From the sequence record MZ501109: a DNA stretch of 64,000 nt; one strand, written 5' to 3'. How positions within the stretch are numbered: position 1 is the stretch's first letter; each line of letters begins with the position of its first letter. This stretch comes from Escherichia phage TrudiRoth. The notes below the pieces were generated by a model. That model had not been told where the DNA came from, did no database searches, and saw nothing but the letters and a program-made list of their open reading frames with translations. Shown here piece after piece: positions 1 through 64,000 of this stretch. The position numbers and the translations under genes were made by a program.

Positions 1-1058
1 GCAAGTACACAAGGTCCGCCCTCCGCTACATCTTTCTGGATTCTCAATCGATCATCCAAAGGAGTTGCACCTATAATCTCATAGGTTGTAACACCACGTT
101 GTGCGAGAGCTTCTAGTATTGTTTGAATTAGTTCTGTTCTATCACTTACAAAGAGAACCTTATGCCCCATAGACACATATAAATGAGCTAGATTTATAAT
201 AGTCTCTCGATATTCAGGATGGTTATACACATCGTTAGCACGTAATGCCCACGGTACGTTCTGGTTTCCTGATAACTCAACAGGCACGGAGTACCTATGG
301 ATTGTGGGTGGAACAGTGTTATTAACAGGCGGACTAAAGATCTTATATCCAAAGAAATCTTTGAACATAACTTGTAGGCCGTCTTTACGCTTTAACGTAC
401 CTGATAAACCAATCTTGTAGCGAGCACACGAGATCTCTAGAAAATTAGTGAAAGTTGTAGCCACACAGTGGTGAACTTCATCAACTATAACAGTACCGAA
501 CACCTTAGAAAGATTATTCGCATGTTTATTCACGGTTTGTATATTACTGACCACGATTGGTGGATCAATATTATACTTTCCAGAACCTATAATACCAGGC
601 TCGAATCCAAACCATTTACGAACTTCTGCAGCCCACATTTCACGAATGGATGTGTTGGTACAGATTACCAGAGTTTTCTGGCCAAACTTATATGCAAGAG
701 CTAGCGCTAAGATAGTTTTACCAAATCCAGGCTTACCATTAATAATACAAGTATCATCACACTCTTCATATATAGGAAGCTGATCTTCTTCACGTAGCTT
801 GAACTGAGGTTCTGGTATTTCTACTGGAGCTAACGTGCGTTTATCAACTAATTCGTATTTCACTCCCTTAGCATCTAGTAAATCCAGACGCGTAATGGGG
901 ATCCACTTAATCTCTTTAGCCACAACACCACTATTCTTATACATAATAGGGTATTTACTAGTCATTGTCTCAATGTGATAAGTGGTTTGCTTACTACAAT
1001 AATCCCAGAGTTCATCATCGGGCTTGAAATAGGCTTTATTAGATATAACAACCTTCAT
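1..1058 (-). CDS. SF2 (DEAH-box) helicase, partial; C-terminus lies beyond the window start
   Basis: Own translation from ATG at 1058: Walker A NGKPGFGKT and DEVH box VIVDEVHH; start overlaps stop of upstream gene (ATGA). Not in ORF track because truncated. Confidence 0.7.
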   Translation of the reverse strand, partial: MKVVISNKAYFKPDDELWDYCSKQTTYHIETMTSKYPIMYKNSGVVAKEIKWIPITRLDLLDAKGVKYELVDKRTLAPVEIPEPQFKLREEDQLPIYEECDDTCIINGKPGFGKTILALALAYKFGQKTLVICTNTSIREMWAAEVRKWFGFEPGIIGSGKYNIDPPIVVSNIQTVNKHANNLSKVFGTVIVDEVHHCVATTFTNFLEISCARYKIGLSGTLKRKDGLQVMFKDFFGYKIFSPPVNNTVPPTIHRYSVPVELSGNQNVPWALRANDVYNHPEYRETIINLAHLYVSMGHKVLFVSDRTELIQTILEALAQRGVTTYEIIGATPLDDRLRIQKDVAEGGPCVL

Positions 1059-1552
1059 AATTTTATTCTAAGTCTAGGAATTTCAGGCTCCTCTTGATGG
1101 ACTTGATAAATAACAGGGCTATTATTTACCAGAATATAGCTTATATAAGCTGGAACATAGGATAGCACGAATGGATACGGGACTTTAGCCACATAGCATT
1201 GATACTTTCCATTATAAATTCTTGCAGAATGCAGAACTTTAGACGTGATAACATCATAGAACGTAGTTTTCTTCCAGTTAATGAGATTTCCATCAGAATC
1301 TATGAACTGGCTACGCTTTGACCCAACTAATTGGGACAACATTGATATTCTACCACGAATAGGATAGAGCTTATAAGGTAATTCTTTCCGCTTCTCAAAT
1401 AAGGCTAACCTACGTTGAGAGAATGTGCCAGGCAACTCCCTGTTATCCAGCACATATTTATTATATCTTGTTGTAATTACGGAATAATCACCTTCCTGCT
1501 CAATTGATACAAACGCCCGTAAAGCATATACGGGCAATTTGAAATCAAGCAC
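1055..1552 (-). CDS. hypothetical protein (165 aa)
   Basis: ORF track; 8-nt overlap with polymerase gene, operon context. Confidence 0.55.
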   Translation of the reverse strand: MLDFKLPVYALRAFVSIEQEGDYSVITTRYNKYVLDNRELPGTFSQRRLALFEKRKELPYKLYPIRGRISMLSQLVGSKRSQFIDSDGNLINWKKTTFYDVITSKVLHSARIYNGKYQCYVAKVPYPFVLSYVPAYISYILVNNSPVIYQVHQEEPEIPRLRIKL

Positions 1553-4112
1553 CTAAAATCCTTTTCACATTATCCAGATCTTTACATACAGCAATAAACT
1601 TATCATCCTTGTACTTGCTGTGGTCTGGATGCTCTTTATCCATTGCAGCTAACTTCTTATACTCGAAATCTGCATCGAGTAATACACCCTTAACATAACG
1701 AGTATACTCATCATCATCAATACAAGCGATTGATGGGTGCTGTTTCTTCATCTTACCACAAGAGTAGTCACGAGAACCACCTTTCTCGGAATCAGAATCA
1801 ATACCGATTGGGCAGCCAGGGATACTAATACCACGATCCTTCTGGATGCTACGAATCAGAATCTCGTTATACTGATCGATCAGATCTTCACGTACAATGG
1901 CAACCACGGAGTCGTGAACCAACATGACGATCTTCATCTCTTTTCCTAGACCCAGTGACAGGATTTCTTCATCAGCATCAATAGCACCTAACAACAGGCT
2001 ATCAGAAGATGCAGACTGAATGATTGCGTTAAATCCAGAACGGATTTCTTCACCCTGAACACCACGATCTTCGGAATGGATGTTGTGCAGACGACGCTTA
2101 CGACCAAAGTGACTATAGATGAATCCAAAGTTCTTGATCTGATCGTGGCACTTATCAATCCAACGCTTAAGCTGAGGGAACTGACCGAAGTAAGTTTCGA
2201 TATAGTCCTTAGCATCTGCAACGGTACATTCAACAAACGGTTCGCCTGTCTTAGCAGCCTGTTCCAGAAGAGCTTCGTTAACAGAATGAGCTACTTTCGC
2301 TGGGCCAGAACCATACAGAATACCGAAGGTAATTGCCTTAGCAGCTTGACGCAGAGCTGGGAACAATTTCTTAACATCACGCGGTTCACAGGTCAGTTTA
2401 AATACCATGTGTGCGATGTTAGAGTGGAAGTCAGGGTATTTATCCGGCTCATTCTTCATGTTGATAAATACTTGTTGCATGTTTCTGTCACCAGACAGTA
2501 CAGCAGCGTAATAAACTTCCGCAGTTGTTAAGTCCCATGCGATTACACGGTATCCCGGAGGAGCTACTACACAACCCTTGATAATAGATTCATCACGTGG
2601 TAACTGTTGCAGGTTCAGCTTACCAGAAGAACTCAGACGACCAGAAGTAGTCATATGTTCATGGAAACCAGTACGAATGCAACCATCTGCATCGATGCTC
2701 AGAAGAATCTTCTCAACATAAGTAGAGATCAGCTTAGTCAGCTTACGAATCTCTAGCAGAGTTTTCGCAATCGGGTGCTGAGTAGCCAATTCATTCAGAG
2801 CTTCTGCGTTTGTAGAATCTGCACCTGTATCCGTCAATTTACCCGTTGGAGTCAAACCAACATAATCAAACAGAAGAACACGGAGTTGCTTAACAGAGTT
2901 CGGGTTAAACGCTTCGTTCTGATTCTTCTCCAGCTGAACGACTTCTGGATAAGTATACAGCTTCTCACGAGCCATATTTAATCGATGTGTCAACTGATAC
3001 TGAGCTTCTTTCAAGCGATCAACGGAAATCGGTACACCACGATCTTCAACACGTTGCAGGAATACACAACCAGGCATCAGAACTTCGTAGTATAGACTGC
3101 AAAGCTTTTCGTTCTTCTCAATTTTTGGTAAGAAGAAGTTATGCAGACGCAGAGTAGCATCGGTATCTTTTGCAGCATATGGCCACATAATATCAAAAGG
3201 AATCAGATCATAGCTGAAATCCTCTTTTTTGATCTTATGTGCCTTGCAATAATCATCCTTGAACTTATCCAGTTCAAAGTCATAGTCACCCATGTCAGTG
3301 TACTTCATAGCCAGAGATTTCAAGCCGTGAGTACCACGACGTTCATCGAGAACATAGTGTTGTAACATGGTATCGTGAAGTCTACGCTCTTTATGTGCTT
3401 TCTCGAAGGAAAGTCCTAGATGATAGGAGTAAAAGTGCATATCGAACTTCAAGTTATGAAAAACGATCTGATGATTCTTGCTATCCAGAATTTTCTGGAG
3501 ATAATGTACAGCTACTTCGGTGATGCTGTCAGAGTCAATATAGACACCCTGATACTCTTGGTGAGACATAGAAACACCAAGAAGATAACCATCACGAGCA
3601 TACAGAGCTGAGGTTTCGGAGTCGAATGCGATAGGTCCGATAACCATATTATACACCATCTTGATGTATTCTTCAGCTTCATCTGGATCAGTAATAGGAC
3701 GATAATCACCAGCTTTTGCAATCTTCTCACGACCATTAATAATGTCATGAATACTTTCAACAGTAGCATCGAAAACTGGTTTCATTTCAGGTTTAAAGTG
3801 TAGCTGAGCTGGACTAATACTTGCAATCCAGTTGGCATAGCCACCATGCTCTACACGTTTACCAGTATAATCACCTATACCTTTCTTACCTGCGAAATAC
3901 AGGAAAGGTTCAGCACCGACTAGCACAACAAAATCGTAATCGTTCGGATCGAACGGGTTATCTGGAGTTCCGATTGTAATATGCTTTTTCAGCAAACGAC
4001 CAGATAACTTCTCGTTACACATATGGAATACATCAACTTCCTCACCATAAAGCTGGAAGTGTTTATCATAACGAGTGTTATTTAGAGCTTTATCAACTAC
4101 TGCAATTTTCAA
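1545..4112 (-). CDS. DNA polymerase, family A (855 aa), with N-terminal 3'-5' exonuclease region
   Basis: Pol A motif B RQAAKAITFGILYG and motif C MLVHDS; 855 aa matches the size I recall for T5 DNA polymerase. Confidence 0.85.
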   Translation of the reverse strand: MKIAVVDKALNNTRYDKHFQLYGEEVDVFHMCNEKLSGRLLKKHITIGTPDNPFDPNDYDFVVLVGAEPFLYFAGKKGIGDYTGKRVEHGGYANWIASISPAQLHFKPEMKPVFDATVESIHDIINGREKIAKAGDYRPITDPDEAEEYIKMVYNMVIGPIAFDSETSALYARDGYLLGVSMSHQEYQGVYIDSDSITEVAVHYLQKILDSKNHQIVFHNLKFDMHFYSYHLGLSFEKAHKERRLHDTMLQHYVLDERRGTHGLKSLAMKYTDMGDYDFELDKFKDDYCKAHKIKKEDFSYDLIPFDIMWPYAAKDTDATLRLHNFFLPKIEKNEKLCSLYYEVLMPGCVFLQRVEDRGVPISVDRLKEAQYQLTHRLNMAREKLYTYPEVVQLEKNQNEAFNPNSVKQLRVLLFDYVGLTPTGKLTDTGADSTNAEALNELATQHPIAKTLLEIRKLTKLISTYVEKILLSIDADGCIRTGFHEHMTTSGRLSSSGKLNLQQLPRDESIIKGCVVAPPGYRVIAWDLTTAEVYYAAVLSGDRNMQQVFINMKNEPDKYPDFHSNIAHMVFKLTCEPRDVKKLFPALRQAAKAITFGILYGSGPAKVAHSVNEALLEQAAKTGEPFVECTVADAKDYIETYFGQFPQLKRWIDKCHDQIKNFGFIYSHFGRKRRLHNIHSEDRGVQGEEIRSGFNAIIQSASSDSLLLGAIDADEEILSLGLGKEMKIVMLVHDSVVAIVREDLIDQYNEILIRSIQKDRGISIPGCPIGIDSDSEKGGSRDYSCGKMKKQHPSIACIDDDEYTRYVKGVLLDADFEYKKLAAMDKEHPDHSKYKDDKFIAVCKDLDNVKRILGA

Positions 4113-4174
4113 ATTTAGTCTCCTTTTGGTAAGTAAGTATAACTTCAGTGTTTCTTCTCTAACTTACCAATATA

Positions 4175-5065
4175 TTATACCAAATCTTTGAGCGATTCGG
4201 CAACTAAAATTTCAATACGTTGAGCCAACATATCGATCTCTTCTTTATTTAAATCACCTGGGTCTTTACCTTCTGGAAGAAGGAAGTTACCAACTACAGG
4301 TGTTAAACGTGTTTTTGTACGAATTAGCTTCGCTAGTGCTTGAGCAGCTTTATTACCAGAGGCATCATTATCTAGCAAGATAACAACTACTCTTACTCCA
4401 GCAATAATGTAAGGACTGAACTTATCAGCAATGTTATCAGATGTAAACTGATGTGTACCAAAGCAGCAAGAAGCATAATCCACACCGTTGTCTTCTAGAT
4501 TTAACATATCAAAGATACCTTCAACTAGAACAAGAACTGGTGTATTATATCGTACGGGGAAAATCGGTGGTGAAACTTGTTTTGGTTTTACTAAGTATTT
4601 AGGAGGGGCAGAACTGTTTATAGAACGTCCCAGGAATAGGATATTGCGTCCAACAGCATCTGTTATTGGGAATACAATTCTGCCTTCCCAGTCTGCTTGA
4701 TGTTGGAAAGCAAAATATTTCTTCAAGGTCTTAGAACTGATACCTCGGAAATCACCTTCGAAAAGGTAAGCAGATTCAGGAATTGCAAGATTCGTAGATC
4801 CATTCCTAATCTCTGAAATCTTTTTACGTACTTGTGACAATCTTGGTGACTGTCTGTACTGAGTCTCATTAAAATAATGGTAAATGCTCGGTATTCCTCT
4901 ACCGAAGCCACAGCTCAAGCAATGCATAATACCTGATTCAGGATCAATACGCAAGCTTGGGTGTTTATCATCATGATCTGGATTGAGACAACAGATGAGG
5001 ATGTCCCCACCTGTGTCTTTGTATTCAATGCCTTTCAGATCAAGTAGTTCTGTTATTCTACTCAT
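4175..5065 (-). CDS. DNA primase (zinc-finger + TOPRIM type)
   Basis: Zn-binding CLNPDHDDKHPSLRI...CLSCG and acidic TOPRIM-like LVLVEGIFDM / ILLDNDASG. Confidence 0.7.
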   Translation of the reverse strand: MSRITELLDLKGIEYKDTGGDILICCLNPDHDDKHPSLRIDPESGIMHCLSCGFGRGIPSIYHYFNETQYRQSPRLSQVRKKISEIRNGSTNLAIPESAYLFEGDFRGISSKTLKKYFAFQHQADWEGRIVFPITDAVGRNILFLGRSINSSAPPKYLVKPKQVSPPIFPVRYNTPVLVLVEGIFDMLNLEDNGVDYASCCFGTHQFTSDNIADKFSPYIIAGVRVVVILLDNDASGNKAAQALAKLIRTKTRLTPVVGNFLLPEGKDPGDLNKEEIDMLAQRIEILVAESLKDLV

Positions 5066-6585
5066 ATATCACTGGCCTGTTCACCTGTTGAATTTTCAGC
5101 TTTGTCTTTCTTAGCACGTTTAGGTTGAGCTGGTTTATCCTTTTCAATAGGAATAACGAACTCAGCTTCCATTTGCGCAATATCTTCCATTGCTAGGTTG
5201 GTAGTGTTATCCATTCGCAGAGTTTCCCAGTTCATCTTAGGCATAAACTTCACGCTATCAGAGGAACGAGTCTTAACGAAGTCAAACATAATAGCACCTT
5301 GACCATTATCAGCTTTTGCAGCATTAAGGTTGGCAGCCATGTCCGCGGAATCTAGGATACCTTTAGACATACGCGTTCTACCATCTTGGTCAATCTGGTA
5401 AGGAGCAACACCAGCCACGTTATATTTCTGGCAGATAGATTTGAAAGACGAACTAACAACCATCTGTTCCTTCCAGTCATACATATCAATGGTCTTTGAA
5501 TCTGGAAGTCTTGTTTGGTTAATATAGTCTAGAAGGGCTACAGTAACCTTATCACCATACTTAGCAACTAGTTTATTTAATTCTACGTCAACCGTCGTAA
5601 TAGACAGTTCAGGATCGTAAACGATGATCATAGGAGTGTGAAGTTCATAGCTTTCAAGTAGTTTACTTTCCATATCATAGAAGTCACTCATTTTAGCCAT
5701 AGTGTATTGCTTAACGAAGTTATCGAAAAGCTCTTCACCACCATTAAACATCCTAGCCCTAGTTCTGGCTAATCTCAACAGAGCAGCACCTTCAAGAGTG
5801 TTATTACGCATTGCTAATGCAGATACTCCAGCCAACATAGCCAGATTACGTCTAAACACTTCGTGCTCTTTCATCTCAATTGAAAAATATGGAGCAATGT
5901 CTCCATTCAAATATTGCTGAACCTGTATGTTTGAACAGATAATGGATTTACCAGTACCACGCCAACCACCAAGCAGTAACGTTTCTGTGCGAGCTAAACC
6001 AATTTGAGCGTCGAACTCATTACAAATACCAAGAGCGATCAAGTTCAGTTTGGTATCTTCTTCTCTCTGGAAAATACGCATTGTGTCTGCGTTGAATACC
6101 TTTCCAGTATTCGTTACTTTCTCTTCTAATTTTAAGTGAAGGGAGGCAACTCGGTTGAGAATTTCTCCCTGATCCAGCATTGTTAAATCTTGAAGCACGT
6201 CTGTTTCTAGAAGTTTCAGGAATAGATCCTGTGTATATTCGGCTTCTAGGACTTCAAGCGCCTGTTCCATGCTCACTTCTGGAATTTGAGTGTTAGCTAA
6301 GACGATAAGAGCTTGAGAAAGGCGGGCGTTCCTATTGGCCTCAAGCATCAGTGCGTCAATGGACGGCATTGCGTTATATTTCTTATAATAATTCTGGACG
6401 GCTTGGTAAATTGAGGAGAAAGCGTCATTAAAATGATCTTTATGCAGTTTTGAGAATGTTTCCAATGCTATTTGCTTCTGTTCAGAAGCGAGAAGCATCT
6501 TCAACACTACAGCTTGCACGTTAAACAAGGTCATTCTCCTTTGCACGCTTTCGTGCCTTCTAAATGCAAAAAGGGGAAGGAGCAT
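5062..6585 (-). CDS. DnaB-like replicative helicase (507 aa)
   Basis: Walker A LLGGWRGTGKS and Walker B IIVYDPE; position next to primase. Start uncertain: annotated ATG lies inside a terminator-like hairpin, alternative ATG at 6534. Confidence 0.65.
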   Translation of the reverse strand: MLLPLFAFRRHESVQRRMTLFNVQAVVLKMLLASEQKQIALETFSKLHKDHFNDAFSSIYQAVQNYYKKYNAMPSIDALMLEANRNARLSQALIVLANTQIPEVSMEQALEVLEAEYTQDLFLKLLETDVLQDLTMLDQGEILNRVASLHLKLEEKVTNTGKVFNADTMRIFQREEDTKLNLIALGICNEFDAQIGLARTETLLLGGWRGTGKSIICSNIQVQQYLNGDIAPYFSIEMKEHEVFRRNLAMLAGVSALAMRNNTLEGAALLRLARTRARMFNGGEELFDNFVKQYTMAKMSDFYDMESKLLESYELHTPMIIVYDPELSITTVDVELNKLVAKYGDKVTVALLDYINQTRLPDSKTIDMYDWKEQMVVSSSFKSICQKYNVAGVAPYQIDQDGRTRMSKGILDSADMAANLNAAKADNGQGAIMFDFVKTRSSDSVKFMPKMNWETLRMDNTTNLAMEDIAQMEAEFVIPIEKDKPAQPKRAKKDKAENSTGEQASDI

Positions 6586-6600
6586 AGCCCCCTCCCCTTA
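6565..6600 (-). terminator. terminator-like hairpin after the abundant DNA-binding protein gene; overlaps annotated helicase start
   Basis: Minus strand aaggggaggg-ggctatgct-ccttcccctt followed by ttttgc. Confidence 0.45.
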
Positions 6601-6616
6601 GGTTTAATTTACCAGA

Positions 6617-7384
6617 TTATTCAGCAGCCGCAGCTTTTGCATCCAGTTTAGCACGCTTAGCAGCACCATCATAGTCCTTAGCAACCAGACCACGACGAGA
6701 CAGCATAGATTTAACACCGCGCTCAGACTTACCAGTTTTCTCAGCGATCTCAGCAACAGTCATGTTAGCCAGATCCAGACCTTCTAACAGATCTTCACGA
6801 GTCTTAGCACTTGATGTTTCCTGTACCGGCATAGCAGCGATACGACCTTCACGAAGCAGGCTCAGAGCTTTACCACGGATCTGCTTAATATTACGACCGA
6901 AGTGAGCAGCGATAGCTTCAATAGTAGCACCAGCAACAACCTGATTAACGAAATCAGTTTCTTCGTCAGGAGTGAAGGAACGAACAGCAGCAGCTTTTTC
7001 AGTTGGCTTAACAGAAGCAGTCATTTCCAGACTCAGGATCTTACCCTGTACCTGCTTAGCACCGAACTGACCACCAGCTACAGCAGCAGCGATTTCAGCG
7101 TAAGTATACTGACCAGCATGAGCGTTCAGGAAATCAACCAGTTCAGCTTCCTGCTCAGGAGTCCACGGGGATTTCTGTACTTCGTTAGCTTTCTGTACTT
7201 CGAAACCTTCTTTACGCAGCTTAGAGCCAACAGAGCGAGCGGTAACGTCTTTACCAGTCTCGGTAGCCAGTTCAGCAGCGATAGCAGCTACTTGTTCTTG
7301 AGAGATTACAGCAACACCCAGAGCAGTGGCTTTTGCTTTCAGAGACTCGGTTACACCTTCTACGTTCCAGTTCAGTTTAGACAT
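6617..7384 (-). CDS. abundant Ala-rich DNA-binding protein (255 aa), possibly the T5 D5-type DNA-binding protein
   Basis: Strong host-like high-expression codon usage (cgt/ctg/ggt/gct), repeated HTH-like segments, own terminator; size consistent with ~29 kDa. Confidence 0.45.
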   Translation of the reverse strand: MSKLNWNVEGVTESLKAKATALGVAVISQEQVAAIAAELATETGKDVTARSVGSKLRKEGFEVQKANEVQKSPWTPEQEAELVDFLNAHAGQYTYAEIAAAVAGGQFGAKQVQGKILSLEMTASVKPTEKAAAVRSFTPDEETDFVNQVVAGATIEAIAAHFGRNIKQIRGKALSLLREGRIAAMPVQETSSAKTREDLLEGLDLANMTVAEIAEKTGKSERGVKSMLSRRGLVAKDYDGAAKRAKLDAKAAAAE

Positions 7385-8159
7385 TATTATTTTTCTCCAA
7401 TAGTTCTTTAATCGACAGGATTTCTATCCCATTCGTTTCGGCTTTCTTATAAGATGAGGAAGAACGTTTTGATTCATCCTCACAGATTAGGTATTTGACG
7501 TCTTTGGTAACGGACTTCTTAACCGTATATCCTAGACTTTCTAAATAGTTTGTTGCATCCGTTCGATTTGCAAAATCTTGCAAAGATCCGGTAATACAGA
7601 CCGTGATTTCATTTGGTTGGGCAACTAAATCATCTGTAATGATGATATCAGCTTTAGTACCTCGAATACCAGTTGAGAATTTCCACGGTAATTCAATAAC
7701 ATCCTTGCCTTGTGGGGAATTTAGCCAGGTTTTGTAATTTTCTCCAGCCTTGCCGTCAGCCTTCACATCGTAGAAGCTAGTGCAATTTTGGGACAGTTTC
7801 TTTGCTGCAACCTCTCCAATAAGAGGAATTCCTAAAGAACCTAGAACTGAACCAAAGTCAATGTCTCCGCGAACCTTAGTATTTAACTCGCTAATCAACT
7901 TAGTGGCAACCTTGCTACCCACAGCTCCGACCAAATCTTCTTCGGTCAGGTAAAACAGTTCTGAGATCTTAGTCAGTTCCAGCTTCTCAATAGTTTTCGG
8001 GCCAAAGCCCTTTAACTTCATTTTTGTGCAGAAGTTCTCGATTAACTTACTTGATTGCGCTGGACAGTTGGACTTATTCCTACAGAATAATTGCCCGTTG
8101 ACAAGATCTAGCTTAGAACCACAAGAGGGACATTGTGTTGGAATTTCGATTTTCATCAA
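7377..8159 (-). CDS. NAD-dependent DNA ligase, C-terminal portion (Zn finger, HhH, BRCT)
   Basis: Begins with CPSCGSKL...C...C zinc finger, followed by HhH-like and BRCT-like segments. Confidence 0.8.
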   Translation of the reverse strand: MMKIEIPTQCPSCGSKLDLVNGQLFCRNKSNCPAQSSKLIENFCTKMKLKGFGPKTIEKLELTKISELFYLTEEDLVGAVGSKVATKLISELNTKVRGDIDFGSVLGSLGIPLIGEVAAKKLSQNCTSFYDVKADGKAGENYKTWLNSPQGKDVIELPWKFSTGIRGTKADIIITDDLVAQPNEITVCITGSLQDFANRTDATNYLESLGYTVKKSVTKDVKYLICEDESKRSSSSYKKAETNGIEILSIKELLEKNNNV

Positions 8160-8327
8160 ATTTCTTCCTTATCAATTTATATAAATATTATAGCAAGTAT
8201 TTAAGCATTTAGCAACTACAATTTTAACTAACTTTGCTTACCATCGCCATAACTTTCTATCCCTCAACTGAATGATAATAGTATATACCTAAGCGGCGAA
8301 AATGTCAATAGCTACTTTATAATTTTA

Positions 8328-8522
8328 CTATGGAGAACGGGCAAATTTACTATACGCACATTCATATCCTAGGGGTGTTAACATAATGTACACATTTCCT
8401 AGCTGCTTTTCCTTTGCTAGGCCAAGCTCTATAAGAGAAGTATAGTCACCAAGCATATCCCATACTTTAGTGGGACCATTCCAAAATAATTTCTCTAGTG
8501 CCTCGAGCATACTGCTATTCAT
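8328..8522 (-). CDS. hypothetical 64-aa ORF inside the spacer between the two ligase ORFs
   Basis: ORF track only; no recognisable motif. Confidence 0.3.
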   Translation of the reverse strand: MNSSMLEALEKLFWNGPTKVWDMLGDYTSLIELGLAKEKQLGNVYIMLTPLGYECAYSKFARSP

Positions 8523-9486
8523 AAACTCGCTCCACGATACAAGGTATTACACCACCAGCACGAATCACTCGAATCTGGCAACCGATCTCTAAATCGAGAG
8601 CGTTAATATAATCAACGTTATTAAGAGTTGCTTTAACAATTGTGGCATCATCAATAATCACCGGCTCGAAATAACCAACTGGAGTTACTTTACCAGAAGC
8701 CCCTACTTGCCATTCAACTTTAACAAGTGTGGTAATTTCGCCTTCTTCATCCTCTTTAATAGCAAATGCACCACGAGGAAATTTATTAGTCCAACCTTCA
8801 CGGAAGAATTTATTGTTGTCGTTAATGCGAACAACTTTACCATCTGTCGGAATCCATTTAAAGAAGGAACGAACATTAATAACTGTCAAGAAGTTCTCAT
8901 TCTCTAGCCAAAGCATATCTTTTAAATAGGCTTCTGTAATACCGACTGTTTCCGCTGAACACTGGATACCATATGCAACGAAGATTAAACCACCTTCACC
9001 AATACGTTGGATGAAATCATCGCTGTCTTTCAGGTTAATAGCACCTGAAGCGTAGTTACGCTTGTTCTCTACTTCTTTAGTAATGAGAACTTCACCAGTG
9101 ATTTGAGTTGGTACTTTTTGGGAAATAGTTTTGGGGATGTTCAGCATTTTAACATTATGCGTTACATCATTCCCTAGAATACCGTTACCACGAGTTAATG
9201 CTTGAACAAATTCACCATTAATATATAATAGAGAAATCGCACAACCATCTAACTTATCAGTTTCAACCTGACCTAATGGATTGAATGGAGCTTTATCACC
9301 ACGACCGTAATAGACTTTCTGCAAAGAATACATACGATACAAATGAGGAATATCACCTTTCGGTCCGATTTCTTCCTCTAGAGGGAATCTTTTAATCAGA
9401 CGATCATATTCTTCATCGGAAATAAGACTCATTCCCTGGTAGTACGCTTCTTGACAACGTTTGATAAAGTCTTTTACATTATTCAT
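8515..9486 (-). CDS. NAD-dependent DNA ligase, N-terminal portion (adenylation domain + OB fold)
   Basis: Ligase KxDG motif ETDKLDGCAIS; OB-fold end ...VIRAGGVIPCIVERV. Confidence 0.85.
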   Translation of the reverse strand: MNNVKDFIKRCQEAYYQGMSLISDEEYDRLIKRFPLEEEIGPKGDIPHLYRMYSLQKVYYGRGDKAPFNPLGQVETDKLDGCAISLLYINGEFVQALTRGNGILGNDVTHNVKMLNIPKTISQKVPTQITGEVLITKEVENKRNYASGAINLKDSDDFIQRIGEGGLIFVAYGIQCSAETVGITEAYLKDMLWLENENFLTVINVRSFFKWIPTDGKVVRINDNNKFFREGWTNKFPRGAFAIKEDEEGEITTLVKVEWQVGASGKVTPVGYFEPVIIDDATIVKATLNNVDYINALDLEIGCQIRVIRAGGVIPCIVERVYE

Positions 9487-9682
9487 CGTCTGTGATTTCC
9501 ATTTTGAGTTCTTTATTATACTGAGCAGCCATACCAGCCATACCAGCTAAATCAGCAGCTTCTTTCAACCACGCATCTTTGCACGCTTTCTGGTTTGGAA
9601 TGCCGATACTATCCTGATAGTTGATTCTTGCTATGGAGGGCAAATTAAATTTTGCTTGAATCTTTGGAAGTGTTATTGCCAT
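9479..9682 (-). CDS. hypothetical protein (67 aa)
   Basis: ORF track, operon context. Confidence 0.45.
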   Translation of the reverse strand: MAITLPKIQAKFNLPSIARINYQDSIGIPNQKACKDAWLKEAADLAGMAGMAAQYNKELKMEITDDE

Positions 9683-9970
9683 TTACTGTACCTCATATGC
9701 TTTAGGCTGAATAGTATCCCCCTGCCATGTAAAGTTCTTACATAAGCAAAGATAGGTAGTCCTTCCCACTCTTTGAGTTATTGGAGAGTAAATATCAGCA
9801 ACTAATGTGTTTGCTTCGTAAGCGAGAGATATAAGTTTATATCCCTGTCGAACCATACGTACCTTCTCTCCATTGAGCTTTTCTTCCCAGGAAAGAACTA
9901 AAGACTGTCCTATGTACGGTAAAGGTTTGAGTGGACTTATTTTTATCTTTTTCATATTCACCCCTCTCAT
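9683..9970 (-). CDS. hypothetical protein (95 aa)
   Basis: ORF track; canonical minus-strand promoter immediately upstream. Confidence 0.55.
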   Translation of the reverse strand: MRGVNMKKIKISPLKPLPYIGQSLVLSWEEKLNGEKVRMVRQGYKLISLAYEANTLVADIYSPITQRVGRTTYLCLCKNFTWQGDTIQPKAYEVQ

Positions 9971-9984
9971 TAATTTATATAACT

Positions 9985-10013
9985 ATTATATAAGAAAATA
10001 GGGATGAAAGCAA
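9985..10013 (-). promoter_or_regulatory. early-type sigma70 promoter (TTGCTT-17-TATAAT)
   Basis: Reverse complement reads tgtacTTGCTTtcatccctattttcttaTATAATagttatataaattaatgagagggg. Confidence 0.6.
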
Positions 10014-10022
10014 GTACATTTA

Positions 10023-10056
10023 TAAAGAAAAAGCCAAGAACTAGGCATTCTTGGCT
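10023..10056 (-). terminator. Rho-independent terminator
   Basis: 9-bp stem agccaagaa/ttcttggct followed by U-tract on minus strand. Confidence 0.6.
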
Positions 10057-10349
10057 TTGAGTTCTTCAGCTCGTTTCTGTACTTCATGCAAGACCTCTGA
10101 TTCACTGAGGATTTGCGTAAAAGCGTAGAATAGCTGTGATGTAGTTTCTAGGGTATAAGGAAAAGAGAAGCCTGATTTCGTTGGAAACCACTCTCCAGTA
10201 ATATCTTGGAGCCAGTAACGAATTCCCATGTATAGATTCCCACGAAATTCAGATACGGTTAGTCTTACTTGTTCCCCCTCCTTCTCCCAAAGCATGATGG
10301 ACTGGTCGTCAACGTGTCCTTCATAGTTTTGATTTACCTGATCGCTCAT
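10041..10349 (-). CDS. hypothetical protein (102 aa)
   Basis: ORF track. Confidence 0.55.
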   Translation of the reverse strand: MSDQVNQNYEGHVDDQSIMLWEKEGEQVRLTVSEFRGNLYMGIRYWLQDITGEWFPTKSGFSFPYTLETTSQLFYAFTQILSESEVLHEVQKRAEELKAKNA

Positions 10350-10363
10350 TTACATATCCCAAA

Positions 10364-10389
10364 TACACAAAAAGCCCCATATAGGGGCT
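10364..10389 (-). terminator. Rho-independent terminator
   Basis: Hairpin agcccc-atata-ggggct followed by tttttgtgt on minus strand. Confidence 0.6.
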
Positions 10390-10399
10390 AATTGGTTTC

Positions 10400-10696
10400 T
10401 TATCGGCCTACTGGAGAAGCACGATCTAACTCTGACTGGAGGCTCGTCACACGGCGAACTTTCGCAACAGGAATAAAACGGAAGCTATCATTAGTACGAG
10501 AGAAAACGAGGATTTCATCTTCTTTCGGCTTACGGATGCGCTCACGTTTAATACGCTCAGCCAGGTATTTATCCTGAGCTGGATCAAATTCCATCGTACC
10601 CTGAAGGTACGTGGTTCCTTTCTGACGAAGTTTTTCGTAATGAAGATAAAACTCACCAAATTTTTCGCATTGAGCAATAATTTCAGCTTTATTCAT
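10400..10696 (-). CDS. hypothetical protein (98 aa)
   Basis: ORF track; overlapping opposite-strand ORFs judged shadows. Confidence 0.5.
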   Translation of the reverse strand: MNKAEIIAQCEKFGEFYLHYEKLRQKGTTYLQGTMEFDPAQDKYLAERIKRERIRKPKEDEILVFSRTNDSFRFIPVAKVRRVTSLQSELDRASPVGR

Positions 10697-10732
10697 AACT
10701 GTATTCCTTGTGTTGGTGGATTTATCTAAGAA

Positions 10733-11143
10733 TTACTTAGTGATAGCTCGGATAGCTTCCGCCAGATGAGCAGCTGCTTTACCGGTCAGCTTGTCGATGA
10801 TTGCGTCGTCCAGGAAGTCCGGTGCTAAGCCAGCATCAGAGAATGCAGAGCGAAGATCGGAGTGAGCCTGAGCTTTGGAAGTACGAGAACCACCAGAAGC
10901 TTTTTCTCCAGTAGATGCGTTTGATTTAGAAGTAGAGCCAGCAGCTTTCTTGATATACAGACCTGCTTTGGTCAGCTTCATACGGAAACCGTTCGGAGTT
11001 ACACCATTTTCCTGAGCAATTTCGCTAACAATTTCCATGCTAACGCCCGGACGCTCATCTTCTGGGAATTGCTCCATACGAGCAACGTAGTCGGAAGACA
11101 TTTTTTCGAACAGTTCATCAGTCCACTGAGTTGGAGTAGTCAT
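10733..11143 (-). CDS. hypothetical, apparently highly expressed protein (136 aa)
   Basis: Host-like high-expression codon bias; canonical promoter directly upstream. Confidence 0.6.
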   Translation of the reverse strand: MTTPTQWTDELFEKMSSDYVARMEQFPEDERPGVSMEIVSEIAQENGVTPNGFRMKLTKAGLYIKKAAGSTSKSNASTGEKASGGSRTSKAQAHSDLRSAFSDAGLAPDFLDDAIIDKLTGKAAAHLAEAIRAITK

Positions 11144-11201
11144 ATTTTTCGATTTCCTTAATTAAGAATTAAACAGAATAGTTCTTTCAAACTATGAGAA
11201 T

Positions 11202-11230
11202 ATTATATCAAGAATTACAGGATTAAGCAA
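11202..11230 (-). promoter_or_regulatory. early-type sigma70 promoter (TTGCTT-17-TATAAT)
   Basis: Reverse complement reads cagTTGCTTaatcctgtaattcttgaTATAATattctc. Confidence 0.6.
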
Positions 11231-11250
11231 CTGAAATTTTTCAGTAACTG

Positions 11251-11514
11251 CTACACATCTAGTTCAACGATCTCCCAATCGTCGGCCAGAGCTTCGTCTA
11301 GGGTTAGGGAGGTGGTTTTCCATGTTGCGTCTTTTATATCGAACTTGGTATACCCATCTACATCAGGCCACCAAGTAAATTCGATAATATCATTATTATC
11401 AACATCTACCTTTATAATGGTAGAGTAGCAGCTACGAACATCCCAGTTAACCCAACTATCTCGCTGGAGATATTTTACGTCTCCAGCTTTTAACAGATCA
11501 GTTAGTTTACTCAC
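11251..11514 (-). CDS. hypothetical protein (87 aa)
   Basis: ORF track. Confidence 0.5.
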   Translation of the reverse strand: MSKLTDLLKAGDVKYLQRDSWVNWDVRSCYSTIIKVDVDNNDIIEFTWWPDVDGYTKFDIKDATWKTTSLTLDEALADDWEIVELDV

Positions 11515-12211
11515 GGCGTTTTCCTTTCTCTTTATCGAGTTTCAAGGCAGCTTTAACAGCTTCATTAACCAACGTGATAACTTCTTCACGACTCCACTTA
11601 AATCCTAGAGCTTTAACATCAACTCCCAGCTTTTCCAGATGTTTAACAGAAGCTAATTCGTAGTGCATATAGTGAACGTTCTGTTGTTTACCTTCTGATA
11701 ACAACCAAACACGGTAGCAGCCAACTGGGTTAGTCATTGCTTTCTTGATTTCACCAATACACTGATAGCCAGGAACCCAAACAAGTTCACCAACTTCAAA
11801 TTCTTCTGCCATTGCATCATCAGGAATCAGCGGTGGATTCAATGGATCAACAATATCGTTTAAACGAAGCAAAGCACCATAACGTTCCAGAACAGATTTA
11901 ATCATCGCTACAGAACGATAATTACGATCTGCGATTTCTTCAAAAGAATCACCAGAAAGATACTGTTCAATTACGTTTGCAAGCTCAACACCCTCAATCA
12001 GTGTTCCGCGCTTCTTCTTTTTCATTTCCGCAACTTGAACCTGACGATCTCTCCATTCTTCGATCATTCGTTCCATAGTTGGGTTAGAAGAAACACCGAG
12101 CATTTCACATGCTGCTTTCTTAGTACCACCATTCTCCAGATGTTCAATAACCTTTTTAAAGGTTTCATCAGGGATTTCATGGATAAGTTTCTTTCTACGA
12201 GAACCAGCCAT
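11507..12211 (-). CDS. putative HTH DNA-binding protein (234 aa)
   Basis: HTH-like segment TKKAACEMLGVSSNPTMERMIEEW; canonical promoter upstream. Confidence 0.5.
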   Translation of the reverse strand: MAGSRRKKLIHEIPDETFKKVIEHLENGGTKKAACEMLGVSSNPTMERMIEEWRDRQVQVAEMKKKKRGTLIEGVELANVIEQYLSGDSFEEIADRNYRSVAMIKSVLERYGALLRLNDIVDPLNPPLIPDDAMAEEFEVGELVWVPGYQCIGEIKKAMTNPVGCYRVWLLSEGKQQNVHYMHYELASVKHLEKLGVDVKALGFKWSREEVITLVNEAVKAALKLDKEKGKRRE

Positions 12212-12242
12212 ATTTAAACTCCTCTCTCAAATTTATGAATCT

Positions 12243-12271
12243 ATTATACAGAAAAATTTTCCTAAAAGCAA
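12243..12271 (-). promoter_or_regulatory. early-type sigma70 promoter (TTGCTT-17-TATAAT)
   Basis: Reverse complement reads ttatTTGCTTttaggaaaatttttctgTATAATagattcataaatttgagagagga. Confidence 0.6.
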
Positions 12272-12280
12272 ATAAATTTT

Positions 12281-12514
12281 TTATGATTCTTTGAGCAAAG
12301 AAGCAAGTTCAGCATAGACTTTATCTAACTCAAAGCCAATGCGAAGAGACACACGAGTCTTCCGTTGTTTAAGTAACCACTCGGATATGTTAGGGATGCC
12401 AGCTAATCTATGCGGTACCACCCTACATAGCTTTTCCGCAGTATCGTAAACAGAAGTTTTACGTTCTTTTACTGGGAACTTCCTTGTTTCCCACTTTTTA
12501 TTCTTCGCTGTCAT
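12281..12514 (-). CDS. hypothetical protein (about 77 aa; start adjusted to internal ATG)
   Basis: Track ORF 12281..12565 overlaps upstream gene by 68 nt; internal Met with G-rich RBS preferred. Confidence 0.4.
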   Translation of the reverse strand: MTAKNKKWETRKFPVKERKTSVYDTAEKLCRVVPHRLAGIPNISEWLLKQRKTRVSLRIGFELDKVYAELASLLKES

Positions 12515-15410
12515 TTCTAGCCCCCAATTCAGCAAGAGCTTCCTCATGCATCTGACGTTCTTCATCTGTCATAAACTTAACTGGAATCGGCATACATTCG
12601 ATCTTACAGTAAGTTCTGTACCAGTCCACAATCTTTTCCGTATCCAGATCTTTACCGATACCCATCATGCCAAGATACATACGAGCATATTTTGGGTTAG
12701 CGCTCTGACCTGTCTTAAGGAAGAAATCCTTCTTCTTATTCTTAAGAGCTTCGATAAACGGTTTGATTGTTACGTTTGAACACTTTTTAATATCTTCCCA
12801 GAACATGTCGTGCATCTTATGGAAGAATGCAGCTCTATCGTTTGGTTTATCCTTAATATACTGTTCAACGTGTTCCACTATTACATCTTTAATAGAATCC
12901 AGATGATAATAGCGAACCAGAAGTAACTTGGCTTCATAGGCATCTGCATGACGTGGTGCGCAATATTCAGGAGTTGAGTGCAAAATAGCTTTGATTCGCT
13001 CTTCTATATACTCGTTGCCTGCACCTTCGATAGTTCCCCAGCTTTCGCTGAAAATATCGATAGTTGCACCCTGATCAAGCAGATAATAACGCAAAGTACT
13101 AGTATAGTTTCTAGATTCCAGCTCACGACGACGTGCGTACAGTTGTTGGGCTAACTCAATCCAACCTTCGTCAATATTATATTGCTCGGAACCCGCAGAA
13201 AATCCACTCGTAGATTTATCAATAAAATAATAAATGTTCTGAGCACCACGGTCGCGCCTGATTGCTTGGAAACGCATGTTTGGCGCTTGGTTTGAGGTTC
13301 TAGTGATTACGAATACGTTATCAAAATAGTTAAAGTCAACACCACTCGTTACAGATGGACTACATAATAAACAATCAATCTGTTGATCAATTAGCTCATT
13401 AGTTGTATAATCCAGAATACGTCGGATATCTACATCAGACGTAGAGTTTGAGTGAATTTCTTTAACTAACGCACCAGTATTACGACGTAATGCCATTCCC
13501 TTCTCATTCAGTTCATCAGGGCCACAATCAGATACTAGGATTGATTTCTCCCCCATCTCTAAAGATGTTTGAAGTGCAACCCAAATACTGGATTCATCAG
13601 GGAATTCATAAGCATGAGCTTTTGCCAGCATTTTACGGTGATGATTATAGAACGCAACCGGTTTATCAAAATCAATCAAAGAACCATAGGCTTCAATCGT
13701 TTCTGCACTGATATCCCCATCAGATAAGATCACCGTTTTTGCAGTAATAAGAATATCACGAAGAACCTGAATACATTCACGACGGTTTTTAACAACCGGA
13801 GCGAATAACAGATCATTCATTACTGCGTCACATTCATCAATAAAGATCGTATCAATCTGACCCACAAAGCTCTTGAACTTATGTATAGAGTGAATAGTTG
13901 AAGACATACGATCAATAGCACCACGTTTGAAGTTCAGCATATCAACTGACTTATCATACTGGCCAGCACCGAATTTCTTCGCGTTAGAAGATACAAGTGC
14001 CCTAGTATTTGTGATTGCAATAAAGTTTCCTGGAAGAACACCTGCATCTAGCCACTTAGTTACTGCGGTAGTTTTACCCGTACCAAGACTTGCCTTAACA
14101 AATGTTAAATGTCCTTTTGGTGGTACAATATTAATTTTCAGGTATGGAACTTCTGGTGGAGAATCTGTGTCTAGACGTTTTAATGGTACACCTTTTAAGT
14201 TTGGTGGAATCTCACGTTTGGAGTTATTTACAAAGGCTTTGAGAGCCTGCTTACGACCGTTATTAAAGTAATCTTGAATATTACGACTATTATCCTTAGT
14301 TGCAATATATTCAGATAAGGCTGGTTTAATCTCACGTTCCAACCACGTAAAATCAACACCATCTTCTAACGCTCTGTGATAAAGTTTTGGGATAATACGC
14401 AGGTACACTCCATCCTCAGCTTCTTCTAGTTCGCTGATGGTTTCTTCCACTTTATCAGATGCAGCCTTCTTACCTTTAATTTGGTCAAGTAAGGAGTAGA
14501 ATTCTTCTTTGAACTCGCCTCTAGTTGTCTCAAAGTCAACTAGGTTATTAGGTAGATTCACCTTCGAACCCTTAACGTACACAAGACGTGGTTTATTCTC
14601 CGCTTTAAACGGATCGACTATACCATCATCAAATAAGGGATCTGCGAAATAGTGAAGCTGAACAGAAGAATAATAAGCTAAGTCAGCAATATCAAAGCCA
14701 TACTTTTGCTTACTACTGTCATTGATAGATGTAAATAAGAACTTTAACTGTCCCTGCGTTACCTTGACATTAGATTCTAGCATTAAGTGCATTCGGATAC
14801 CTAGTTTTAGGCCAGCCGAAGACGATGCATGAGCAATAAACCCTGCATCAAGAGGGAACATATCCTCACTAATACTATTCAACATCTTAATAATATGACG
14901 TGCCATGCCAACAAGATTAAACTTGTCATAGCCACCAGTATCTACAATACCATCCACGTCCATAGCAATAATATGACTAGGATTGGATACGTTAAAGTTT
15001 CCTCTGGTACGACGCACATTATCTTTTGGAGCTAGACATTTACCACGAATAGCTACAATATGCGGGTCTTTGGTAAGACGACGCATGATAGGTAACATTT
15101 CAGCAAGGTTTTGCGGGTCAAGTTCTTCAAGTACGTCAAATTTGAAGGGCATGGAAGCTGGTTTACCTTCTGGATGCTCTTTAGAGAATCGCTTTGCAAA
15201 GGTGTAATCTTCCACTTTGATCTCTTTCCAGATGCCAGTGGCTTTATCTCTGGAAAATCCTGCGTGACCTTGTAGGATTGAGAACACAACAATACTCCTA
15301 TGTTGGTTATTCGAATATCTTTCTTTAGGACTATTCAAAAGAATAGAACAACTATTACTACCATTTACACAAACATTAATCATCATCAAGCAGTATGAAT
15401 AAGTTATCAT
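12498..15410 (-). CDS. large SF2 helicase-domain protein (970 aa), putative replication initiation / origin-binding helicase
   Basis: Walker A KASLGTGKTT and DExD-like IFIDECD in central region. Confidence 0.65.
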   Translation of the reverse strand: MITYSYCLMMINVCVNGSNSCSILLNSPKERYSNNQHRSIVVFSILQGHAGFSRDKATGIWKEIKVEDYTFAKRFSKEHPEGKPASMPFKFDVLEELDPQNLAEMLPIMRRLTKDPHIVAIRGKCLAPKDNVRRTRGNFNVSNPSHIIAMDVDGIVDTGGYDKFNLVGMARHIIKMLNSISEDMFPLDAGFIAHASSSAGLKLGIRMHLMLESNVKVTQGQLKFLFTSINDSSKQKYGFDIADLAYYSSVQLHYFADPLFDDGIVDPFKAENKPRLVYVKGSKVNLPNNLVDFETTRGEFKEEFYSLLDQIKGKKAASDKVEETISELEEAEDGVYLRIIPKLYHRALEDGVDFTWLEREIKPALSEYIATKDNSRNIQDYFNNGRKQALKAFVNNSKREIPPNLKGVPLKRLDTDSPPEVPYLKINIVPPKGHLTFVKASLGTGKTTAVTKWLDAGVLPGNFIAITNTRALVSSNAKKFGAGQYDKSVDMLNFKRGAIDRMSSTIHSIHKFKSFVGQIDTIFIDECDAVMNDLLFAPVVKNRRECIQVLRDILITAKTVILSDGDISAETIEAYGSLIDFDKPVAFYNHHRKMLAKAHAYEFPDESSIWVALQTSLEMGEKSILVSDCGPDELNEKGMALRRNTGALVKEIHSNSTSDVDIRRILDYTTNELIDQQIDCLLCSPSVTSGVDFNYFDNVFVITRTSNQAPNMRFQAIRRDRGAQNIYYFIDKSTSGFSAGSEQYNIDEGWIELAQQLYARRRELESRNYTSTLRYYLLDQGATIDIFSESWGTIEGAGNEYIEERIKAILHSTPEYCAPRHADAYEAKLLLVRYYHLDSIKDVIVEHVEQYIKDKPNDRAAFFHKMHDMFWEDIKKCSNVTIKPFIEALKNKKKDFFLKTGQSANPKYARMYLGMMGIGKDLDTEKIVDWYRTYCKIECMPIPVKFMTDEERQMHEEALAELGARNDSEE

Positions 15411-15783
15411 ACCTCAGTGCTGCGCTCTCTTAACTCTTATCCAGATCAGAACCTAGGTCATTGGCCGCTAAGCCGATTCTGATTGCCCTCACTATCCTAT
15501 TGGTAGGTGGCTACTGGACGTGTCACCATTCGCTGCTCTTTTCGTTCGCACCCCCATATAAAGCTCTGCCTATATAACGAGCTAAATATGCACGGTTTGG
15601 ATTTACCTTTCCGAATTCAGGGTACGCAGATCACTTAATTGATAATTAACTAATGCAGTATAAACACTAGTAATAGTTAAAACAACCCTTAATGGGGCAG
15701 CCTAACTGTTCCGTATTGCGGATTGTAAACAAGAAAAATTAGCAAAATCAATTTTTACTAATGTCTCTCAATTCAATATAAAT

Positions 15784-15812
15784 ATTATATCAAGATTTTG
15801 AGCATCCTGCAA
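15784..15812 (-). promoter_or_regulatory. sigma70 promoter (TTGCAG-17-TATAAT) for the 970-aa gene, leaving a ~350-nt leader
   Basis: Reverse complement reads ttacTTGCAGgatgctcaaaatcttgaTATAATatttat. Confidence 0.5.
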
Positions 15813-15850
15813 GTAAAATTTTTCCGAAGGTGCTATCAGTGTCCTTGAGC

Positions 15851-15880
15851 ACAGAGAAAACCGAGTCATTTTGACTCGGT
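15851..15880 (-). terminator. Rho-independent terminator
   Basis: Perfect 9-bp stem accgagtca/tgactcggt, 3-nt loop, then tttctctg on minus strand. Confidence 0.65.
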
Positions 15881-15903
15881 AATCAGGATTGAGCTAATGA
15901 AAA

Positions 15904-16299
15904 TCAATCATCATTTAGGCCTGGGACATAGATTCCAATGCGATTTAATTGACCTTTAGCTTCTTCGAGAATATCTTCGGTGTACTCCCAAATATCATCT
16001 TCTACTTGCAAAAGATAAGGGGATTCACCAGTTTCGGGGTCACGTGTAATGGCTAAGCCACGTGGATGGAATATAGAGAAGTTGAGGGCAACAATCAAGC
16101 CCATACTGGACAATTCATTCCAGTCAGCTTCCCAACCATCATCTTCATCTTCGTCCACAAAGACACCTACACTAGGGTCTGTTACAGAAGTAAACGGAAA
16201 TGTTACACTAACCTTGTCAACCCCCAACCAACGTGCAAGGAGCCCTTCAGCACGCTCTACCAAACTAGGATCTATCTGACGCCAAAATACTTGTTCCAT
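15904..16299 (-). CDS. hypothetical protein (131 aa), paralog of the adjacent gene
   Basis: Shared segment W.ELS.MGL..ALN...F.P........TGE.P...V.....W.Y. Confidence 0.6.
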   Translation of the reverse strand: MEQVFWRQIDPSLVERAEGLLARWLGVDKVSVTFPFTSVTDPSVGVFVDEDEDDGWEADWNELSSMGLIVALNFSIFHPRGLAITRDPETGESPYLLQVEDDIWEYTEDILEEAKGQLNRIGIYVPGLNDD

Positions 16300-16308
16300 T
16301 CTGCCTCC

Positions 16309-16737
16309 TTAAGCAGTTAAACCTGGGATCATATACCCGAAACGACGAAGTTTCTGAATCCCCTCATTTACTTCCTCGGGCGAATATGACCAGCCCTCAC
16401 TTTCATTTACCTGGAAAGCAGGAGCTTCACCAGTGCGATAATTTACAATAAGACGGTGATTTGCAGGCATAAACAGCTTATGGTTCAAGGCAAAAACCAG
16501 ACCCATTTCATCGAGTTCTTTCCAGTCTACAATCTCTTCTACTCCCTCCCCTAAATCCACGCTAACTCCAATACACGGAGCTTCCTCTAGTGGGCCTTTA
16601 AAAGACAGGAAGATATCGTTATTCTCACACCAAATCTTAAGCAGATTGATGGTTTCATTGTACATACCATTAGGGAGAGAACGCCAGAAGTTGAGGAGCA
16701 TAGGATTTACCTCTTTCATGAAAATATTATTGAACAT
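16309..16737 (-). CDS. hypothetical protein (142 aa), paralog of the adjacent gene
   Basis: Alignable by eye over ~70 residues with the 131-aa neighbour. Confidence 0.6.
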   Translation of the reverse strand: MFNNIFMKEVNPMLLNFWRSLPNGMYNETINLLKIWCENNDIFLSFKGPLEEAPCIGVSVDLGEGVEEIVDWKELDEMGLVFALNHKLFMPANHRLIVNYRTGEAPAFQVNESEGWSYSPEEVNEGIQKLRRFGYMIPGLTA

Positions 16738-16739
16738 GC

Positions 16740-17255
16740 TTATACCTTAAGTTTCTGAAGAGCCTTACACATTTCAAGATCTGGACTAAATTCCAGCATA
16801 TAGCTTATAGCATTTAAATCTTGAAGGTTTATTCCAGTCCTGCCATTTACAATAACAGTAGGAAATTGGTACATCATAGCACCAGCATCATCTAGGACGC
16901 ACCAATGCTTGAGCTTATGTTTTTCTACGAAACGTAAGACAGAATTACCTCGAGATAAACCACCTCCAGTAAAATCTGTTGTACCAAGAAAACGATCGAT
17001 CAAACCGAGTCCGGTCATAATCTGAACGTTCTCCATTTCATTTCGTACAGAAAACCATGAAGAGACCCCAACAATCATTATTGGGGAGGGTTTAAGAAAG
17101 TTCTGAAAAGCCTGGAGTAATGGCTTATAAACCCAATCACTGCCAAAGAACAGCTTTTCACTGTCTGGAGCATAATGGTGAGAGATGCTCGAATTGAGCA
17201 CCCCATCAATATCCAGGAAAATCACAGGAGTATTACTTATTTCCACCAGTAGCAT
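16740..17255 (-). CDS. HAD-superfamily phosphatase (nucleotidase-like)
   Basis: HAD motif I FLDIDGVLN near N-terminus and motif IV VLDDAG; start probably the internal Met (MLLVEI). Confidence 0.6.
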   Translation of the reverse strand: MLLVEISNTPVIFLDIDGVLNSSISHHYAPDSEKLFFGSDWVYKPLLQAFQNFLKPSPIMIVGVSSWFSVRNEMENVQIMTGLGLIDRFLGTTDFTGGGLSRGNSVLRFVEKHKLKHWCVLDDAGAMMYQFPTVIVNGRTGINLQDLNAISYMLEFSPDLEMCKALQKLKV

Positions 17256-17418
17256 CCCACGTCCAGACTTTAACTTCATCAGTAAAAGGAACTGGAACCT
17301 TCAATTCACCTTTACCCCACATAACAGATAGGAACAGAGAATAAATGGTAATCATACCGATTAGGTTGACAAACCATACTAGACCTTTCCAGATACCCTT
17401 AAAAATCTTCTTCACCAT
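17233..17418 (-). CDS. small membrane protein (about 61 aa)
   Basis: Hydrophobic helix WFVNLIGMITIYSLFLSVMW; strong RBS aaggaggg before internal Met. Confidence 0.4.
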   Translation of the reverse strand: MVKKIFKGIWKGLVWFVNLIGMITIYSLFLSVMWGKGELKVPVPFTDEVKVWTWDATGGNK

Positions 17419-17581
17419 ATTCTCCCTCCTTAATAAGGAACTCTTTCCATTCTGCTGTATCCTCATAGATAACGCAGAAATCATCACTCTTCCATGAGAA
17501 GTCATCGGTAGCAAATTCGAAACGGTAGCACCAACTACCGTCCGGCCATACTAAAAGATCACACATGCTCTTGCGGTGCAT
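17399..17581 (-). CDS. hypothetical protein (60 aa)
   Basis: ORF track; RBS ggaagg upstream. Confidence 0.4.
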   Translation of the reverse strand: MHRKSMCDLLVWPDGSWCYRFEFATDDFSWKSDDFCVIYEDTAEWKEFLIKEGEYGEEDF

Positions 17582-18410
17582 AAATAGTTCCTTCCATAAA
17601 GGCTTCTACTTGACCAATGAAATGCTTGTTACCAAAAACTTCGGCAGCTCCAGCCCGCCATACAGTAACACCACGTTTCTCATACTCAAGCTGTTCATCA
17701 TAACGAACTTGAGGGTTAACAACCATCATCTTAGTTCCACGACATACAGCAGGAAATAGCTCCCAGTTGAAGTCGATTACTTGGTTGCTACAACCTACTA
17801 CAATAACCATATCATTGCTAGTAAGTGTATCAAACAGGTTAATCTGACCCATATACCACGGAGCCGTCTCACCAAAGAATGTTACGTTTGGTTTTACCCA
17901 TTCGTAATCCTCAGGGGCAATCGCAGTATACCCAACATCTTCGATGATTTGGTTGCGACCCTGACGATAGATCACCTCTTTCAAGTACCCGTGAGCGTGA
18001 ATGATTTCATCACGAGGGATACCAGCACGTTCCAGAAGGTCATCAACGTTAGTAGTGAAGTTCTTCACGCTATCCGCACCATAACGCTGGAACCATTCTG
18101 CAATTCGCAGATGGGCAATGTTAGGCTCAACAGTCTGTAATTCCTGACGACGCATGTTGTAGAACTCATGAGTCTTGAGATACAGATCGTTACCATCTTT
18201 ATCAATGCCAGGGAAACGAGCACTGAAGTAGTTAGGATCATCTTCACCACAGAAGCGACGGAAGCCAGCTTCAAAGTTAGGCAAGCTACATACTTCCTCT
18301 AGATCGTACTCATCCCACAAGGATTTCCCACTAGCAGTATCAGTACGGAAAGCACGAACACCACTATCTACACTCAAACCTGCACCACTAACAACGATTA
18401 GTCTACGCAT
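17559..18410 (-). CDS. Sir2-family (sirtuin-like) NAD-binding protein lacking a Zn-ribbon
   Basis: Sirtuin motifs GAGLSVDSG...FR, TTNVDDLLERAG...HAHG, VTFFGE, VVGCS; no CxxC pairs. Confidence 0.65.
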   Translation of the reverse strand: MRRLIVVSGAGLSVDSGVRAFRTDTASGKSLWDEYDLEEVCSLPNFEAGFRRFCGEDDPNYFSARFPGIDKDGNDLYLKTHEFYNMRRQELQTVEPNIAHLRIAEWFQRYGADSVKNFTTNVDDLLERAGIPRDEIIHAHGYLKEVIYRQGRNQIIEDVGYTAIAPEDYEWVKPNVTFFGETAPWYMGQINLFDTLTSNDMVIVVGCSNQVIDFNWELFPAVCRGTKMMVVNPQVRYDEQLEYEKRGVTVWRAGAAEVFGNKHFIGQVEAFMEGTIYAPQEHV

Positions 18411-18604
18411 TATACGATTCCTTGCTTGAATCCTTCGATGATATTTTGGAGCAGAATTGCTTCTTCTGGGCGAACCTTCTCTTGCTTAATAAGCATATCC
18501 AAACCAGCAATACAGGTAGCTACTCCAGCATTATACCCAGCATTCCACTGCTCCATGAGCATATTTTCTAAATTACTTTTTAGATTCTGATTCAAGAAGT
18601 CCAT
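18410..18604 (-). CDS. hypothetical protein (about 64 aa; start adjusted)
   Basis: Track ORF 18410..18688; internal Met preceded by ggagg RBS. Confidence 0.4.
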   Translation of the reverse strand: MDFLNQNLKSNLENMLMEQWNAGYNAGVATCIAGLDMLIKQEKVRPEEAILLQNIIEGFKQGIV

Positions 18605-18776
18605 AAAGTTTTTCCTCCAATTCCATAATACGATTTTCGTAAGAAGCACGCAGCTTCTCGATGGACAAAGCACGAACTGTAACTTCATCTGAATTGATCG
18701 CTAGCTGAGCTAGATCTTCTGTTTCCATACGTCCGTTGTAAATTAAGCGATATTTAAGATGTTTTACGTTTTTCAT
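18573..18776 (-). CDS. hypothetical protein (67 aa)
   Basis: ORF track. Confidence 0.4.
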   Translation of the reverse strand: MKNVKHLKYRLIYNGRMETEDLAQLAINSDEVTVRALSIEKLRASYENRIMELEEKLYGLLESESKK

Positions 18777-18785
18777 TCTTGTTCC

Positions 18786-19067
18786 TTAGTTCTGTACTGT
18801 AAATTCATTCTTATCACAGTGAGCATAATAATACCCATACATACGATAAATTTTCACAGCCTTAGTAGACCCCTTCGATTCTTCATAATCAATCCAGAGC
18901 CACTTGTCTTTACCTACATAATGTACCCGAAACTTCTTAACTTTCTTATCATTCCATGTTGCAACAACACGACGATAATCAAATCCGCCCAACCAATCTA
19001 GAGCCTTACGTTCTTCACTAGGCTCTCCAAGATGGGAAACATCTACTTTTGGAAGCAATTCGCTCAT
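18786..19067 (-). CDS. hypothetical protein (93 aa)
   Basis: ORF track; canonical promoter upstream. Confidence 0.5.
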   Translation of the reverse strand: MSELLPKVDVSHLGEPSEERKALDWLGGFDYRRVVATWNDKKVKKFRVHYVGKDKWLWIDYEESKGSTKAVKIYRMYGYYYAHCDKNEFTVQN

Positions 19068-19095
19068 AGCTTTCTCCTCTCAAATTTATAAATCA

Positions 19096-19124
19096 ATTAT
19101 ACATAAGTTTTAGTTCGAAAGCAA
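19096..19124 (-). promoter_or_regulatory. early-type sigma70 promoter (TTGCTT-17-TATAAT)
   Basis: Reverse complement reads ttatTTGCTTtcgaactaaaacttatgTATAATtgatttataaatttgagaggag. Confidence 0.6.
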
Positions 19125-19125
19125 A

Positions 19126-19159
19126 TAAAATAAAAGCCAGGTCGACTAGCAACCTGGCT
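19126..19159 (-). terminator. Rho-independent terminator downstream of nrdD
   Basis: 7-bp stem agccagg/cctggct, then U-tract on minus strand. Confidence 0.6.
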
Positions 19160-19165
19160 GATTCA

Positions 19166-21040
19166 TTATTTAGCGCGAATGTCTTGATGTTTCACTCGAC
19201 CCATAACCTCATGTTGTTTACCTGGGTTAAACGGACGAGCACCTGGATTTCCAAGATATCCACAAACTCGACGAGTTACCTCAAGAGTCTCAGGATCATG
19301 GTTGCCACAAATAGGGCATTTGAAACCATCCTCAGAAGCTATAGTTTCACCCAAGAACCCACATTCCCCACAAGAGTCTACTGGAGTATTAATACCGAAG
19401 TAATGAACTTTACTTGCAGCATAGTTAATAACCCATTCCAGTGCATCAGGGAATCGTTTCATATCCGGTAATTCCACATAGGAAATGCACCCACCAGAAG
19501 CAATAGGAGTAAAGTTAGACTCATAATCAAACTTCACATTTGGAGCAACCTTACGTTCTACATCAAGGTGATGGGAATTAGTGTAATATCCTTTAGCCAG
19601 AATATCTTCATGCTCTGGGAAATACTCACGGTCTAGGCGACAGAAGCGATCACATAGAGATTCAGATGGTGTAGCATACAGACTATACCCTAATTGAGTC
19701 TCTTCCTTCTTCTGATCAGCACGATCACGCATGTATTGTAGCACACGTTGAACGAACTTGATACAAGACTCAGACATTGTATCTACATCTTTACCAAACA
19801 TGAGTTGCAACATTTCGTGGCAGCCAATATATCCTAGGGATACAGAAGCACGCTTGTAGAAATGATCAAACACATATTCATCTGGCCCCAGACGTAATCC
19901 AAAGGCTCCTGACGTATAGAGGATGGGCGCAGCTTTAGCTTGAATGTATTTTAAGCGATCAACCCTCCACTCCAATGCTTTTAACGCGGTATCCACACGC
20001 AGCTCAAGCAGATCGAAGAATAGATCAATATTTCCTTCCGCTTCGATAGCGATTCGAGGAAGGTTTACGGAAACAACGCCTAAGTTGTTACGACCAGAAG
20101 TTTCACCATCTTCCGCAGCAGCCAGGAATGAACGACAGCCCATAGAGACTTTGTAGTCCCCCGTAACTTCTACAACCTTATCATAACTGATGTAGTCAGG
20201 ATACATACGTTCAGCAGTACATTTCATAGCTAACTTCTTGATATCATAGTTAACATCACCAGGTTTCATGTTTACGCCCTCACGCAAAACAAATACCAGT
20301 TTAGGGAAGATAGCTGTACGTTTATTGATACCCAAACCATCCATACGTACTTCTAGTATTGCTTTCTGTACAAGACGTGCTTCCCAAGAAGTTCCTAGAC
20401 CAAAACCAAAGGTAATAAACGGACTTTGACCATTAGAGTTGAACATCGTATTGATTTCATACTCCAGGCCCTGACAGGCATCGTAAACTTCTTTCTCAGT
20501 CATTTCCGTAGCCATTACAGATGCTTTAGCTTCATCCTTAGTCCAACGCTTTGCAAACGCATGATTCTTATCATAAGACTTACGAACATAAGGAGCCAAT
20601 ACTTCATCTAATCGGTCTACAGAAGTACCCCCATATTGATGTGAACTAACCTGAGTGATAATCTGAGCTGTGATAGCAGCCGCAGTAGTAATAGAGTTTG
20701 GTGTACTGATTTCAGCATTACCAACCTTCATACCATTCTTCAACATATCTTCCAAAGCAACCAGGCAACAGTTAGTCATACCTAACGCAGCGTAATCAGC
20801 ATCATGGAAGTGAATATCACCAATCATGTGAGCATTTCGAATCTGGATTGGCATTTCTTCCAGAATCAGATATTTACTCAATTCCCCTGCAAGCATATCC
20901 CTTTGTGTAGGGAAACGTTCTGAGGGCTTATTGGCATTATTAAACAGCAGCTCTTCATCTGCTGAACCTTCGATAATTTCTTTGCAGTTTCGAATCAAGG
21001 ACTGCATTCCTTTATACTTTAGTTCTTCATTGCGATTCAT
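19166..21040 (-). CDS. nrdD: anaerobic ribonucleoside-triphosphate reductase (class III RNR)
   Basis: C-terminal glycyl-radical motif TRRVCGYLGNP and upstream Cys-rich CGECGF...CPICG; 624 aa. Confidence 0.9.
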   Translation of the reverse strand: MNRNEELKYKGMQSLIRNCKEIIEGSADEELLFNNANKPSERFPTQRDMLAGELSKYLILEEMPIQIRNAHMIGDIHFHDADYAALGMTNCCLVALEDMLKNGMKVGNAEISTPNSITTAAAITAQIITQVSSHQYGGTSVDRLDEVLAPYVRKSYDKNHAFAKRWTKDEAKASVMATEMTEKEVYDACQGLEYEINTMFNSNGQSPFITFGFGLGTSWEARLVQKAILEVRMDGLGINKRTAIFPKLVFVLREGVNMKPGDVNYDIKKLAMKCTAERMYPDYISYDKVVEVTGDYKVSMGCRSFLAAAEDGETSGRNNLGVVSVNLPRIAIEAEGNIDLFFDLLELRVDTALKALEWRVDRLKYIQAKAAPILYTSGAFGLRLGPDEYVFDHFYKRASVSLGYIGCHEMLQLMFGKDVDTMSESCIKFVQRVLQYMRDRADQKKEETQLGYSLYATPSESLCDRFCRLDREYFPEHEDILAKGYYTNSHHLDVERKVAPNVKFDYESNFTPIASGGCISYVELPDMKRFPDALEWVINYAASKVHYFGINTPVDSCGECGFLGETIASEDGFKCPICGNHDPETLEVTRRVCGYLGNPGARPFNPGKQHEVMGRVKHQDIRAK

Positions 21041-21149
21041 TATACCCTCCTTCTCTAACTAAGACTACTATTATAACTCATTCGAAGGCGGATGTCAACA
21101 ATATTTTACTATAAAGTTCTGTAACATGATCTGAGTCAAAAAATTTTAT

Positions 21150-21178
21150 TTGCCAACCTCTACTAAAAATAGTATAAT
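21150..21178 (+). promoter_or_regulatory. sigma70 promoter (TTGCCA-17-TATAAT)
   Basis: ttatTTGCCAacctctactaaaaatagTATAATcacgc. Confidence 0.5.
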
Positions 21179-21290
21179 CACGCATCCGTGTACGCGATAT
21201 AAAATGATTATCTAGTACCATACATCTCCCAATAAAAGCAAGCAAATTTTTTATTTAAATGCAATATCATAGGCTTATTTAAAATTGTAG

Positions 21291-21319
21291 TTGCTTTCTC
21301 CCGTATATATTGGTATAAT
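21291..21319 (+). promoter_or_regulatory. early-type sigma70 promoter (TTGCTT-17-TATAAT)
   Basis: tagTTGCTTtctcccgtatatattggTATAATatatttgtaag. Confidence 0.6.
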
Positions 21320-21392
21320 ATATTTGTAAGTTGATAAACAAGATCTTTTTGTTGATCCTCTGTTAGCGAAGTACACTATAGGAGTGTTATTT

Positions 21393-22145
21393 ATGGGAAA
21401 AGCACGTCAAAAAAGAGAGAACCGCAATGGTTCAAGAAAGCGTGGCAACAAGTATGAGAGTAACGTAATTCAAGCAGATTTCTCTGGTGATTACGCCAAT
21501 CCAGTTGCTAAATCCCTAGTTGGTAAAAACCGTGAGCAAAAATCATATATCAATATGATCAAGAACAACACAGTGACTGTGGGTATTGGTGAACCAGGTA
21601 CTGGTAAAACCTTTATTCCGTCCGTTCTTGCAGCTCAGGAACTCGTAGACATTCACTCAGATATTGAGCAAGTGATCCTCGTGCGTCCGAACGAACCTCT
21701 AGGTAAATCTCTTGGTATGCTCCCAGGTGATCTGGCAGAAAAGCTAGAGCCTTGGTTGGAACCAATAACCGATGGTATGAAATGGGCAATCGGTGATCAC
21801 GCCTACAAAGGATATGTCGAACGTCAGAAAATTAAATTCCTGGCTATCGAACATGCCCGTGGCCGAACTTTCAACAACTCCTATGTAATTGTCGATGAAG
21901 CTCAGAATATCTCCGTTGAAGCAATGATCTGTCTCCTGACTCGTGTAGGACAAGATTGTCGTTTAATTATCTGTGGGGATATAGCTCAGAAAGACATCAA
22001 GGGTGATTCAGGTCTAGCACTTCTTATGGAAGTCTATGAGAAGTACGAAAACTCTCCTTTCTCTATGATCGAACTGATCGACAACGTTCGCTCACCAGAG
22101 TCTAAAGCATTCTACGATATCTTTAAGGATATGGGGAAGGTGTAA
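21393..22145 (+). CDS. phoH: PhoH-like ATPase
   Basis: Walker A GEPGTGKTF and Walker B-like VIVDEAQN; start moved from GTG 21384 to ATG 21393 with RBS taggag. Confidence 0.8.
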   Translation: MGKARQKRENRNGSRKRGNKYESNVIQADFSGDYANPVAKSLVGKNREQKSYINMIKNNTVTVGIGEPGTGKTFIPSVLAAQELVDIHSDIEQVILVRPNEPLGKSLGMLPGDLAEKLEPWLEPITDGMKWAIGDHAYKGYVERQKIKFLAIEHARGRTFNNSYVIVDEAQNISVEAMICLLTRVGQDCRLIICGDIAQKDIKGDSGLALLMEVYEKYENSPFSMIELIDNVRSPESKAFYDIFKDMGKV

Positions 22146-22146
22146 T

Positions 22147-22389
22147 ATGGGAAACGTCGTACATCTGCACCGCAAAACTAAGATCCACCGTACTTCACTG
22201 AGCGCTGCTAATATGATTACACGTAAGGAAGGGGAAGAAAGTCCTAAGACTACCCTAGCGTGGAAAATTGTAGCCTCTAATCCAAATCGGCCTTTCAACT
22301 ATAATGAACTGAGTACTTCTATAGACATTCTTATGGCTAAGGAAATACAACAGAAACTAACTGATATGACCGATAAACTTAAATGGTAA
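22147..22389 (+). CDS. hypothetical protein (80 aa)
   Basis: ORF track; terminator follows. Confidence 0.5.
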   Translation: MGNVVHLHRKTKIHRTSLSAANMITRKEGEESPKTTLAWKIVASNPNRPFNYNELSTSIDILMAKEIQQKLTDMTDKLKW

Positions 22390-22396
22390 GACAGAC

Positions 22397-22429
22397 GAGC
22401 CTGGGTATGAAAATATCCGGGCTCTTTTT
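22397..22429 (+). terminator. Rho-independent terminator
   Basis: 8-bp stem gagcctgg/ccgggctc followed by ttttta. Confidence 0.55.
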
Positions 22430-22445
22430 ATCTGTAAAATTGTAC

Positions 22446-22474
22446 TTGCAAAATGACCCAAAACAAAGTAGAAT
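22446..22474 (+). promoter_or_regulatory. sigma70 promoter (TTGCAA-17-TAGAAT) for nrdA
   Basis: tacTTGCAAaatgacccaaaacaaagTAGAATatttcc. Confidence 0.5.
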
Positions 22475-22512
22475 ATTTCCTAAATCCTGATAACTACAAA
22501 AAGGAAAGCCAA

Positions 22513-24846
22513 ATGAGCCATCGTATCGAAAAAGTAATTAAACGTGACGGTACTGTTCAGGACTTTGCTCCTGAAAAACTCAATGATTGGGCTGCATGGG
22601 CATGTAAAGATACTGACGTAAGTTGGTCTGCCGTAGTTATGGCTGCCCTGAAAAATCTACCCAAAGGTGTTGTAGACTCCGATACACTCCAAGATGTGTT
22701 AATTAAAGCCGCTGAAGGTCTTATCAAAGACAACCCAGCATATGATACTGTAGCAAAGGAATTACGTCTTGCGCAGATGCGTAAACGCCTATATGATTCT
22801 TTTGAACCTCCTTCTCTGCGTTTCTTCCACGATCATATGGTTCGTGTCGGCGCTTGGGAAGACATGAGTGCATGGATTAGCGATGATCAGTTTGAAGCTC
22901 TGAACCAAGTTATTGATCATGATCGTGATCGTTTATTCACCAGTGGTGGACTGAAACAGTTCTTCGACAAGTATTCCCGTCGTAATATTGCAACTGGTGA
23001 AATTTATGAAACCCCGCAGTTTGCCTACATGGGTATGGCAATGGCGATGTTATCTCAACCTAACTGGACAATTCTCGATGCAATCGACCTCTACAACGCA
23101 ATGTCACTCCATAAAATCAACGTGCCGACTCCACCTCTCGTGGGTCTTAGGAGCAGCGACCGCGGTTTTGCTTCTTGTTGTCTTGTTGATAGTACTGATA
23201 CCCTCGATTCAATCGACACAGCCGAGCACATCGTCTTCAAAATGGTCGCAGCCAGAGCGGGAATCGGGTATCATCTTGAAAGCCGATCAATTGCTGATCC
23301 GGTGCGAAATGGGGCATTCCCGCATTCCGGAAAACTGCCATATTATCGACACATTGACCGATCAGTAAAAGCTAACACTCAGCAAACCCGTGGTGGTTCT
23401 GCTACTGTGTCTTACCCATACTTCGATCCTGAAATCATTCAGTTGATGCAGGTTAAGCAGCAACGTGCTACAGACGAGAATAAAATCGATAAGATGGATT
23501 ACTCTCTGAGCTTTAACAACCTTCTGTTAAAACGTTACCTGAAAAATGAAGATATTACGCTAATGTCCTACTTCTACGCACCAGAAGTTCATGAAGCGTT
23601 TTATGGCGAAGATGAGGCTAAGTTTGAAGAAATCTACGTGGCAGCGGAGAAACGTGTGGCATCTCTTACAAAGATCGACCACGAAGGAAAAACAATTCCA
23701 GCAGCTCCTAGAATCTCTGCAAAAGAAATCCTAGATACTTGGTTACGTATCCGTATGGAAACAGGGCGTATGTATGCTCATCACATTGGTGAATCTAACC
23801 GTCATGGTAACTTCCTTGACCCGATTCGTATGACCAACCTTTGTGTTGAAATTACTCAGCCAACCCGTCCATTCCATCACATTACGGAGCTGTATAAGAC
23901 CCAAGATCAGTTAGACGATATGCGTCCAGAGGACATTGGTGAAGTATCTCTGTGTAACTTAGGTGGTGTTGTACTAGGTCGCATGGAATCTCTGGCTGAA
24001 TGGGAGAAAACTTGCTACATCCTTCTGAAATTCGTTGATACAATCATCGAGATTCAGGATTATCCATTCCCAACCATGGAATACACGGCTAAGAAACGTC
24101 GTAACGTTGGTATTGGTCTGATGAACGCAGCAGGTGCAATGGCAGCAGAAGGTTTGGCTTACGAAGGTGTTGAAGCACGTAACTGGATTCACCGTGAAGC
24201 TGAAAAGCTGTCCTACTTCCTGCACAAAGCCTCTGTACGTCTGGCCAAAGAACAGGGTGCATGTGACTGGTTTAATCGTACTAAGCCTTCACAAGGAACT
24301 CTGGTAATCGACACGTATAAGAAAACTGTTGATGAACTGGTAACTGTAGGTCTAGAAATGGATTGGGAATCTCTACGTGCAGATATCCTGAAATATGGTA
24401 TGCGTAACTCCGTTCTGACTGCTCAGATGCCGGGTGAAAGTTCCTCTGTACTGCTAGGTGTTACTAACTCTATTGAACCGCCTCGTAAGATTGTATCTAT
24501 CAAGGGTAGTGCAGTGAATAAAGTAATTGCAATTGCTCCAGGTGCAACTGATTGGGATACATTAATGAGCTATAAACTGGCTTATGATGTAGATCGTATC
24601 GAGTGGATCAAATGGGTAGCAACCATGCAGAAATTCTTCAGTCAGTCTATAAGTACGAATATGTACTATGACTACACCAAGTTTGAGAATGAAATTATTC
24701 CTGGCCCAGTAGTAGTTCGTGACTTCATGACTGCTGTTAAGTACGGTTGGAAAACTTTCTACTATGCAAACTTTAACACCGAGAATGGTGGTGGTGCAGG
24801 GGAAGAAACTGCTGCTGGATGCGCATCAGGTGGTTGTAACCTGTAA
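22513..24846 (+). CDS. nrdA: ribonucleoside-diphosphate reductase large subunit (class Ia)
   Basis: ATP-cone start MSHRIEKVIKRDGTVQDF; catalytic-region motifs NLCVEI and QMPGESSS; start placed at ATG 22513 after RBS aaaaaggaaag. Confidence 0.85.
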   Translation: MSHRIEKVIKRDGTVQDFAPEKLNDWAAWACKDTDVSWSAVVMAALKNLPKGVVDSDTLQDVLIKAAEGLIKDNPAYDTVAKELRLAQMRKRLYDSFEPPSLRFFHDHMVRVGAWEDMSAWISDDQFEALNQVIDHDRDRLFTSGGLKQFFDKYSRRNIATGEIYETPQFAYMGMAMAMLSQPNWTILDAIDLYNAMSLHKINVPTPPLVGLRSSDRGFASCCLVDSTDTLDSIDTAEHIVFKMVAARAGIGYHLESRSIADPVRNGAFPHSGKLPYYRHIDRSVKANTQQTRGGSATVSYPYFDPEIIQLMQVKQQRATDENKIDKMDYSLSFNNLLLKRYLKNEDITLMSYFYAPEVHEAFYGEDEAKFEEIYVAAEKRVASLTKIDHEGKTIPAAPRISAKEILDTWLRIRMETGRMYAHHIGESNRHGNFLDPIRMTNLCVEITQPTRPFHHITELYKTQDQLDDMRPEDIGEVSLCNLGGVVLGRMESLAEWEKTCYILLKFVDTIIEIQDYPFPTMEYTAKKRRNVGIGLMNAAGAMAAEGLAYEGVEARNWIHREAEKLSYFLHKASVRLAKEQGACDWFNRTKPSQGTLVIDTYKKTVDELVTVGLEMDWESLRADILKYGMRNSVLTAQMPGESSSVLLGVTNSIEPPRKIVSIKGSAVNKVIAIAPGATDWDTLMSYKLAYDVDRIEWIKWVATMQKFFSQSISTNMYYDYTKFENEIIPGPVVVRDFMTAVKYGWKTFYYANFNTENGGGAGEETAAGCASGGCNL

Positions 24847-24855
24847 TAAAAACAA

Positions 24856-24881
24856 GGAGATCTTCGGGTCTCCTTTTTCTT
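24856..24881 (+). terminator. Rho-independent terminator after nrdA
   Basis: Stem ggagatc/ggtctcc with ttcg loop, then tttttcttt. Confidence 0.6.
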
Positions 24882-24892
24882 TGAAATTTTAC

Positions 24893-24921
24893 TTGCTAAT
24901 CGCTACCAGATTTGCTATAAT
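24893..24921 (+). promoter_or_regulatory. early-type sigma70 promoter (TTGCTA-17-TATAAT)
   Basis: tttacTTGCTAatcgctaccagatttgcTATAATatctcc. Confidence 0.6.
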
Positions 24922-24947
24922 ATCTCCATTAGTTAAGGAGATTAGTT

Positions 24948-25463
24948 TTGATAACACAAGATGAATTAAAAAGGATTCTGGAGTATAATCCAGATGAAGG
25001 AACATTTACTTGGTTAAATAACCAAGAAGTACACAATAAAGTAAGAGGACTACCTGCTGGTTGTTTAAAACCCCACTCAGTAGATCCTAACCGAAAAGAC
25101 TTAGTAATACAAATCAATGGTAAGAAATATCCTGCACAAAATATTGCTTTCCTGTACATGACAGGAAACTTACCTAAAGTTATGGTTGATCATATAGATG
25201 GAGATTCACTAAACTATAAGTGGACTAATCTAAGAGAAGCAGACTGGCAGTTAAATAGTCAAAATAGAAAAACCAGTAAAAACAATATATTGGGTACTAA
25301 GAATATTCGGAAGAAAGGGTCTGGATTTCAAGTTAGAAAATCCATTAACGGAAAAGAATACGTGAAAACTCTTCCAACTCTCGAAGAGGCGATAGAGTAT
25401 CGAGATTCTTTAATCCTCTCTATAACCAAAGACCCAACACTACTTAGAAACACAGATAAATAG
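24948..25463 (+). CDS. HNH homing endonuclease with AP2-type DNA-binding domain (TTG start), inserted between nrdA and nrdB
   Basis: HNH segment HNKVRGL...VDHIDGDSLNYKWTNLR; AP2-like GTKNIRKKGSGFQVRKSINGKEY; three paralogs elsewhere in window. Confidence 0.7.
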   Translation: MITQDELKRILEYNPDEGTFTWLNNQEVHNKVRGLPAGCLKPHSVDPNRKDLVIQINGKKYPAQNIAFLYMTGNLPKVMVDHIDGDSLNYKWTNLREADWQLNSQNRKTSKNNILGTKNIRKKGSGFQVRKSINGKEYVKTLPTLEEAIEYRDSLILSITKDPTLLRNTDK

Positions 25464-25471
25464 GAGAACTA

Positions 25472-26617
25472 ATGACAACTTTACTTAACTTAAACTGGGA
25501 TCATACCAATAAAGATCTATTTCTCGGTGATTCTCTTGGTATTGCAGATTATGTACGAGTAGCTCATCCAGAGCTAGAAAGGCTGGCGTTATTAGCTCGC
25601 TCTCAATTCTGGACTGAAACTGAAATCAGTCTGGAAGCTGATAAGAAACAATGGCCAAACCTTCCGCGTGATATTCAGGAAATTACTCTCCTGAACTTAG
25701 CATGGCAGACCCAAACAGATTCTTTCATTAGCCGTGCTCCTGAAGCAGCTATTATGCCGCTTGTAAGCCGTCCTGAATTGGAGGGTATGCTCAAGCAGTG
25801 GAGCTACTTCGAAGATCTGCATAGCCGTGCATATAGTAACATTATTCGTAACGTTCTGACTGATCCAGCAGAATTTATTGATTCTGTAACTAAAAACCAA
25901 GAAGCATTTGCACGTATCGCAGATTCTGTTGAACTGTTTGATGAATTGTATCTGTTAGGTCAGTATTTCCTTGCAGTACGTGATCATCGTGGTGATAATA
26001 CTTATCCAGAAACTGAGTTCCCTGAAGTTAAACGTGAAACTCAGGCTAAGCTGTTAGATGCTTACTTTGCAATCTACGGTCTGGAAGCAATGCAGTTCTA
26101 CGCATCCTTTGCATGTACCTTTGCTCTAGCAGAGAACGATATTCTGCAAGGTATTGCCAAGAACCTGCAACTAATCGCTAAAGATGAAGCTCTACATACT
26201 CAAATGTCTAAAGCTATCATCCAGATTATGTTCCAGCAGTTTGATAAAGATCTGGTAGACGAAGCATTAGCTAAAGCACCAGCACAACTCCTAAAAACTC
26301 TGAAAACTGAGATTGAATGGGGCCACTTTATCTTTAAAGGCCGCAGTCTGATTGGTTTGAACGCAGAATTGCTTGAAGAATACCTTTACTTTGTAGGACG
26401 TAACGCATTTATGCACATTGGTGTAGAATGGCCAAGCCACTTACCTGTAATTACTAAGAACCCTATTCCGTGGATTATGAACTGGCTGGATACTACTTCC
26501 TTACAGCCTGCCCCACAAGAAATCCAGATTGGTGCAGCATATCGTGTGGGTCAGGTAACTGAAACTTCTGCTGATACCCTGAAAGATCTGGGTAACGAAT
26601 TTGAGGGCATGTTCTAA
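25472..26617 (+). CDS. nrdB: ribonucleoside-diphosphate reductase small subunit
   Basis: 381 aa immediately downstream of nrdA; acidic/His residues spaced as in di-iron R2 proteins. Confidence 0.8.
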   Translation: MTTLLNLNWDHTNKDLFLGDSLGIADYVRVAHPELERLALLARSQFWTETEISLEADKKQWPNLPRDIQEITLLNLAWQTQTDSFISRAPEAAIMPLVSRPELEGMLKQWSYFEDLHSRAYSNIIRNVLTDPAEFIDSVTKNQEAFARIADSVELFDELYLLGQYFLAVRDHRGDNTYPETEFPEVKRETQAKLLDAYFAIYGLEAMQFYASFACTFALAENDILQGIAKNLQLIAKDEALHTQMSKAIIQIMFQQFDKDLVDEALAKAPAQLLKTLKTEIEWGHFIFKGRSLIGLNAELLEEYLYFVGRNAFMHIGVEWPSHLPVITKNPIPWIMNWLDTTSLQPAPQEIQIGAAYRVGQVTETSADTLKDLGNEFEGMF

Positions 26618-27147
26618 TGATAGCAGCAATCTATGCAACTGGGCCGAATGGGGAGTTCGGCCTCAATGGTAAGCTCCCCTGGGGTTCTTTCAAAGAAGAA
26701 CTAGATATCTTCTATACTACTTTGGATTCTCTAGCACCTGATAATATTATTGTAGGTGCAGGAACTTGGTTAGCCTTCCCTGAGACTCTGCAAAAAAGAA
26801 TACTAGGAGATTCTGACCTATTTATTTATGCAAATAGATCACTACCTAACTCTGTAGGATCAGCTACACGCATAAGCAACATTGGATACCGTCTGCCTGA
26901 TTTTCTCAAGGAAGAGGTAACTGTAGTATTAGGGGGAGCAACTCTGCTTCTTGAAATGTATGTCAAAAATCATCTAGATATGGCGTATATCTCTACTATT
27001 ACTTCAGCCACACCATTATCTGCTGATGTACATCTGCATCATCATATTACTTTAACTAATTCAATGGCAACTAGAATGGACTATGTGGCAGGACAGAATG
27101 CAGATAAAACGCTTTCATTCTTACAAGAATTGGTGATATTTAAATGA
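26617..27147 (+). CDS. frd: dihydrofolate reductase
   Basis: N-terminal [21 protein letters not shown] and VVLGGATLL resemble DHFR; position between nrdB and thymidylate synthase. Confidence 0.65.
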
Positions 27148-27998
27148 AGCAATATATTGAAACTGGAAAACGTATTCTTGAAGAGGGTGTATGGGTAACG
27201 AATCCTAGAACAGGGGTTCGTTGCCTAACCATTATTGATGCAGACTTTACCTTTAACGTAGGAGCAGGAGAACTGCCGCTAGTAACTACTCGTAAAGCAT
27301 TTGCTAAACAAGCAATAATGGAAATGATCGGATATCTCCGTGGGTACGACTCAGCAGCACAATTCCGCGCTATTGGTGTTAATACATGGAATGCTAATGC
27401 AAATGAAAATATTGCCTGGCTAGGTAATCCATTCCGTAAAGGCGAGGATGATATGGGACGAGTCTATGGTGTTCAAGGACGTCATTGGACTAATTCTGAT
27501 GGTATGGTATTTGATCAGTTAGCCAAAGTCTATCATAATTTGAAAAGAGGGATTGACGATCGTGGAGAAATTTTAACTTTTTGGAACCCTGGGGAATTTC
27601 GTAAAGGATGCCTACGTCCGTGTATGCATACCCATCAATTCTCTATTTTAGGTGATACACTATACCTAAACTCTTTCCAGAGGTCTAATGATTTCTTGCT
27701 GGGCCAAGTATTTAATATGGTGCAATGCTATGCACTTCTAGCTATTATGGCACAGATTACAGGTCTTAAGCCAGGTATTGCTCGTCAAAAGATTATTAAT
27801 CTTCATATCTATGAAGATCAGTATAATGTTCTGATGGAGCACAAGCAATTCGATCGTGAACCTTTTGCACCTCCTACTTTAGAAATCAATCCAAATATTA
27901 GAACTTTGGATGATGTATTAACGTGGGTAAGTAAGGATGATTTTACTGTTCGTGGCTATGAACACCATCCTGCTATTGCATATCCATTTACGGTGTAA
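27144..27998 (+). CDS. thyA: thymidylate synthase
   Basis: Catalytic-cysteine region [12 protein letters not shown] and LGQVFNMVQ. Confidence 0.8.
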
Positions 27999-28046
27999 CA
28001 TATATTAATTATACTATTATTTGTCATATTCTTTCTAAAACATTTT

Positions 28047-28355
28047 ATGGCCGATTATCCACTCCAAACACCATATATGCTAAAAAAGACGCATAAAATA
28101 GGGTGGAAACTTCCATTATTAACCCATTCGCTAGTACATGCTGGATTAACATTTGCAATTCTAATCCTATTCACATCACCAGGAATGTCTATAGCTTTAG
28201 CTATTATGGAATTAATTCTACACTTTATTATAGATTATTGGAAAGCACAACGCTGTAAATACGCTATAAGCGATGCTAAGTTTTGGATAGCTTTAGGATT
28301 TGATCAGTTACTGCATTATCTGACATACGCCCTAATAATCTTGATTATAATCTAA
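28047..28355 (+). CDS. small membrane protein (102 aa)
   Basis: Three hydrophobic segments. Confidence 0.5.
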   Translation: MADYPLQTPYMLKKTHKIGWKLPLLTHSLVHAGLTFAILILFTSPGMSIALAIMELILHFIIDYWKAQRCKYAISDAKFWIALGFDQLLHYLTYALIILIII

Positions 28356-28360
28356 TTCAA

Positions 28361-28384
28361 ATAGCCCTTCGGGGCTATTATATT
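28361..28384 (+). terminator. Rho-independent terminator
   Basis: 7-bp stem atagccc/gggctat with ttcg loop, then T-rich run. Confidence 0.6.
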
Positions 28385-28394
28385 TAAATTTCAT

Positions 28395-28423
28395 TTGCTT
28401 ACTGAGTGAAATTCAAATATAAT
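28395..28423 (+). promoter_or_regulatory. early-type sigma70 promoter (TTGCTT-17-TATAAT)
   Basis: tcatTTGCTTactgagtgaaattcaaaTATAATatac. Confidence 0.55.
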
Positions 28424-28453
28424 ATACTTCTAATTTGACAGAAGGATTTAATA

Positions 28454-29032
28454 ATGACAGCCATAGTAGCATTTAAATATAAAGATAAAGTATACTTAGC
28501 CGGTGATCGTATGGGTTCTAATGGCTATACGAAACTGCTGGTTAAAAATCCGAAAGTATTCAAAATCTCTGATGATTTGTGCTTCGGATACACTAGTTCC
28601 TTCTACATGGGACAATTACTAGAGCATAGCTTTACTGTACCACCACGTTTAGCAGATATTTCTGATGATAAATATTTATATACGGAAATAGTACCTAAAT
28701 TACGTGATATGTTTAACCAGAAAGATTTTGGCGAAAAGAAAAATGAAAAATATGCTGAACCTAATCTGGGACAATTTATTATGCTCTACAAAGGAAGAAT
28801 CTTTATTTTCCAATCTAATGCTTCTATTCTAGAAGTTGAATATGCCGGTGTAGGCTGTGGAGGAGAAGATGTACTTTCCAGTATTCGTACAGGTTTAGCT
28901 ATTGCGGATTGTCGAGCCACAGATTTAGATGTAGATGATATATTTGAAATCATTGATCTGGCTTTTACGCATTGTGCAGATTATATGTGTGGTGTATCTT
29001 CTCAACATGATATTTTAGTAATTGGAGAATAA
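28454..29032 (+). CDS. putative Ntn-hydrolase / HslV-like peptidase fold protein (192 aa)
   Basis: N-terminus MTAIVAFKYKDKVYLAGD resembles HslV TTIVSVRR...VIAGD with Thr at position 2; GVGCGG near C-terminus; inference only. Confidence 0.4.
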   Translation: MTAIVAFKYKDKVYLAGDRMGSNGYTKLLVKNPKVFKISDDLCFGYTSSFYMGQLLEHSFTVPPRLADISDDKYLYTEIVPKLRDMFNQKDFGEKKNEKYAEPNLGQFIMLYKGRIFIFQSNASILEVEYAGVGCGGEDVLSSIRTGLAIADCRATDLDVDDIFEIIDLAFTHCADYMCGVSSQHDILVIGE

Positions 29033-29034
29033 AT

Positions 29035-29304
29035 ATGTCTATTCTTTTATCTGCTTTAGAAGCAAAACAAAATACTATTGCTAGCATTAAAAAGGAAGTA
29101 ATTGACCTAGAATCACTTATTGCCGTAGAGATTGACAAAGCTATTAAAGATAAAGAATTTAATTGTCACATCCAGGGATTAACTGAATACTCAGAAAACG
29201 CTAGAAATAGCGTCATGCAAAAACTTAGCAAACTAGGTTATGTTGTAGAAGCTAAGTATGAACAGCGTGAAGGTTTTTGGCTTGAAATTGATTGGAGCAA
29301 ATAA
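29035..29304 (+). CDS. hypothetical protein (89 aa)
   Basis: ORF track. Confidence 0.5.
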   Translation: MSILLSALEAKQNTIASIKKEVIDLESLIAVEIDKAIKDKEFNCHIQGLTEYSENARNSVMQKLSKLGYVVEAKYEQREGFWLEIDWSK

Positions 29305-29780
29305 TGTCGGTTTTCCACATATATACAGATGGTGCATGTAAAGGCAATCCTGGTTTAGGTGCGTGGGGATTCGTTGTCTATAATGATAATGATGATCGTA
29401 TTGGCTCTAAATCTGGCTTCAGCCCTAAAACTACTAATAACGAAATGGAACTTACTGCAATTGTAGAAGTTCTTCGTTGGTCTACTAAGAAAGATAATCG
29501 TCCAGTAATTATCTACACTGATTCTGCTTACTGCAAAAATGGTATGGAAAGCTGGATGTGGTCTTGGCAGAAGAAAGGCTGGAAGAAGGGAGATGGTGAA
29601 ACCCCTCTTAATCTAGAACTCTGGCAAGAAGCATTTAAACTAACCCAACAGTACATTAACTTCCATGATACCAATCCAACCTTTGTTAAGGTTAAAGGTC
29701 ACTCAGGTATTCGTGGTAATGAAGAAGTTGATGCTCTATGCAATACTGTAATTACTGAGCAAGAACTTGCTGAGATGTAA
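29304..29780 (+). CDS. rnhA: ribonuclease H
   Basis: MSVFHIYTDGACKGNPGLGAWG and TDSAY, VKGHSG...NEEVD; start may instead be 29292. Confidence 0.85.
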   Translation: MSVFHIYTDGACKGNPGLGAWGFVVYNDNDDRIGSKSGFSPKTTNNEMELTAIVEVLRWSTKKDNRPVIIYTDSAYCKNGMESWMWSWQKKGWKKGDGETPLNLELWQEAFKLTQQYINFHDTNPTFVKVKGHSGIRGNEEVDALCNTVITEQELAEM

Positions 29781-29800
29781 TAAATAAATTAAAAATTCAC

Positions 29801-29829
29801 TTGCTTAAAGCCCTCGAATTTAGTATAAT
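29801..29829 (+). promoter_or_regulatory. early-type sigma70 promoter (TTGCTT-17-TATAAT)
   Basis: attcacTTGCTTaaagccctcgaatttagTATAATattcg. Confidence 0.6.
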
Positions 29830-29856
29830 ATTCGTATTGAAAGTGAGGAGGGCTTT

Positions 29857-30135
29857 ATGCGAATTTACAACTCAAATTCATTAGGATTTAAACCTTTGAG
29901 AAAACGCGCACAATCTCCGCGTCAGATCAGAAAGGCAAATATTGGTGAGCCAGAAACTAGGCTTCCACCACCTCCGGAGCAACGTCTAGTTTACCTAGAT
30001 GAAGAGTTAGCCGAAAGGGAACGCAAAGCTCAAGAAGAAATTGAGCGTAAGAAACTGTGTACTGCTCCTGCGTATAACAAGGGTGGTTATCAATACGTTT
30101 CCAGTGAGGAACAAGCTAAGATGATCGGCAGATAA
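29857..30135 (+). CDS. hypothetical protein (92 aa)
   Basis: ORF track, promoter and RBS gaggaggg. Confidence 0.55.
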   Translation: MRIYNSNSLGFKPLRKRAQSPRQIRKANIGEPETRLPPPPEQRLVYLDEELAERERKAQEEIERKKLCTAPAYNKGGYQYVSSEEQAKMIGR

Positions 30136-30151
30136 TTTTTAAAAAATTCAT

Positions 30152-30180
30152 TTGCTAAACGCTTCAAAATTTAGTATAAT
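30152..30180 (+). promoter_or_regulatory. early-type sigma70 promoter (TTGCTA-17-TATAAT)
   Basis: attcatTTGCTAaacgcttcaaaatttagTATAAT. Confidence 0.6.
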
Positions 30181-30218
30181 ATATCTCATAAATTGATCAA
30201 CAAAAAGGAAAACAAATA

Positions 30219-30734
30219 ATGGCTAAGCAGAAAAACGCAAAAACTCAGGCAGCTCCGGCAGTTAAAACTTTCGCTCAGACCGAAGCCAATCGTAAGGCTC
30301 GTCTGGAACGTCATCTGCGTAAGCATCCTAGCGATGCTCAGGCTCAGACTGCTCTGAAGTCTCCGGTTCCGATTCGTCAGAAGCCGAAGGCTAAGAACTC
30401 CACTCGCGCAACTGCTAAGCAGGTTGTGTTCATCAAGGGTGAAGGTCATAAGTCTGTACCGGTAACTCTGAGCTTTAACGGAGGTGCTGAGATGTTCGCC
30501 CGCAACGGTATGGCTCTGAAAGATTACGAAAAAGCAGTCAATCAGAAGCGTAAGCCAATGGCTGACGTAATGCGTGAATCCCGTGGACAGTTTGGCTCCG
30601 TTAAACCGAATATCTTCGGGGTAGAGTATAGCCGTGACAACGTTCGCGCTCTGTGCTATGGTATCGGTATTAAGTTTACTGGTGCTTCTGATCGTAAATC
30701 CACTAAACCTGCTCGTAAGCGTAAAGCGAAGTAA
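30219..30734 (+). CDS. basic, apparently highly expressed protein (171 aa)
   Basis: Host-like high-expression codon bias, promoter, RBS; preferred over the overlapping minus-strand ORF. Confidence 0.6.
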   Translation: MAKQKNAKTQAAPAVKTFAQTEANRKARLERHLRKHPSDAQAQTALKSPVPIRQKPKAKNSTRATAKQVVFIKGEGHKSVPVTLSFNGGAEMFARNGMALKDYEKAVNQKRKPMADVMRESRGQFGSVKPNIFGVEYSRDNVRALCYGIGIKFTGASDRKSTKPARKRKAK

Positions 30735-30795
30735 TGATTGATGGGGCGAAAGCCCCATATACTAACTCTTTCTCTGACTAATTAAGGATATTTTT

Positions 30796-31011
30796 ATGTT
30801 CTCTAAGAAACCACGTTCCGTTACTGAAATCGTTGCTTCCTTTACCACTATTACTGATGAACTTCAAGCTCGTATTGAAGCTGACCAGAAAACTGCTGCT
30901 GATATTCAGAAACAGCAGGAAGAACTCGCTCTGAAACTGGCTGAAACCAATAAGAGTGAAAAATCTGCTCAAACTATTAAGGAAAATATCCTTAAACTGC
31001 TGGGCAAGTAA
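30796..31011 (+). CDS. hypothetical protein (71 aa)
   Basis: ORF track. Confidence 0.5.
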   Translation: MFSKKPRSVTEIVASFTTITDELQARIEADQKTAADIQKQQEELALKLAETNKSEKSAQTIKENILKLLGK

Positions 31012-31020
31012 TTTAAATCA

Positions 31021-31043
31021 GGGGGCGAAAGCCCCTCTTATTT
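31021..31043 (+). terminator. terminator-like GNRA hairpin
   Basis: gggggc-gaaa-gcccct followed by cttattt. Confidence 0.5.
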
Positions 31044-31052
31044 GGAGAAACT

Positions 31053-31265
31053 ATGCGTAACTTCGTTGCAAAGAATGATTTTAACCGTGCTAGCACTCAC
31101 AAGTCTGCTAGAGACTACACTCGTCTTTCTAAACATGAGCTTCTAGAAGAAATCATGGAAGAAAACTGGGATGTTAGTGAAAATGGAACAGACCTGTTTG
31201 AAGAAGGGGAACTTCCTCTGAAAGACCCCAAACAGTGGGAGTCTATTAAAGAGACAGCTCTTTAA
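31053..31265 (+). CDS. hypothetical protein (70 aa)
   Basis: ORF track. Confidence 0.5.
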   Translation: MRNFVAKNDFNRASTHKSARDYTRLSKHELLEEIMEENWDVSENGTDLFEEGELPLKDPKQWESIKETAL

Positions 31266-31295
31266 TAGTTTTCTACAACAATAAAGGACATAATT

Positions 31296-31997
31296 ATGAA
31301 ATTCAAGCCCTTTGGTATGCTGGACATTGAATCTCTAGGTACTCCAGGAAATTGCGGTACTACTCATATTGCAATGCCTTCTTTCGCTTTTGTAGCGATG
31401 CACGGAATTGATAAAGATCCTGATCTGGTATTCGTTACTCTAGACGTTCAAGATCAGCTTAATGCGGGTGCTAAGGTAACTGCCTCTACTATTGCATTCT
31501 GGATGGATCAAGCTAAAAACAGTCCATCTGCGCTCCATATTATGGAGGCTCTAAATGGTCGTAATCCTAAACTGATTGCCTTCCGTGATGGTAAGCATCA
31601 CTGCACTAATGACGTAGGCTCTAATTATGCTGCCTTCTCTATGGCTCAGAACATTATGGAATTGTCTCTAGGAGATAATGCTCTGTATTACGGCAATGGC
31701 CCAGAGTTTGATATGACTATCTACTCTGCAAATACGTTCCATGCCGGAACCCATGAAGAAGTAGTTCCGTGGAAATTCTGGAACTTAGGTAATGTTCGAT
31801 CTTTCCGTAATCAATGGATGCAAGCTGGTTATAGTTATAAAGATCTAGAAGCCGAAGGTGCTAGCTGGGCAAAAGCTAAAATGGAAAAGATGGATACCAT
31901 TCGTTATGGAATCTATCCAGTTAAACATGATCCAGCATTCGATGCTTTAGTTGAAAGTTATTGTGTAGCCATCATGATCGAAAAAATCAAAATTTGA
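31296..31997 (+). CDS. putative DEDDh-type 3'-5' exonuclease-like protein (233 aa)
   Basis: Candidate Exo I MLDIESLG, Exo II-like GNGPEFDM, Exo III-like KHDPAFDAL; inference. Confidence 0.45.
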   Translation: MKFKPFGMLDIESLGTPGNCGTTHIAMPSFAFVAMHGIDKDPDLVFVTLDVQDQLNAGAKVTASTIAFWMDQAKNSPSALHIMEALNGRNPKLIAFRDGKHHCTNDVGSNYAAFSMAQNIMELSLGDNALYYGNGPEFDMTIYSANTFHAGTHEEVVPWKFWNLGNVRSFRNQWMQAGYSYKDLEAEGASWAKAKMEKMDTIRYGIYPVKHDPAFDALVESYCVAIMIEKIKI

Positions 31998-31998
31998 T

Positions 31999-32027
31999 TT
32001 GCTTTCAGCTCCAAAATTCTGTATAAT
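31999..32027 (+). promoter_or_regulatory. early-type sigma70 promoter (TTGCTT-17-TATAAT)
   Basis: gatTTGCTTtcagctccaaaattctgTATAATatattcataaatttgagaga. Confidence 0.6.
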
Positions 32028-32067
32028 ATATTCATAAATTTGAGAGAACAACAAAAGGAAAATAATT

Positions 32068-32250
32068 ATGCCAGTATCTAAAAACGTCCGTAAAAATGGT
32101 AAAGTAGCAAAACGTAACCTGGGTCTGCGTCGTATGGCTGAGCGTCAGTCCGGCATCCAGAAAATCTTTAATGTACTGAATCGCACCAACCCGAATATTG
32201 ATAACAGTTCTGATACTGTTCTGCGCACTCTGCTCGCAATCGGTCTGTAA
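32068..32250 (+). CDS. small basic protein (60 aa)
   Basis: ORF track, promoter. Confidence 0.5.
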   Translation: MPVSKNVRKNGKVAKRNLGLRRMAERQSGIQKIFNVLNRTNPNIDNSSDTVLRTLLAIGL

Positions 32251-32304
32251 TAGACCGTTTTTAAAACAAGTTCAAATCTCAAACTTCATATAAGGAAGCA
32301 AATA

Positions 32305-32943
32305 ATGACTACTCGTATCTCTAAAACTCGTGCTCTGGCAACTATCAAGTCTCTGGAAGCTAAAATCCGTAAAGCTACTGAACAACAGCTTTTGATTGCT
32401 GTTGGTGAAGGTAAAGACAAGAATCAAGTTGTCGTTGGTGCTGCAATCGAAGTAGATGCTCTGTCTACTCGTATTAAAACTGATTTCCAGTCTCTGCTGG
32501 ATATGATGACCCAGCGTGATCATCTGAAAGCAGCGCTGATCAAGAGCAATGCTGAAACTGTTGTAGAGATCGGTTCCCGCTCTATGACTGTTGCGGAAGC
32601 AATCGAAGCTAAGCGTTCTATGGAACTCAAAGCTCAGTTGCTGGCTAACATGCGTAAGCAGTTCCATGCTGCTACTGTTAAGTTTAACACTCAAAAGGCT
32701 CAGTTTGATGCCAAGTATGAGCGTTTGCAGGATACCATGGCTACCCGTGACAAGAAGACTTCCGAGGATGAAGTTAAGATGCAGCTTAACCTGCTGGAAC
32801 TCAAGAACACTCCGTTCCTGATCGATCCGCTGGAGCTGGAAAAGCTGATCAAGCAACACGACGAAGAGTACCAGGACTTTGCAACCAACGTTGACTTTGT
32901 TCTGTCTGAGTCCAACGCCTCTACTTTTATCGAAGTAGAGTAA
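32305..32943 (+). CDS. hypothetical, apparently highly expressed coiled-coil protein (212 aa)
   Basis: Host-like codon bias; overlapping antisense ORFs judged shadows. Confidence 0.6.
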   Translation: MTTRISKTRALATIKSLEAKIRKATEQQLLIAVGEGKDKNQVVVGAAIEVDALSTRIKTDFQSLLDMMTQRDHLKAALIKSNAETVVEIGSRSMTVAEAIEAKRSMELKAQLLANMRKQFHAATVKFNTQKAQFDAKYERLQDTMATRDKKTSEDEVKMQLNLLELKNTPFLIDPLELEKLIKQHDEEYQDFATNVDFVLSESNASTFIEVE

Positions 32944-33327
32944 TAATTTAAAAGACTAGTAAATCGGTAGACGAAAGCCCAAGCATCTTACCTCGCAGCA
33001 GCGGTTGAAATACGAGGTTAAATAAGACCGCTGACCATACTATAAAGTATAATCTATTGGAGATTATGTTTATTACATCAGACATTTAATCTGACACGTA
33101 AAAACAAAAGGTCGTTGGTAGTACCAACACAACTTCAAAGATCAACGCTCAAGTATGAAAGCTGAAAAGTTAAAAGCACTCAAACTTCTAACCTTCTAAA
33201 GCTAAAAGATGCAAAGTATTCGTTGATGATTCAAACCCTAGATCAAAGGTACATGGCTCATAAGATATGGCCTGTGGCGCCTCTAGGCTGTTTATCGGTT
33301 TACTAGTCTCTCAATTTAAAAATGTAT

Positions 33328-33356
33328 TTGCTAATTAGTTTAGTTTTCTATATAAT
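33328..33356 (+). promoter_or_regulatory. early-type sigma70 promoter (TTGCTA-17-TATAAT)
   Basis: gtaTTTGCTAattagtttagttttctaTATAATatatttttaaattgatgagacgagg. Confidence 0.6.
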
Positions 33357-33386
33357 ATATTTTTAAATTGATGAGACGAGGCTATT

Positions 33387-33704
33387 ATGATTTTTCATAT
33401 TCTGATTGATGATGTGCGTAACCTTCATGGAATGGACATTATCATTCGAACCCCCGAAGCCGCTGTTGAGTTTCTGAATAAAACCGATACCACAGGTCAT
33501 TTCGTTTATATGGATAACGATCTGGCTGTAGATGGTATGGAAGGTTATCAAATTCTTCGTTTACTCCTAGAATTTGGTCAGAGACCCAAGAAAGTGGTAC
33601 TAGTAACCTCGAACCCAGTAGCTAAAGAGACCATGCGTAATGATCTCTTAGACGAAGGGTATCAAGAAAGCCCTAATCGTATTGAGTACGATTGGCCGGA
33701 GTAA
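33387..33704 (+). CDS. hypothetical protein (105 aa)
   Basis: ORF track. Confidence 0.5.
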   Translation: MIFHILIDDVRNLHGMDIIIRTPEAAVEFLNKTDTTGHFVYMDNDLAVDGMEGYQILRLLLEFGQRPKKVVLVTSNPVAKETMRNDLLDEGYQESPNRIEYDWPE

Positions 33705-33709
33705 ATAAA

Positions 33710-34159
33710 ATGAAGGCAGCTTTGCTTTTAATAGCTGCCCTAACCTATAGCTTCAATAGTCATGCGACCTACGACTCAAAGCAGATTGATTGCATTGCAA
33801 AAAATATCTACTTCGAAGCACGAGGTGAGGGCACTAAAGGAATGATCGCAGTTGCACAGGTTACTAAAAACCGTGTTAACTCTGGTACTTTTCCTAATTC
33901 TTACTGTAAAGTAGTATATCAGTCTAACCAGTTCTCTTGGGTGGCCAAGAGACCAAAAGTTGATAAAACCGATGAGGCTTGGCAAGTTGCTAAGAATTTA
34001 GCTAGAGTGATATACTACGTTGATTTACCACAAGATCCAACACATGGAGCGTTATACTTCCATAGTGGTAAAGATAAACCGTACTGGACAAAGAAGTTTA
34101 AGAAAACAACGAAGATTCAAGGCCATACGTTCTACAAGCCTGTGGTTAAGAAAACTTAA
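33710..34159 (+). CDS. secreted cell-wall hydrolase, SleB-like
   Basis: Signal peptide MKAALLLIAALTYSFNSHA; motif NIYFEARGEGTKGMIAVAQVTKNRV...FP.SYCKVVYQSNQFSW. Confidence 0.6.
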   Translation: MKAALLLIAALTYSFNSHATYDSKQIDCIAKNIYFEARGEGTKGMIAVAQVTKNRVNSGTFPNSYCKVVYQSNQFSWVAKRPKVDKTDEAWQVAKNLARVIYYVDLPQDPTHGALYFHSGKDKPYWTKKFKKTTKIQGHTFYKPVVKKT

Positions 34160-34167
34160 AAATTCGA

Positions 34168-34196
34168 TTGCTTAAAGCCTTAAATTTCTGTATAAT
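34168..34196 (+). promoter_or_regulatory. early-type sigma70 promoter (TTGCTT-17-TATAAT)
   Basis: ttcgaTTGCTTaaagccttaaatttctgTATAATactttcataaattaatgagagg. Confidence 0.6.
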
Positions 34197-34227
34197 ACTT
34201 TCATAAATTAATGAGAGGAAGCGAAAT

Positions 34228-34398
34228 ATGAAATCAGTTGTAATTATTGGTGTTAATACTCGTGGTATCCGTACTACGAAAACAGTTAAAACTACTAACG
34301 TTGCTGAAATTACTACAAACCCTAAGAAGTTTGATTTCGCTAAAGTCTCGGCAGTTATGACAGAACAATCTTTTAACCAAGCACTGGGAATTAAATAA
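34228..34398 (+). CDS. small ORF (56 aa), below ORF-track threshold
   Basis: Own translation MKSVVIIGVNTRGIRTTKTVK...; preceded by canonical promoter and RBS gagaggaag. Confidence 0.4.
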   Translation: MKSVVIIGVNTRGIRTTKTVKTTNVAEITTNPKKFDFAKVSAVMTEQSFNQALGIK

Positions 34399-34841
34399 TG
34401 GAAGAGAATATTCTAGATGTTTTGCGTAGGGCTTTGCAGGAATCTAAGGTTGATGGTTCTGATAAAGAAGTAGCTAAAAGCTACCAGACCATAATCGGAG
34501 ATCTTCAGCGTGTTGATAAAGACTTCATTACTTCTGAACAGTTTGTATCTTATATAAAAGCTCAACTGAAAAGCATTAATCAGACGAAAGCTAAACTTCA
34601 CGGTCAAGACCTTGATAATTATAGCTTGCAGTCTGCTCAGTATGAGTATATACTGAACAAATGGCTACAACAGTATCTGCCGCCTCAGTTATCTGATTCT
34701 GAGATTCGCAAATACTTTGCAGAATTAGTTAAGTTGAACCCTGGGATTACAAAAGGTATGCTGATGAAAGCGATTAAGGAAGAGTTTCCTGGTCGTTACG
34801 ACGGTGGCATTGCTGCTCAGGTTGCTGGCGAATTTAATTAA
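34398..34841 (+). CDS. hypothetical protein (147 aa)
   Basis: ORF track. Confidence 0.55.
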   Translation: MEENILDVLRRALQESKVDGSDKEVAKSYQTIIGDLQRVDKDFITSEQFVSYIKAQLKSINQTKAKLHGQDLDNYSLQSAQYEYILNKWLQQYLPPQLSDSEIRKYFAELVKLNPGITKGMLMKAIKEEFPGRYDGGIAAQVAGEFN

Positions 34842-34849
34842 AAATTGAT

Positions 34850-34878
34850 TTGCTAAACGCCTCAAAATTCTGTATAAT
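34850..34878 (+). promoter_or_regulatory. early-type sigma70 promoter (TTGCTA-17-TATAAT) firing into an ORF-free region
   Basis: aattgaTTTGCTAaacgcctcaaaattctgTATAATagattcataaattagagaac; no RBS/ATG follows. Confidence 0.6.
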
Positions 34879-34884
34879 AGATTC

Positions 34885-35764
34885 ATAAATTAGAGAACAG
34901 CGAGCCGATTACGCTGAGTGAGTTTAGTGATTCCTACTAGGATAGCTATTCCACTGAATAGAGTCGGTGAGTTTAGAATGATCACCTGTTAGAGTTCCGA
35001 GTCCAGTCCGGTATATCCGGCCAAGTGACTAGAGTAACGAATATAGGTTCGAGACTTCTTGTAAAACTCGGGAGCTGTCCCGAAATCTCGTAAACTCTTC
35101 TCTAGTTTATGTTAGTGGGGTGTCGAACTGACTTATGTGATAACACTGCCGTCCTAGTATAAACGGTAATATCAAACCGTAACTGGTGGAAGATGCAGGT
35201 TCGAATCCTGCGGTCGGAAAGAATCAGATAACTCGGGCTTATACCGGATAAGCATTCGCTGCTGGAGTACATACTATGACGGTTCAGGAGGTACGCCACC
35301 TGATCAGTATTAGGTTAGAATCGAAACAGCTAAACCACGAGGAAACCTGACGGCCTCAACCAAACTCGGAACTCGGGATCACTGCCTAGTGTGTGCCCCG
35401 TTTAACCTGAGACTAGGCATCCAGCTTCGCATCGAAAATCGGAGGTGCGATTCTAACAGACCGCGTGAATATGAGAGTGGGAAACGCTGACATGAGAGAT
35501 GTCACTAATGGTGCCCAATAGTACAGGTAATTCGCGATAATTCCTGTTGAGCGGCAGCAGTAGGCTGGGAGTCATGACCTAAGCCTAACCGAGTTCTTCA
35601 CATACGGAGAACATAACCACAAAGTCACCCTGACTTAAACTGGAAGATATTGTCTGACGGAAGGGCTGCAGAGCTTAATCTGAGGGGGCTGACCCTACCT
35701 ACCATCGGGTATCTTTAAGAGCTTTTTCGAGAGTTCTTAAAAATACCTAACAAAAGGAATCAAT
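34885..35764 (+). ncRNA. candidate large structured non-coding RNA or array of degenerate tRNA-like elements (~0.88 kb)
   Basis: No plus-strand ORF of 60 aa or more; appears GC-richer than flanks by eye; T-arm-like gcaggTTCGAATcctgc near 35194-35210 without pairing acceptor; recurring ACTCGG(G)/CCGAGT words. Confidence 0.4.
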
Positions 35765-36274
35765 ATGAATCTAGGAACAACTTGTATCTTTGATCATCAA
35801 GAAATGTGTTGCCCTCGTATTCTGCATATAGCACATTTCTCTGAACGATTGACACTTGATCAAGCTCGCGAGAAAATGAGTGAGATTACAGGATATAATT
35901 TTCGAGAAGGTGAATACTTTAGCGTAGCTTTGGATTACATCGACAATACTCGTCTTTATCACCTAGTTCAGCTTGGTGAAGAAACTGATGAAGTAAAAAT
36001 GGCGAAAGATACATTACGTCGTTATCGCCCGCAGATTCTAGAGAGTACACTTCGCGGAGAGCCTAGTGATTACTTCTATATGCGCTGTTATGACGCAGAT
36101 GCACAAGAATACATGGCACATCAACGTTTCTACCACGATATTAAAGAGTTCGTTAATATCAAGTATGACAAGCTATTGATTGACTCTAAAGCACAACGTG
36201 CAGCTAAAAATGCTGAGAAATCTGCTAAAGAAGCTGTTGAAAGTCAAACTAAATTGAATAAAGTCATTAAATGA
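35765..36274 (+). CDS. hypothetical protein (169 aa)
   Basis: ORF track; RBS aaaagga. Confidence 0.55.
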   Translation: MNLGTTCIFDHQEMCCPRILHIAHFSERLTLDQAREKMSEITGYNFREGEYFSVALDYIDNTRLYHLVQLGEETDEVKMAKDTLRRYRPQILESTLRGEPSDYFYMRCYDADAQEYMAHQRFYHDIKEFVNIKYDKLLIDSKAQRAAKNAEKSAKEAVESQTKLNKVIK

Positions 36275-36282
36275 TTAACTTT

Positions 36283-36357
36283 CGGGGTGTAGTCTAAGGG
36301 ATAGGCAGGAGTCTTCTAAATTCCTTTATGCAGGTTCGAATCCTGTCACCTCGGCCA
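36283..36357 (+). tRNA. tRNA-Arg (anticodon UCU)
   Basis: Hand-folded cloverleaf: acceptor cggggtg/cacctcg, anticodon loop cuUCUaa, T-arm gcaggTTCGAATcctgt, encoded CCA. Confidence 0.7.
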
Positions 36358-36383
36358 ATTTTATTAACTGCTAGGAAAATAAA

Positions 36384-36584
36384 GTGAAAACACGATATAT
36401 AGTAAAAGTAGTAGGTGAACATTCACAAGTAAATACCACCGATGTTACAGCGCTAGCATTTGAAGTAGTCTCCGGTATAGTCATATTTCATAACGGAGAT
36501 ATCAAAGCTCCTGAATTTGCTGTGGATGCTAGCCTGTTTATTTCTGCAACTAAAGTAACTGTAGTAGCTAACTCTTCTAAATAA
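36384..36584 (+). CDS. hypothetical protein (66 aa, GTG start)
   Basis: ORF track. Confidence 0.4.
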   Translation: MKTRYIVKVVGEHSQVNTTDVTALAFEVVSGIVIFHNGDIKAPEFAVDASLFISATKVTVVANSSK

Positions 36585-36595
36585 TAAGGAAATAT

Positions 36596-37540
36596 ATGTT
36601 TACTAAAAACACTAAAGAACTGACTTCCGATCAAAAAGTAATTCGTACTATTAAACGTTGGGGCGTTGGTGCTGTAGTTGGTCTTGGCGCTCTTATTCTG
36701 GCTCTCAATTCCTATACAGTTGTTCAGGACGGTACGGTTAAAACTCAGACTTTCCTGGGTAAAGTTAGTCCTAATCCTGTATTGCCGGGGTTCCATATTG
36801 TCAACCCATTCGCCTCTTTTGATACTTTTAGTACGAAAGATATTTCTATGAAACTGGATAAACTTCAGGTTCCTAGCCAGGATAAGTTTAAGTCCACTGT
36901 TGACATTACCGTTATGTTGCAGTTTGATGGTGCTAAAGCTCCTATGAACCGTGTTAACGCAGGTACTCAGGATCAAGCTCTGAACAAGTACGTTGAAGAG
37001 AAGATGCTATCTACGATTCGTGAGTTTGGTAAGTCTGTACCAAAAGCACAAGATCTGTTCGACGCTAAGATTCAGGCTCAACTGCAAACTGCTATTCAGC
37101 AAGAAGTAGAAGAGTACGCGCGTCCTTATGGTTACACGGTTAAGCAAGTATTCCTTCAGGATATTACTCTGCCACCTGTAATCATGGAACAGGTACAAAA
37201 CACAAAAGTTCGTGAAGAACAAGTTAACGCCGCTAAAGCTGAATTGGCTCGTGTTGAACAAGAAGCACAGCAGAAAGTTAAGCAAGCTGAAGCTGATCGT
37301 TCTGCTCGTGAAAACATGGCAGTAGCTAACGAACGTGACGCAGATGCTAAACTGTACGCAGCTAAGAAAGAAGCTGAAGCTAACGCCGCGCTGCAACGTA
37401 CCATTACTCCTGAAATGATTCGTTGGAAGCAGCTGGAAGTTGAAATGCTTCGTGCTGAAAAATACCAAGGTGGTGTACCGCAGACTGTTGTTGGTACTGG
37501 CTACGATGGTCAAATGATCATGGATATGCGTAACAAGTAA
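36596..37540 (+). CDS. SPFH/band-7 (prohibitin/HflC-like) membrane protein
   Basis: N-terminal TM helix, SPFH-like core, long C-terminal coiled coil. Confidence 0.65.
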   Translation: MFTKNTKELTSDQKVIRTIKRWGVGAVVGLGALILALNSYTVVQDGTVKTQTFLGKVSPNPVLPGFHIVNPFASFDTFSTKDISMKLDKLQVPSQDKFKSTVDITVMLQFDGAKAPMNRVNAGTQDQALNKYVEEKMLSTIREFGKSVPKAQDLFDAKIQAQLQTAIQQEVEEYARPYGYTVKQVFLQDITLPPVIMEQVQNTKVREEQVNAAKAELARVEQEAQQKVKQAEADRSARENMAVANERDADAKLYAAKKEAEANAALQRTITPEMIRWKQLEVEMLRAEKYQGGVPQTVVGTGYDGQMIMDMRNK

Positions 37541-37563
37541 TAGTTACACGTAATCTTCGAACC

Positions 37564-37596
37564 AAGCCCGCGTTTCCTCTGAGAGCGCGGGCTTTT
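37564..37596 (+). terminator. Rho-independent terminator
   Basis: 8-bp stem agcccgcg/cgcgggct, then tttctg. Confidence 0.6.
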
Positions 37597-37743
37597 CTGT
37601 ATTTAAGGCAAAAGAAAAGCCCATAAGTTATTCAACTAAGGTCTTTAGTATTTAATTCTTTAGAATCATATACTATTATTTCAGCAACAACGTGCTGCCC
37701 TTAAGTGCCCTGCGATTTTCCTCTAAAAAGTTAAAAAATTCGA

Positions 37744-37772
37744 TTGCTTGAATGCTAAATTCTCTGTATAAT
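37744..37772 (+). promoter_or_regulatory. early-type sigma70 promoter (TTGCTT-17-TATAAT)
   Basis: attcgaTTGCTTgaatgctaaattctctgTATAATatatttataaatttgagagagg. Confidence 0.6.
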
Positions 37773-37802
37773 ATATTTATAAATTTGAGAGAGGAATCAA
37801 AT

Positions 37803-38858
37803 ATGATTAAGACTGGTCTAGTAATTGGTAAGTTCGCACCATTAACACGTGGTCATATTAACCTAATAAACACAGCAGCAACTATGTGTGAACGAGTTAT
37901 AGTTGTAGTTAGTCATGATAATCGCTGGCTGGATAAACAAAACACACGTGATCAGGAAGTCTTACAGTTAAAGAACCGACTTCGTTGGTTAGAACAAACT
38001 TACGCGGATATTGAGCACATTTCGGTAGAGTACATTATTGAAGATGATATTCCTGAATATCCGAATGGTTGGCCGGAATATGCTAGAATACTTAATGAAA
38101 ATTATGGACATTTGCCTGAGATCACCATTTTCTCTAGCGAACTAGACTATGATGCAGAATATAAGAAATATCTGCCGAAGTTTGGTCATTATATTGTAGA
38201 TTCTGATCGGACTCGTGTTCCAATCTCAGCTACAATGATTCGTAATGATCTTATGAAGTATTGGGAGTTTCTTCCTAGCGTAGTTCGTAAAGATTACGTG
38301 CGTAAGGTTGTAATCATTGGGACTGAAAGCTCGGGAAAGACTACTTTAACAAAATACCTTGCGAAGCTATACAACACTTCGTGGGTAGAAGAATATGGTC
38401 GAACGTATTGTGAAGTTGATCTAGTTGGTAACGAAAATCTGCTTACCAGCGAAGATTATAGTAAAATTGCGTTCAGACACAAAGAGCTAGAGTTTGAAGC
38501 AGAACGTACTGCAAATAAGATCATGTTTGTGGATACAAATGCTTTTATTACTGAGTTCTACCACAGACTTTATGAACATAGTAAGAATCCTGTGGTTACA
38601 GCAATTGCAAAAGAAGAACATTATGATTTAGTAATTGTTCTAGCGCCTACTGTCAAGTGGGTAGATGATGGTTTACGTATTAACTCCGATCGTTCAATTA
38701 CTTCTGAACTGTTCGAGCAGATGAAGAAAGAATTTCCAAATCAGTTCCCTGAAGGGCGTACTGTTTACATCGACTCTCCGGACTACAAAGTTCGTATGGA
38801 CGAAGCAGTAAACGCAGTAGACTGGCTGATTCATCACTTTAACGTTGGAGAGTTTTAA
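37803..38858 (+). CDS. NadR-like bifunctional NMN adenylyltransferase / ribosylnicotinamide kinase
   Basis: Nucleotidyltransferase motif GKFAPLTRGH at N-terminus; P-loop kinase IIGTESSGKTT in C-terminal half; start moved to ATG 37803. Confidence 0.7.
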   Translation: MIKTGLVIGKFAPLTRGHINLINTAATMCERVIVVVSHDNRWLDKQNTRDQEVLQLKNRLRWLEQTYADIEHISVEYIIEDDIPEYPNGWPEYARILNENYGHLPEITIFSSELDYDAEYKKYLPKFGHYIVDSDRTRVPISATMIRNDLMKYWEFLPSVVRKDYVRKVVIIGTESSGKTTLTKYLAKLYNTSWVEEYGRTYCEVDLVGNENLLTSEDYSKIAFRHKELEFEAERTANKIMFVDTNAFITEFYHRLYEHSKNPVVTAIAKEEHYDLVIVLAPTVKWVDDGLRINSDRSITSELFEQMKKEFPNQFPEGRTVYIDSPDYKVRMDEAVNAVDWLIHHFNVGEF

Positions 38859-38859
38859 T

Positions 38860-39537
38860 ATGACTAACTATCTCGTAAATGACTTTAAAAACTGGAAACC
38901 TCTGGAATATCTGTGGCTGTTCATAGCGGTTGTCTTCATTAGTTTAGCAAACTATAATGGTACAGCTCTAGATTGGGCTACTGCAATAACCAATGTGGTT
39001 TGTGTTATTCTGGTTGCAAAAGGACGTGTTTCCAACTATATTTGGGGCTTAGTGGGTGTTCTTACATATGGTATTACAGCTTTAAACGCAGATCTTTATG
39101 GTAACGCTGCACTAAACCTGCTATACTACGTTCCTATGCAGTTTTATGGAATGTACTTATGGCATAAAAATAAGCCAAGTAATCTGCCGGATGTTCCAAC
39201 TAAGGTTCTGACTAAAGCCCAAGCTCTGCTGACTCTAGGGATTCTAGCAGTAGCCACGTTAGGGTATGGTAGTTTCTTAGCTACTACGGCTGATCCATTT
39301 CCAATGTTGGATGCATTTACTGCGGTAGGTAGTGTGATCGCTATGTGGCTTATGGTTAAGCAGTATGCCGAGCAGTGGCTGATCTGGATTGCTATTAACA
39401 TTGGTACTGTGTACATTTGGCTTGTAACTGCTCAATCTACAGGTGCATCTTATGCAATCCTAGCAATGTGGCTAGTATTCTTAGGTAACTCTATTATGGG
39501 AGCCTATAAAGGATACTTTGTACGCGTTAACAAATAA
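38860..39537 (+). CDS. PnuC-like nicotinamide riboside/NMN transporter
   Basis: Polytopic membrane protein immediately downstream of the NadR-like gene; multiple Trp/Asn-rich TM helices. Confidence 0.55.
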   Translation: MTNYLVNDFKNWKPLEYLWLFIAVVFISLANYNGTALDWATAITNVVCVILVAKGRVSNYIWGLVGVLTYGITALNADLYGNAALNLLYYVPMQFYGMYLWHKNKPSNLPDVPTKVLTKAQALLTLGILAVATLGYGSFLATTADPFPMLDAFTAVGSVIAMWLMVKQYAEQWLIWIAINIGTVYIWLVTAQSTGASYAILAMWLVFLGNSIMGAYKGYFVRVNK

Positions 39538-39544
39538 AGTAGTT

Positions 39545-39572
39545 ATAGCCCTCGCTTAGAGGGCTATTATAC
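39545..39572 (+). terminator. Rho-independent terminator
   Basis: 9-bp stem atagccctc/gagggctat, loop gctta. Confidence 0.55.
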
Positions 39573-39584
39573 AGAAATTTTCAC

Positions 39585-39613
39585 TTGCTTAATATAGAAA
39601 ATTTCTGTATAAT
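39585..39613 (+). promoter_or_regulatory. early-type sigma70 promoter (TTGCTT-17-TATAAT)
   Basis: ttcacTTGCTTaatatagaaaatttctgTATAATatatttataaatttgagagagg. Confidence 0.6.
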
Positions 39614-39643
39614 ATATTTATAAATTTGAGAGAGGAATCAAAT

Positions 39644-39940
39644 ATGAAACGCATTGTACTTGCATTGACTCTAGTATCTACTTCTGTATTTGCTGCTCCA
39701 CAACAGGAACTTTGTCAAGTTCAAGTTTGTAATAAGCTAGAACGATTTACTCTAGACATTTGGTCACATATTAAAGATAATATGGGTGAACAGTGTTTTG
39801 ATATTGTTCTGCCAAAAGAACAAGCTGTTCCTGGTGCTGTTCTCAGTTCAGAATCACGTTGGTGGCAGGGTTCTTCTATCAATCCAACTAAGAAGTCAGT
39901 GACACGTATCAAACAAGTATATCAGTGCAATGTTCAGTAA
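39644..39940 (+). CDS. secreted small protein (98 aa)
   Basis: Signal peptide MKRIVLALTLVSTSVFA; start placed after RBS. Confidence 0.55.
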   Translation: MKRIVLALTLVSTSVFAAPQQELCQVQVCNKLERFTLDIWSHIKDNMGEQCFDIVLPKEQAVPGAVLSSESRWWQGSSINPTKKSVTRIKQVYQCNVQ

Positions 39941-39948
39941 AATTTCAC

Positions 39949-39977
39949 TTGCTTAATGCCGAAATTTTCTGTATAAT
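39949..39977 (+). promoter_or_regulatory. early-type sigma70 promoter driving a tRNA operon
   Basis: ttcacTTGCTTaatgccgaaattttctgTATAATatattcataatttcggaag; tRNA starts ~15 nt after -10. Confidence 0.6.
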
Positions 39978-39991
39978 ATATTCATAATTTC

Positions 39992-40085
39992 GGAAGATTA
40001 ACCCTAAAGGTAAGGGAGCTGTTTGCTAAACAGCTAGTAGCTGTGGAAACACGGTGTGCCAGTTCGAGTCTGGCATCTTCCTCCA
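39992..40085 (+). tRNA. tRNA-Ser (anticodon GCU), long variable arm
   Basis: Acceptor ggaagat/atcttcc, anticodon loop uuGCUaa, variable-arm hairpin with GAAA loop, T-arm gccagTTCGAGTctggc, CCA. Confidence 0.7.
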
Positions 40086-40090
40086 AATTT

Positions 40091-40168
40091 GGTTCTCAAG
40101 CTCATTTGGTATGAGCCGTCGCCTCATAAGCGAAAGGTAGGTAGGTTCGAATCCTCCGGGAGCCACCA
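40091..40168 (+). tRNA. tRNA with CAU anticodon (Met, fMet or Ile2)
   Basis: Acceptor ggttctc/gggagcc, D-arm gctc-atttggtat-gagc, anticodon loop cuCAUaa, CCA. Confidence 0.65.
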
Positions 40169-40185
40169 ATTAACTAGGAGACGAT

Positions 40186-40371
40186 ATGTCTAAGTTTCAG
40201 GAATTGAAGCAGGAACTAGAAGAGTGTGCCTGCCCAAAATGCTTCGGAGCAGGTGAATGGAACGATGCTGAACCTGGTGATACATGGTATAATACATACG
40301 TTTGTACACATTGTAATGGTTCTGGTATTAATCCTGAATGCGGTATTTCTCTAGGTATTGAGCGAGGCTAA
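40186..40371 (+). CDS. small Cys-rich zinc-ribbon-like protein (61 aa)
   Basis: CACPKCFG ... CTHCNGSG. Confidence 0.5.
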   Translation: MSKFQELKQELEECACPKCFGAGEWNDAEPGDTWYNTYVCTHCNGSGINPECGISLGIERG

Positions 40372-40372
40372 G

Positions 40373-40705
40373 ATGGATATTTACACTACACCAGCAGTAA
40401 ACCTGATTGGCTCTTGCCTTGTGCATTTCCGCTTCTTCCAAACGGATGATAGCAAAGAGGAGTATACCTATCCTCTGATGGATTTTCAGATTGAGGACTT
40501 CTTCCGTGAAGTGCGTAATATCTCTGAGAACTTCTATTATGGCATGGATAAGGAAGACTTTGACATTGAGTTCCCTATAATCTCTCGTTATTTCCTAGAG
40601 CAGTCCGACGCTCGGTTTGAGAAGATTGAACACATGGAAGTAGCCTGGGCTATCCAGTTCGAAATTACTGGCTTTGCTCGATACATTCAAGGTTACGAAC
40701 TATGA
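40373..40705 (+). CDS. hypothetical protein (about 110 aa)
   Basis: Track ORF 40358..40705; start moved to ATG after RBS gagcgagg. Confidence 0.5.
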   Translation: MDIYTTPAVNLIGSCLVHFRFFQTDDSKEEYTYPLMDFQIEDFFREVRNISENFYYGMDKEDFDIEFPIISRYFLEQSDARFEKIEHMEVAWAIQFEITGFARYIQGYEL

Positions 40706-40797
40706 AATTAAAAGATTATTATATTGGTTGGTTTGTAGGACTAATAGTAGGATTTTCACTGGGCTACAACTTGTATCAACTGATAAACTGATTACAT

Positions 40798-40874
40798 GGG
40801 GGTGTAATCGAATTGGCATAGGTACTGGACTTAAAATTCAGGTTTTGTGGGTTCGAATCCCACCACCCCTACCA
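40798..40874 (+). tRNA. tRNA with UAA anticodon (Leu-type) but short variable arm; D-stem poorly defined
   Basis: Acceptor gggggtg/cacccct, anticodon arm ctgga-cuUAAaa-ttcag, T-arm gtgggTTCGAATcccac, A73, CCA. Confidence 0.45.
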
Positions 40875-41025
40875 AATTAAGGAAATAAAATGAAAGCTAT
40901 TAAGAAAGCACTGCGTAAATTTATGTATTGTCGTTTTCATAGCATCAAGGCTTCAACTAATGGTACTACTTACGATCGCTATGATCCTAAGTTTGGCTTA
41001 CATTCTAAATAACTGGAGAAAACAA

Positions 41026-41232
41026 ATGGCTAATCCTGAAATTACGGCACAACGCTTTATGCTGAAAGGAATTATTGCTGAAGCAGGCATGACAGAAGAA
41101 GTTGCAGATTTTCAAAAGCAATTCCTCAATATTCTCACTCAAGCCAAAGAGCTAGGAGAGAAAGAACATGGCGCGGCTATTATGGCAATCACATTGGTTG
41201 GGCTTGATCTGGCTGAAGAATCAGGAGTTTAA
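41026..41232 (+). CDS. hypothetical protein (about 68 aa)
   Basis: Track ORF 40960..41232; start moved to ATG after RBS ctggag. Confidence 0.4.
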   Translation: MANPEITAQRFMLKGIIAEAGMTEEVADFQKQFLNILTQAKELGEKEHGAAIMAITLVGLDLAEESGV

Positions 41233-41262
41233 CTCCTCCAAGCAGAAATTTTAAAAATGTAC

Positions 41263-41292
41263 TTGCTTTTTACTTAAGATTTCTGCTATAAT
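41263..41292 (+). promoter_or_regulatory. early-type sigma70 promoter (TTGCTT-18-TATAAT)
   Basis: gtacTTGCTTtttacttaagatttctgcTATAATagttatataagttgatgagagg. Confidence 0.55.
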
Positions 41293-41321
41293 AGTTATAT
41301 AAGTTGATGAGAGGAATCAGA

Positions 41322-41588
41322 ATGTTAAAACGTTTTGCAGCAACTGGTATTGAAAGCTCAGTATGTAAATCCTGGGGTGGTTGGGAAGGTGAGATCGAGT
41401 GGCTTTATTTCTACAATGTAGAACTTCTTCCAGAGATCAAAGCTCAATGTATTGAGGCTGGTATGGCTCCTGATGCTACGGCTGATGTTGAAATCAGCAT
41501 GAATAAGCTAGAGGGTCGAGTAGTCACTGTTACTGATGAAGGTGAAGAGGTATTCGAACTTCCATTCACTTTGAAAGTCACTCCTTAA
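41322..41588 (+). CDS. hypothetical protein (88 aa)
   Basis: ORF track, start after RBS. Confidence 0.5.
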   Translation: MLKRFAATGIESSVCKSWGGWEGEIEWLYFYNVELLPEIKAQCIEAGMAPDATADVEISMNKLEGRVVTVTDEGEEVFELPFTLKVTP

Positions 41589-41633
41589 TTTGATTAACTG
41601 ATACAGCACTGAGCAAGTTCTTTAAAATTTGAC

Positions 41634-41662
41634 TTGCTCAGTCCTTCAAAACTTGATATAAT
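41634..41662 (+). promoter_or_regulatory. sigma70 promoter (TTGCTC-17-TATAAT) driving a tRNA operon
   Basis: tttgacTTGCTCagtccttcaaaacttgaTATAATagttatc. Confidence 0.55.
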
Positions 41663-41726
41663 AGTTATCTAATTTGGAAAACATATTTAAAAGTGTTTAA
41701 ACTAGTATTTGAATATTTCTAAATAT

Positions 41727-41817
41727 GTTGGATTAGTATCGTAGAGGTAGCGAAGCAGACTGTAAATCTGCCGACTCGGAAGGGTCTCGGGTGGTTCGAC
41801 TCCATCATCCAACACCA
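41727..41817 (+). tRNA. tRNA-Tyr (anticodon GUA), long variable arm
   Basis: Perfect acceptor gttggat/atccaac, anticodon arm gcaga-cuGUAaa-tctgc, CCA. Confidence 0.7.
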
Positions 41818-41824
41818 AATTTAA

Positions 41825-41901
41825 GTCCTGTTAGACAAACTGGTAAAGTCACTACCCTTTCAAGGTAGGATTTGCGGGTTCGATCCCCGCACAGGACGCC
41901 A
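41825..41901 (+). tRNA. tRNA-Glu (anticodon UUC)
   Basis: Acceptor gtcctgt/acaggac, anticodon arm ctacc-cuUUCaa-ggtag, T-arm gcgggTTCGATCcccgc, CCA. Confidence 0.75.
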
Positions 41902-41904
41902 ATT

Positions 41905-41986
41905 TCTGCATTCCTAGAGTGTTACTGGACAGCATGTCGGTCTCCAAAACCGTACGGTCTAGGTTCGAGTCCTAGTAGGTTTGCCA
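41905..41986 (+). other. tRNA-like element lacking a pairing 5' acceptor strand (possible degenerate tRNA)
   Basis: Anticodon-like loop cuCCAaa, T-arm ctaggTTCGAGTcctag, 3' ...taggtttgCCA; no complementary 5' 7-mer found upstream. Confidence 0.3.
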
Positions 41987-41992
41987 ATATTT

Positions 41993-42067
41993 GCACCTTT
42001 AGCTGAGATGGATTAGCGCTTGCCTGAAGAGCTTGAGAGGTTCGTTCGATACGAACAGGGTGCACCA
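41993..42067 (+). tRNA. tRNA-Phe (anticodon GAA), weak anticodon stem
   Basis: Acceptor gcacctt/agggtgc, D-stem gctg/tagc, anticodon loop cuGAAga with two U-U mismatches in stem, T-arm gttcgTTCGATAcgaac, CCA. Confidence 0.55.
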
Positions 42068-42084
42068 ATTTGAAGGAGATGCTG

Positions 42085-42357
42085 ATGCATCCTGAAAACT
42101 TCTTTATTTACTGTGCGGATAAGTCACTGAAACGCAGAATTAACAAAGTCTATCATTATCGTGCTAGTCAACAGCCTTATGTTTATGCTTTTGATGGAGA
42201 TTACATCCCACTAGAACAGTTGGCCTGTGATTACATGGTTTTGAAGAACTTTGACGAGACAAAGATCTCAAGCGTTCATAATCGACAGAACCCGTTAACG
42301 TGGAAATATAAGAAGAAAAAGAAAGGCATCAAATTCTTAAAAAATGTAGTTGCTTAA
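42085..42357 (+). CDS. hypothetical protein (about 90 aa)
   Basis: Track ORF 42070..42357; start moved to ATG after RBS aaggag. Confidence 0.5.
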   Translation: MHPENFFIYCADKSLKRRINKVYHYRASQQPYVYAFDGDYIPLEQLACDYMVLKNFDETKISSVHNRQNPLTWKYKKKKKGIKFLKNVVA

Positions 42358-42378
42358 CCGCTTAAAGTTCTGTATAAT
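42350..42378 (+). promoter_or_regulatory. early-type sigma70 promoter (TTGCTT-17-TATAAT)
   Basis: tgtagTTGCTTaaccgcttaaagttctgTATAATtattacataaattgaactggag. Confidence 0.6.
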
Positions 42379-42407
42379 TATTACATAAATTGAACTGGAG
42401 AAGCAAC

Positions 42408-42632
42408 ATGACAGAACAAGAATTGAAAGAACGTAAGCTGGTAATGCTTCGCTTACTAAACATTTTCTCTGGTATGGATGGTGGTATTGACTTCATTCAA
42501 CTACGCACTTTTGTAGAAGAAGCAGAAGGCGAGGCTATCACTAGGATTCTTAAACATATGGGTTTGTTACTAGATGCTGCTAATGTGGCTACTCAATATA
42601 AACTCGAAGATTTACCGGAGCGTGTTAAATGA
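42408..42632 (+). CDS. hypothetical protein (74 aa)
   Basis: ORF track, start after RBS. Confidence 0.5.
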   Translation: MTEQELKERKLVMLRLLNIFSGMDGGIDFIQLRTFVEEAEGEAITRILKHMGLLLDAANVATQYKLEDLPERVK

Positions 42633-42820
42633 AAATGTTAGTTAAATTTAAGTGTTGTGGTTCTGAACATATTTTCACTCGTTATAGAGAGTTTAAGATG
42701 TGTGAGTGCGGTAAATCAGGCTACGATGCTGGAGATGGCTATTATGCTAGATCTATAGGACATTCTAAAGATCTAGAGTTTACTAATCTCGAAAAGCAAG
42801 ATAAATCGACCGTTGGCTGA
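42629..42820 (+). CDS. small Cys-containing protein (63 aa); 3' end overlaps a tRNA gene
   Basis: ORF track. Confidence 0.45.
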   Translation: MKMLVKFKCCGSEHIFTRYREFKMCECGKSGYDAGDGYYARSIGHSKDLEFTNLEKQDKSTVG

Positions 42821-42882
42821 ATGGCTTAGGCGGAGGCCTGCAAAACCTCCTTATGTGAGTTCGAATCTCATGCGGTCGTCCA
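42807..42882 (+). tRNA. tRNA-Cys (anticodon GCA)
   Basis: Acceptor cgaccgt/gcggtcg, anticodon arm gaggc-cuGCAaa-acctc (one C-A mismatch), T-arm gtgagTTCGAATctcat, CCA. Confidence 0.6.
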
Positions 42883-42889
42883 AATTTTA

Positions 42890-42972
42890 GGGTCGTTAGC
42901 CAAGCGGTTTGGCGGTGGACTGTTAATCCATGTCGAAAGACAACGTAGGTTCGAATCCTACACGGCCCGCCA
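42890..42972 (+). tRNA. tRNA with GUU anticodon (Asn-type) carrying an atypical 13-nt variable arm
   Basis: Acceptor gggtcgt/acggccc, anticodon arm gtgga-cuGUUaa-tccat, variable gtc-GAAA-gac mini-hairpin, T-arm gtaggTTCGAATcctac, CCA. Confidence 0.5.
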
Positions 42973-43075
42973 TATTCTGTGTAGAGTTAAGTAAACCGGT
43001 AGCCAACCAGCTATCATTGCTGATATCGAATTCAGTCACAGATACCATTTTTCATTAACAACTGAGGAAATAGAT

Positions 43076-43261
43076 ATGACAACTCGTGCAATTGCTCGAC
43101 TAGAAGCTGATCGTGATAATCTGATTAATAATATTAAGGTTCGTGGTAATATTATTAAGGCTCTGAAAGCTGAACTTCTTGAAGAACTTCAAGGTCAAGT
43201 AGAGCGTCGTGAAGCTCTAAAAGAGGTTGAGGAAGCTATCGAAAAACTCAAAACTGAGTAA
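43076..43261 (+). CDS. small coiled-coil protein (61 aa)
   Basis: ORF track. Confidence 0.45.
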   Translation: MTTRAIARLEADRDNLINNIKVRGNIIKALKAELLEELQGQVERREALKEVEEAIEKLKTE

Positions 43262-43264
43262 ATT

Positions 43265-43846
43265 ATGCACGGAATATCCTTACCCATTCCAGGGTTTGAG
43301 GAGTACTTAGTAAGTTTGGATGGGTTAGTATTTAGTATCAAATCAAACAAAATACTAACCCAAATAACCAGTAATTACGGATACTTATCTATACGTCTCC
43401 ATAAAAATGGTCAACAGAGAAATACCGGTGTACATAGGATTTTAGCATGTGCATTTAAGAAATTACCAAGTCTAGACTCTGAACTAGAAGTTGACCATAT
43501 TAACACAGACATTACTTATTGGGGTCTTAATAACTTACAAGTGCTCACAAAAGAGCAGCATCTAGAAAAGACTTTAAAAGATAAAGGATTTAGTAAACTA
43601 AACCATGATAATTGTTGTAAGGATTGTGGTAAAGCTATTTCTTTAAAAGCTGAAAAATGTCAGGAGTGCTCTTCACATAAACCAAAAGATATCTCTATAA
43701 CTAAAGAAATAATCGAGGTTACAGTAAGAGAGCTAGGCTGGTCAGGTGCAGGGAGAAAGTTAAGTTATTCAGATAATGGGTTGCGTAAAAGATACACTTC
43801 TTTAGGAGGCAATCCTAAAGAACTTAAAAAGTTAAAGGTACTATAG
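43265..43846 (+). CDS. HNH homing endonuclease (HNH_3-like); 3' end overlaps tRNA-Asp
   Basis: HRILACAF...EVDHINTDITYWGLNNLQVLTKEQH; Cys-rich CKDCGKAIS...CQEC. Confidence 0.7.
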   Translation: MHGISLPIPGFEEYLVSLDGLVFSIKSNKILTQITSNYGYLSIRLHKNGQQRNTGVHRILACAFKKLPSLDSELEVDHINTDITYWGLNNLQVLTKEQHLEKTLKDKGFSKLNHDNCCKDCGKAISLKAEKCQECSSHKPKDISITKEIIEVTVRELGWSGAGRKLSYSDNGLRKRYTSLGGNPKELKKLKVL

Positions 43847-43911
43847 TCTAACGGTTAGGATACTCCCCTGTCACGGGAGAGGTAGGGTTTCGATTACCCT
43901 TAGTACCGCCA
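43837..43911 (+). tRNA. tRNA-Asp (anticodon GUC)
   Basis: Perfect acceptor ggtacta/tagtacc, anticodon arm ctccc-cuGUCac-gggag, T-arm agggtTTCGATTaccct, CCA. Confidence 0.75.
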
Positions 43912-43917
43912 AATTAT

Positions 43918-43994
43918 ACATCCATAGCTCAATTGGTTAGAGCTACCGCCTCTTAAGCGGTAGGTTCTAGGTTCAAGTCCTAGTGGGTGTACCA
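43918..43994 (+). tRNA. tRNA-Lys (anticodon CUU)
   Basis: Acceptor acatcca/tgggtgt, D-arm gctc-aattggtta-gagc, anticodon arm accgc-cuCUUaa-gcggt, T-arm ctaggTTCAAGTcctag, CCA. Confidence 0.65.
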
Positions 43995-44207
43995 AACATC
44001 AGAGCAGCGTGATGTACTGCAAAGACCCAAAGTCCGGGGTGGACTTCTTGATTCAAAGGAGCAGGCACTAATTATCATTCTAGCGTGGTGGAGAGGGGAC
44101 ACCAGCTTGCCGAGGGTAGAAGCTCGTTCGATTCGAGTGAAAGAATGGTTCTCGTAAATCCGCACAAGTGATAGCAGGTTCAAGTCCTGCCTAGATTGAC
44201 TTATTAT

Positions 44208-44281
44208 GCGTTCGTAGTTAAAAGGTATAATTTTTGGTTGCCAACCAGAAGTTGAGGGTTCGATTCCCTCCGACCGCACCA
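44208..44281 (+). tRNA. tRNA-Gly (anticodon GCC)
   Basis: Acceptor gcgttcg/cgaccgc (one mismatch), anticodon arm tttgg-uuGCCaa-ccaga, T-arm gagggTTCGATTccctc, CCA. Confidence 0.6.
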
Positions 44282-44590
44282 AATCTATCAAACCAAGCCT
44301 GCGCATTCGTGTAACAACTTGTGCGTCTGTAAGGTGATAGTAAACAAGCCACGGAGTTCCGGCCGTTCAACGTGGTAAAATCTTCTGAATAACAGGTCGT
44401 GGATACCTCTTTGGAGGCTCAACGGAAACGCAGGAGTGTAAGTAAACGAAAGTTTACTTATTATGTAGGTTCCGATAGATCGGCGGGTCTATTCTGGCAT
44501 TTAAGAGAAGTCTCGCAAACTTCTTTGTCAGCCGTGGGGTTGGTAGCCTCCAGGTGGCCTACACAATAAGTAAATTTATTAAAAATTAAT

Positions 44591-44619
44591 TTGCTATTCT
44601 GCTTAATTATCTGTATAAT
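44591..44619 (+). promoter_or_regulatory. early-type sigma70 promoter (TTGCTA-17-TATAAT)
   Basis: ttaatTTGCTAttctgcttaattatctgTATAATatattttataaagtgaataga. Confidence 0.6.
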
Positions 44620-44653
44620 ATATTTTATAAAGTGAATAGAAGGAAGTTAACAA

Positions 44654-44893
44654 ATGAAAAAATATTCAGAAGAATTTCTAGAAGATATGGATTTACATTA
44701 CCTGTTAACTTTGGTTTTAGAAGAAAAAATCTATGACCAATTTGATCTAGAAGGTCTTACAAAAGTAGATTGTATTCGTGCCCTTCTCACTGTTGAAACT
44801 CGCTATTTCGAATGTCAACAGTGTGGTGAAGTTAATGAGTGCTCTTGGGAATGTCCAGAGTGTGGATATGACGATCTGCTTGAAACAGAATAA
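44654..44893 (+). CDS. small zinc-ribbon protein (79 aa)
   Basis: CQQCGEVNECSWECPECG. Confidence 0.5.
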   Translation: MKKYSEEFLEDMDLHYLLTLVLEEKIYDQFDLEGLTKVDCIRALLTVETRYFECQQCGEVNECSWECPECGYDDLLETE

Positions 44894-44896
44894 TAT

Positions 44897-44973
44897 CTCC
44901 GATTAGCTCAATTGGTTAGAGCTACCGCCTCTTAAGCGGTAGGTTCTAGGTTCAAGTCCTTCATTGGAGACCA
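44897..44973 (+). tRNA. second tRNA-Lys(CUU)-like gene with weakened T-stem (possibly degenerate)
   Basis: D-arm, anticodon arm and T-loop identical to the 43918 copy; acceptor ctccgat/attggag; T-stem only 3 bp. Confidence 0.45.
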
Positions 44974-44979
44974 AACAAT

Positions 44980-45057
44980 TGCGGGTTAGATCTTTGGTAG
45001 AGATCGCTAGTCTCATAAGCTAGAAAGAGGTAGGTTCGATTCCTGCACCCGCTTCCA
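44980..45057 (+). tRNA. tRNA with CAU anticodon (Met/fMet/Ile2), U1-U72 mismatch
   Basis: Acceptor tgcgggt/acccgct with mismatched first pair, anticodon arm ctagt-cuCAUaa-gctag, T-arm gtaggTTCGATTcctgc, CCA. Confidence 0.55.
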
Positions 45058-45078
45058 ATTTAATAGAAGGATTTCGAA

Positions 45079-45243
45079 ATGAAATTATTTCGTTTAAAAG
45101 TAAGTGATTTACGTTCTAGCAAAGATCGTAAGAAGTATCCACTAGCCCATTACGGTAAAGATGAAAACGAAGTGATGGCGGAATTTGGTATTAATCACCC
45201 TTACTTAAAAGTTTATTCTATTAAGGAAGTCTATGCTAATTAA
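45079..45243 (+). CDS. small ORF (54 aa), below ORF-track threshold
   Basis: Own translation MKLFRLKVSDLRSSKDRKKYPLAHYGKDENEV... Confidence 0.35.
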   Translation: MKLFRLKVSDLRSSKDRKKYPLAHYGKDENEVMAEFGINHPYLKVYSIKEVYAN

Positions 45244-45706
45244 TAAAGTTTTAGCTGCCTTAAACCTTCCTGATAACTTCATTATAGATGATAAGCTCAT
45301 AAGAGCTTATATGAGCAAATATAACGAAATTTCAGGTAAAGAAGGTAAGTTAAAAACTTCAGAGTTTAGATTCTGTTATCGAATGGCAGCCTTAAATCTC
45401 TTAAAATATAAAAGGGAGCATAAAATACCTATAACGGAAGGTTTTGTATATGTAATTGGTAATCCAGCATGGCCAGGCATGTATAAAATAGGTATGACTA
45501 TAGATGTGAATGAGAGGTTAACAAGTTATCAAACTTATTCACCTAATAGAGACTACAAGCTATACCATTTCAGATTTTCGTCGGATAAAAGACGTACAGA
45601 GAAAGAATTACATAATCTTCTTAAAGATTATAGAGTATCTGGAGAATGGTTTGAAGTACCTGTACTAGATGCTTTTAAATTATTAGTAGAAAAATTGGAT
45701 TGCTAG
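45233..45706 (+). CDS. T5orf172-like (GIY-YIG-related) putative homing endonuclease; 3' end overlaps a tRNA
   Basis: GFVYVIGNPAWPGMYKIGMT... and YRVSGEWFEV; recalled from the T5orf172 domain, not searched. Confidence 0.5.
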   Translation: MLINKVLAALNLPDNFIIDDKLIRAYMSKYNEISGKEGKLKTSEFRFCYRMAALNLLKYKREHKIPITEGFVYVIGNPAWPGMYKIGMTIDVNERLTSYQTYSPNRDYKLYHFRFSSDKRRTEKELHNLLKDYRVSGEWFEVPVLDAFKLLVEKLDC

Positions 45707-45774
45707 CTCAACTGGATAAGAGTAGCGGACCTTTAATCCGTCAGTTCTGGGTTCGAATCCCAGGCAATCCACCA
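45697..45774 (+). tRNA. tRNA-Lys (anticodon UUU) with C at position 33
   Basis: Perfect acceptor ggattgc/gcaatcc, D-stem gctc/gagt, anticodon arm gcgga-ccUUUaa-tccgt, T-arm ctgggTTCGAATcccag, CCA. Confidence 0.6.
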
Positions 45775-45778
45775 AATT

Positions 45779-45852
45779 GCTCGGTTAGTTTAATGGGAGA
45801 ACCCCGTCTTTACACGGCGGTTGCGATAGTTCGATTCTATCACCGAGTACCA
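45779..45852 (+). tRNA. tRNA-Val (anticodon UAC)
   Basis: Acceptor gctcggt/accgagt, D-stem gttt/gaac, anticodon arm ccgtc-uuUACac-gacgg, T-arm gatagTTCGATTctatc, CCA. Confidence 0.7.
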
Positions 45853-45870
45853 CTCAACTAAAATAAGGAA

Positions 45871-46113
45871 TTGCAAATGCAATTATCATCTAAAGTTCAA
45901 GGTTTCTTCGCACATGCAACAGCAGAATTTGCTATTAGCAAGGGTTGGGATTTTGAGCAAGAACTTTCTGAGTTCTATAAAGATATAGATATGAATACGC
46001 CATACATGGGACTCTCCACTGGTCAAGAGATCACAGAAGGCGATGTGTTCAAGGCAAGTCAAGGTGAGGTAACACCTAGTTTTGCCGCTTTTTTGGAGTG
46101 GCTTCACAATTAA
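45871..46113 (+). CDS. hypothetical protein (80 aa)
   Basis: ORF track. Confidence 0.5.
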   Translation: MQMQLSSKVQGFFAHATAEFAISKGWDFEQELSEFYKDIDMNTPYMGLSTGQEITEGDVFKASQGEVTPSFAAFLEWLHN

Positions 46114-46222
46114 AGAAGAAGCTCCAGATGATGATGTATTTATGCAAAGCATGCACTCTGGGAGTTCTGATATGTTATTTGTTAAAGATGTACGACATAT
46201 CCAAGAAGTGGTAAAAACGCAG

Positions 46223-46251
46223 TTGCTTAATGCTTAATTTCTTGTTATAAT
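46223..46251 (+). promoter_or_regulatory. early-type sigma70 promoter followed by ~330 nt with no ORF, then tRNAs
   Basis: cagTTGCTTaatgcttaatttcttgtTATAATatttatataaattgatgcg. Confidence 0.6.
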
Positions 46252-46585
46252 ATTTATATAAATTGATGCGAAAATAGCTGCCTAGATACCAGGTGTATGA
46301 CGTCTACACTAGCAGAGCTACCGAAAAAGAGATCCTCAGGATAAACGTCGTAGCAAAATTAGTCTGGTATCCATTAATTTAGTTCACTAAGGTATTAGCT
46401 CGACCTAGGACTGGCTGCCAAAAAGCACGATCCCTACGATTTGGGAGAAGTTCTAGATTAGTCCACTAGATTCAGCGGCAACTGAATAGTGTATCGGGTT
46501 TGTGAAGAGCAGCTATTCTCTACTGGCTAATGTCTGAGGTTAGTACGCACACCGAGCTAATAGCCTTAGTAAACTTAAAGAATTT

Positions 46586-46661
46586 GGGCGAATAGTGTCA
46601 GCGGGAGCACACCAGACTTGCAAGTCTGGTAGGGAGGGTTCGAGTCTCTCTTTGTCCACCA
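46586..46661 (+). tRNA. non-canonical tRNA (GCA-containing anticodon arm; loop of 8 or 6 nt)
   Basis: Acceptor gggcgaa/tttgtcc, D-arm gtgt-cagcggga-gcac, anticodon arm is a perfect 18-nt palindrome ccagacttgcaagtctgg, T-arm gagggTTCGAGTctctc, CCA. Confidence 0.45.
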
Positions 46662-46676
46662 AATTAAAAAGAATGC

Positions 46677-46753
46677 GCGCGATTGACGGAATAGGTATAC
46701 GTGTCAGCCTTAGAAGTTGAATTTTGAGGGTTCGAATCCCTTGTCGCGCACCA
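46677..46753 (+). tRNA. tRNA with UAG anticodon (Leu-type) but short variable arm
   Basis: Perfect acceptor gcgcgat/gtcgcgc, anticodon arm tcagc-cuUAGaa-gttga, T-arm gagggTTCGAATccctt, A73, CCA. Confidence 0.5.
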
Positions 46754-46878
46754 AATTTGATGGTCAGAGTAAATTAAACCTACTATCTCGGTTGAGCTGT
46801 TTTAATGGATTCGAATCCCAGCGAGGCGTAACTGCCTGGCGTGATAGAGGCATCATTCCACTAACATTGGAAAAACTA

Positions 46879-47109
46879 ATGAAACGAAAATTAAAAAAGT
46901 CTTATATAATTAAGATAAATAAGCTACGAAGTAGGGCAAAAGGATGGCCACTTCGAATATTAATTGCGGATAACCATATTAGATACCATGCGGAACAACA
47001 TCATTACAAACAGTGGGAGTCATACTGTCGCTCAAAAGCAGGTCGTTTAGATGGATCTTATGAGCTTCTATTTGGTAAGAAGCCTACTAGATTAGCTTTA
47101 GGTAAGTAA
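46879..47109 (+). CDS. small basic protein (about 76 aa)
   Basis: Track ORF 46717..47109 truncated to internal ATG because its 5' part overlaps tRNA/tRNA-like sequence. Confidence 0.4.
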   Translation: MKRKLKKSYIIKINKLRSRAKGWPLRILIADNHIRYHAEQHHYKQWESYCRSKAGRLDGSYELLFGKKPTRLALGK

Positions 47110-47114
47110 TACTT

Positions 47115-47208
47115 GGAAAAGCAAATAGACTGGCGACTAAACCCGATTGGAAATCGGTTGAGTAATAGCAATATTGCCTTATGGGTTCAACTCCCATCTT
47201 TTCCGCCA
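47115..47208 (+). tRNA. tRNA-Ser (anticodon GGA), long variable arm
   Basis: Perfect acceptor ggaaaag/cttttcc, anticodon arm ccga-uuGGAaa-tcgg, T-arm atgggTTCAACTcccat, CCA. Confidence 0.7.
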
Positions 47209-47223
47209 AATATTGGAGTATAG

Positions 47224-47739
47224 ATGCTAACACAACAAGAATTAAAATCCGTGTTGTTATATAAACCAGATACTGGAGAGTTTTTCTGGAAATATAGATC
47301 TGATTTAGATAGTCAATGGAATAGTAAATATGCTGGAACTAGGGCAGGATTTATTAATGAACTAGGCTATTGGAAGATAACTCTAGGAAATACTAGCTGG
47401 TTAGCACATCGTCTAGCATTCTTATACATGACTGGGGAAATACCAGATCTAATTGACCACAAGGATCAAGATAAGTCCAATACTAAATGGGATAACTTAC
47501 GAATAGCCACTGTATCACAGAATCAGGCTAATGCTAAATTAAGGGTAGATAATACCTCTGGGTACAAAAATGTAACTTGGCATAAGCAAAGAAATAAGTG
47601 GAAAGTAGAAGTACGTAAAGATGGCAAACTCCATTATGGTGGACTTTTTACAGAACTAGATAAAGCTGTAAATAAAGCTAATAATCTTAGACGTGAGTTA
47701 TTCGGGGAATTTGCAGTATATGAAGAGTTTATGGGGTAG
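47224..47739 (+). CDS. HNH-AP2 homing endonuclease (paralog); 3' end overlaps tRNA-Ser
   Basis: HRLAFLYMTGEIPDLIDHKDQDKSNTKWDNLRIATVSQNQAN and AP2-like SGYKNVTWHKQRNKWKVEVRKDGK. Confidence 0.75.
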   Translation: MLTQQELKSVLLYKPDTGEFFWKYRSDLDSQWNSKYAGTRAGFINELGYWKITLGNTSWLAHRLAFLYMTGEIPDLIDHKDQDKSNTKWDNLRIATVSQNQANAKLRVDNTSGYKNVTWHKQRNKWKVEVRKDGKLHYGGLFTELDKAVNKANNLRRELFGEFAVYEEFMG

Positions 47740-47829
47740 GTCAATCCAACGGCTGGCGCTGGACTCCGACTTGAAATCGGTTGATCGTAGTGATACGGTG
47801 TAAGGGTTCGATCCCCTTACCTACCTCCA
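47735..47829 (+). tRNA. tRNA-Ser (anticodon UGA), long variable arm
   Basis: Perfect acceptor ggtaggt/acctacc, D-stem tcca/tgga, anticodon arm ccga-cuUGAaa-tcgg, T-arm aagggTTCGATCccctt, CCA. Confidence 0.7.
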
Positions 47830-47849
47830 ATTAACTATAAGGAATCCTT

Positions 47850-48023
47850 ATGAGCAAAACAGCTACTGTAACAATGAAGGATGGTACAAAATTTAAAGCA
47901 TGTCTTCATGAAACAGATAATGGATGGAAGGCTTATTTGCCACACCTAGATTCCACTGGGTATGGAATGACCCAACGTGAAGCTATTGTTGATGCTTTAA
48001 ATGAGGCTTCCGCTGGTTTATAA
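47850..48023 (+). CDS. small ORF (57 aa), below ORF-track threshold
   Basis: Own translation MSKTATVTMKDGTKFKACLHETDNGWKAY...; RBS taaggaatcc. Confidence 0.35.
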   Translation: MSKTATVTMKDGTKFKACLHETDNGWKAYLPHLDSTGYGMTQREAIVDALNEASAGL

Positions 48024-48029
48024 AAATTC

Positions 48030-48160
48030 TTGGAATATGCCGGAATTGGTAGACGGGACTGCCGAATAGGTTTACTAGGAACATCCACTCCTAGAAATAT
48101 ACCTTAAAAGCGGTTGAGTTAAATGGTATAACTCATGAAGGTTCAAGTCCTTCTATTCCT
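48030..48160 (+). tRNA. tRNA-Leu(UAA)-like gene (type II) with ~40-nt insertion in the anticodon arm; 131 nt, no encoded CCA
   Basis: Acceptor tggaata/tattcct (6 of 7 bp), UG at 8-9, Leu-type D-arm ccg-GAATTGGTAGA-cgg, stem actgc(48057-61)/gcggt(48109-13) separated by 47 nt ending in cuUAAaa, 6-bp variable hairpin, T-arm gaaggTTCAAGTccttc. Confidence 0.4.
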
Positions 48161-48282
48161 TGATACATCAATGGCTCAAAGTGTAACGGTGCTATTTGAT
48201 GCTCTTGGCAAGACTTCCCCGACATGCGTTCGGGAGTAAGCTGCTAAGACTAGAGTAGAAGAGTTTCAACAAGACAACGATA

Positions 48283-48357
48283 GCTCTTAAAGCATTGCTG
48301 GCGATGCAGTTGCCTTGTAAGCATCTGAACCGGGTTCGATTCCTAGTGGGAGCACCA
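48283..48357 (+). tRNA. tRNA-Thr (anticodon UGU)
   Basis: Acceptor gctctta/tgggagc, D-stem gcat/atgc, anticodon arm gttgc-cuUGUaa-gcatc, T-arm ccgggTTCGATTcctag, CCA. Confidence 0.6.
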
Positions 48358-48373
48358 AAATTAAAAAATTCAT

Positions 48374-48402
48374 TTGCCTTCTCTCTTATTTCTTGTTATT
48401 AT
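48374..48402 (+). promoter_or_regulatory. sigma70 promoter (TTGCCT-17-TATTAT)
   Basis: ttcatTTGCCTtctctcttatttcttgtTATTATatttatataaattaatgagaggg. Confidence 0.55.
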
Positions 48403-48432
48403 ATTTATATAAATTAATGAGAGGGAAACCAA

Positions 48433-48726
48433 ATGAAACGTTATCTTTCTGTTATGTTCCAAACTGGTGGTCAACGCTATACTTATGAATTTCCATCTTC
48501 TTGGAAGATCAAAGAAGGTGATCAAGTAGTAGTGTTAACACCGCGTGATGGTTTCAAGGTAGTAACGGTTAAGCAAGTATTTCCAAAAGATCACGAACCA
48601 TCTAAGGCTATTCAGTACAAGATGATTCATGGTCTGGTACGAAAAGTACCTAGAACAGAAGTCGAAGTAGATAAAACTGGGGAAGCTAAATACCAGTATA
48701 CCTCTTACTTAGACGAGTTGTTATAA
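48433..48726 (+). CDS. hypothetical protein (97 aa)
   Basis: ORF track, promoter and RBS. Confidence 0.55.
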   Translation: MKRYLSVMFQTGGQRYTYEFPSSWKIKEGDQVVVLTPRDGFKVVTVKQVFPKDHEPSKAIQYKMIHGLVRKVPRTEVEVDKTGEAKYQYTSYLDELL

Positions 48727-48932
48727 TGGGAATTACTTTCACAGAAAAGATTATGGGCAATGGTGTTATGATCATTACCGCATGGGATGGTAATCAGTGG
48801 TGTAGTGTTTCAGGTATTAAGCCTGAAGAACAAACACTAGAAAATATCTCAAAGATTAAGCGAAGAATGGCAGAACGTGCACGACTTCCAGGTGCGCCTA
48901 GAAATGGTAAACGTTCTGCAATTAAATGTTAA
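48726..48932 (+). CDS. hypothetical protein (68 aa)
   Basis: ORF track. Confidence 0.5.
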   Translation: MGITFTEKIMGNGVMIITAWDGNQWCSVSGIKPEEQTLENISKIKRRMAERARLPGAPRNGKRSAIKC

Positions 48933-48934
48933 TG

Positions 48935-49011
48935 CTTCGGTAGCTTAGCGATCTAAAGCACTCGGCTGATAACCGAGAGATCGGGGGTTTAAATCCCTCC
49001 CGGAGTACCAA
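48935..49011 (+). tRNA. tRNA-Ile (anticodon GAU)
   Basis: Acceptor gcttcgg/ccggagt, D-stem gctt/aagc, anticodon arm ctcgg-cuGAUaa-ccgag, T-arm gggggTTTAAATccctc, CCA. Confidence 0.7.
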
Positions 49012-49104
49012 ATTTAGGAAGTAAGACTATGCGTCCAGGAAAGTTTAAAAAAAAAAAAAAGCTAATTGGTCTAAAGAGTATAAAGAATATTTACTTAGTC
49101 TAGT

Positions 49105-49180
49105 AAAACATAATAGTTAGTTGGCAGAGTGGTTATGCACCTCCTTCATACGGAGCGACTACAGTGGTTCAAATCCACTA
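49105..49180 (+). tRNA. tRNA with CAU anticodon (Met/fMet/Ile2)
   Basis: Perfect acceptor agttagt/actaact, anticodon arm ctcc-uuCAUac-ggag, T-arm agtggTTCAAATccact, CCA. Confidence 0.6.
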
Positions 49181-49228
49181 CTAACTACCATAAAAAAGAG
49201 CTAGAGATAGCTAAATATAGGAGCAAGT

Positions 49229-49423
49229 GTGTTAACTGTTAAAATAATGTCTGCAAATGGTGGTGAAGAAATTCATGATGGTAATAGCGTAGGATTTAAT
49301 CCTAAAAATAAGAGTATTCATGTCTCGGGATTAGATCAAGCCATATTCCTAAAAGAGGATGAAGTCGCCTACGTTATGAATCAGAACGGTAAAACAGTTT
49401 CTGTTTACTACGGTAAGCTGTAA
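49229..49423 (+). CDS. hypothetical protein (64 aa)
   Basis: ORF track. Confidence 0.5.
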   Translation: MLTVKIMSANGGEEIHDGNSVGFNPKNKSIHVSGLDQAIFLKEDEVAYVMNQNGKTVSVYYGKL

Positions 49424-49521
49424 AGAACAGAGGATCAGGTCATTGTACCAGATCCTGCTGAGAAGAGAGTCCACATTCTATAAATGGCCGGGCGTGACAG
49501 CAGGAAGTAGACTGCAACTCC

Positions 49522-49752
49522 ATGCTATCCAGGAGTATAAATGTAGAAGCTAAGACTTTAGATAGCCATTGTCTTAGCGTGAGCAATCACGTAGTTGCAA
49601 CAGACCTGGAAGATCGCAACGTTAAAATCAAAGCTCCTGTGCTTATTAAACTGAATGGGACTATCAATCCACAAGCCGGACTACGAGCGATTATCGGGTA
49701 TTCACTTAATAAGCAAGCCTGCCTTCCAGTTTTTATCTTGCTTCTGGGTTAA
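49522..49752 (+). CDS. hypothetical protein (76 aa), weak
   Basis: ORF track only. Confidence 0.3.
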   Translation: MLSRSINVEAKTLDSHCLSVSNHVVATDLEDRNVKIKAPVLIKLNGTINPQAGLRAIIGYSLNKQACLPVFILLLG

Positions 49753-49790
49753 CAAAAAGCTGAGCCAAATTCTAACATCAGGGAGATCTA

Positions 49791-50159
49791 ATGAAAGCAT
49801 ATCAAAGTCTTAAGTCTGGCGTAATTAACATTGTTCATAACAATCAGATCATTCAACTATATTCTAAAGATGGTGAACTTAAACAGAAAGTTCTAGTCGA
49901 AGATCTAGAAGGTATCACACCTCACTTTGACCCTGAGGCCTTTCGCATTGTAGATGTGGAAGTGGTTCCTCAAGTCGAGGGTGGTCAGCACCTAAATGTC
50001 AATGTGTTAAGCCGTGATCAGCTTTTGGATGCACAGAAACATCCTGAAAAATATCCTCAGTTGACCATCCGTGTCTCTGGCTATGCTGTTCGATTTAACG
50101 CATTGACGCGTGAACAACAGAACGACGTTATTAGTCGTACATTTACTCAGGCGATATAA
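49791..50159 (+). CDS. grcA: autonomous glycyl-radical cofactor (GrcA/YfiD-like)
   Basis: [11 protein letters not shown]...[36 protein letters not shown] closely matches E. coli GrcA as I recall it, including glycyl-radical motif RVSGYAV. Confidence 0.85.
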
Positions 50160-50240
50160 TGGGGTTTGGATACGATTTCTCCCAGCTACGCAAGGTAGTC
50201 GAGCAAACTCCATTTATCTCCCAAGTTTTAGGAGAAATGT

Positions 50241-50540
50241 GTGGATCGAGCATTAAGACGCCATCACCGGCAACGTGTGAAAAACAATCGCAAAAAGTAT
50301 TGGACAGTCTTCCCACATGAAGAAAGTCCTAAGCGGTTAGGCATTATCACTACCACTCCTTGCATCTGTTCTTGTTGGATGTGTGGGAATCCTCGCAAAT
50401 ACTATAAGAATAGTAAAGCAGGCATGAAAATCTCGGAGATTAAAAAGATGGATGCAATGATTATGGGCATCACCTTTACAGGTGGTATCTCTGATGAATT
50501 CGACGGTTTTGTAACTCAGGATATTGTCGAAATTATCTAA
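50241..50540 (+). CDS. hypothetical Cys-rich protein (99 aa)
   Basis: ORF track. Confidence 0.45.
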   Translation: MDRALRRHHRQRVKNNRKKYWTVFPHEESPKRLGIITTTPCICSCWMCGNPRKYYKNSKAGMKISEIKKMDAMIMGITFTGGISDEFDGFVTQDIVEII

Positions 50541-50550
50541 TTAATAATAA

Positions 50551-50587
50551 ACCCCAGCTATTGAATAGGTAGTCTGGGGTTTTCTTG
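50551..50587 (+). terminator. Rho-independent terminator
   Basis: 7-bp stem accccag/ctggggt, then tttcttg. Confidence 0.55.
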
Positions 50588-50604
50588 TATGTAGGATTTT
50601 CGAA

Positions 50605-50790
50605 ATGAAAATTTTTAAAGTGAACTATAGCGGCCTGTGGTTAGGTGGTACAGCTATTGTCGTTGCAGAAACTGCAGAAGAAGCAATCGAACTGACTAGA
50701 AACCATAGAAGTTCTATAGAATTCGAGGATGTGACAGTAGAAGAACTCCCGAGCAGTGGGGTAGTATACAACAACAACGGAGATTACTGA
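50605..50790 (+). CDS. hypothetical protein (61 aa)
   Basis: ORF track. Confidence 0.45.
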   Translation: MKIFKVNYSGLWLGGTAIVVAETAEEAIELTRNHRSSIEFEDVTVEELPSSGVVYNNNGDY

Positions 50791-50848
50791 TGTTATATTT
50801 TGAAGTTCGCCCACATTAAGTTAATTTAAAAGACTTAATGGAGGTAAT

Positions 50849-51244
50849 ATGAGCCGTACATATCGTAAACAATCTGGTGATCGTCACTGGCGTGATGCAC
50901 ATCGTTCTACTTATAATTTTCATAGCACTAATATCCGTATTCCGTATACCTACACGGATAGGGATGGTAAGCAGTGGAAGTATTATCAAGTTCGATCCAA
51001 TGAAGCATGGGCTAAAACTTGGGATGAAATTGAGAAGGAGATTCAGGAAAATATCATCCGTAACGAGAAGAAAGATGGGCACTGGTGGGATTCTGTTAGT
51101 AGGAATGTTAAGTGGCATTCTAACAAAATGGTTCGTCAGGGAAACCGTCGCGAACTTCATCGTGTGATGAAAGATCCAGAAAATTACGACTATAATCGCG
51201 ATCATGATCTGCGTAAGCGTGGGTTATGGTGGTGCTACGACTAA
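50849..51244 (+). CDS. hypothetical basic protein (131 aa)
   Basis: ORF track; RBS ggaggt. Confidence 0.5.
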   Translation: MSRTYRKQSGDRHWRDAHRSTYNFHSTNIRIPYTYTDRDGKQWKYYQVRSNEAWAKTWDEIEKEIQENIIRNEKKDGHWWDSVSRNVKWHSNKMVRQGNRRELHRVMKDPENYDYNRDHDLRKRGLWWCYD

Positions 51245-51261
51245 TTTCGTAAATAATTCAT

Positions 51262-51290
51262 TTGCTAAAACCCTCTCCTTTTGATATAAT
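51262..51290 (+). promoter_or_regulatory. early-type sigma70 promoter (TTGCTA-17-TATAAT)
   Basis: ttcatTTGCTAaaaccctctccttttgaTATAATatttatataaattgatgagaggg. Confidence 0.6.
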
Positions 51291-51320
51291 ATTTATATAA
51301 ATTGATGAGAGGGCTTTGAA

Positions 51321-51593
51321 ATGAAAGAAGCAGAAATTAATGAAATGGCTAGAATATTCATCGTTTCCTATATGCAAGGCAGTTGCAATAGTTTATTCGA
51401 GTCTGCTATAGTATTTCAGGAAATGTTAGCCGAGAAAGGCGTACATATGGAAGATACTGAAATTGAAGATCTTCTAATGGAAACTTGTAGTAGTGCTGAA
51501 GTCTTCCAGTGTGGTAACTGTAATTGGTGGTGTCCAGAGCATGATCGTTCTGAAGAAGGTTCCTACTGTTCCGATTGTGAAGGAGAAGAATAA
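51321..51593 (+). CDS. hypothetical Cys-rich protein (90 aa)
   Basis: ORF track. Confidence 0.5.
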   Translation: MKEAEINEMARIFIVSYMQGSCNSLFESAIVFQEMLAEKGVHMEDTEIEDLLMETCSSAEVFQCGNCNWWCPEHDRSEEGSYCSDCEGEE

Positions 51594-51892
51594 TGAATAA
51601 GTTTATTATTGCTCTAGTAATTTCAGCAGTTAGTTTCGGTTCTCTGGCATCTACCAAAGTTTCTATGAAAAATGGTAATGTTAAAGTTCAGCAGAATGGC
51701 ATTACCACCGAATATGGTAAAGTACGTGATGTAAAAGAACGTAATGGCAAAGTAGAAATATATACTAATAAAAACTTCTCTACTCCGGCTGTTACTGTTA
51801 GTAAACGTGGTGAAATCACTACTCAACGTACTAATAGTTCTGATTCTTTTACTTGCCGTTATGACTGCGGCTTTGAAGGTGAAGATGAGTAA
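51593..51892 (+). CDS. secreted small protein (99 aa)
   Basis: N-terminal signal-like MNKFIIALVISAVSFGSLAS. Confidence 0.5.
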   Translation: MNKFIIALVISAVSFGSLASTKVSMKNGNVKVQQNGITTEYGKVRDVKERNGKVEIYTNKNFSTPAVTVSKRGEITTQRTNSSDSFTCRYDCGFEGEDE

Positions 51893-52304
51893 TTTAGACC
51901 CTAGAATTAAACATGCAGTCGAAGAAATCCAAGATCAGATAGATGAGGACTTCACTGTTTGGTCAAGATTTGGCAATGGTGAAGGCTGTCAGCTTTATAG
52001 CATGAAAATGGGCATCTCGATTGAACTTAGTATCAATCCAGAGGGCAACGTAGAAGCCCAACCCATGTTCAGTGTTCCAGGCTTCTCTGGATTTGTTATG
52101 GGCATGAAACTATGTCTACCAAATAAACATCTTTACCGTGTTATCTGTCAGCTAGAAACAATTAAACATTTCTTGCCAGAAGATAACATTAATGACTACT
52201 ATCATGAAGTTGTAGCAGCTTACATGATGAAAGAACGCAAACGTCGGAGAGAAGAACGTGAAAGAGCTAAATCTCAACAGTCTAGTACAGATTCCAGCAA
52301 CTGA
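51885..52304 (+). CDS. hypothetical protein (about 139 aa)
   Basis: Track ORF 51807..52304; start moved to ATG 51885 to avoid long overlap. Confidence 0.5.
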   Translation: MSNLDPRIKHAVEEIQDQIDEDFTVWSRFGNGEGCQLYSMKMGISIELSINPEGNVEAQPMFSVPGFSGFVMGMKLCLPNKHLYRVICQLETIKHFLPEDNINDYYHEVVAAYMMKERKRRREERERAKSQQSSTDSSN

Positions 52305-52551
52305 TGCTGTACTAGAATATCTTAGAAAGGATCATGTTAAATTCTGGACTGATTATAGCTACGAGCATAACTCAGATTTAGCTACTGATTTTGCAAATAA
52401 ACGAATAGCTGAGTATACAGATCCTAGAGTTAAGAATGGTGTGATTACTTTACCACTTTGGGATGTGATGGAAAAGTTTGGTAAAGATTTGTGCCCAGGT
52501 TGTGTACCATTGTTTGTTACTATTCTAATTGATGAAAAGGATCTTAAATGA
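52258..52551 (+). CDS. hypothetical protein (97 aa, GTG start)
   Basis: ORF track. Confidence 0.4.
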   Translation: MKELNLNSLVQIPATDAVLEYLRKDHVKFWTDYSYEHNSDLATDFANKRIAEYTDPRVKNGVITLPLWDVMEKFGKDLCPGCVPLFVTILIDEKDLK

Positions 52552-52832
52552 TTATCTCTCCATTTGCTTTGTGGTTTGTTATTGGTGCAGTTGTCGCGAT
52601 TTACAGCCTGATTGATGATCTGTATATCTCTAAAAATAAAGATGTTATTCTTTATGTTATAAACAAATATCGTCCACCAGAATTAGCAGAATTTGACAAT
52701 GAAAAGATGTTCAAATTCATTATGTCAGGTATGCTTATCATGGACACCTTGTTCGGGCCAGTAGCTACTTACTTCTTCTTCCGTAAAACTCGTAAGATGA
52801 AAAAGTTTCGCGCTGAAATGCAGAGCAAGTAA
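52548..52832 (+). CDS. small membrane protein (94 aa)
   Basis: Two hydrophobic helices. Confidence 0.5.
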   Translation: MIISPFALWFVIGAVVAIYSLIDDLYISKNKDVILYVINKYRPPELAEFDNEKMFKFIMSGMLIMDTLFGPVATYFFFRKTRKMKKFRAEMQSK

Positions 52833-52907
52833 AGAACTCGCGTAGGACCGAGTTGCGTCACCTGCAACTGTTACGGATAAGGGAGTCGTGCCCCTTTAGT
52901 GCGGTAA

Positions 52908-53297
52908 GTGGTGAGTTGGTCGCTGACCTCAACTTTAACTGGAGATATCATGAGCTTTATTTTATTCAGTGTAGCAGCATGGTTTATTATTGGTTTAGGC
53001 TATGCTATTGCAGTTATTCGTCATCTGGATGAATATTCTGCTGAATGGTTTATTAAGTACCTACGTTTAGACGATCGAGAACACGAGTTCGACAGTGCTG
53101 AGGAAAGACAGGCTGTCCAGTCAATGACTCCCAAAGAATGCTTGCTTTACATGCGTGTAATTGGTTTCTTTGGACTGTTGGTAGTGGGGCCGCTAGGTCT
53201 TACTATTGCTCCCTACAAAGAAGTTGTTGACGACATTAAACTATGGAGAACCGCTGGATCGCTACGTCGTGCTAGAGAATTAAGTAAACAAGAGTGA
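52908..53297 (+). CDS. membrane protein (129 aa)
   Basis: Hydrophobic helices. Confidence 0.5.
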   Translation: MVSWSLTSTLTGDIMSFILFSVAAWFIIGLGYAIAVIRHLDEYSAEWFIKYLRLDDREHEFDSAEERQAVQSMTPKECLLYMRVIGFFGLLVVGPLGLTIAPYKEVVDDIKLWRTAGSLRRARELSKQE

Positions 53298-53382
53298 TGA
53301 TAATCACCTCCTAGCAAGAATAATAATGACAAAGCCCAGCCTGCAATTTTGCGACTGGGCTATTTTTGTAATAAAATTTCAG

Positions 53383-53411
53383 TTGCTCAGATGCCACAAG
53401 TATTGTATAAT
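53383..53411 (+). promoter_or_regulatory. sigma70 promoter (TTGCTC-17-TATAAT)
   Basis: tcagTTGCTCagatgccacaagtattgTATAATatgtttatagattgaggc. Confidence 0.55.
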
Positions 53412-53442
53412 ATGTTTATAGATTGAGGCAAAAGGATAATTT

Positions 53443-54141
53443 ATGAGAATCATTTCAAAGTTCAATGATGTATACGATTTGCAGAATAGTTTATTTGATC
53501 CAGATCGTGTCTGGGAGCGTAAAACTGAAGAGCTGCGAGTAAAAGTAACTGACGATGTAGAAAAGAATATCGTTCATAATCGTCAGGTGTTTCGTGAGGG
53601 TTCCTTATCCTTCCGTGGTGACTTCGAATACTCAGTAAATCCACTGTTTATTGCAGGCGAAGTTTACTGGTTACATGAACTGTCCTGCTGGCATCCAGCA
53701 TTCAGTTTCAAAACGTTCAACATCGATGCTGTGTTCGATAAAATGGAAGAAATGGGATTACATGCCCGTTCTTACTTACTAGATAAGAATCGTGGTGATG
53801 TTCGTGAAACCATGCGAGATATGTTGGTTGAAGCAAAACCTAAAGCAGAACGTATCTTATCTGAACTGCGCGTACCAATTGCATATGTGAAAGGTATTAA
53901 GAAGAACGATAACGATGATGTTCGTAACTTCGTAATTCAGACAAACATTCGTTTCCATCAGTCAGGTATTCCGTGGCAGGAAATTGAAAGTAACTTATAC
54001 CGTTTACACCAAGTTCTCGAACAGTATATCTTCGGTGTACTAGGAACTGGTGAGCCTGATATGATTACCGTATCAGATAAAGACAGGTTAGCAGCACATG
54101 GATTTGATACAAAAACTTCTTTCAGGAATATGGCAAGGTAA
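53443..54141 (+). CDS. hypothetical protein (232 aa)
   Basis: ORF track with promoter. Confidence 0.55.
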   Translation: MRIISKFNDVYDLQNSLFDPDRVWERKTEELRVKVTDDVEKNIVHNRQVFREGSLSFRGDFEYSVNPLFIAGEVYWLHELSCWHPAFSFKTFNIDAVFDKMEEMGLHARSYLLDKNRGDVRETMRDMLVEAKPKAERILSELRVPIAYVKGIKKNDNDDVRNFVIQTNIRFHQSGIPWQEIESNLYRLHQVLEQYIFGVLGTGEPDMITVSDKDRLAAHGFDTKTSFRNMAR

Positions 54142-54547
54142 GTGGTATATCCTGGGAGCTGGTCTTGCGATAGGTATCGGATTCGGTGCTTATCACTTAG
54201 TTAATAAGGTTGAGACTCTAGCAGGTGATCTTGCAGTTGCGACTAAAAAGATCTCCACTCTAGAGACTTCTCTTAATAAAGTGAAAACTGAGAGTGAACT
54301 TCGTGAGACTCGAATGAACCAGTATTTCACAATGAATAATATTTCGCAAGCAGATCTAGACAAAAAGATTAAGCAGTTAGATAAAGCTCTTAGTCGTCAA
54401 GATGTTATCGCTGCAAAGCCTGGATTGGTAACATTAATTGCTAAAAAGCAGAATAAAGAGTTCGAGGAAAGATTAGCGTGTTTAACTGGAAACTTGGAGT
54501 ACTGCTCGCAGCCGCAATCACAATCACAGGCTGTGCAGAAGAAATAA
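54098..54547 (+). CDS. i-spanin-like protein (N-terminal TM helix + coiled coil)
   Basis: TM WYILGAGLAIGIGFGAYHLV then coiled coil; 3' end overlapped by a lipoprotein gene. Confidence 0.4.
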   Translation: MDLIQKLLSGIWQGKWYILGAGLAIGIGFGAYHLVNKVETLAGDLAVATKKISTLETSLNKVKTESELRETRMNQYFTMNNISQADLDKKIKQLDKALSRQDVIAAKPGLVTLIAKKQNKEFEERLACLTGNLEYCSQPQSQSQAVQKK

Positions 54548-54831
54548 AACCGGAGCCATCCCATGAGTTAAAGCAAGCTCATATAGATTGGCCTAAAGGA
54601 CTTCAGCCGTGTAGCTTTGATTTCAAATTCGAAAAGAAATTAGCTACAAATGGTGAAGATGGCGTAGTAGTTGTTGTACCTTACAAAGATTGGAATGCAA
54701 AAGCAAAATGCGAGGAAGCAGTTTACTCTTACATTTCACGACTGACCGGTATGGTTTGCTTCTATCGTCAAGATTTACAAGAAAAACGTTGCTTAGTTTA
54801 TTATCCACCCATTACAAATAGGAAAGATTAA
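54478..54831 (+). CDS. outer-membrane lipoprotein, o-spanin-like (GTG start)
   Basis: Signal peptide with lipobox LAAAITITGC. Confidence 0.45.
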   Translation: MFNWKLGVLLAAAITITGCAEEIKPEPSHELKQAHIDWPKGLQPCSFDFKFEKKLATNGEDGVVVVVPYKDWNAKAKCEEAVYSYISRLTGMVCFYRQDLQEKRCLVYYPPITNRKD

Positions 54832-55583
54832 TGTCAGTATTAGTCGGTTTACACGGTGAGGCTGGTGCGGGAAAAGATACCGTTGCAGAATTAATGATTG
54901 ACTGGTGTAATGACACGTTCCCAACGTGTTTATCCCGTCGTTACAGTTTTGCTAAACCCGTTTACGAACTTGCATCCGTAATCCTCGGGGTAACTCCAGA
55001 GTTTCTGGGAGAGCGCAGGGGGAAAGAGATTGACCAATGGTTTACAGTCACACAATCTCAATTGGAGCGAGCTAGAGACATATGGTTTAAGTATGGTATC
55101 GATAAGTTTGAGGACTTCTCGTACGTTTGGCCTATTTTTGAAGGAAAATACCTTGATCCTCAGCAGTTAATTGGGCAAGCTGATGATGCGCTGTATAGCG
55201 TGTTTATCTCCCCAAGAAAAATGCTACAGCTTGTAGGTACTGAGTTAGGAAGGCAGCTGGTGCATGAACGCATTTGGCTCATAATTCTGGAGCAATCCAT
55301 CGATAAAGACGACCCAGACGTCGCAATCGTTACCGATGTGCGTTTTCCCAATGAGGGAGAGCTAATCATGGAAACCAATACTCTAGATATGGATTCCATA
55401 CTTATTAAGGTTGAATCTGGTATTACTAATAAGTATCGCATCGAGACAGATCATCCGTCTGAAAGCGGTATTCCTGAAAAATACATTTCTCATAAATTTG
55501 AGAATACCTTCAACGGACTTGATGCACTTCGTACCGATGTGTACCACTTCTGTGACTTAGAGCTAGAACCACTAGTTGGATAA
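54831..55583 (+). CDS. dnk: deoxynucleoside monophosphate kinase
   Basis: P-loop GLHGEAGAGKDT resembles T4 gp1 dNMP kinase SGVKRSGKDT; IVTDVRFPNE region. Confidence 0.65.
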   Translation: MSVLVGLHGEAGAGKDTVAELMIDWCNDTFPTCLSRRYSFAKPVYELASVILGVTPEFLGERRGKEIDQWFTVTQSQLERARDIWFKYGIDKFEDFSYVWPIFEGKYLDPQQLIGQADDALYSVFISPRKMLQLVGTELGRQLVHERIWLIILEQSIDKDDPDVAIVTDVRFPNEGELIMETNTLDMDSILIKVESGITNKYRIETDHPSESGIPEKYISHKFENTFNGLDALRTDVYHFCDLELEPLVG

Positions 55584-55595
55584 TTAAGGATCACT

Positions 55596-56195
55596 ATGAC
55601 TAACAAGAAAGAAGAAAAGACTAACCTGTTTCACACTGTTCGCCAATCTAATGAGTATACCTTTTTCTTTGACGAAGAGTTAGGCTCACCGGATGAGTAT
55701 CGTGATCTATCAATGATACTGATGCAGGCTGGTGAAGATGATGAAATTAATCTGATGATTAATGGGCCTGGTGGTTACGTTGATACTGCTGCACAGCTAT
55801 CTAACCTAATAGCTAACTGTCGTGGAACGGTTATTGGGCACCTGCTCGGTCCTAGTGCTTCTGCTTACTGCACAATCTTCCTATCTTGCCACGGTTGGGT
55901 TGTACATCCACATGCTACGCTTATGGGACATACGTTCTCTGGCGGATTCTGCGAGAAAGGTCAAGAAATCAAGAAAGCCTATGAATCCTACAACCAGTTT
56001 GTAGAAGATATGATGCTAGATATTTACTTTCCGTTCTTCTCTGTCGACGAAATCGAGGACATGGTAAAAGAGAATAAGAATATCTATCTCAACAGCAAAG
56101 AAATCAATAAGCGTATTGAAATTTTGGCGAATTATCGTAAAGAGCAGTGTAGTAAAGCTCAAGCCCCACATCCAGAAGAACATGGAGAAGTGTAA
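55596..56195 (+). CDS. ClpP-like serine peptidase-fold protein
   Basis: LMINGPGGYVDTAAQLSNLI...LGPSASAYCTIF resembles ClpP INSPGG...G.AaS. Confidence 0.55.
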   Translation: MTNKKEEKTNLFHTVRQSNEYTFFFDEELGSPDEYRDLSMILMQAGEDDEINLMINGPGGYVDTAAQLSNLIANCRGTVIGHLLGPSASAYCTIFLSCHGWVVHPHATLMGHTFSGGFCEKGQEIKKAYESYNQFVEDMMLDIYFPFFSVDEIEDMVKENKNIYLNSKEINKRIEILANYRKEQCSKAQAPHPEEHGEV

Positions 56196-56204
56196 GTAGT
56201 TTTA

Positions 56205-56237
56205 AGCCAGAGTTTAACGACTCTGGCTTTTCTTTTG
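56205..56237 (+). terminator. Rho-independent terminator
   Basis: 8-bp stem agccagag/ctctggct, then tttcttttg. Confidence 0.65.
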
Positions 56238-56298
56238 CCTAAAATTCTTCTTGACAACGACAAAAAATTGTGCTCCAGAAGTGATCTTAAAAAACACA

Positions 56299-56328
56299 TT
56301 GTAATTTTACTCTAGAATTAGTATAATG
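56299..56328 (+). promoter_or_regulatory. sigma70 promoter (TTGTAA-18-TATAAT) for lysis genes
   Basis: caTTGTAAttttactctagaattagTATAATggtagtg; perfect TTGACA lies ~45 bp upstream. Confidence 0.45.
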
Positions 56329-56351
56329 GTAGTGGTTAGAGGAGGTTACAA

Positions 56352-57008
56352 GTGGAAAAGTTTATACAACTATTAACGATACTGCTACAAGAAGCGAAAG
56401 ATCCAGCTTCACTACTAAAACGTCTGCTAACTATCTTAGTTGCTGTCATTATTTTCTTGTTTGTAAGTAACACTAGCGAGGTGATGTCATTTTTAAAGAC
56501 TTTCTCCACGTCTTCGGTTTTACAGGATGTTCAAACCCAAAGGATAGATAACTTTCCTAATGTAGCACGAGAAAAGAGTATGGTTCTTTTCTCCCAGACT
56601 GGTGCGGATGCCGTTTTTGTAGTAAAGTATAAACCAGATGCTATAAATGATTATTCAAACATTATTGCATGGGAAAGCAATGCGCAATTGGATAGGGCTG
56701 ACTTGGCCGATAAAGCAGTAAATAAGACGTCTGAACTTTATAGACGTCACCTGGAAGGCTTTAACTACGCTGCGGATTTAAGTGTAAAAGTAAATAAATA
56801 TACGGGGTCAAATATACCAGCGTTTAAGAACATTACTTTTAATTACGTCTACACTTGTCCATATTTCAACCTAAATAATATCTATGCTGGATACATAGGT
56901 ATTGCATGGAAGGATAAACCCGTAGATACAGCTGATTCGGAACAATTTAATGAGTACTTAGCAAAGCTCTGTTCCCCACAACGGAGATCATTAGGTAGAT
57001 CTATATGA
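56352..57008 (+). CDS. putative holin (218 aa, one N-terminal TM, GTG start)
   Basis: TM LTILVAVIIFLFV; sits directly upstream of and overlaps the endolysin gene. Confidence 0.5.
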   Translation: MEKFIQLLTILLQEAKDPASLLKRLLTILVAVIIFLFVSNTSEVMSFLKTFSTSSVLQDVQTQRIDNFPNVAREKSMVLFSQTGADAVFVVKYKPDAINDYSNIIAWESNAQLDRADLADKAVNKTSELYRRHLEGFNYAADLSVKVNKYTGSNIPAFKNITFNYVYTCPYFNLNNIYAGYIGIAWKDKPVDTADSEQFNEYLAKLCSPQRRSLGRSI

Positions 57009-57418
57009 GTTTTAAATTTGGTAAAAATAGCGAAAAACAATTAGCAACTGTTAAGCCCGAGCTACAGAAGGTAGCTCGTAGGGCTTTAGAATTATCTCCA
57101 TATGATTTCATAATCGTACAGGGTATTCGTACAGTAGCACAAAGTGCCCAAAACATTGCTAATGGTACTTCATTTTTGAAAGACCCTAGCAAGAGTAAGC
57201 ATGTAACTGGAGACGCTATCGATTTTGCACCATATATTAATGGAAAGATTGATTGGAAAGATCTGGAAGCATTTTGGGCTGTTAAGAAGGCTTTTGAACA
57301 AGCCGGTAAGGAACTTGGTGTCAAACTTCGTTTTGGTGCCGACTGGAATAGTTCTGGTGATTATCATGATGAGATCGATCGTGGTACTTACGACGGTGGT
57401 CACGTAGAATTAGTCTGA
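57005..57418 (+). CDS. endolysin, LAS-type Zn peptidase (L-alanyl-D-glutamate peptidase-like)
   Basis: SKHVTGDAIDF and GADW...DEIDRGTYDGGHVE; 137 aa. Confidence 0.75.
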   Translation: MSFKFGKNSEKQLATVKPELQKVARRALELSPYDFIIVQGIRTVAQSAQNIANGTSFLKDPSKSKHVTGDAIDFAPYINGKIDWKDLEAFWAVKKAFEQAGKELGVKLRFGADWNSSGDYHDEIDRGTYDGGHVELV

Positions 57419-57428
57419 TAATAAATCA

Positions 57429-57452
57429 AGGCGGGGTAATTCCCGCCTTTTA
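57429..57452 (+). terminator. Rho-independent terminator
   Basis: ggcggg-gtaatt-cccgcc then tttta. Confidence 0.65.
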
Positions 57453-57493
57453 AAGCAAAGGGGGCTTTAAAAACTTAATGATAGGAGAAAGCC

Positions 57494-57910
57494 ATGTTTG
57501 CAGAACTATTCACCATGATATTACTAGGAATATGGAAAATAAGCCTAGTAATTTTCATCTTAATGATAATTCTCACTGTTGTCGCACTAGTTACCCAAAA
57601 TGATACATTAAAGAAAGTCGTTCATGGGCTAGAGTATATAATTATGGGCACATTCGGCGTTTGCAAATGCAACTGTCAGAGGAATACGAAATATTGTTGG
57701 CTTTGGATGGAGTTAGAGAACTGCATCACAGTAGCCCTGGCTGTCTCATTCGGTATGATTCTTATGGCCCTAACTCTAGCATTGATACCACTAATGTTAG
57801 CTGGGGGAGTCACGGCTTATTTCACCCTTTTCTCCCCTATACTTATGTATTCAATATATCCAATAACTATGTACTTAGTTAGGAAGAGATTCCCACATCA
57901 AGCACACTAA
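57494..57910 (+). CDS. polytopic membrane protein (138 aa)
   Basis: Four hydrophobic helices. Confidence 0.5.
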   Translation: MFAELFTMILLGIWKISLVIFILMIILTVVALVTQNDTLKKVVHGLEYIIMGTFGVCKCNCQRNTKYCWLWMELENCITVALAVSFGMILMALTLALIPLMLAGGVTAYFTLFSPILMYSIYPITMYLVRKRFPHQAH

Positions 57911-57923
57911 TATAAAAAAGTAG

Positions 57924-57952
57924 TTGACTTTCCGCTGAAATTTTTATATAAT
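57924..57952 (+). promoter_or_regulatory. sigma70 promoter (TTGACT-17-TATAAT)
   Basis: tagTTGACTttccgctgaaatttttaTATAATatttgtataaattgaatcagagg. Confidence 0.6.
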
Positions 57953-57985
57953 ATTTGTATAAATTGAATCAGAGGAGTTTCACAA

Positions 57986-58393
57986 ATGTCAGATCGTTAC
58001 TATACTCAGATGGCTAACCATTACAATATGGCTCCGTATGAATTGAACATCGCATTACGTGACCTCGATTCACCAGAGCGTGCAAAACTTGAGAAAAAGG
58101 CGGGAATTCGTATGTCTAGCAAGGGCAAGAAACTTACTCGTATTGACTTAAATACCATGTTAATGGAAGAGCTTGGCGTGAATATTGAAGGTCAGAAGTT
58201 GCCTCTCAATGTTCTTGAAACGATGCTGGATAAAGTCAAAAAGAAAACCTATAAGAAAGTACAAGTACCGGAAGGCAGGCTAAAAGCCCCTTATCAGGCT
58301 GCTGTATCTGAGTGCTTAGGTGCTACCTTAGATCTTAGCACTGCAACTGTTAAAGTGATGCGTGCGTTTTTAGAGGCAGTTAATAAATTGTGA
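57986..58393 (+). CDS. hypothetical protein (135 aa)
   Basis: ORF track. Confidence 0.5.
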   Translation: MSDRYYTQMANHYNMAPYELNIALRDLDSPERAKLEKKAGIRMSSKGKKLTRIDLNTMLMEELGVNIEGQKLPLNVLETMLDKVKKKTYKKVQVPEGRLKAPYQAAVSECLGATLDLSTATVKVMRAFLEAVNKL

Positions 58394-58917
58394 TTACCCA
58401 AGAAAGATTGAAGGAGCTTCTAGAGTACAATCCAGATACAGGGATATTTATATGGAAGAGCCGAAAGATAGATAGAAGTGGTTTTAACAAGCAATTCGCA
58501 GGAAAAGTTGCTGGCAATCCTCAAAATAACGGTTATATCAATATTACTGTTGATTCCGAAGTTCATGGGGCACATAGATTAGCTTTTCTTTACATGGAAG
58601 GCTATATGCCTGCAAGGGTAGACCACGAAAACATGGTTAGGTCTGATAACAAATGGCTTAACCTACGAGAAGCTACAGTCTCTCAAAATGGTGCTAATGC
58701 GTTAAAGTATTCTAACAATAGTTCTGGATATAAGAACGTATACTGGACAAAGAAAACGTGTAAATGGCAAGTACAGGTTATGAAAGATGGTAAATCCTAC
58801 TCGGGAGGATACTTCACAAACCTCAAAGATGCTGTAGAAACTGCCAATGAGTTAAGATTTGAATTATTTGGGGAATTTGCCCTATATGAACCATTTAAAG
58901 GAGATAAACATGAGTAA
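58390..58917 (+). CDS. HNH-AP2 homing endonuclease (paralog, GTG start)
   Basis: HRLAFLYMEGYMPARVDHENMVRSDNKWLNLREATVSQN and AP2-like SGYKNVYWTKKTCKWQVQVMKDGK. Confidence 0.75.
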   Translation: MITQERLKELLEYNPDTGIFIWKSRKIDRSGFNKQFAGKVAGNPQNNGYINITVDSEVHGAHRLAFLYMEGYMPARVDHENMVRSDNKWLNLREATVSQNGANALKYSNNSSGYKNVYWTKKTCKWQVQVMKDGKSYSGGYFTNLKDAVETANELRFELFGEFALYEPFKGDKHE

Positions 58918-59200
58918 ATTAGTATATCTATTAAAGGGATCTACCTGCAATCCGTGCAAAATGTTCGAGCCTGTATTCGATAAAGTAGTACAGGACTACA
59001 GTCTAGAAGTTCATAAAGAGACTGATAACACAGAACTTATGCAGAAATTTGGCGTTCGTCAGGTTCCTGTAGTAGTTCTAGCAGATCGTCTCCCTAATGG
59101 TCGTGTGGAAGCCAACCACATTCTGATTGGTCGTCAGCTTCGTAAAGAAACTATGCACGATGCAATCAAAAACTTCCTGGAAGATAATCCAGAAGATTAA
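58877..59200 (+). CDS. thioredoxin/glutaredoxin-like protein (CxxC)
   Basis: MSKLVYLLKGSTCNPCKMFEPVF; start moved to ATG 58877. Confidence 0.55.
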   Translation: MPYMNHLKEINMSKLVYLLKGSTCNPCKMFEPVFDKVVQDYSLEVHKETDNTELMQKFGVRQVPVVVLADRLPNGRVEANHILIGRQLRKETMHDAIKNFLEDNPED

Positions 59201-59209
59201 TAAATCCAA

Positions 59210-59238
59210 CCCAGATCTTAGCTGATCTGGGTTTTTTA
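59210..59238 (+). terminator. Rho-independent terminator
   Basis: 8-bp stem cccagatc/gatctggg, then ttttttatt. Confidence 0.65.
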
Positions 59239-59242
59239 TTAC

Positions 59243-59271
59243 TTGCTTTCTGCTAAAAATTTTGATATAAT
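59243..59271 (+). promoter_or_regulatory. early-type sigma70 promoter (TTGCTT-17-TATAAT)
   Basis: ttacTTGCTTtctgctaaaaattttgaTATAATatatttataaattgatgagagg. Confidence 0.6.
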
Positions 59272-59302
59272 ATATTTATAAATTGATGAGAGGAGTATCA
59301 CA

Positions 59303-59683
59303 TTGAATTACGCATATCTTATAATACATAACAACGTGGTCTGTGGTACTCGTGCTGTAGAAATGGGAATCACAGAAGAAAAATATAAGTCACTACCTGA
59401 AAAAGAGCAAGAATATTACGTTGAGCAAGCTGCTTGGGAATATGCTGAAGTTTATCCCGAAGAACGTGAAGGTCGTGTTACTATTGTTGTTGCTCTGGGG
59501 CTGGTGGGCTGTGATACCGAAGTTGATACAGATCTAGAAACACTTGAAGAATGGGAAGAGCTGGATATTGCAGAGCAAAATGCTATTATCCGTGAATCTT
59601 TCTGGGAAGCAGTAGACTGTCACGTTGTCTTTGAGCCAAACGATACAGAAGCTGAAAAACATACTAATTGGATGACTCGATAA
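59303..59683 (+). CDS. hypothetical acidic protein (126 aa, TTG start)
   Basis: ORF track; RBS gagaggag 8 nt upstream. Confidence 0.5.
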   Translation: MNYAYLIIHNNVVCGTRAVEMGITEEKYKSLPEKEQEYYVEQAAWEYAEVYPEEREGRVTIVVALGLVGCDTEVDTDLETLEEWEELDIAEQNAIIRESFWEAVDCHVVFEPNDTEAEKHTNWMTR

Positions 59684-60546
59684 TGAAAAAAGAATTTAAC
59701 CTGCATGAAATGTTAGTAGTACCAGACGATGTTAACCTGTTCTTCGTAGGAGATATTCACGGCTGTAATGATATGCTGGAAGATGCTCTTAAACTAGCAG
59801 GATATAAAGAAAAGCGTGACTATGTTGTCTGTGTTGGCGACTTAATTGACCGTGGCCCGCAGAACTTACAGGTTCTAGCCAAATTCTTATATAACCCACG
59901 TTTCCGTAGCGTTCGTGGCAACCATGATCAGTTTATGATTGCCGGGGATTATGCCAACTGGATGTATAATGGTGGAATGTGGGCAATGAATGATCTGGAT
60001 ACCGATACAATTAAAGGTATCGCAGAAGATATGGCAGTTAAAATGCCAGTATTCATGACTGTACTCCATCGTGGCAAGAAATACGGTATTGTTCATGGTG
60101 GAATACCATTCCAGTATAAAGATGCGGGATTCGATGTACATACACCTAATTGGGACGATATTATTGATCATATCGCTGCAAGTGAAAATGATCCTAATGA
60201 TCATCCTAGTTATTACATTGAGCCATATCTATGGGATCGTGATGTAATTCAGGAAATTGGGTTCATCCTAGCACGTGGAGGAGCTACTCATGAGTACTTC
60301 AATCGTTATGCTAGCTTTAAGAATCAGTTAGTAGTTGAAGTACCTCCAGTTAAAGGTGTGGACTATGTATTCCATGGGCACACAGGTGTACCATACCCAA
60401 TCCTGTACCAGAACCGCGTATACCTAGATACTGGCGGTGTGTTCAACGGGAAGTTGACGGTTGCGCAAGTTAATGATGAAGCCGGTAAGATTATGACATT
60501 TACCACAGATAAAAATGATAGCTGTGGTGTACAGAGGATTCTGTAA
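59683..60546 (+). CDS. Ser/Thr protein phosphatase (calcineurin-like)
   Basis: GDIHGCNDML, GDLIDRGPQN, GNHD, and a His-rich C-terminal region; start could be 59668. Confidence 0.8.
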   Translation: MKKEFNLHEMLVVPDDVNLFFVGDIHGCNDMLEDALKLAGYKEKRDYVVCVGDLIDRGPQNLQVLAKFLYNPRFRSVRGNHDQFMIAGDYANWMYNGGMWAMNDLDTDTIKGIAEDMAVKMPVFMTVLHRGKKYGIVHGGIPFQYKDAGFDVHTPNWDDIIDHIAASENDPNDHPSYYIEPYLWDRDVIQEIGFILARGGATHEYFNRYASFKNQLVVEVPPVKGVDYVFHGHTGVPYPILYQNRVYLDTGGVFNGKLTVAQVNDEAGKIMTFTTDKNDSCGVQRIL

Positions 60547-61058
60547 TGGCCGGTATTTCTCAGGAATACCTGAAGAGTAGACTAACCTATAATCCTGAAA
60601 CATGGGAGTTTCGGTGGAAGCCTAACCCAAATGCTAGTAAAACATGGAATACTAGGTTTGCTGGTAAAGAAGCAGGTACTCTAAATAAAACTACCGGATA
60701 TATCAATTTAACAATTGATGGGGTTAAGCATGGTGCACATAGAATGGCTTTCTTATACATGGAGGGCTATTTACCTACTAAAGTGGATCACAAAGATACA
60801 ATAAGAACAAATAATGCTTGGAGTAACCTTAGGGCTGCTGATAATGCTCAGAATACTTGGAATGCTGGTATGAAAAGCTCCAATACTTCAGGATTTAAAG
60901 GTGTTTACTTAGATAAGCGTATAAATAAATATGTAGGTAGAGTTCGCTTTAGAGACAAAAGGTTCTCTACTAAATATTATGAAAATGCTGAGGATGCAGC
61001 TAAAGAGTTGGAAATCCTTAGAGAACAGTTACATAAAGAATTTGCGAGGAATGAATAA
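60546..61058 (+). CDS. HNH-AP2 homing endonuclease (paralog)
   Basis: HRMAFLYMEGYLPTKVDHKDTIRTNNAWSNLRAADNAQN and AP2-like SGFKGVYLDKRINKYVGRVRF. Confidence 0.75.
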   Translation: MAGISQEYLKSRLTYNPETWEFRWKPNPNASKTWNTRFAGKEAGTLNKTTGYINLTIDGVKHGAHRMAFLYMEGYLPTKVDHKDTIRTNNAWSNLRAADNAQNTWNAGMKSSNTSGFKGVYLDKRINKYVGRVRFRDKRFSTKYYENAEDAAKELEILREQLHKEFARNE

Positions 61059-61656
61059 TGCGTGTTAAATTCTGGTCGGATTTGCACTTAGACCACCCTG
61101 GAACTCTTCGCTTCCGTCCGTGGTTTAAGAATATGAAAGAACATGATGAATATATCCTAGATACTTTGTCCAAGCACATTGGCAAGCGTACTAAGCTCGT
61201 CTTGCTAGGGGATATTGCCGTGGGGCGTGAAGGGTTGGCTAAATTAAAGTCGGTTATCCACAATGTGCCTAACCAGTTAATCATGGGCAACCACGATGCT
61301 GAACGTCAGGGTCTGCATATTAAAGATCTTGTAGACGTTTATGATGATATTCAGGCTCTAGGTAAGCAAACAGGTGGTGGCAAGAAGTTTTGGCTGTCAC
61401 ACTGTCACACTGTCCATTGCACGAAGCAGAACTTCGTGGTAAGCTAAACATTCACGGACATGTGCACACCAATTCTGTGCGCGACCCACGTTATATCAAC
61501 ATCTCTTTTGAGATGAGTAAGACTCCTATTCCTCTAGAAGATATTGTATCTGGCAAGTTCACAAGCTATGATAGAGTAGTTAACTGCACTACTGGTGAAG
61601 TACTCCAAATCGATGAAGATGTGGCAGCAGTATTGAGGGGAGATATCAATGTTTGA
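61058..61656 (+). pseudogene. metallophosphoesterase gene split into two ORFs by a -1 frameshift at an 8-bp tandem duplication
   Basis: ORF1 has DLHLD and GDIAVG, GNHD; ORF2 (TTG-initiated in track) has HGHVH; tandem ctgtcaca-ctgtcaca at 61394-61409; removing one unit gives continuous ...FWLSHCPLHEAELRGKLNIHGHVH... Confidence 0.55.
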
Positions 61657-61758
61657 TTTTGATGGTATGGCTCGTGAGATATTTATAGCAATAGGGGTAG
61701 TAGTTCTTATCTCTTTCTTTACGGGCCTAGGCTTAGGCCTTTTATTTTAAAACTTCAT

Positions 61759-61787
61759 TTGCTAAAATGCTTAGTTTTCTGTATAAT
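61759..61787 (+). promoter_or_regulatory. early-type sigma70 promoter (TTGCTA-17-TATAAT)
   Basis: ttcatTTGCTAaaatgcttagttttctgTATAATtactttataaattgatgagaagg. Confidence 0.6.
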
Positions 61788-61817
61788 TACTTTATAAATT
61801 GATGAGAAGGAATCAAA

Positions 61818-62249
61818 ATGCAAAAGATTGATAAAGCACTTTTAATCGCAACAGCAGATAAGTTTGAGCAAGTTAAAGCTACTTTTAAGGCAGTCTTTCA
61901 GTCCTATGTTCAAGACAAATCGAACCCGATTTCTGAGCGTTTGATGATGTGGGAATGTTTTGCTTGCAATGCTCTGCTAATTTCCGATTATAAGGGAGAA
62001 GTATCTGAGGAATTGCATGAGATCTTTATTAATGAGGATACTCCACGCTATCAGTTAGTGAACTTCCAAGATCTAGCTGAGCAAGTTATTCCTGATGATC
62101 TTTGGGACAAGTATTACGGTGATCCTGAAGAAGATGGTATGGAACCTGAGAAGTGCATTGAACTGATCTGTAAAGATCATCCTGAAATTGCTGAGAAATT
62201 TGAGTTGGTATTTGCTTCGGAGTTCTCAGGTTTCGTTAACGATTGGTAA
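61818..62249 (+). CDS. hypothetical acidic protein (143 aa)
   Basis: ORF track. Confidence 0.5.
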   Translation: MQKIDKALLIATADKFEQVKATFKAVFQSYVQDKSNPISERLMMWECFACNALLISDYKGEVSEELHEIFINEDTPRYQLVNFQDLAEQVIPDDLWDKYYGDPEEDGMEPEKCIELICKDHPEIAEKFELVFASEFSGFVNDW

Positions 62250-62262
62250 ATAAATAATTTAC

Positions 62263-62291
62263 TTGCTAAATGTCCAGAAATCTTATATAAT
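62263..62291 (+). promoter_or_regulatory. early-type sigma70 promoter (TTGCTA-17-TATAAT)
   Basis: ttacTTGCTAaatgtccagaaatcttaTATAATatatttataaattaatgagagagg. Confidence 0.6.
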
Positions 62292-62323
62292 ATATTTATA
62301 AATTAATGAGAGAGGAAGTTCAA

Positions 62324-62575
62324 ATGGAAAACATGACTAAAACTGAAATGGCAAACGTATTGGCTATCCTGCTGGACATGCAAGGGTTTGAAGGTCAGCT
62401 CATGAAGATGTCTATTCCGGCAATGAAAAAGATGTACGATTCTCTGAACAAGAATGCTATGGCATTCAACCTCGCAAAACAGGAAGCACGTTTTGCGAAA
62501 GAGCATCAAGCAACTGCCGAACGTCGTGCAGCATCTTTTGAGCGTGAAGTTAAGCAACTAAAAGGTAAGAAATAA
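62324..62575 (+). CDS. hypothetical protein (about 83 aa)
   Basis: Track ORF 62306..62575; start moved past the RBS. Confidence 0.5.
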   Translation: MENMTKTEMANVLAILLDMQGFEGQLMKMSIPAMKKMYDSLNKNAMAFNLAKQEARFAKEHQATAERRAASFEREVKQLKGKK

Positions 62576-62949
62576 TGACTAACGGAAAATTCTTACTTGT
62601 ACTAGGGCTGAATGCCCTAGTTTCCCTGGCTATCACGCTTGGTGTTACCGATTTCACGCTCAACCAGCGTGAGAAGATGGAGGACTTACCTTTATCCTTC
62701 TCAGCGGTTGAATATACTAACCAAGAAGCAGATGTTATACGTTACCAAGCTAACCTAGACGAGGGTCTTTCGAAGTATTCTGGTGTGGAAGTTTTTGATG
62801 CGTATAAACTGAATGATATCGCTGAAGCTAAGCTTCAGATTGAAGAAGGTAAACTCTTCTGTAAAGCAAGTAACTCATCCCTAGTAAAAATTAAGTTTTA
62901 TGAAACTATAAGCCCCTACATTAAATGTAGTAATGGAGTAACGGATTAA
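62575..62949 (+). CDS. hypothetical protein with N-terminal hydrophobic segment (124 aa)
   Basis: ORF track. Confidence 0.5.
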   Translation: MTNGKFLLVLGLNALVSLAITLGVTDFTLNQREKMEDLPLSFSAVEYTNQEADVIRYQANLDEGLSKYSGVEVFDAYKLNDIAEAKLQIEEGKLFCKASNSSLVKIKFYETISPYIKCSNGVTD

Positions 62950-63230
62950 TGATTACAGAAATTTTAATTGGATTGCTGGTTCTCACGACTTTAGCAGCAA
63001 TTGGCGGAATCATTGGCATTATTAATGCTAATAAAAATATGGATAGGATGCGCCTCACTAATGATGGGCTAGTTAAACGTCTCGTTGAACAGGAAGAAGA
63101 TATCGAATTAGCACAAAGACGCTCAGATCTTCTTAAAGAAAAGCTAACGAATATTGAAACTCTTGTTGGTAACACTAAACTTCCTATTAAAGTCCTGCGC
63201 GCTCAGGTAATCACGGAGATTAAGAAATGA
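62949..63230 (+). CDS. small membrane protein with coiled coil (93 aa)
   Basis: N-terminal TM helix. Confidence 0.5.
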   Translation: MITEILIGLLVLTTLAAIGGIIGIINANKNMDRMRLTNDGLVKRLVEQEEDIELAQRRSDLLKEKLTNIETLVGNTKLPIKVLRAQVITEIKK

Positions 63231-63472
63231 TGTTAATTATCTTAGCTTTTTATCTGGTTATTGTTGGTGTTCTGGTTACTAAGTATCATACCTGGATCCC
63301 GAAGAACGTTGCTAAAGTAGCACTGTTTGTTCTGCCAGTTCCTATCATCATCGTTGCAATGCTGTTCACGATGTTGGCTGGTAAAGTGACAAAAACCGAC
63401 GTTAAACGCATTGTAGATGAACTACAGCAATCTTCTGACCTGATCGAGGATATTCTGAAAGATGAAGCTTAA
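63227..63472 (+). CDS. small membrane protein (81 aa)
   Basis: Two hydrophobic helices. Confidence 0.5.
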   Translation: MMLIILAFYLVIVGVLVTKYHTWIPKNVAKVALFVLPVPIIIVAMLFTMLAGKVTKTDVKRIVDELQQSSDLIEDILKDEA

Positions 63473-63794
63473 TTTTAGTGAATTAACCCTGCTGGACGAG
63501 TTTCTAGGTTTTGTTACTGAACGTGGGTTTATTAATGTAGATCCTCAGACACTAGAAGTTCTGCAATCTATCCAGAATAAAACTAGAACAGATCTAGAAG
63601 ACTTATGGCGACCGCTTTCTGAGCTAACTCCTCTTAACATGAAAGTGATTGTTAAAAATATTGAAACTGGTGAAGAACGCGAAATGGTTCGTAAAGAACT
63701 GGCTAATAGTTATTCTCCAGAGTCCTTAGTAATGCATCATGACGATGAACCAGAAACACTTTGGACAGCCCATTACGTTTGGCGTCTGCCTTGA
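63462..63794 (+). CDS. hypothetical protein (110 aa)
   Basis: ORF track. Confidence 0.5.
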   Translation: MKLNFSELTLLDEFLGFVTERGFINVDPQTLEVLQSIQNKTRTDLEDLWRPLSELTPLNMKVIVKNIETGEEREMVRKELANSYSPESLVMHHDDEPETLWTAHYVWRLP

Positions 63795-63895
63795 TTGATT
63801 TAACAACTGTTACGGCAATCCTAGTCTTCGGTTTAGTGGTTGCCGTTTTCATAATAGTTGAGCAGGCCAAAGTAATACGGAGACTTAAAAATAGA

Positions 63896-64000
63896 TGATT
63901 AATTTTTATAACCCTAAATTGCAGAAAGCAACGTGGGATTACTTTATAATTCTACCAGCTTTTATGTTAAGTTGTGCAATCATTAACATTATGTATCAAG
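63896..64000 (+). CDS. membrane protein, partial (continues beyond window end)
   Basis: Own translation MINFYNPKLQKATWDYFIILPAFMLSCAIINIMYQ... Confidence 0.3.

What the first reader, a model, noticed from the sequence alone, without database searches (positions are those of the whole stretch)
24948..60546. Six homing-endonuclease-like genes, several running into tRNA 5' ends
Four paralogous HNH-AP2 genes (24948, 47224, 58390, 60546), one HNH_3-type (43265) and one T5orf172-like gene (45233) are present. One sits between nrdA and nrdB, and three end 5-10 nt inside the acceptor stem of the downstream tRNA. This points to active or recent homing and may explain the duplicated or degraded tRNAs and the split ligase and phosphoesterase genes.
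Basis: partly seen in the sequence, partly recalled or inferred. Interest (0 to 1): 0.45.

Follow-up and report, generated by a model that had tools for sequence, protein, structure and literature searches.

The report
Homing endonuclease genes in T5-like phage
The window is a T5-like (Epseptimavirus) phage genome carrying six free-standing homing-endonuclease genes, three of which borrow their stop codon from the next tRNA gene; this is real, but it is an already described trait of T5-like phages and not a new kind of element.

Summary
Six intact endonuclease-like ORFs sit at the stated coordinates. Four are paralogous HNH_3 genes of the I-HmuI type with an AP2-like C-terminal domain. One is a NUMOD4/HNH gene related to T5 F-TflI. 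One is a T5orf172/MUG113 gene. One HNH gene lies in the nrdA-nrdB spacer. All three genes in the tRNA cluster end 10, 10 and 5 nt inside the next tRNA.

The window is a T5-like phage, closest to E. coli phage Shin27. In about 340-530 related GenBank records, each gene is present in a minority and absent from most: 73/441, 38-56/527, 64-85/423, 5/154, 29/418 and 6/341.

Ending inside a tRNA is general. At least 10 different endonuclease/tRNA combinations in T5-like phages do it. Two of the genes are tightly linked to a private allele of the downstream tRNA.

This is known biology: T5 F-TflI/II/IV, P-TflVIII between nrdA and nrdB, and T4 SegB.

The split ligase is conserved in a relative and has no endonuclease gene in it. 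The window's odd tRNAs are not next to an endonuclease gene. The broken phosphoesterase is adjacent to one, but a causal link is only suggestive.

The parts
24948..25463 (+). HNH_3 (I-HmuI-type) free-standing homing-endonuclease gene in the nrdA-nrdB spacer. It has a TTG start and corresponds to T5 'P-TflVIII'.
   Evidence: Pfam HNH_3 and phrog_99. The insert is window 24924-25445 relative to the empty site in SuperGirl. It is present in 73 of 441 related records. Others are empty or hold a different HNH gene at the same spot. A 100% identical copy is annotated 'hegH putative H-N-H-endonuclease P-TflVIII' in OQ383621.1.
43265..43846 (+). NUMOD4 + HNH endonuclease gene of the T5 F-Tfl family. 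Its stop codon TAG is positions 8-10 (U8-A9-G10) of tRNA-Asp.
   Evidence: It is 38-43% identical to the T5 tRNA-cluster HNH genes, including the one annotated TflI. MSP1 and rokbiter have empty sites. Counts are 38 of 527 with flanks and 56 records with the gene plus its tRNA allele.
43837..43911 (+). tRNA-Asp(GUC), the allele linked to gene 43265. Its acceptor, D and T arms differ from the allele in genomes without the gene. Only the anticodon arm is shared.
   Evidence: ARAGORN and Infernal at 63.1 bits. The alignment is and the linkage counts. Exceptions are Kenya-K18 and smaug.
45233..45706 (+). T5orf172/MUG113 gene that behaves as a free-standing homing-endonuclease gene. Its stop codon TAG is positions 8-10 of tRNA-Lys(UUU).
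   Evidence: The insert is 45234-45697 relative to MSP1, DaisyDussoix and beppo. Counts are 64 of 423 with flanks, and 85 of 86 records with this tRNA-Lys allele also carry the gene.
45697..45774 (+). tRNA-Lys(UUU), an allele found almost only together with the T5orf172 gene.
47115..47208 (+). tRNA-Ser(GGA), the left neighbour of gene 47224.
47224..47739 (+). HNH_3/AP2-like endonuclease gene inserted in the 12-nt spacer between two tRNA-Ser genes. Its stop codon TAG is positions 3-5 of the tRNA-Ser(UGA) acceptor stem.
   Evidence: The empty site in Lindwurm reads Ser(GGA)-12 nt-Ser(UGA), and T5 has the two Ser genes 7 nt apart. Only 5 of 154 records carry the cassette. MSP1 has it at 97.7% amino-acid identity.
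47735..47825 (+). tRNA-Ser(UGA) with an unusual D arm. Default ARAGORN misses it. This allele is common in T5-like phages without the endonuclease gene.
   Evidence: Infernal, relaxed ARAGORN and the fold with alignment. About 150 records carry the allele.
58390..58917 (+). HNH_3/AP2-like endonuclease gene with a GTG start. It is inserted cleanly at the junction of two overlapping genes, a 135-aa ORF and a thioredoxin-like gene.
   Evidence: The insert is 58388-58903, with 5 nt of boundary homology, relative to Shin27, IrmaTschudi, EH1 and GreteKellenberger. It is present in 29 of 418 records.
60546..61058 (+). HNH_3/AP2-like endonuclease gene that replaces two small ORFs, between the Ser/Thr phosphatase gene and a phosphoesterase gene.
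   Evidence: Window 60550-61046 (497 nt) replaces 559 nt of Shin27, which holds ORFs of 369 and 207 bp. It is present in 6 of 341 records. EH1 has it at 99.4% amino-acid identity.
61058..61656 (+). Calcineurin-like phosphoesterase gene immediately downstream of gene 60546. An 8-nt tandem duplication (CTGTCACA, 61394-61409) splits it into two ORFs.
   Evidence: Pfam Metallophos on the first fragment, the alignment and the coordinates.
22453..24846 (+). nrdA, the left flank of gene 24948.
   Evidence: Annotations of relatives.
25472..26617 (+). nrdB, the right flank of gene 24948. Its first ~150 nt are only 71-78% identical to alleles that are empty or hold another HNH gene, against at least 96% further in.

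Best explanation
The window comes from a T5-like Epseptimavirus phage that carries six free-standing homing-endonuclease genes.

Proposed mechanism (inferred from the families, not tested here). In a mixed infection, each enzyme cuts or nicks the corresponding locus of a phage that lacks the gene. Repair copies the gene and some flanking sequence from the carrier genome. This spreads the gene and makes the genomes mosaic.

Families. Four of the genes are paralogs of the I-HmuI-type HNH_3 family with an AP2-like DNA-binding domain. One is a NUMOD4/HNH enzyme related to T5 F-TflI. One is a T5orf172 protein, which I place in the GIY-YIG superfamily from memory of the Pfam clan.

Placement in the tRNA cluster. 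Each of the three genes there sits directly upstream of a tRNA gene, has no stop codon of its own, and terminates on a TAG inside the tRNA. Two use tRNA positions 8-10 and one uses acceptor positions 3-5. The endonuclease mRNA is therefore probably part of the tRNA precursor. RNase P cleavage at the tRNA 5' end would then remove the stop codon. This is the low-expression mechanism already proposed for T4 segB and for T5 F-TflI/II.

Linkage to tRNA alleles. Two of the three genes travel with a private allele of the downstream tRNA (Asp, Lys-UUU). This fits co-conversion of flanking DNA, resistance of that allele to self-cleavage, or both.
For: Shown here:
- Family assignments: (I-HmuI 1U3E, E 3.5e-7).
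- Intact ORFs with the invariant D-H/N/N motif.
- The window is an Epseptimavirus, 99.9% identical to Shin27 over window 20000-39000.
- Presence/absence polymorphism at all six sites.
- Base-precise insertion boundaries against empty alleles.
- Different HNH genes occupying the same nrdA-nrdB spacer.
- Cassettes 99-100% identical in diverged backgrounds, including other genera (Shivani, phiR2-01).
- A diverged patch at the 5' end of nrdB next to gene 24948.
- The reciprocal case, a clean empty site in the window (62247-62251) for an HNH gene present in Shin27.
- Stop codons inside tRNAs. The same rule holds for at least 10 distinct endonuclease/tRNA combinations in Shin27, IrmaTschudi, MSP1, DaisyDussoix, T5, rokbiter, beppo and an IMG/VR contig.
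- tRNA-allele linkage: 56 of 73 for Asp and 85 of 86 for Lys.
- A recombinant tRNA-Asp in smaug with the crossover inside the tRNA.

From the literature:
- T5 F-TflI/II/IV are site-specific endonucleases encoded in the tRNA region (Akulenko 2004, pmid 15456135, as cited in PMC2330249 and PMC3326045).
- P-TflVIII lies between nrdA and nrdB (PMC3326045).
- T4 SegB sits in a tRNA cluster, cuts inside tRNA genes, co-converts flanking tRNA genes, and is separated from its stop codon by tRNA processing. The same was proposed for the F-Tfl enzymes (PMC2330249).
- Homing endonucleases are the main source of differences among T5-like genomes (PMC10644984).
Against: - No enzymatic activity, cleavage site or homing cross was tested, so 'active' is an inference from intact ORFs and population patterns.
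- Gene 24948 lacks the conserved 'HR' of the AHRLAF motif that the other three paralogs have.
- To my knowledge, T5orf172 proteins have not been shown biochemically to be homing endonucleases.
- The RNase P / non-stop mRNA step is a literature proposal and not a demonstrated fact.
- Some small ORFs that are not endonuclease genes also end inside tRNAs, for example 42629..42820 in tRNA-Cys. The overlap may therefore partly reflect tight packing.
- The tRNA-Ser(UGA) allele next to gene 47224 is common without the gene, so allele linkage is not general.
- The database counts include duplicate RefSeq/GenBank records.
Confidence: 0.85

Rival explanations
1. The ORF/tRNA overlap has no regulatory role. 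It is a passive by-product of where these genes insert (flush against the 5' end of a tRNA gene, perhaps because the enzymes recognise tRNA-gene sequence) and of strong selection for compactness. The ORF simply runs on to the first in-frame stop, and UAG at tRNA positions 8-10 is a frequent built-in stop.
For: - The right-hand insertion boundary of the T5orf172 gene coincides exactly with tRNA position +1.
- Gene 47224 sits in a 12-nt spacer, and the TAG it uses already exists in the empty allele.
- Small ORFs that are not endonuclease genes also run 9-16 nt into tRNAs.
- Overlap lengths vary from 0 to 24 nt.
- No excess of promoter-like sites was seen in the cluster.
Against: - About 20 of 21 tRNA-cluster endonuclease genes examined, from three unrelated protein families and at least 10 different tRNAs, end inside or abut the next tRNA. 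That is more uniform than simple packing predicts.
- The same arrangement evolved independently in T4 segB, where processing at the tRNA 5' end was reported to separate the ORF from its stop codon (PMC2330249).
- The two readings do not exclude each other.
Confidence: 0.35
2. The genes are relics. They are fixed or drifting remnants of past invasions that no longer home, and the presence/absence pattern reflects ordinary recombination between phages and not endonuclease-driven conversion.
For: - Gene 24948 lacks part of a conserved motif.
- Two genes use weak TTG or GTG start codons.
- A truncated copy of the 58390-type gene is annotated in chee130_1.
- Activity was not tested.
Against: - All six ORFs are full length against family profiles.
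- The core HNH residues are invariant.
- Cassettes are 99-100% identical across diverged genomes and genera while the flanks are not.
- Near-identical genomes (window vs Shin27) differ by four such genes. This implies very recent gain or loss.
Confidence: 0.12
3. The HNH/AP2 proteins are domesticated phage proteins and not selfish elements. Possible roles include transcription regulators acting through the AP2 domain, packaging-associated HNH proteins, or factors that exclude competing phages.
For: - An AP2-like DNA-binding domain is predicted.
- HNH proteins have other roles in some phages (general knowledge).
- Localized marker exclusion is an inherent side effect of such enzymes (PMC2330249).
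Against: - Each gene is absent from most close relatives, which are viable phages.
- The genes sit in intergenic spots next to conserved genes.
- Several paralogs occur per genome at different sites.
- None is near the terminase gene.
- The closest solved relative is the intron-encoded homing nickase I-HmuI.
Confidence: 0.05

Closest known systems
[quoted passage not shown] 2004, pmid 15456135)
   Same: - Same phage family and same tRNA gene cluster.
- Gene 43265 is 38-43% identical to the T5 tRNA-cluster HNH genes, one of which is annotated TflI in Lindwurm.
- Like them, it ends inside the next tRNA.
   Different: - It is a different paralog at a different tRNA (Asp, where the T5 genes sit at Ser(GGA) or Gln).
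- No biochemistry exists for the window's enzymes.
- Genes 47224 and 45233 belong to other protein families (HNH_3/AP2-like and T5orf172).
T5 P-TflVIII and the T-even phage MobE: HNH genes between nrdA and nrdB (PMC3326045)
   Same: - Gene 24948 occupies the nrdA-nrdB spacer.
- A 100% identical copy in OQ383621.1 is annotated 'putative H-N-H-endonuclease P-TflVIII'.
- The site is a hotspot that holds at least three different HNH genes in relatives.
   Different: - According to PMC5714182, MobE belongs to the classical HNH family (PF01844) and not to HNH_3.
- The cleavage site of the T5-type enzyme is unknown.
T4 SegB (PMC2330249)
   Same: - It is a free-standing homing endonuclease inside a phage tRNA cluster.
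- It targets tRNA genes and co-converts neighbouring tRNA genes, so that tRNA content differs between carriers and non-carriers.
- Its ORF is separated from its stop codon by tRNA 5' processing.
   Different: - SegB is a canonical GIY-YIG enzyme in a T4-like myovirus.
- Its stop codon starts at the tRNA 5' end, whereas here the stop lies 3-10 nt inside the tRNA.
- The target sites of the window's enzymes are unknown.
I-HmuI (PDB 1U3E), the intron-encoded HNH nickase of Bacillus phage SPO1
   Same: It is the closest solved structure by sequence to the four paralogs (E 3.5e-7, covering the HNH core). It is placed with Pfam HNH_3 in the same His-Me finger group in PMC5714182.
   Different: - I-HmuI is intron-encoded.
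- The match covers only the HNH core.
- The four paralogs here are free-standing and are predicted to carry an AP2-like C-terminal domain.

Membership tests
HNH_3 / I-HmuI-type His-Me finger endonucleases (24948, 47224, 58390, 60546) | Pfam HNH_3 match above the curated cut-off | tested here: met
   Scores are 31.6-49.3 bits against a cut-off of 24.8. phrog_99 matches with E 1e-45 to 6e-66.
HNH_3 / I-HmuI-type His-Me finger endonucleases (24948, 47224, 58390, 60546) | Conserved catalytic D-H ... N ... N residues | tested here: met
   D81, H82, N94 and N113 are invariant in the five HNH proteins. Gene 24948 lacks the upstream 'HR' motif.
HNH_3 / I-HmuI-type His-Me finger endonucleases (24948, 47224, 58390, 60546) | Site-specific nicking or cleavage of DNA | not testable with these tools
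   This needs purified protein and empty-site DNA.
HNH-AP2 architecture | AP2 DNA-binding domain C-terminal to the HNH core | tested here: inconclusive
   Pfam AP2 appears only in 60546 and is below its cut-off (24.8 vs 33.3 bits). The profile search against PDB sequences found no AP2 entry. The AlphaFold model has a three-strand-plus-helix domain whose best Foldseek matches are AP2 domains (7et4, 1gcc; probability about 1, but E only 0.04-0.12).
F-Tfl-type NUMOD4/HNH endonucleases of T5 (43265) | Sequence homology to the T5 tRNA-cluster HNH genes, and a NUMOD4 domain | tested here: met
   It is 42.6%, 37.8% and 32.6% identical to three T5 genes. NUMOD4 scores 24.4 bits against a cut-off of 23.4. 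The HNH_3 match is below its cut-off (18.5 vs 24.8 bits), but phrog_59 HNH matches at E 8.5e-22.
T5orf172 / MUG113 (45233) | Pfam T5orf172 or MUG113 match above the cut-off | tested here: met
   MUG113 scores 66.4 bits and T5orf172 scores 55.9 bits. That these families belong to the GIY-YIG clan is from my own knowledge and was not tested.
Free-standing homing-endonuclease genes (all six) | Presence/absence polymorphism at a fixed locus among close relatives, with precise boundaries | tested here: met
Free-standing homing-endonuclease genes (all six) | Sequence divergence or co-conversion tracts in the flanks of carrier alleles | tested here: met
   The nrdB 5' patch is 71-78% identical. Private tRNA-Asp and tRNA-Lys alleles are linked to their genes. 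This does not hold for the tRNA-Ser(UGA) next to 47224.
Free-standing homing-endonuclease genes (all six) | Endonuclease-dependent super-Mendelian inheritance in mixed infection | not testable with these tools
   This needs phage crosses.

The most novel reading that the evidence does not exclude
In T5-like phages, placing the stop codon inside the tRNA may be an obligatory, selected design. Endonuclease synthesis would be gated by the race between translation and RNase P processing of the tRNA precursor. The endonuclease gene plus a cleavage-resistant allele of the downstream tRNA would form a composite mobile 'tRNA cassette'. Such cassettes would make these endonucleases the main driver of gain, loss and chimerism of tRNA genes in phage tRNA arrays. 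My data show the pattern is general (at least 10 endonuclease/tRNA combinations) and that two cassettes carry private tRNA alleles. The idea itself was sketched in 2008 for T4 segB and T5 F-Tfl.
Probability: 0.3. Interest if true: 0.45.

Novelty: already known. Interest (0 to 1): 0.2.

Why it matters
The finding mostly confirms textbook behaviour. Homing endonucleases are the main source of mosaicism in T5-like phages, which are widely used as therapy and biocontrol candidates.

Two points are practically useful:
- Annotators should expect endonuclease ORFs that legitimately overlap tRNA 5' ends. They should also expect tRNAs that default tRNA finders miss, such as the one at 47735-47825.
- The tight linkage of two endonuclease genes to private tRNA alleles, together with recombinant broken tRNAs in relatives, gives a concrete and testable route by which these elements reshape phage tRNA repertoires.

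Tried and rejected
- IMG/VR scan with the 61-aa ORF upstream of gene 43265. It returned only 3 loci, too few for population statistics, so I used the GenBank phage collection instead.
- Promoter and terminator scan of the tRNA cluster. Promoter-like sites were no more frequent than in shuffled sequence. No convincing plus-strand terminator lies between an endonuclease gene and its tRNA. The scan is uninformative beyond being compatible with co-transcription.
- Decayed endonuclease gene in the ORF-poor stretch 34842-35764, where IrmaTschudi has an HNH gene. tblastn found none.
- Further endonuclease genes among 20 other window ORFs. Pfam and PHROGs found none. This check was not exhaustive.
- 'Every tRNA-cluster endonuclease gene carries its own tRNA allele'. 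I rejected this for 47224, because its tRNA-Ser(UGA) allele is present in about 150 records without the gene.
- 'The tRNA at 47735 is a degraded pseudogene'. I rejected this. It has a perfect acceptor stem, is conserved at 97-100% in many phages, and is annotated as tRNA-Ser in several of them.
- 'The split ligase was caused by an endonuclease gene in this genome'. I rejected this.

Full report
**Identity of the window.** Megablast against GenBank phages shows that the window is a T5-like phage of the genus Epseptimavirus (Demerecviridae). E. coli phage Shin27 is 99.9% identical over window 20000-39000. Hundreds of Salmonella and Escherichia T5-like phages match at 90-98%. No record reproduces the tRNA region exactly; the best coverage is 76%.

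**Checking the observation.**
- All six ORFs are present at the stated coordinates.
- Pfam gives HNH_3 above its cut-off for 24948, 47224, 58390 and 60546. It gives NUMOD4 plus a weak HNH_3 match for 43265, and MUG113 and T5orf172 for 45233. PHROGs agrees.
- The four HNH_3 genes share 33-54% amino-acid identity, and the D-H/N/N catalytic residues are invariant.
- A profile of these paralogs finds one solved relative, the homing nickase I-HmuI (1U3E, E 3.5e-7).
- The 'AP2' label is only moderately supported. Pfam AP2 is sub-threshold and appears in one paralog only. An AlphaFold model of 58390 (pLDDT 77) has a C-terminal three-strand-plus-helix domain whose best Foldseek matches are plant AP2/ERF domains.
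- Gene 24948 lies between nrdA and nrdB.
- The overlap claim is correct for all three genes in the tRNA cluster. Gene 43265 ends 10 nt inside tRNA-Asp and gene 45233 ends 10 nt inside tRNA-Lys(UUU).
- Gene 47224 ends 5 nt inside a tRNA-Ser(UGA) at 47735-47825. Default ARAGORN missed this tRNA, but Infernal and relaxed ARAGORN detect it. It has a perfect acceptor stem and is conserved in about 150 other phages.
- In two cases the stop codon is the tRNA's own U8-A9-G10. In the third it is TAG at acceptor positions 3-5.

It fails at every site. Each query was the gene plus 600-nt flanks. The table gives the number of records with the same gene in the same place, out of all records that matched.

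| Gene | Records with the gene / records matched | Note |
|---|---|---|
| 24948 | 73 / 441 | |
| 43265 | 38 / 527 | 56 records when only the gene's 3' end plus the tRNA is used |
| 45233 | 64 / 423 | 85 records by the junction query |
| 47224 | 0 / 434 | 5 / 154 for the cassette alone |
| 58390 | 29 / 418 | |
| 60546 | 6 / 341 | |

The counts include duplicate RefSeq/GenBank entries.

**Insertion boundaries.** Local alignments define each insertion.

| Gene | Window segment | Compared with |
|---|---|---|
| 24948 | 24924-25445 | 13 nt of the SuperGirl spacer |
| 43265 | 43263-43852 | MSP1 |
| 45233 | 45234-45697 | MSP1, DaisyDussoix and beppo; the right edge is exactly tRNA position +1 |
| 47224 | about 47211-47727 | the 12-nt spacer between two tRNA-Ser genes, as in Lindwurm |
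| 58390 | 58388-58903 | Shin27, IrmaTschudi, EH1 and GreteKellenberger; 5 nt of boundary homology |
| 60546 | 60550-61046 | replaces 559 nt holding two small ORFs |

**Further signs of mobility.**
- The nrdA-nrdB spacer holds at least three different HNH genes in different phages.
- The window has a clean empty site at 62247-62251 for an HNH gene that Shin27 carries. Two nearly identical genomes therefore differ by four such genes.
- Cassettes are 99-100% identical in genomes whose flanks are much more diverged, and they occur in other genera.
- The first ~150 nt of nrdB next to 24948 are only 71-78% identical to alleles without this gene. This is typical of a target or co-conversion zone.

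**The tRNA overlap is a general rule.** I located tRNAs and endonuclease homologs in ten related loci. Almost every endonuclease gene in a tRNA cluster ends 0-24 nt inside the next tRNA, whether it is F-Tfl-like HNH, HNH_3 or T5orf172. The overlaps are Asp 10, Lys 10, Ser(UGA) 5, Ile 10, Pro 8, Ser(GGA) 14, Gln 23, Asn 24, Glu 15 and Pro 0. The only exception is T5 ORF070. A few small ORFs that are not endonuclease genes do the same, for example 42629..42820 into tRNA-Cys.

**Linkage to tRNA alleles.**
- The tRNA-Asp after 43265 differs from the allele in genomes without the gene everywhere except the anticodon arm. 56 of 73 records with this allele also have the gene.
- The tRNA-Lys(UUU) allele after 45233 is found with the gene in 85 of 86 records.
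- Kenya-K18 has the linked Asp allele without the gene.
- Smaug has a chimeric tRNA-Asp that is probably dead. Its 5' half is the allele of genomes without the gene and its 3' half is the linked allele. The crossover lies in the shared anticodon arm.
- The tRNA-Ser(UGA) allele next to 47224 is common without the gene, so the linkage is not universal.

**Mechanism.** These are most probably free-standing homing endonucleases. They would cut or nick the alleles that lack the gene during mixed infection and be copied in by recombinational repair, dragging flanking markers with them. This follows from the families and the comparative evidence; it was not tested. In the tRNA cluster the genes are part of the tRNA precursor transcripts. 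RNase P cleavage would detach the stop codon and lower expression. This was proposed for T4 segB and, by personal communication, for T5 F-TflI/II (PMC2330249). It is an inference here. The passive reading, in which the insertion site plus compaction explains the overlap, remains viable.

- The ligase is also annotated as separate A and B subunits in IrmaTschudi, the one relative checked. No endonuclease gene lies between the subunits, so these genes do not explain the split.
- The phosphoesterase directly downstream of 60546 is broken by an 8-nt tandem duplication at 61394-61409. EH1, which also carries the gene, has an independent +1 frameshift. Shin27 and GreteKellenberger, which lack the gene, are intact. 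That is two against two and only suggestive.
- The tRNA at 44897 is a chimera. It has a tRNA-Pro acceptor stem around a 57-nt core identical to tRNA-Lys(CUU) at 43925-43981.
- The tRNA at 46586 is tRNA-Ala(UGC) with one extra base in the anticodon loop.
- About 1.2 kb holding the His, Arg, Gln, Gln and Gly tRNAs is deleted at 48267-48280.
- None of these three tRNA lesions abuts an endonuclease gene. A causal link in the window is therefore not shown.

**Comparison with what is known.**
- T5 F-TflI/II/IV are characterised site-specific endonucleases encoded in the tRNA region (Akulenko 2004, cited in PMC2330249, PMC3326045 and PMC10644984).
- P-TflVIII between nrdA and nrdB, and the parallel with MobE, are described in PMC3326045.
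- PMC10644984 states that homing endonucleases account for most differences among T5-like genomes.
- T4 SegB (PMC2330249) is the worked-out analogue for a homing endonuclease in a tRNA cluster, including cleavage within tRNA genes and the stop-codon/tRNA-processing relationship.
- The window's genes are 97-100% identical to genes already deposited in GenBank, several of which are annotated as homing or HNH endonucleases.

**Verdict.** The phenomenon is already known. What this analysis adds is modest: base-precise insertion maps, evidence that the stop-codon-in-tRNA rule is general, and quantified linkage between endonuclease genes and tRNA alleles. Interest is low, about 0.2.

Noticed in passing
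window 44897-44973: This tRNA is a chimera. It has the acceptor stem of the tRNA-Pro found here in relatives, around a 57-nt core (44904-44960) that is 100% identical to tRNA-Lys(CUU) at 43925-43981. Phage beppo has a Lys/Pro deletion fusion between the same two genes. This points to ectopic recombination or gene conversion between neighbouring tRNA genes.
   Followed up: partly
window 46586-46661: This is tRNA-Ala(UGC) with one extra nucleotide in the anticodon loop, giving an 8-nt loop (ARAGORN reports 'tgca'). It also has a C-to-T change in the T stem relative to MSP1. It is either a decaying gene or a tRNA resembling a +1 frameshift suppressor.
   Followed up: partly
window 48267-48280: This is the joint of a ~1.2-kb deletion that removes tRNA-His, Arg, Gln, Gln and Gly and small ORFs present in Shin27, IrmaTschudi and MSP1. 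The window therefore has fewer tRNAs than its relatives: 23 by ARAGORN plus one more by Infernal.
   Followed up: partly
window 61394-61409: An 8-nt tandem duplication (CTGTCACA CTGTCACA) frameshifts the calcineurin-like phosphoesterase gene. Phage EH1, which also carries the neighbouring HNH gene, has an independent 1-nt insertion in the same gene.
   Followed up: partly
window 62247-62251: This is a clean empty site for a 518-nt HNH_3 endonuclease gene that is present in the otherwise near-identical phage Shin27 (L001 40300..40830).
   Followed up: yes
L019 (Salmonella phage smaug) 1474-1550: This tRNA-Asp is chimeric. Its 5' half is the allele of genomes without the endonuclease gene and its 3' half is the gene-linked allele. 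The crossover lies in the shared anticodon arm, and the acceptor strands no longer pair. The phage authors did not annotate it as a tRNA.
   Followed up: partly
window 7377-9486 (minus strand): The NAD-dependent DNA ligase is encoded as two ORFs. One carries the adenylation and OB domains (8515..9486) and the other the HhH and BRCT domains (7377..8159). A 355-nt gap separates them. The same A/B split is annotated in IrmaTschudi.
   Followed up: partly
window 15904-18410 (minus strand) and 28454-29032: Accessory genes that might be of interest for anti-defence: a Sir2-family protein (17559..18410), a HAD_SAK_2 domain protein (16740..17279), two adjacent DUF7415 proteins, and a proteasome-subunit-like protein (28454..29032).
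   Followed up: no
window 34842-35764: This stretch of about 920 nt has no ORF of 80 aa or more. IrmaTschudi has an HNH endonuclease gene and two small ORFs there. No endonuclease remnant was detected by tblastn.
   Followed up: partly
window 42629-42820: A conserved 63-aa ORF with no endonuclease similarity also ends 14 nt inside a tRNA (tRNA-Cys, stop at tRNA positions 12-14). The same overlap is annotated in Shin27, IrmaTschudi, rokbiter and beppo.
   Followed up: partly

What the first reader, a model, noticed from the sequence alone, without database searches (positions are those of the whole stretch)
37803..39537. Phage-encoded NAD+ salvage pair (NadR-like plus PnuC-like) alongside a Sir2-like protein and NAD-dependent ligase
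A NadR-like enzyme (GKFAPLTRGH nucleotidyltransferase motif plus IIGTESSGKTT kinase P-loop) is followed, one codon apart, by a PnuC-like transporter, and a Zn-ribbon-less Sir2-family protein sits at 17559-18410. Together with the NAD-dependent ligase this makes an NAD-centred gene set in the early region, which would fit replenishing NAD+ against NAD+-depleting host immunity or supporting the ligase. The Sir2-like protein could equally be an ADP-ribosyltransferase or NADase.
Basis: partly seen in the sequence, partly recalled or inferred. Interest (0 to 1): 0.6.

Follow-up and report, generated by a model that had tools for sequence, protein, structure and literature searches.

The report
Known phage NAD+ salvage operon (NARP3)

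Summary
37803-38858 (+) encodes a 351-aa NadR-like enzyme with no HTH domain (NMN adenylyltransferase plus ribosylnicotinamide kinase). 38860-39537 (+) encodes a 225-aa PnuC-family transporter. The two genes are 1 nt apart, not one codon.

The window is an Epseptimavirus (T5-like), very probably BASEL phage Bas30/TrudiRoth. The NadR-like protein is 351/351 identical to PDB 9X6F/9X6H, which is Bas30_86, and the PnuC keeps N45, Q94 and N180. Yan et al. (Sci Adv, Aug 2026) showed that this pair, named NARP3, imports nicotinamide riboside, converts it through NMN to NAD+, and rescues phages from Sir2-HerA and DSR1. Osterman et al. had predicted it in 2024, and more than 200 GenBank phage records annotate it.

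My additions:
- The operon is a bounded early transcription unit: terminator, T5-type promoter, two coupled genes, hairpin.
- 54 of 59 viral NadR loci have a PnuC gene within about 2 kb.
- The Zn-less Sir2-like protein and the split NAD-dependent ligase are core T5-like genes. T5 has both but lacks NARP3, so they do not form one module with it.
- The Sir2-like gene is tied to a SAK-type HAD phosphatase, a published but untested RNA-repair prediction.
- A conserved 98-aa secreted protein recurs beside NadR-PnuC in three phage lineages and is unexplained.

Verdict: already known; low interest.

The parts
37564..37594 (+). Intrinsic terminator closing the upstream SPFH/band-7 gene (36596-37540). 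It isolates the nadR-pnuC unit from upstream transcription.
   Evidence: 12-bp stem with 7 G-C pairs followed by TTCTGTATTT. Folding gives -20.7 kcal/mol, z -2.7.
37744..37772 (+). T5-type sigma-70 promoter (TTGCTT-N17-TATAAT with TG upstream of the -10), followed by a leader and ribosome-binding site (AAATTTGAGAGAGGA) up to the nadR start codon.
   Evidence: The pattern occurs 16 times in the window against 0.12 expected. Sequence read. The 44 nt at 37763-37806 are identical to 39604-39647. The resemblance to characterised T5 early promoters rests on my own knowledge, so early expression is inferred.
37803..38858 (+). nadR-like gene, 351 aa. Bifunctional enzyme without an HTH: NMN adenylyltransferase (about residues 1-150) plus ribosylnicotinamide kinase (about 165-345). 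Equals Bas30_86 of NARP3.
   Evidence: Pfam and NCBIfam matches. 351/351 identical to PDB 9X6F/9X6H, which the paper assigns to Bas30_86. All residues mutated in the paper are present.
38860..39537 (+). pnuC-like gene, 225 aa, 25.0 kDa. Nicotinamide riboside transporter corresponding to Bas30_87 of NARP3. It starts 1 nt after the nadR stop codon.
   Evidence: PF04973 E 2.9e-43, TIGR01528 121 bits above its cut-off of 42, 4QTN E 1.4e-32. N45, Q94 and N180 are present. Junction read.
39545..39567 (+). GC-rich 9-bp hairpin directly after the pnuC stop codon. It looks like a terminator or a 3'-end stabiliser (weak U tract) and marks the end of the operon.
   Evidence: Folding gives -18 kcal/mol, z -5.3, with 0 of 200 shuffles as stable. 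Coordinates.
39585..39940 (+). Neighbouring unit, not shown to belong to NARP3. It has its own T5-type promoter (39585-39613) and an ORF at 39644-39940 encoding a 98-aa secreted protein with four invariant Cys. Its function is unknown.
   Evidence: Promoter. PHROG 6894, no Pfam match. Homologues of 56-69% identity sit next to NadR-PnuC in three phage lineages. No structural match.
17559..18410 (-). Separate NAD+-using gene: a Sir2-like protein (283 aa) related to CobB/class III sirtuins, with the catalytic residues kept and the zinc-binding cysteines lost.
   Evidence: PF02146 and 1S5P matches. GAGxS, FR, YxxR, TTNVD and H140 are invariant in 25 phage homologues, and none has the zinc-module cysteines. 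No PADLOC match.
16740..17279 (-). HAD phosphatase of the 'Swiss-army-knife' RNA-repair type, two small ORFs downstream of the Sir2-like gene. Together they form the conserved Sir2-HAD pair of T5-like phages.
   Evidence: PF18143 HAD_SAK_2, E 2.5e-18. It lies within 500 bp of Sir2 in all 28 viral loci that carry a homologue of this HAD (the 100-126 kb group with T5 and My1), and is not found in the other 31.
7377..9486 (-). Separate NAD+-using genes: NAD-dependent DNA ligase LigA split into two ORFs, 8515-9486 (adenylation + OB) and 7377-8159 (HhH + BRCT).
   Evidence: Pfam. TIGR00575 positions 4-379 and 388-651. Synteny with phage ende, where they are annotated as ligase subunits A and B.

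Best explanation
The two genes are the NARP3 NAD+ reconstitution pathway of an Epseptimavirus (T5-like phage), most likely phage Bas30/TrudiRoth itself.

A strong T5-type promoter drives a bicistronic message. PnuC inserts into the inner membrane and lets nicotinamide riboside (NR) from the surroundings into the cytoplasm. The HTH-less NadR-like enzyme phosphorylates NR to NMN with its C-terminal kinase domain, then adenylates NMN to NAD+ with its N-terminal nucleotidyltransferase domain, using two ATP. This refills the NAD+ pool when host defences such as Sir2-HerA or DSR1 hydrolyse NAD+, so the phage can complete replication.

Shown elsewhere, on the identical NadR protein and on Bas30_87: NR binding, the two enzymatic steps, crystal structures, restoration of NAD+ and NADH, rescue of T7, lambda and Klebsiella phages, and dependence on external NR (EC50 about 4-6 uM).

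Inferred here: that the window's genes are those genes, that they are expressed early from their own promoter, and that they do this job during infection by the native phage.
For: Identity. 351/351 residues match PDB 9X6F/9X6H, which are the Bas30_86 structures. K10, F11, S37, E80, P84, G89, F110, S112, D115, V139, I141, K163, D164, R167, K168, E230 and D275 in NadR, and N45, Q94 and N180 in PnuC, sit at the published positions (paper sections read).

Family matches.

Published function (PMC13464706). Co-expression raises plaquing 10^3- to 10^4-fold on Sir2-HerA strains. Neither gene alone rescues. NAD+ and NADH are restored. The system is NR-dependent.

Origin. The window's Sir2-like protein has exactly the sequence deposited for phage TrudiRoth. 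Accession MZ501109, which falls between TrudiGerster and VogelGryff, is missing from the searchable collection. No record matches the whole window.

Operon anatomy: terminator, promoter, 1-nt gene junction and hairpin.

Conservation of the pairing. 208 phage records carry the pair at megablast level. NadR and PnuC are linked in Aeromonas, Proteus, Enterococcus, Bacillus, Cronobacter and Xanthomonas phages. 54 of 59 IMG/VR NadR loci have a PnuC within about 2 kb.
Against: - The published work used plasmid expression with T7, lambda and Klebsiella phages. The authors state that the role in the native phage was not tested.
- I could not retrieve the Bas30_87 sequence, so identity of the window's PnuC to it is inferred from length, mass and the three named residues.
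- The pathway needs external NR, whose availability in the gut or sewage is unknown. The products of NADase defences (ADP-ribose and nicotinamide) are not its substrates.
- Many T5-like phages, T5 included, do without it. It is therefore accessory, and its benefit may depend on the host.
Confidence: 0.88

Rival explanations
1. Housekeeping rather than counter-defence. The operon mainly raises NAD+ supply for the phage's own NAD+-consuming enzymes (the split NAD-dependent ligase that seals nicks in T5-type DNA, and the Sir2-like enzyme) and for the general metabolic load of infection, whether or not a host defence is active.
For: The same genome encodes two NAD+ consumers. In the IMG/VR sample, Sir2-bearing contigs of at least 100 kb also carry NadR in 11 of 47 cases, against NadR in roughly 1.5% of phage records (773 of 50,697). 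This reading does not exclude the anti-defence role.
Against: - T5 and most T5-sized Sir2-bearing contigs have the ligase and Sir2 but no NadR-PnuC (2 of 31). The consumers therefore do not need the pathway.
- 24 of 35 large NadR-bearing contigs lack this Sir2.
- The enrichment comes from only two lineages.
- The published phenotype is specific rescue from NADase defences.
Confidence: 0.2
2. One integrated NAD module: NadR-PnuC, the Sir2-like protein and the ligase are co-selected and functionally coupled. For example, NARP3 would exist to compensate for NAD+ burnt by the phage's own sirtuin.
For: All are in the early region of one genome. Sir2 and NadR co-occur in Epseptimavirus and in 9 of 14 myovirus contigs of about 137-153 kb.
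Against: - The genes are 20-30 kb apart, on opposite strands and in separate transcription units.
- The Sir2-like gene's conserved partner is a SAK-type HAD phosphatase (within 500 bp in all 28 viral loci that carry a homologue of that HAD), not NadR.
- No NadR or PnuC lies within 10 kb of Sir2 in any of 59 loci.
- T5 has Sir2, HAD and ligase without NARP3.
Confidence: 0.07
3. Different substrate or role: the transporter carries another vitamin-like compound (other Pnu-family members carry thiamine or riboflavin precursors), or the NadR-like protein acts as a regulator rather than an enzyme.
For: PF04973 covers Pnu transporters with other substrates. NCBIfam names the enzyme 'multifunctional transcriptional regulator'.
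Against: - There is no HTH domain: the alignment starts at model position 65.
- The PnuC-specific equivalog TIGR01528 is passed at 121 bits against a cut-off of 42.
- Published data show NR binding (Kd about 0.66 uM) by Bas30_87 and NR-to-NMN-to-NAD+ conversion by the identical enzyme.
Confidence: 0.02

Closest known systems
NARP3 (Bas30_86/Bas30_87 of Escherichia phage TrudiRoth; Yan et al., Sci Adv 2026, PMC13464706; PDB 9X6H, 9X6F)
   Same: - The NadR-like protein is identical (351/351).
- The gene order is the same, nadR-like then pnuC-like.
- The same NR-coordinating residues are present in PnuC.
- The phage genus is the same.
- This is the same system, very probably the same phage.
   Different: Nothing detectable in the two genes. 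The paper calls it a two-gene system found in 124 enterobacterial phage records. Here the pair is found in 208 records by DNA similarity, and NadR-PnuC linkage appears well beyond enterobacterial phages (Herelleviridae, Bacillus phages, jumbo phages, three giant-virus bins).
Bacterial NadR (E. coli 8X7F, H. influenzae 1LW7, L. lactis 6GYE) with PnuC (N. mucosa 4QTN)
   Same: The NMNAT and RNK domains and motifs are the same (E 7.6e-55 to 1LW7, 7.5e-51 to 8X7F). The PnuC fold family is the same. The chemistry is the same: NR to NMN to NAD+.
   Different: - There is no N-terminal HTH repressor domain.
- The genes are fused into one operon, whereas in E. coli they are at separate loci (statement from the paper).
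- They are expressed from a phage promoter.
NARP2 (NadV Nampt plus NatV NMNAT-Nudix, Vibrio phage KVP40) and NARP1 (Adps plus Namat); Osterman et al. 2024
   Same: The purpose is the same: phage-encoded rebuilding of NAD+ to overcome NAD+-depleting defences. Osterman et al. already proposed the NadR-PnuC operon of BASEL phages as a further pathway.
   Different: NARP1 recycles ADP-ribose plus nicotinamide, and NARP2 starts from nicotinamide plus PRPP. Both use the breakdown products of NAD+. NARP3 needs imported nicotinamide riboside.
CobB/class III sirtuins, and the phage sirtuin clade with the SAK-HAD neighbourhood (Iyer et al. 2022, PMC9503650, section 3.7.3, prototype phage SP15)
   Same: The Sir2-like protein keeps GAGxS, FR, YxxR, TxNxD, the catalytic His and the FGE loop. 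It sits beside a HAD_SAK_2 phosphatase, exactly the third neighbourhood type described there.
   Different: It lacks the four zinc-binding cysteines and scores far below the deacylase cut-offs (87.7 bits against 243). Its activity has never been measured, and the KptA-like RNA 2'-phosphate removal remains a prediction.

Membership tests
NARP3 (phage NadR-like + PnuC-like NAD+ reconstitution pathway) | Bifunctional NMNAT-RNK enzyme without an HTH domain | tested here: met
   Pfam CTP_transf_like plus AAA_28. The NadR model is matched from position 65 onward. 351/351 identical to Bas30_86 chains 9X6F/9X6H.
NARP3 (phage NadR-like + PnuC-like NAD+ reconstitution pathway) | Residues shown by mutagenesis to be needed (NadR K10, F11, S37, E80, P84, G89, F110, S112, D115, E230, D275; PnuC N45, Q94, N180) | tested here: met
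   All are present at the published positions. Residue lists come from the paper.
NARP3 (phage NadR-like + PnuC-like NAD+ reconstitution pathway) | PnuC-type transporter gene immediately downstream in the same operon of a phage genome | tested here: met
   1-nt intergenic gap with no promoter or terminator between the genes. The phage context is an Epseptimavirus.
NARP3 (phage NadR-like + PnuC-like NAD+ reconstitution pathway) | Restores NAD+ and rescues phage from NADase defences in an NR-dependent way | not testable with these tools
   Published for Bas30_86/87 expressed from plasmids. Not tested in the native phage.
Trifunctional bacterial NadR (E. coli type) | N-terminal helix-turn-helix repressor domain | tested here: not met
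   Protein residue 3 aligns to position 65 of the 411-position model NF005988. The only in-frame upstream extension is 17 aa and overlaps the promoter and RBS.
Trifunctional bacterial NadR (E. coli type) | NMNAT (H/T)xGH and ISxTxxR motifs, and RNK Walker A | tested here: met
   TRGH at 15-18, ISATMIR at 141-147 and GTESSGKT at 173-180. They are invariant in seven diverse phage NadR proteins.
PnuC nicotinamide riboside transporter (PF04973 / TIGR01528) | Profile score above the curated cut-off over the full domain | tested here: met
   PF04973 148 bits (cut-off 27.3). TIGR01528 121 bits (cut-off 42.45). Aligned to 4QTN residues 12-225.
Sirtuin protein deacylase (CobB / class III) | NAD+-binding Rossmann motifs and catalytic histidine | tested here: met
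   G9-A10-G11-x-S13, F21-R22, T119-T120-N121-V122-D123 and H140-G141 are invariant in 25 homologues. Aligned to CobB 1S5P.
Sirtuin protein deacylase (CobB / class III) | Four-cysteine zinc-binding module | tested here: not met
   There is no Cys between H140 and FFGE (Cys only at 41, 54, 207, 223). The cysteines are absent in all 25 aligned family members. The CobB cysteines align to Y and E/W.
Sirtuin protein deacylase (CobB / class III) | Score above NCBIfam deacylase cut-offs | tested here: not met
   The best is NF001753 at 87.7 bits against a cut-off of 243.
Defence-type SIR2 NADases (ThsA, DSR, SIR2-HerA) | Similarity to PADLOC SIR2 effector profiles | tested here: not met
   No PADLOC family at E <= 0.01.
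Phage sirtuin + SAK-HAD predicted RNA-repair neighbourhood (Iyer et al. 2022, type 3) | Sirtuin gene linked to a Swiss-army-knife HAD phosphatase gene | tested here: met
   HAD_SAK_2 E 2.5e-18 at 16740-17279, 280 bp downstream of Sir2. The linkage is within 500 bp in all 28 viral loci that carry a homologue of this HAD, and is also present in T5.
Phage sirtuin + SAK-HAD predicted RNA-repair neighbourhood (Iyer et al. 2022, type 3) | NAD+-dependent removal of RNA 2'-phosphate | not testable with these tools
   A prediction only. No experimental paper was found.
NAD-dependent DNA ligase LigA | Adenylation, OB, HhH and BRCT domains | tested here: met
   Split over two ORFs that cover TIGR00575 positions 4-379 and 388-651.

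The most novel reading that the evidence does not exclude
In the native phage, NARP3 may have a third helper. The conserved 98-aa secreted, disulfide-bonded protein encoded directly after pnuC (39644-39940) recurs next to NadR-PnuC in three unrelated phage lineages. It could act in the periplasm to improve nicotinamide riboside supply to PnuC, for example by binding NR or by acting on host enzymes that make or destroy it. The pathway may also feed the phage's own NAD+ users, namely the zinc-less sirtuin working with the SAK-HAD phosphatase on damaged RNA ends.
Probability: 0.1. Interest if true: 0.5.

Novelty: already known. Interest (0 to 1): 0.15.

Why it matters
NAD+ depletion is one of the commonest bacterial anti-phage strategies, and phage pathways that rebuild NAD+ decide which phages can infect such hosts. 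They are also candidate parts for engineered therapeutic phages. For this window the question is settled: the pair is NARP3, already demonstrated biochemically and structurally.

What remains open:
- whether it matters in the native T5-like phage, which the authors did not test;
- how widespread the NadR-PnuC pairing really is (it reaches Gram-positive phages, jumbo phages and giant-virus bins);
- what the conserved secreted neighbour does;
- what the zinc-less sirtuin does.

Tried and rejected
- **Fetching phage TrudiRoth (Bas30) for a direct comparison of PnuC and the whole window.** Accession MZ501109 is not in the phage collection. The contig look-up returned only Seafire and faergetype. 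The paper's supplements are not held. Identity with Bas30 therefore rests on the PDB chain and on the exact-sequence name of the Sir2-like protein.
- **PADLOC scan.** It gave nothing meaningful for any of the four proteins, so the Sir2-like protein is not a defence-type NADase by sequence.
- **The generic promoter scan.** It missed the real promoters because their -35 box is TTGCTT. A direct pattern search found them.
- **The 98-aa secreted protein.** The AlphaFold model was of moderate confidence (pLDDT 77), and Foldseek against the PDB gave no match below E = 1. Function remains unknown. Aeh1 ORF180c, two genes upstream of the 98-aa homologue there, is not a NadR, and the AhSzq-1 gene after pnuC is not a homologue.
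- **The 'one NAD module' idea.** Rejected on distribution.
- **Not done.** I did not model the Sir2-like protein, because a CobB-like fold would not discriminate between deacylase, ADP-ribosyltransferase and NADase.
Full report
**Observation.** 37803-38858 (+) encodes 351 aa with GKFAPLTRGH at residues 9-18, ISATMIR at 141-147 and IIGTESSGKTT at 171-181. It matches Pfam CTP_transf_like and AAA_28 (E 8.5e-32). It also matches the NCBIfam NadR equivalog PRK08099 at 253 bits (cut-off 201), with alignment starting at model position 65, so the HTH repressor domain is absent. 38860-39537 (+) encodes 225 aa matching PF04973 (E 2.9e-43), TIGR01528 PnuC (121 bits, cut-off 42) and the solved Neisseria PnuC 4QTN (E 1.4e-32). 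The junction is TAA-T-ATG, one nucleotide rather than one codon. The Sir2-like ORF at 17559-18410 (-) and the NAD-dependent ligase are also real. The ligase is split into 8515-9486 and 7377-8159 (-), which cover LigA model positions 4-379 and 388-651.

**Where the window comes from.** The window holds 23 tRNA genes. It matches Epseptimavirus genomes (T5-like, Demerecviridae) at 97-100% identity: 100% to phage Shin27 over 37000-40000, and about 97.8% to several Salmonella phages over 1-25000. No single record covers all of it. The exact Sir2-like sequence is deposited as 'Sir2-like protein [Escherichia phage TrudiRoth]'. The accession that should be TrudiRoth, MZ501109, lies between TrudiGerster (MZ501108) and VogelGryff (MZ501110) and is absent from the searchable collection. 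The contig look-up also did not return it. I infer that the window is BASEL phage Bas30/TrudiRoth or a near-identical relative.

**It is already known.** The NadR-like protein is 351/351 identical to PDB chains 9X6F/9X6H. Yan et al. (Sci Adv, 12 Aug 2026, PMC13464706) report these as Bas30_86, alone and with NAD+. That paper names the Bas30_86/Bas30_87 operon NARP3. Its findings are as follows.
- Bas30_87 is a trimeric PnuC-type transporter that binds nicotinamide riboside (Kd about 0.66 uM) through N45, Q94 and N180.
- Bas30_86 converts NR to NMN and NMN to NAD+ with ATP.
- Co-expression of both genes, but neither alone, restores NAD+ and NADH and raises plaquing of T7 and lambda 10^3- to 10^4-fold on Sir2-HerA strains. 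It also counters DSR1.
- Rescue depends on external NR, with an EC50 of about 4-6 uM.

All residues named there are at the same positions in the window's proteins. Osterman et al. (2024) had already proposed the NadR-PnuC operon of BASEL phages as a further NAD+ reconstitution pathway. More than 200 GenBank phage records annotate the two genes. The authors state that they could not test the pathway in the native phage.

**Anatomy in the native genome (new detail, partly inferred).** The upstream SPFH/band-7 gene ends at 37540 and is followed by a strong terminator at 37564-37594. A promoter of the form TTGCTT-N17-TATAAT lies at 37744-37772. This pattern occurs 16 times in the window against 0.12 expected. 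By my own knowledge it resembles the characterised strong T5 early promoters. The leader with its ribosome-binding site runs to the nadR ATG. The 44 nt at 37763-37806 are repeated exactly at 39604-39647, in front of the next gene. The two genes are 1 nt apart, which fits translational coupling. A 9-bp GC-rich hairpin at 39545-39567 (-18 kcal/mol, z -5.3) closes the unit. The G+C content of the operon (39.1%) equals that of the window (39.8%). The operon therefore looks like a self-contained, early, strongly expressed unit, which suits a counter-measure that must act before NAD+ collapses.

**Distribution.** In wild-type T5, the same position between the SPFH lipoprotein gene and tRNA-Ser(GCU) holds T5.076-T5.079 instead: a Toprim-domain protein and three proteins of unknown function. 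The operon is therefore accessory cargo at a variable locus. Across phages, NadR-like proteins occur in 773 of 50,697 records. A PnuC gene is nearby in each of the following.
- An Aeromonas Demerecviridae phage, where the two genes overlap.
- Proteus Mydovirus and Cronobacter Seunavirus, within 1.3-2 kb.
- An Enterococcus Schiekvirus, with two PnuC genes flanking NadR.
- Bacillus phage pW2.
- A Xanthomonas jumbo phage.

In an IMG/VR sample, 54 of 59 NadR loci have a PnuC homologue within about 2.1 kb. Three of the five exceptions are cut by contig ends, and three loci come from giant-virus bins. The pairing is therefore much broader than the 124 enterobacterial records counted in the paper.

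**The Sir2-like protein and the ligase are not part of the operon.** They lie 20-30 kb away on the other strand. T5 itself has the Sir2-family gene (T5p100), the downstream HAD (T5p103) and the ligase, but no NARP3. The Sir2-like protein is closest to E. coli CobB (E 1.6e-16). In 25 phage homologues it keeps GAGxS, F21-R22, the class III Y84-x-x-R87 motif, T-T-N-V-D and H140-G141 invariant. None of them has the zinc-binding cysteines. It scores far below the deacylase cut-offs and matches no defence-type SIR2 profile. Two small ORFs downstream lies a HAD_SAK_2 phosphatase (PF18143, E 2.5e-18). The Sir2-HAD distance is under 500 bp in all 28 viral loci that carry a homologue of this HAD (100-126 kb contigs, T5 and My1 among them). 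The HAD is not found near Sir2 in the other 31 loci. This is the third neighbourhood type for which Iyer et al. 2022 predicted a KptA-like removal of RNA 2'-phosphates (PMC9503650). I found no experimental test of that prediction.

**Co-occurrence of Sir2 and NadR.** On the same viral contig, the two genes co-occur in 11 of 47 large Sir2 contigs. That is 2 of 31 T5-sized contigs and 9 of 14 myovirus contigs of about 137-153 kb. Of 35 large NadR contigs, 24 lack this Sir2. There is some enrichment, but it comes from two lineages, and neither gene needs the other.

**A neighbour worth noting.** Directly after the hairpin, with its own copy of the promoter and leader, lies a 98-aa ORF (39644-39940). 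It has a signal peptide and four invariant cysteines. It has no Pfam match and belongs to PHROG 6894, of unknown function. Homologues are 56-69% identical across Demerecviridae, Seunavirus, a jumbo Mimasvirus, the T4-like phage Aeh1 and phage 7-11. In Seunavirus and the jumbo phages the gene sits one or two genes upstream of NadR-PnuC. Of 22 IMG/VR loci with this gene, 9 have NadR and PnuC within 4 kb and 13 have neither within 6 kb. A model of moderate confidence (pLDDT 77) has no structural match. It may be a hitch-hiker or an accessory factor, and I cannot decide which.

**Mechanism and rivals.** My best explanation (confidence 0.88) is that this is NARP3. PnuC admits external NR, the kinase domain makes NMN, and the adenylyltransferase domain makes NAD+. 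That refills the pool emptied by NADase defences. The chemistry and the heterologous rescue are shown in the literature for the identical enzyme. Early expression and benefit to the native phage are inferred. The housekeeping rival, feeding the phage ligase and sirtuin, is not excluded. It is weakened because most phages with those enzymes lack the operon. The 'single NAD module' idea is not supported by gene order or distribution. A different substrate or a regulatory role is contradicted by the missing HTH and by the published binding and HPLC data.

**Verdict.** The finding coincides with a system predicted in 2024, published in full in August 2026 and widely annotated. Novelty: already known. 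Interest: 0.15. The residual value lies in the native-context test, the wider distribution of the NadR-PnuC pairing, the unexplained secreted neighbour and the uncharacterised zinc-less sirtuin.

Noticed in passing
window 39585-39940 (+); also L014:3501-3818, L016:4001-4306, L015:3001-3288, L017:2920-3240: A 98-aa secreted protein with four invariant Cys and the motif SRWYQGSSINPTKKSVTRV has its own promoter directly after pnuC. Homologues are 56-69% identical in very different phage families. They lie beside NadR-PnuC in Epseptimavirus, Seunavirus and jumbo Mimasvirus-like phages (9 of 22 viral loci) but not in Aeh1 or 7-11. No Pfam family and no structural match.
   Followed up: partly
window 37540-39990 compared with L006 (T5 NC_005859) 9171-12739: The slot between the SPFH lipoprotein gene and tRNA-Ser(GCU) is variable. 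T5 carries T5.076 (Toprim domain) and T5.077-079 (no Pfam match, opposite strand, own promoter and terminator) where this phage carries nadR-pnuC and the 98-aa gene.
   Followed up: partly
window 16740-18410 (-); loci L059-L079: Mosaicism inside the Sir2-HAD pair. Tequintavirus (T5-type) loci have a HAD about 90% identical to the window's, but a Sir2 only about 51% identical. The window's Sir2 is closer (59-64%) to those of other phage groups, which suggests the Sir2 allele alone was exchanged.
   Followed up: partly
window 37763-37806 and 39604-39647; 16 sites listed: A 44-nt block (-10 box, leader, ribosome-binding site and ATGA) is repeated exactly in front of nadR and the 98-aa gene. The TTGCTT-N17-TATAAT promoter form occurs 16 times in the window (0.12 expected). 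The generic sigma-70 scan misses it.
   Followed up: partly
window 46586-46661 (+): ARAGORN reports a tRNA of undetermined identity with a four-base anticodon (tgca) inside the tRNA array, next to tRNA-Leu(tag).
   Followed up: no
window 15904-16299 and 16309-16737 (-): Two tandem paralogous genes, each with DUF7415 (E 3e-28 and 9e-37), lie directly downstream of the SAK-type HAD gene. They are conserved in T5 (T5p104, T5p105) and may belong to the same Sir2-HAD unit.
   Followed up: no
L144, L145, L151 (IMG/VR GVMAG contigs): NadR-like genes with a PnuC-like gene 260-470 bp away occur in three bins labelled as giant-virus metagenome-assembled genomes. Iyer et al. 2022 reported no NAD+ salvage in eukaryotic viruses. 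These could be contamination or misbinning.
   Followed up: no
L012 (Enterococcus phage iF6) 1462-5229: In this Herelleviridae phage the NadR-like gene is flanked by two PnuC-like genes and preceded by a HAD-like phosphatase and a glutaredoxin-like gene. This is a larger version of the salvage cluster.
   Followed up: no
window 8160-8514: The gap between the two ligase ORFs is about 355 bp here, against about 200 bp in phage ende. What occupies it was not examined.
   Followed up: no
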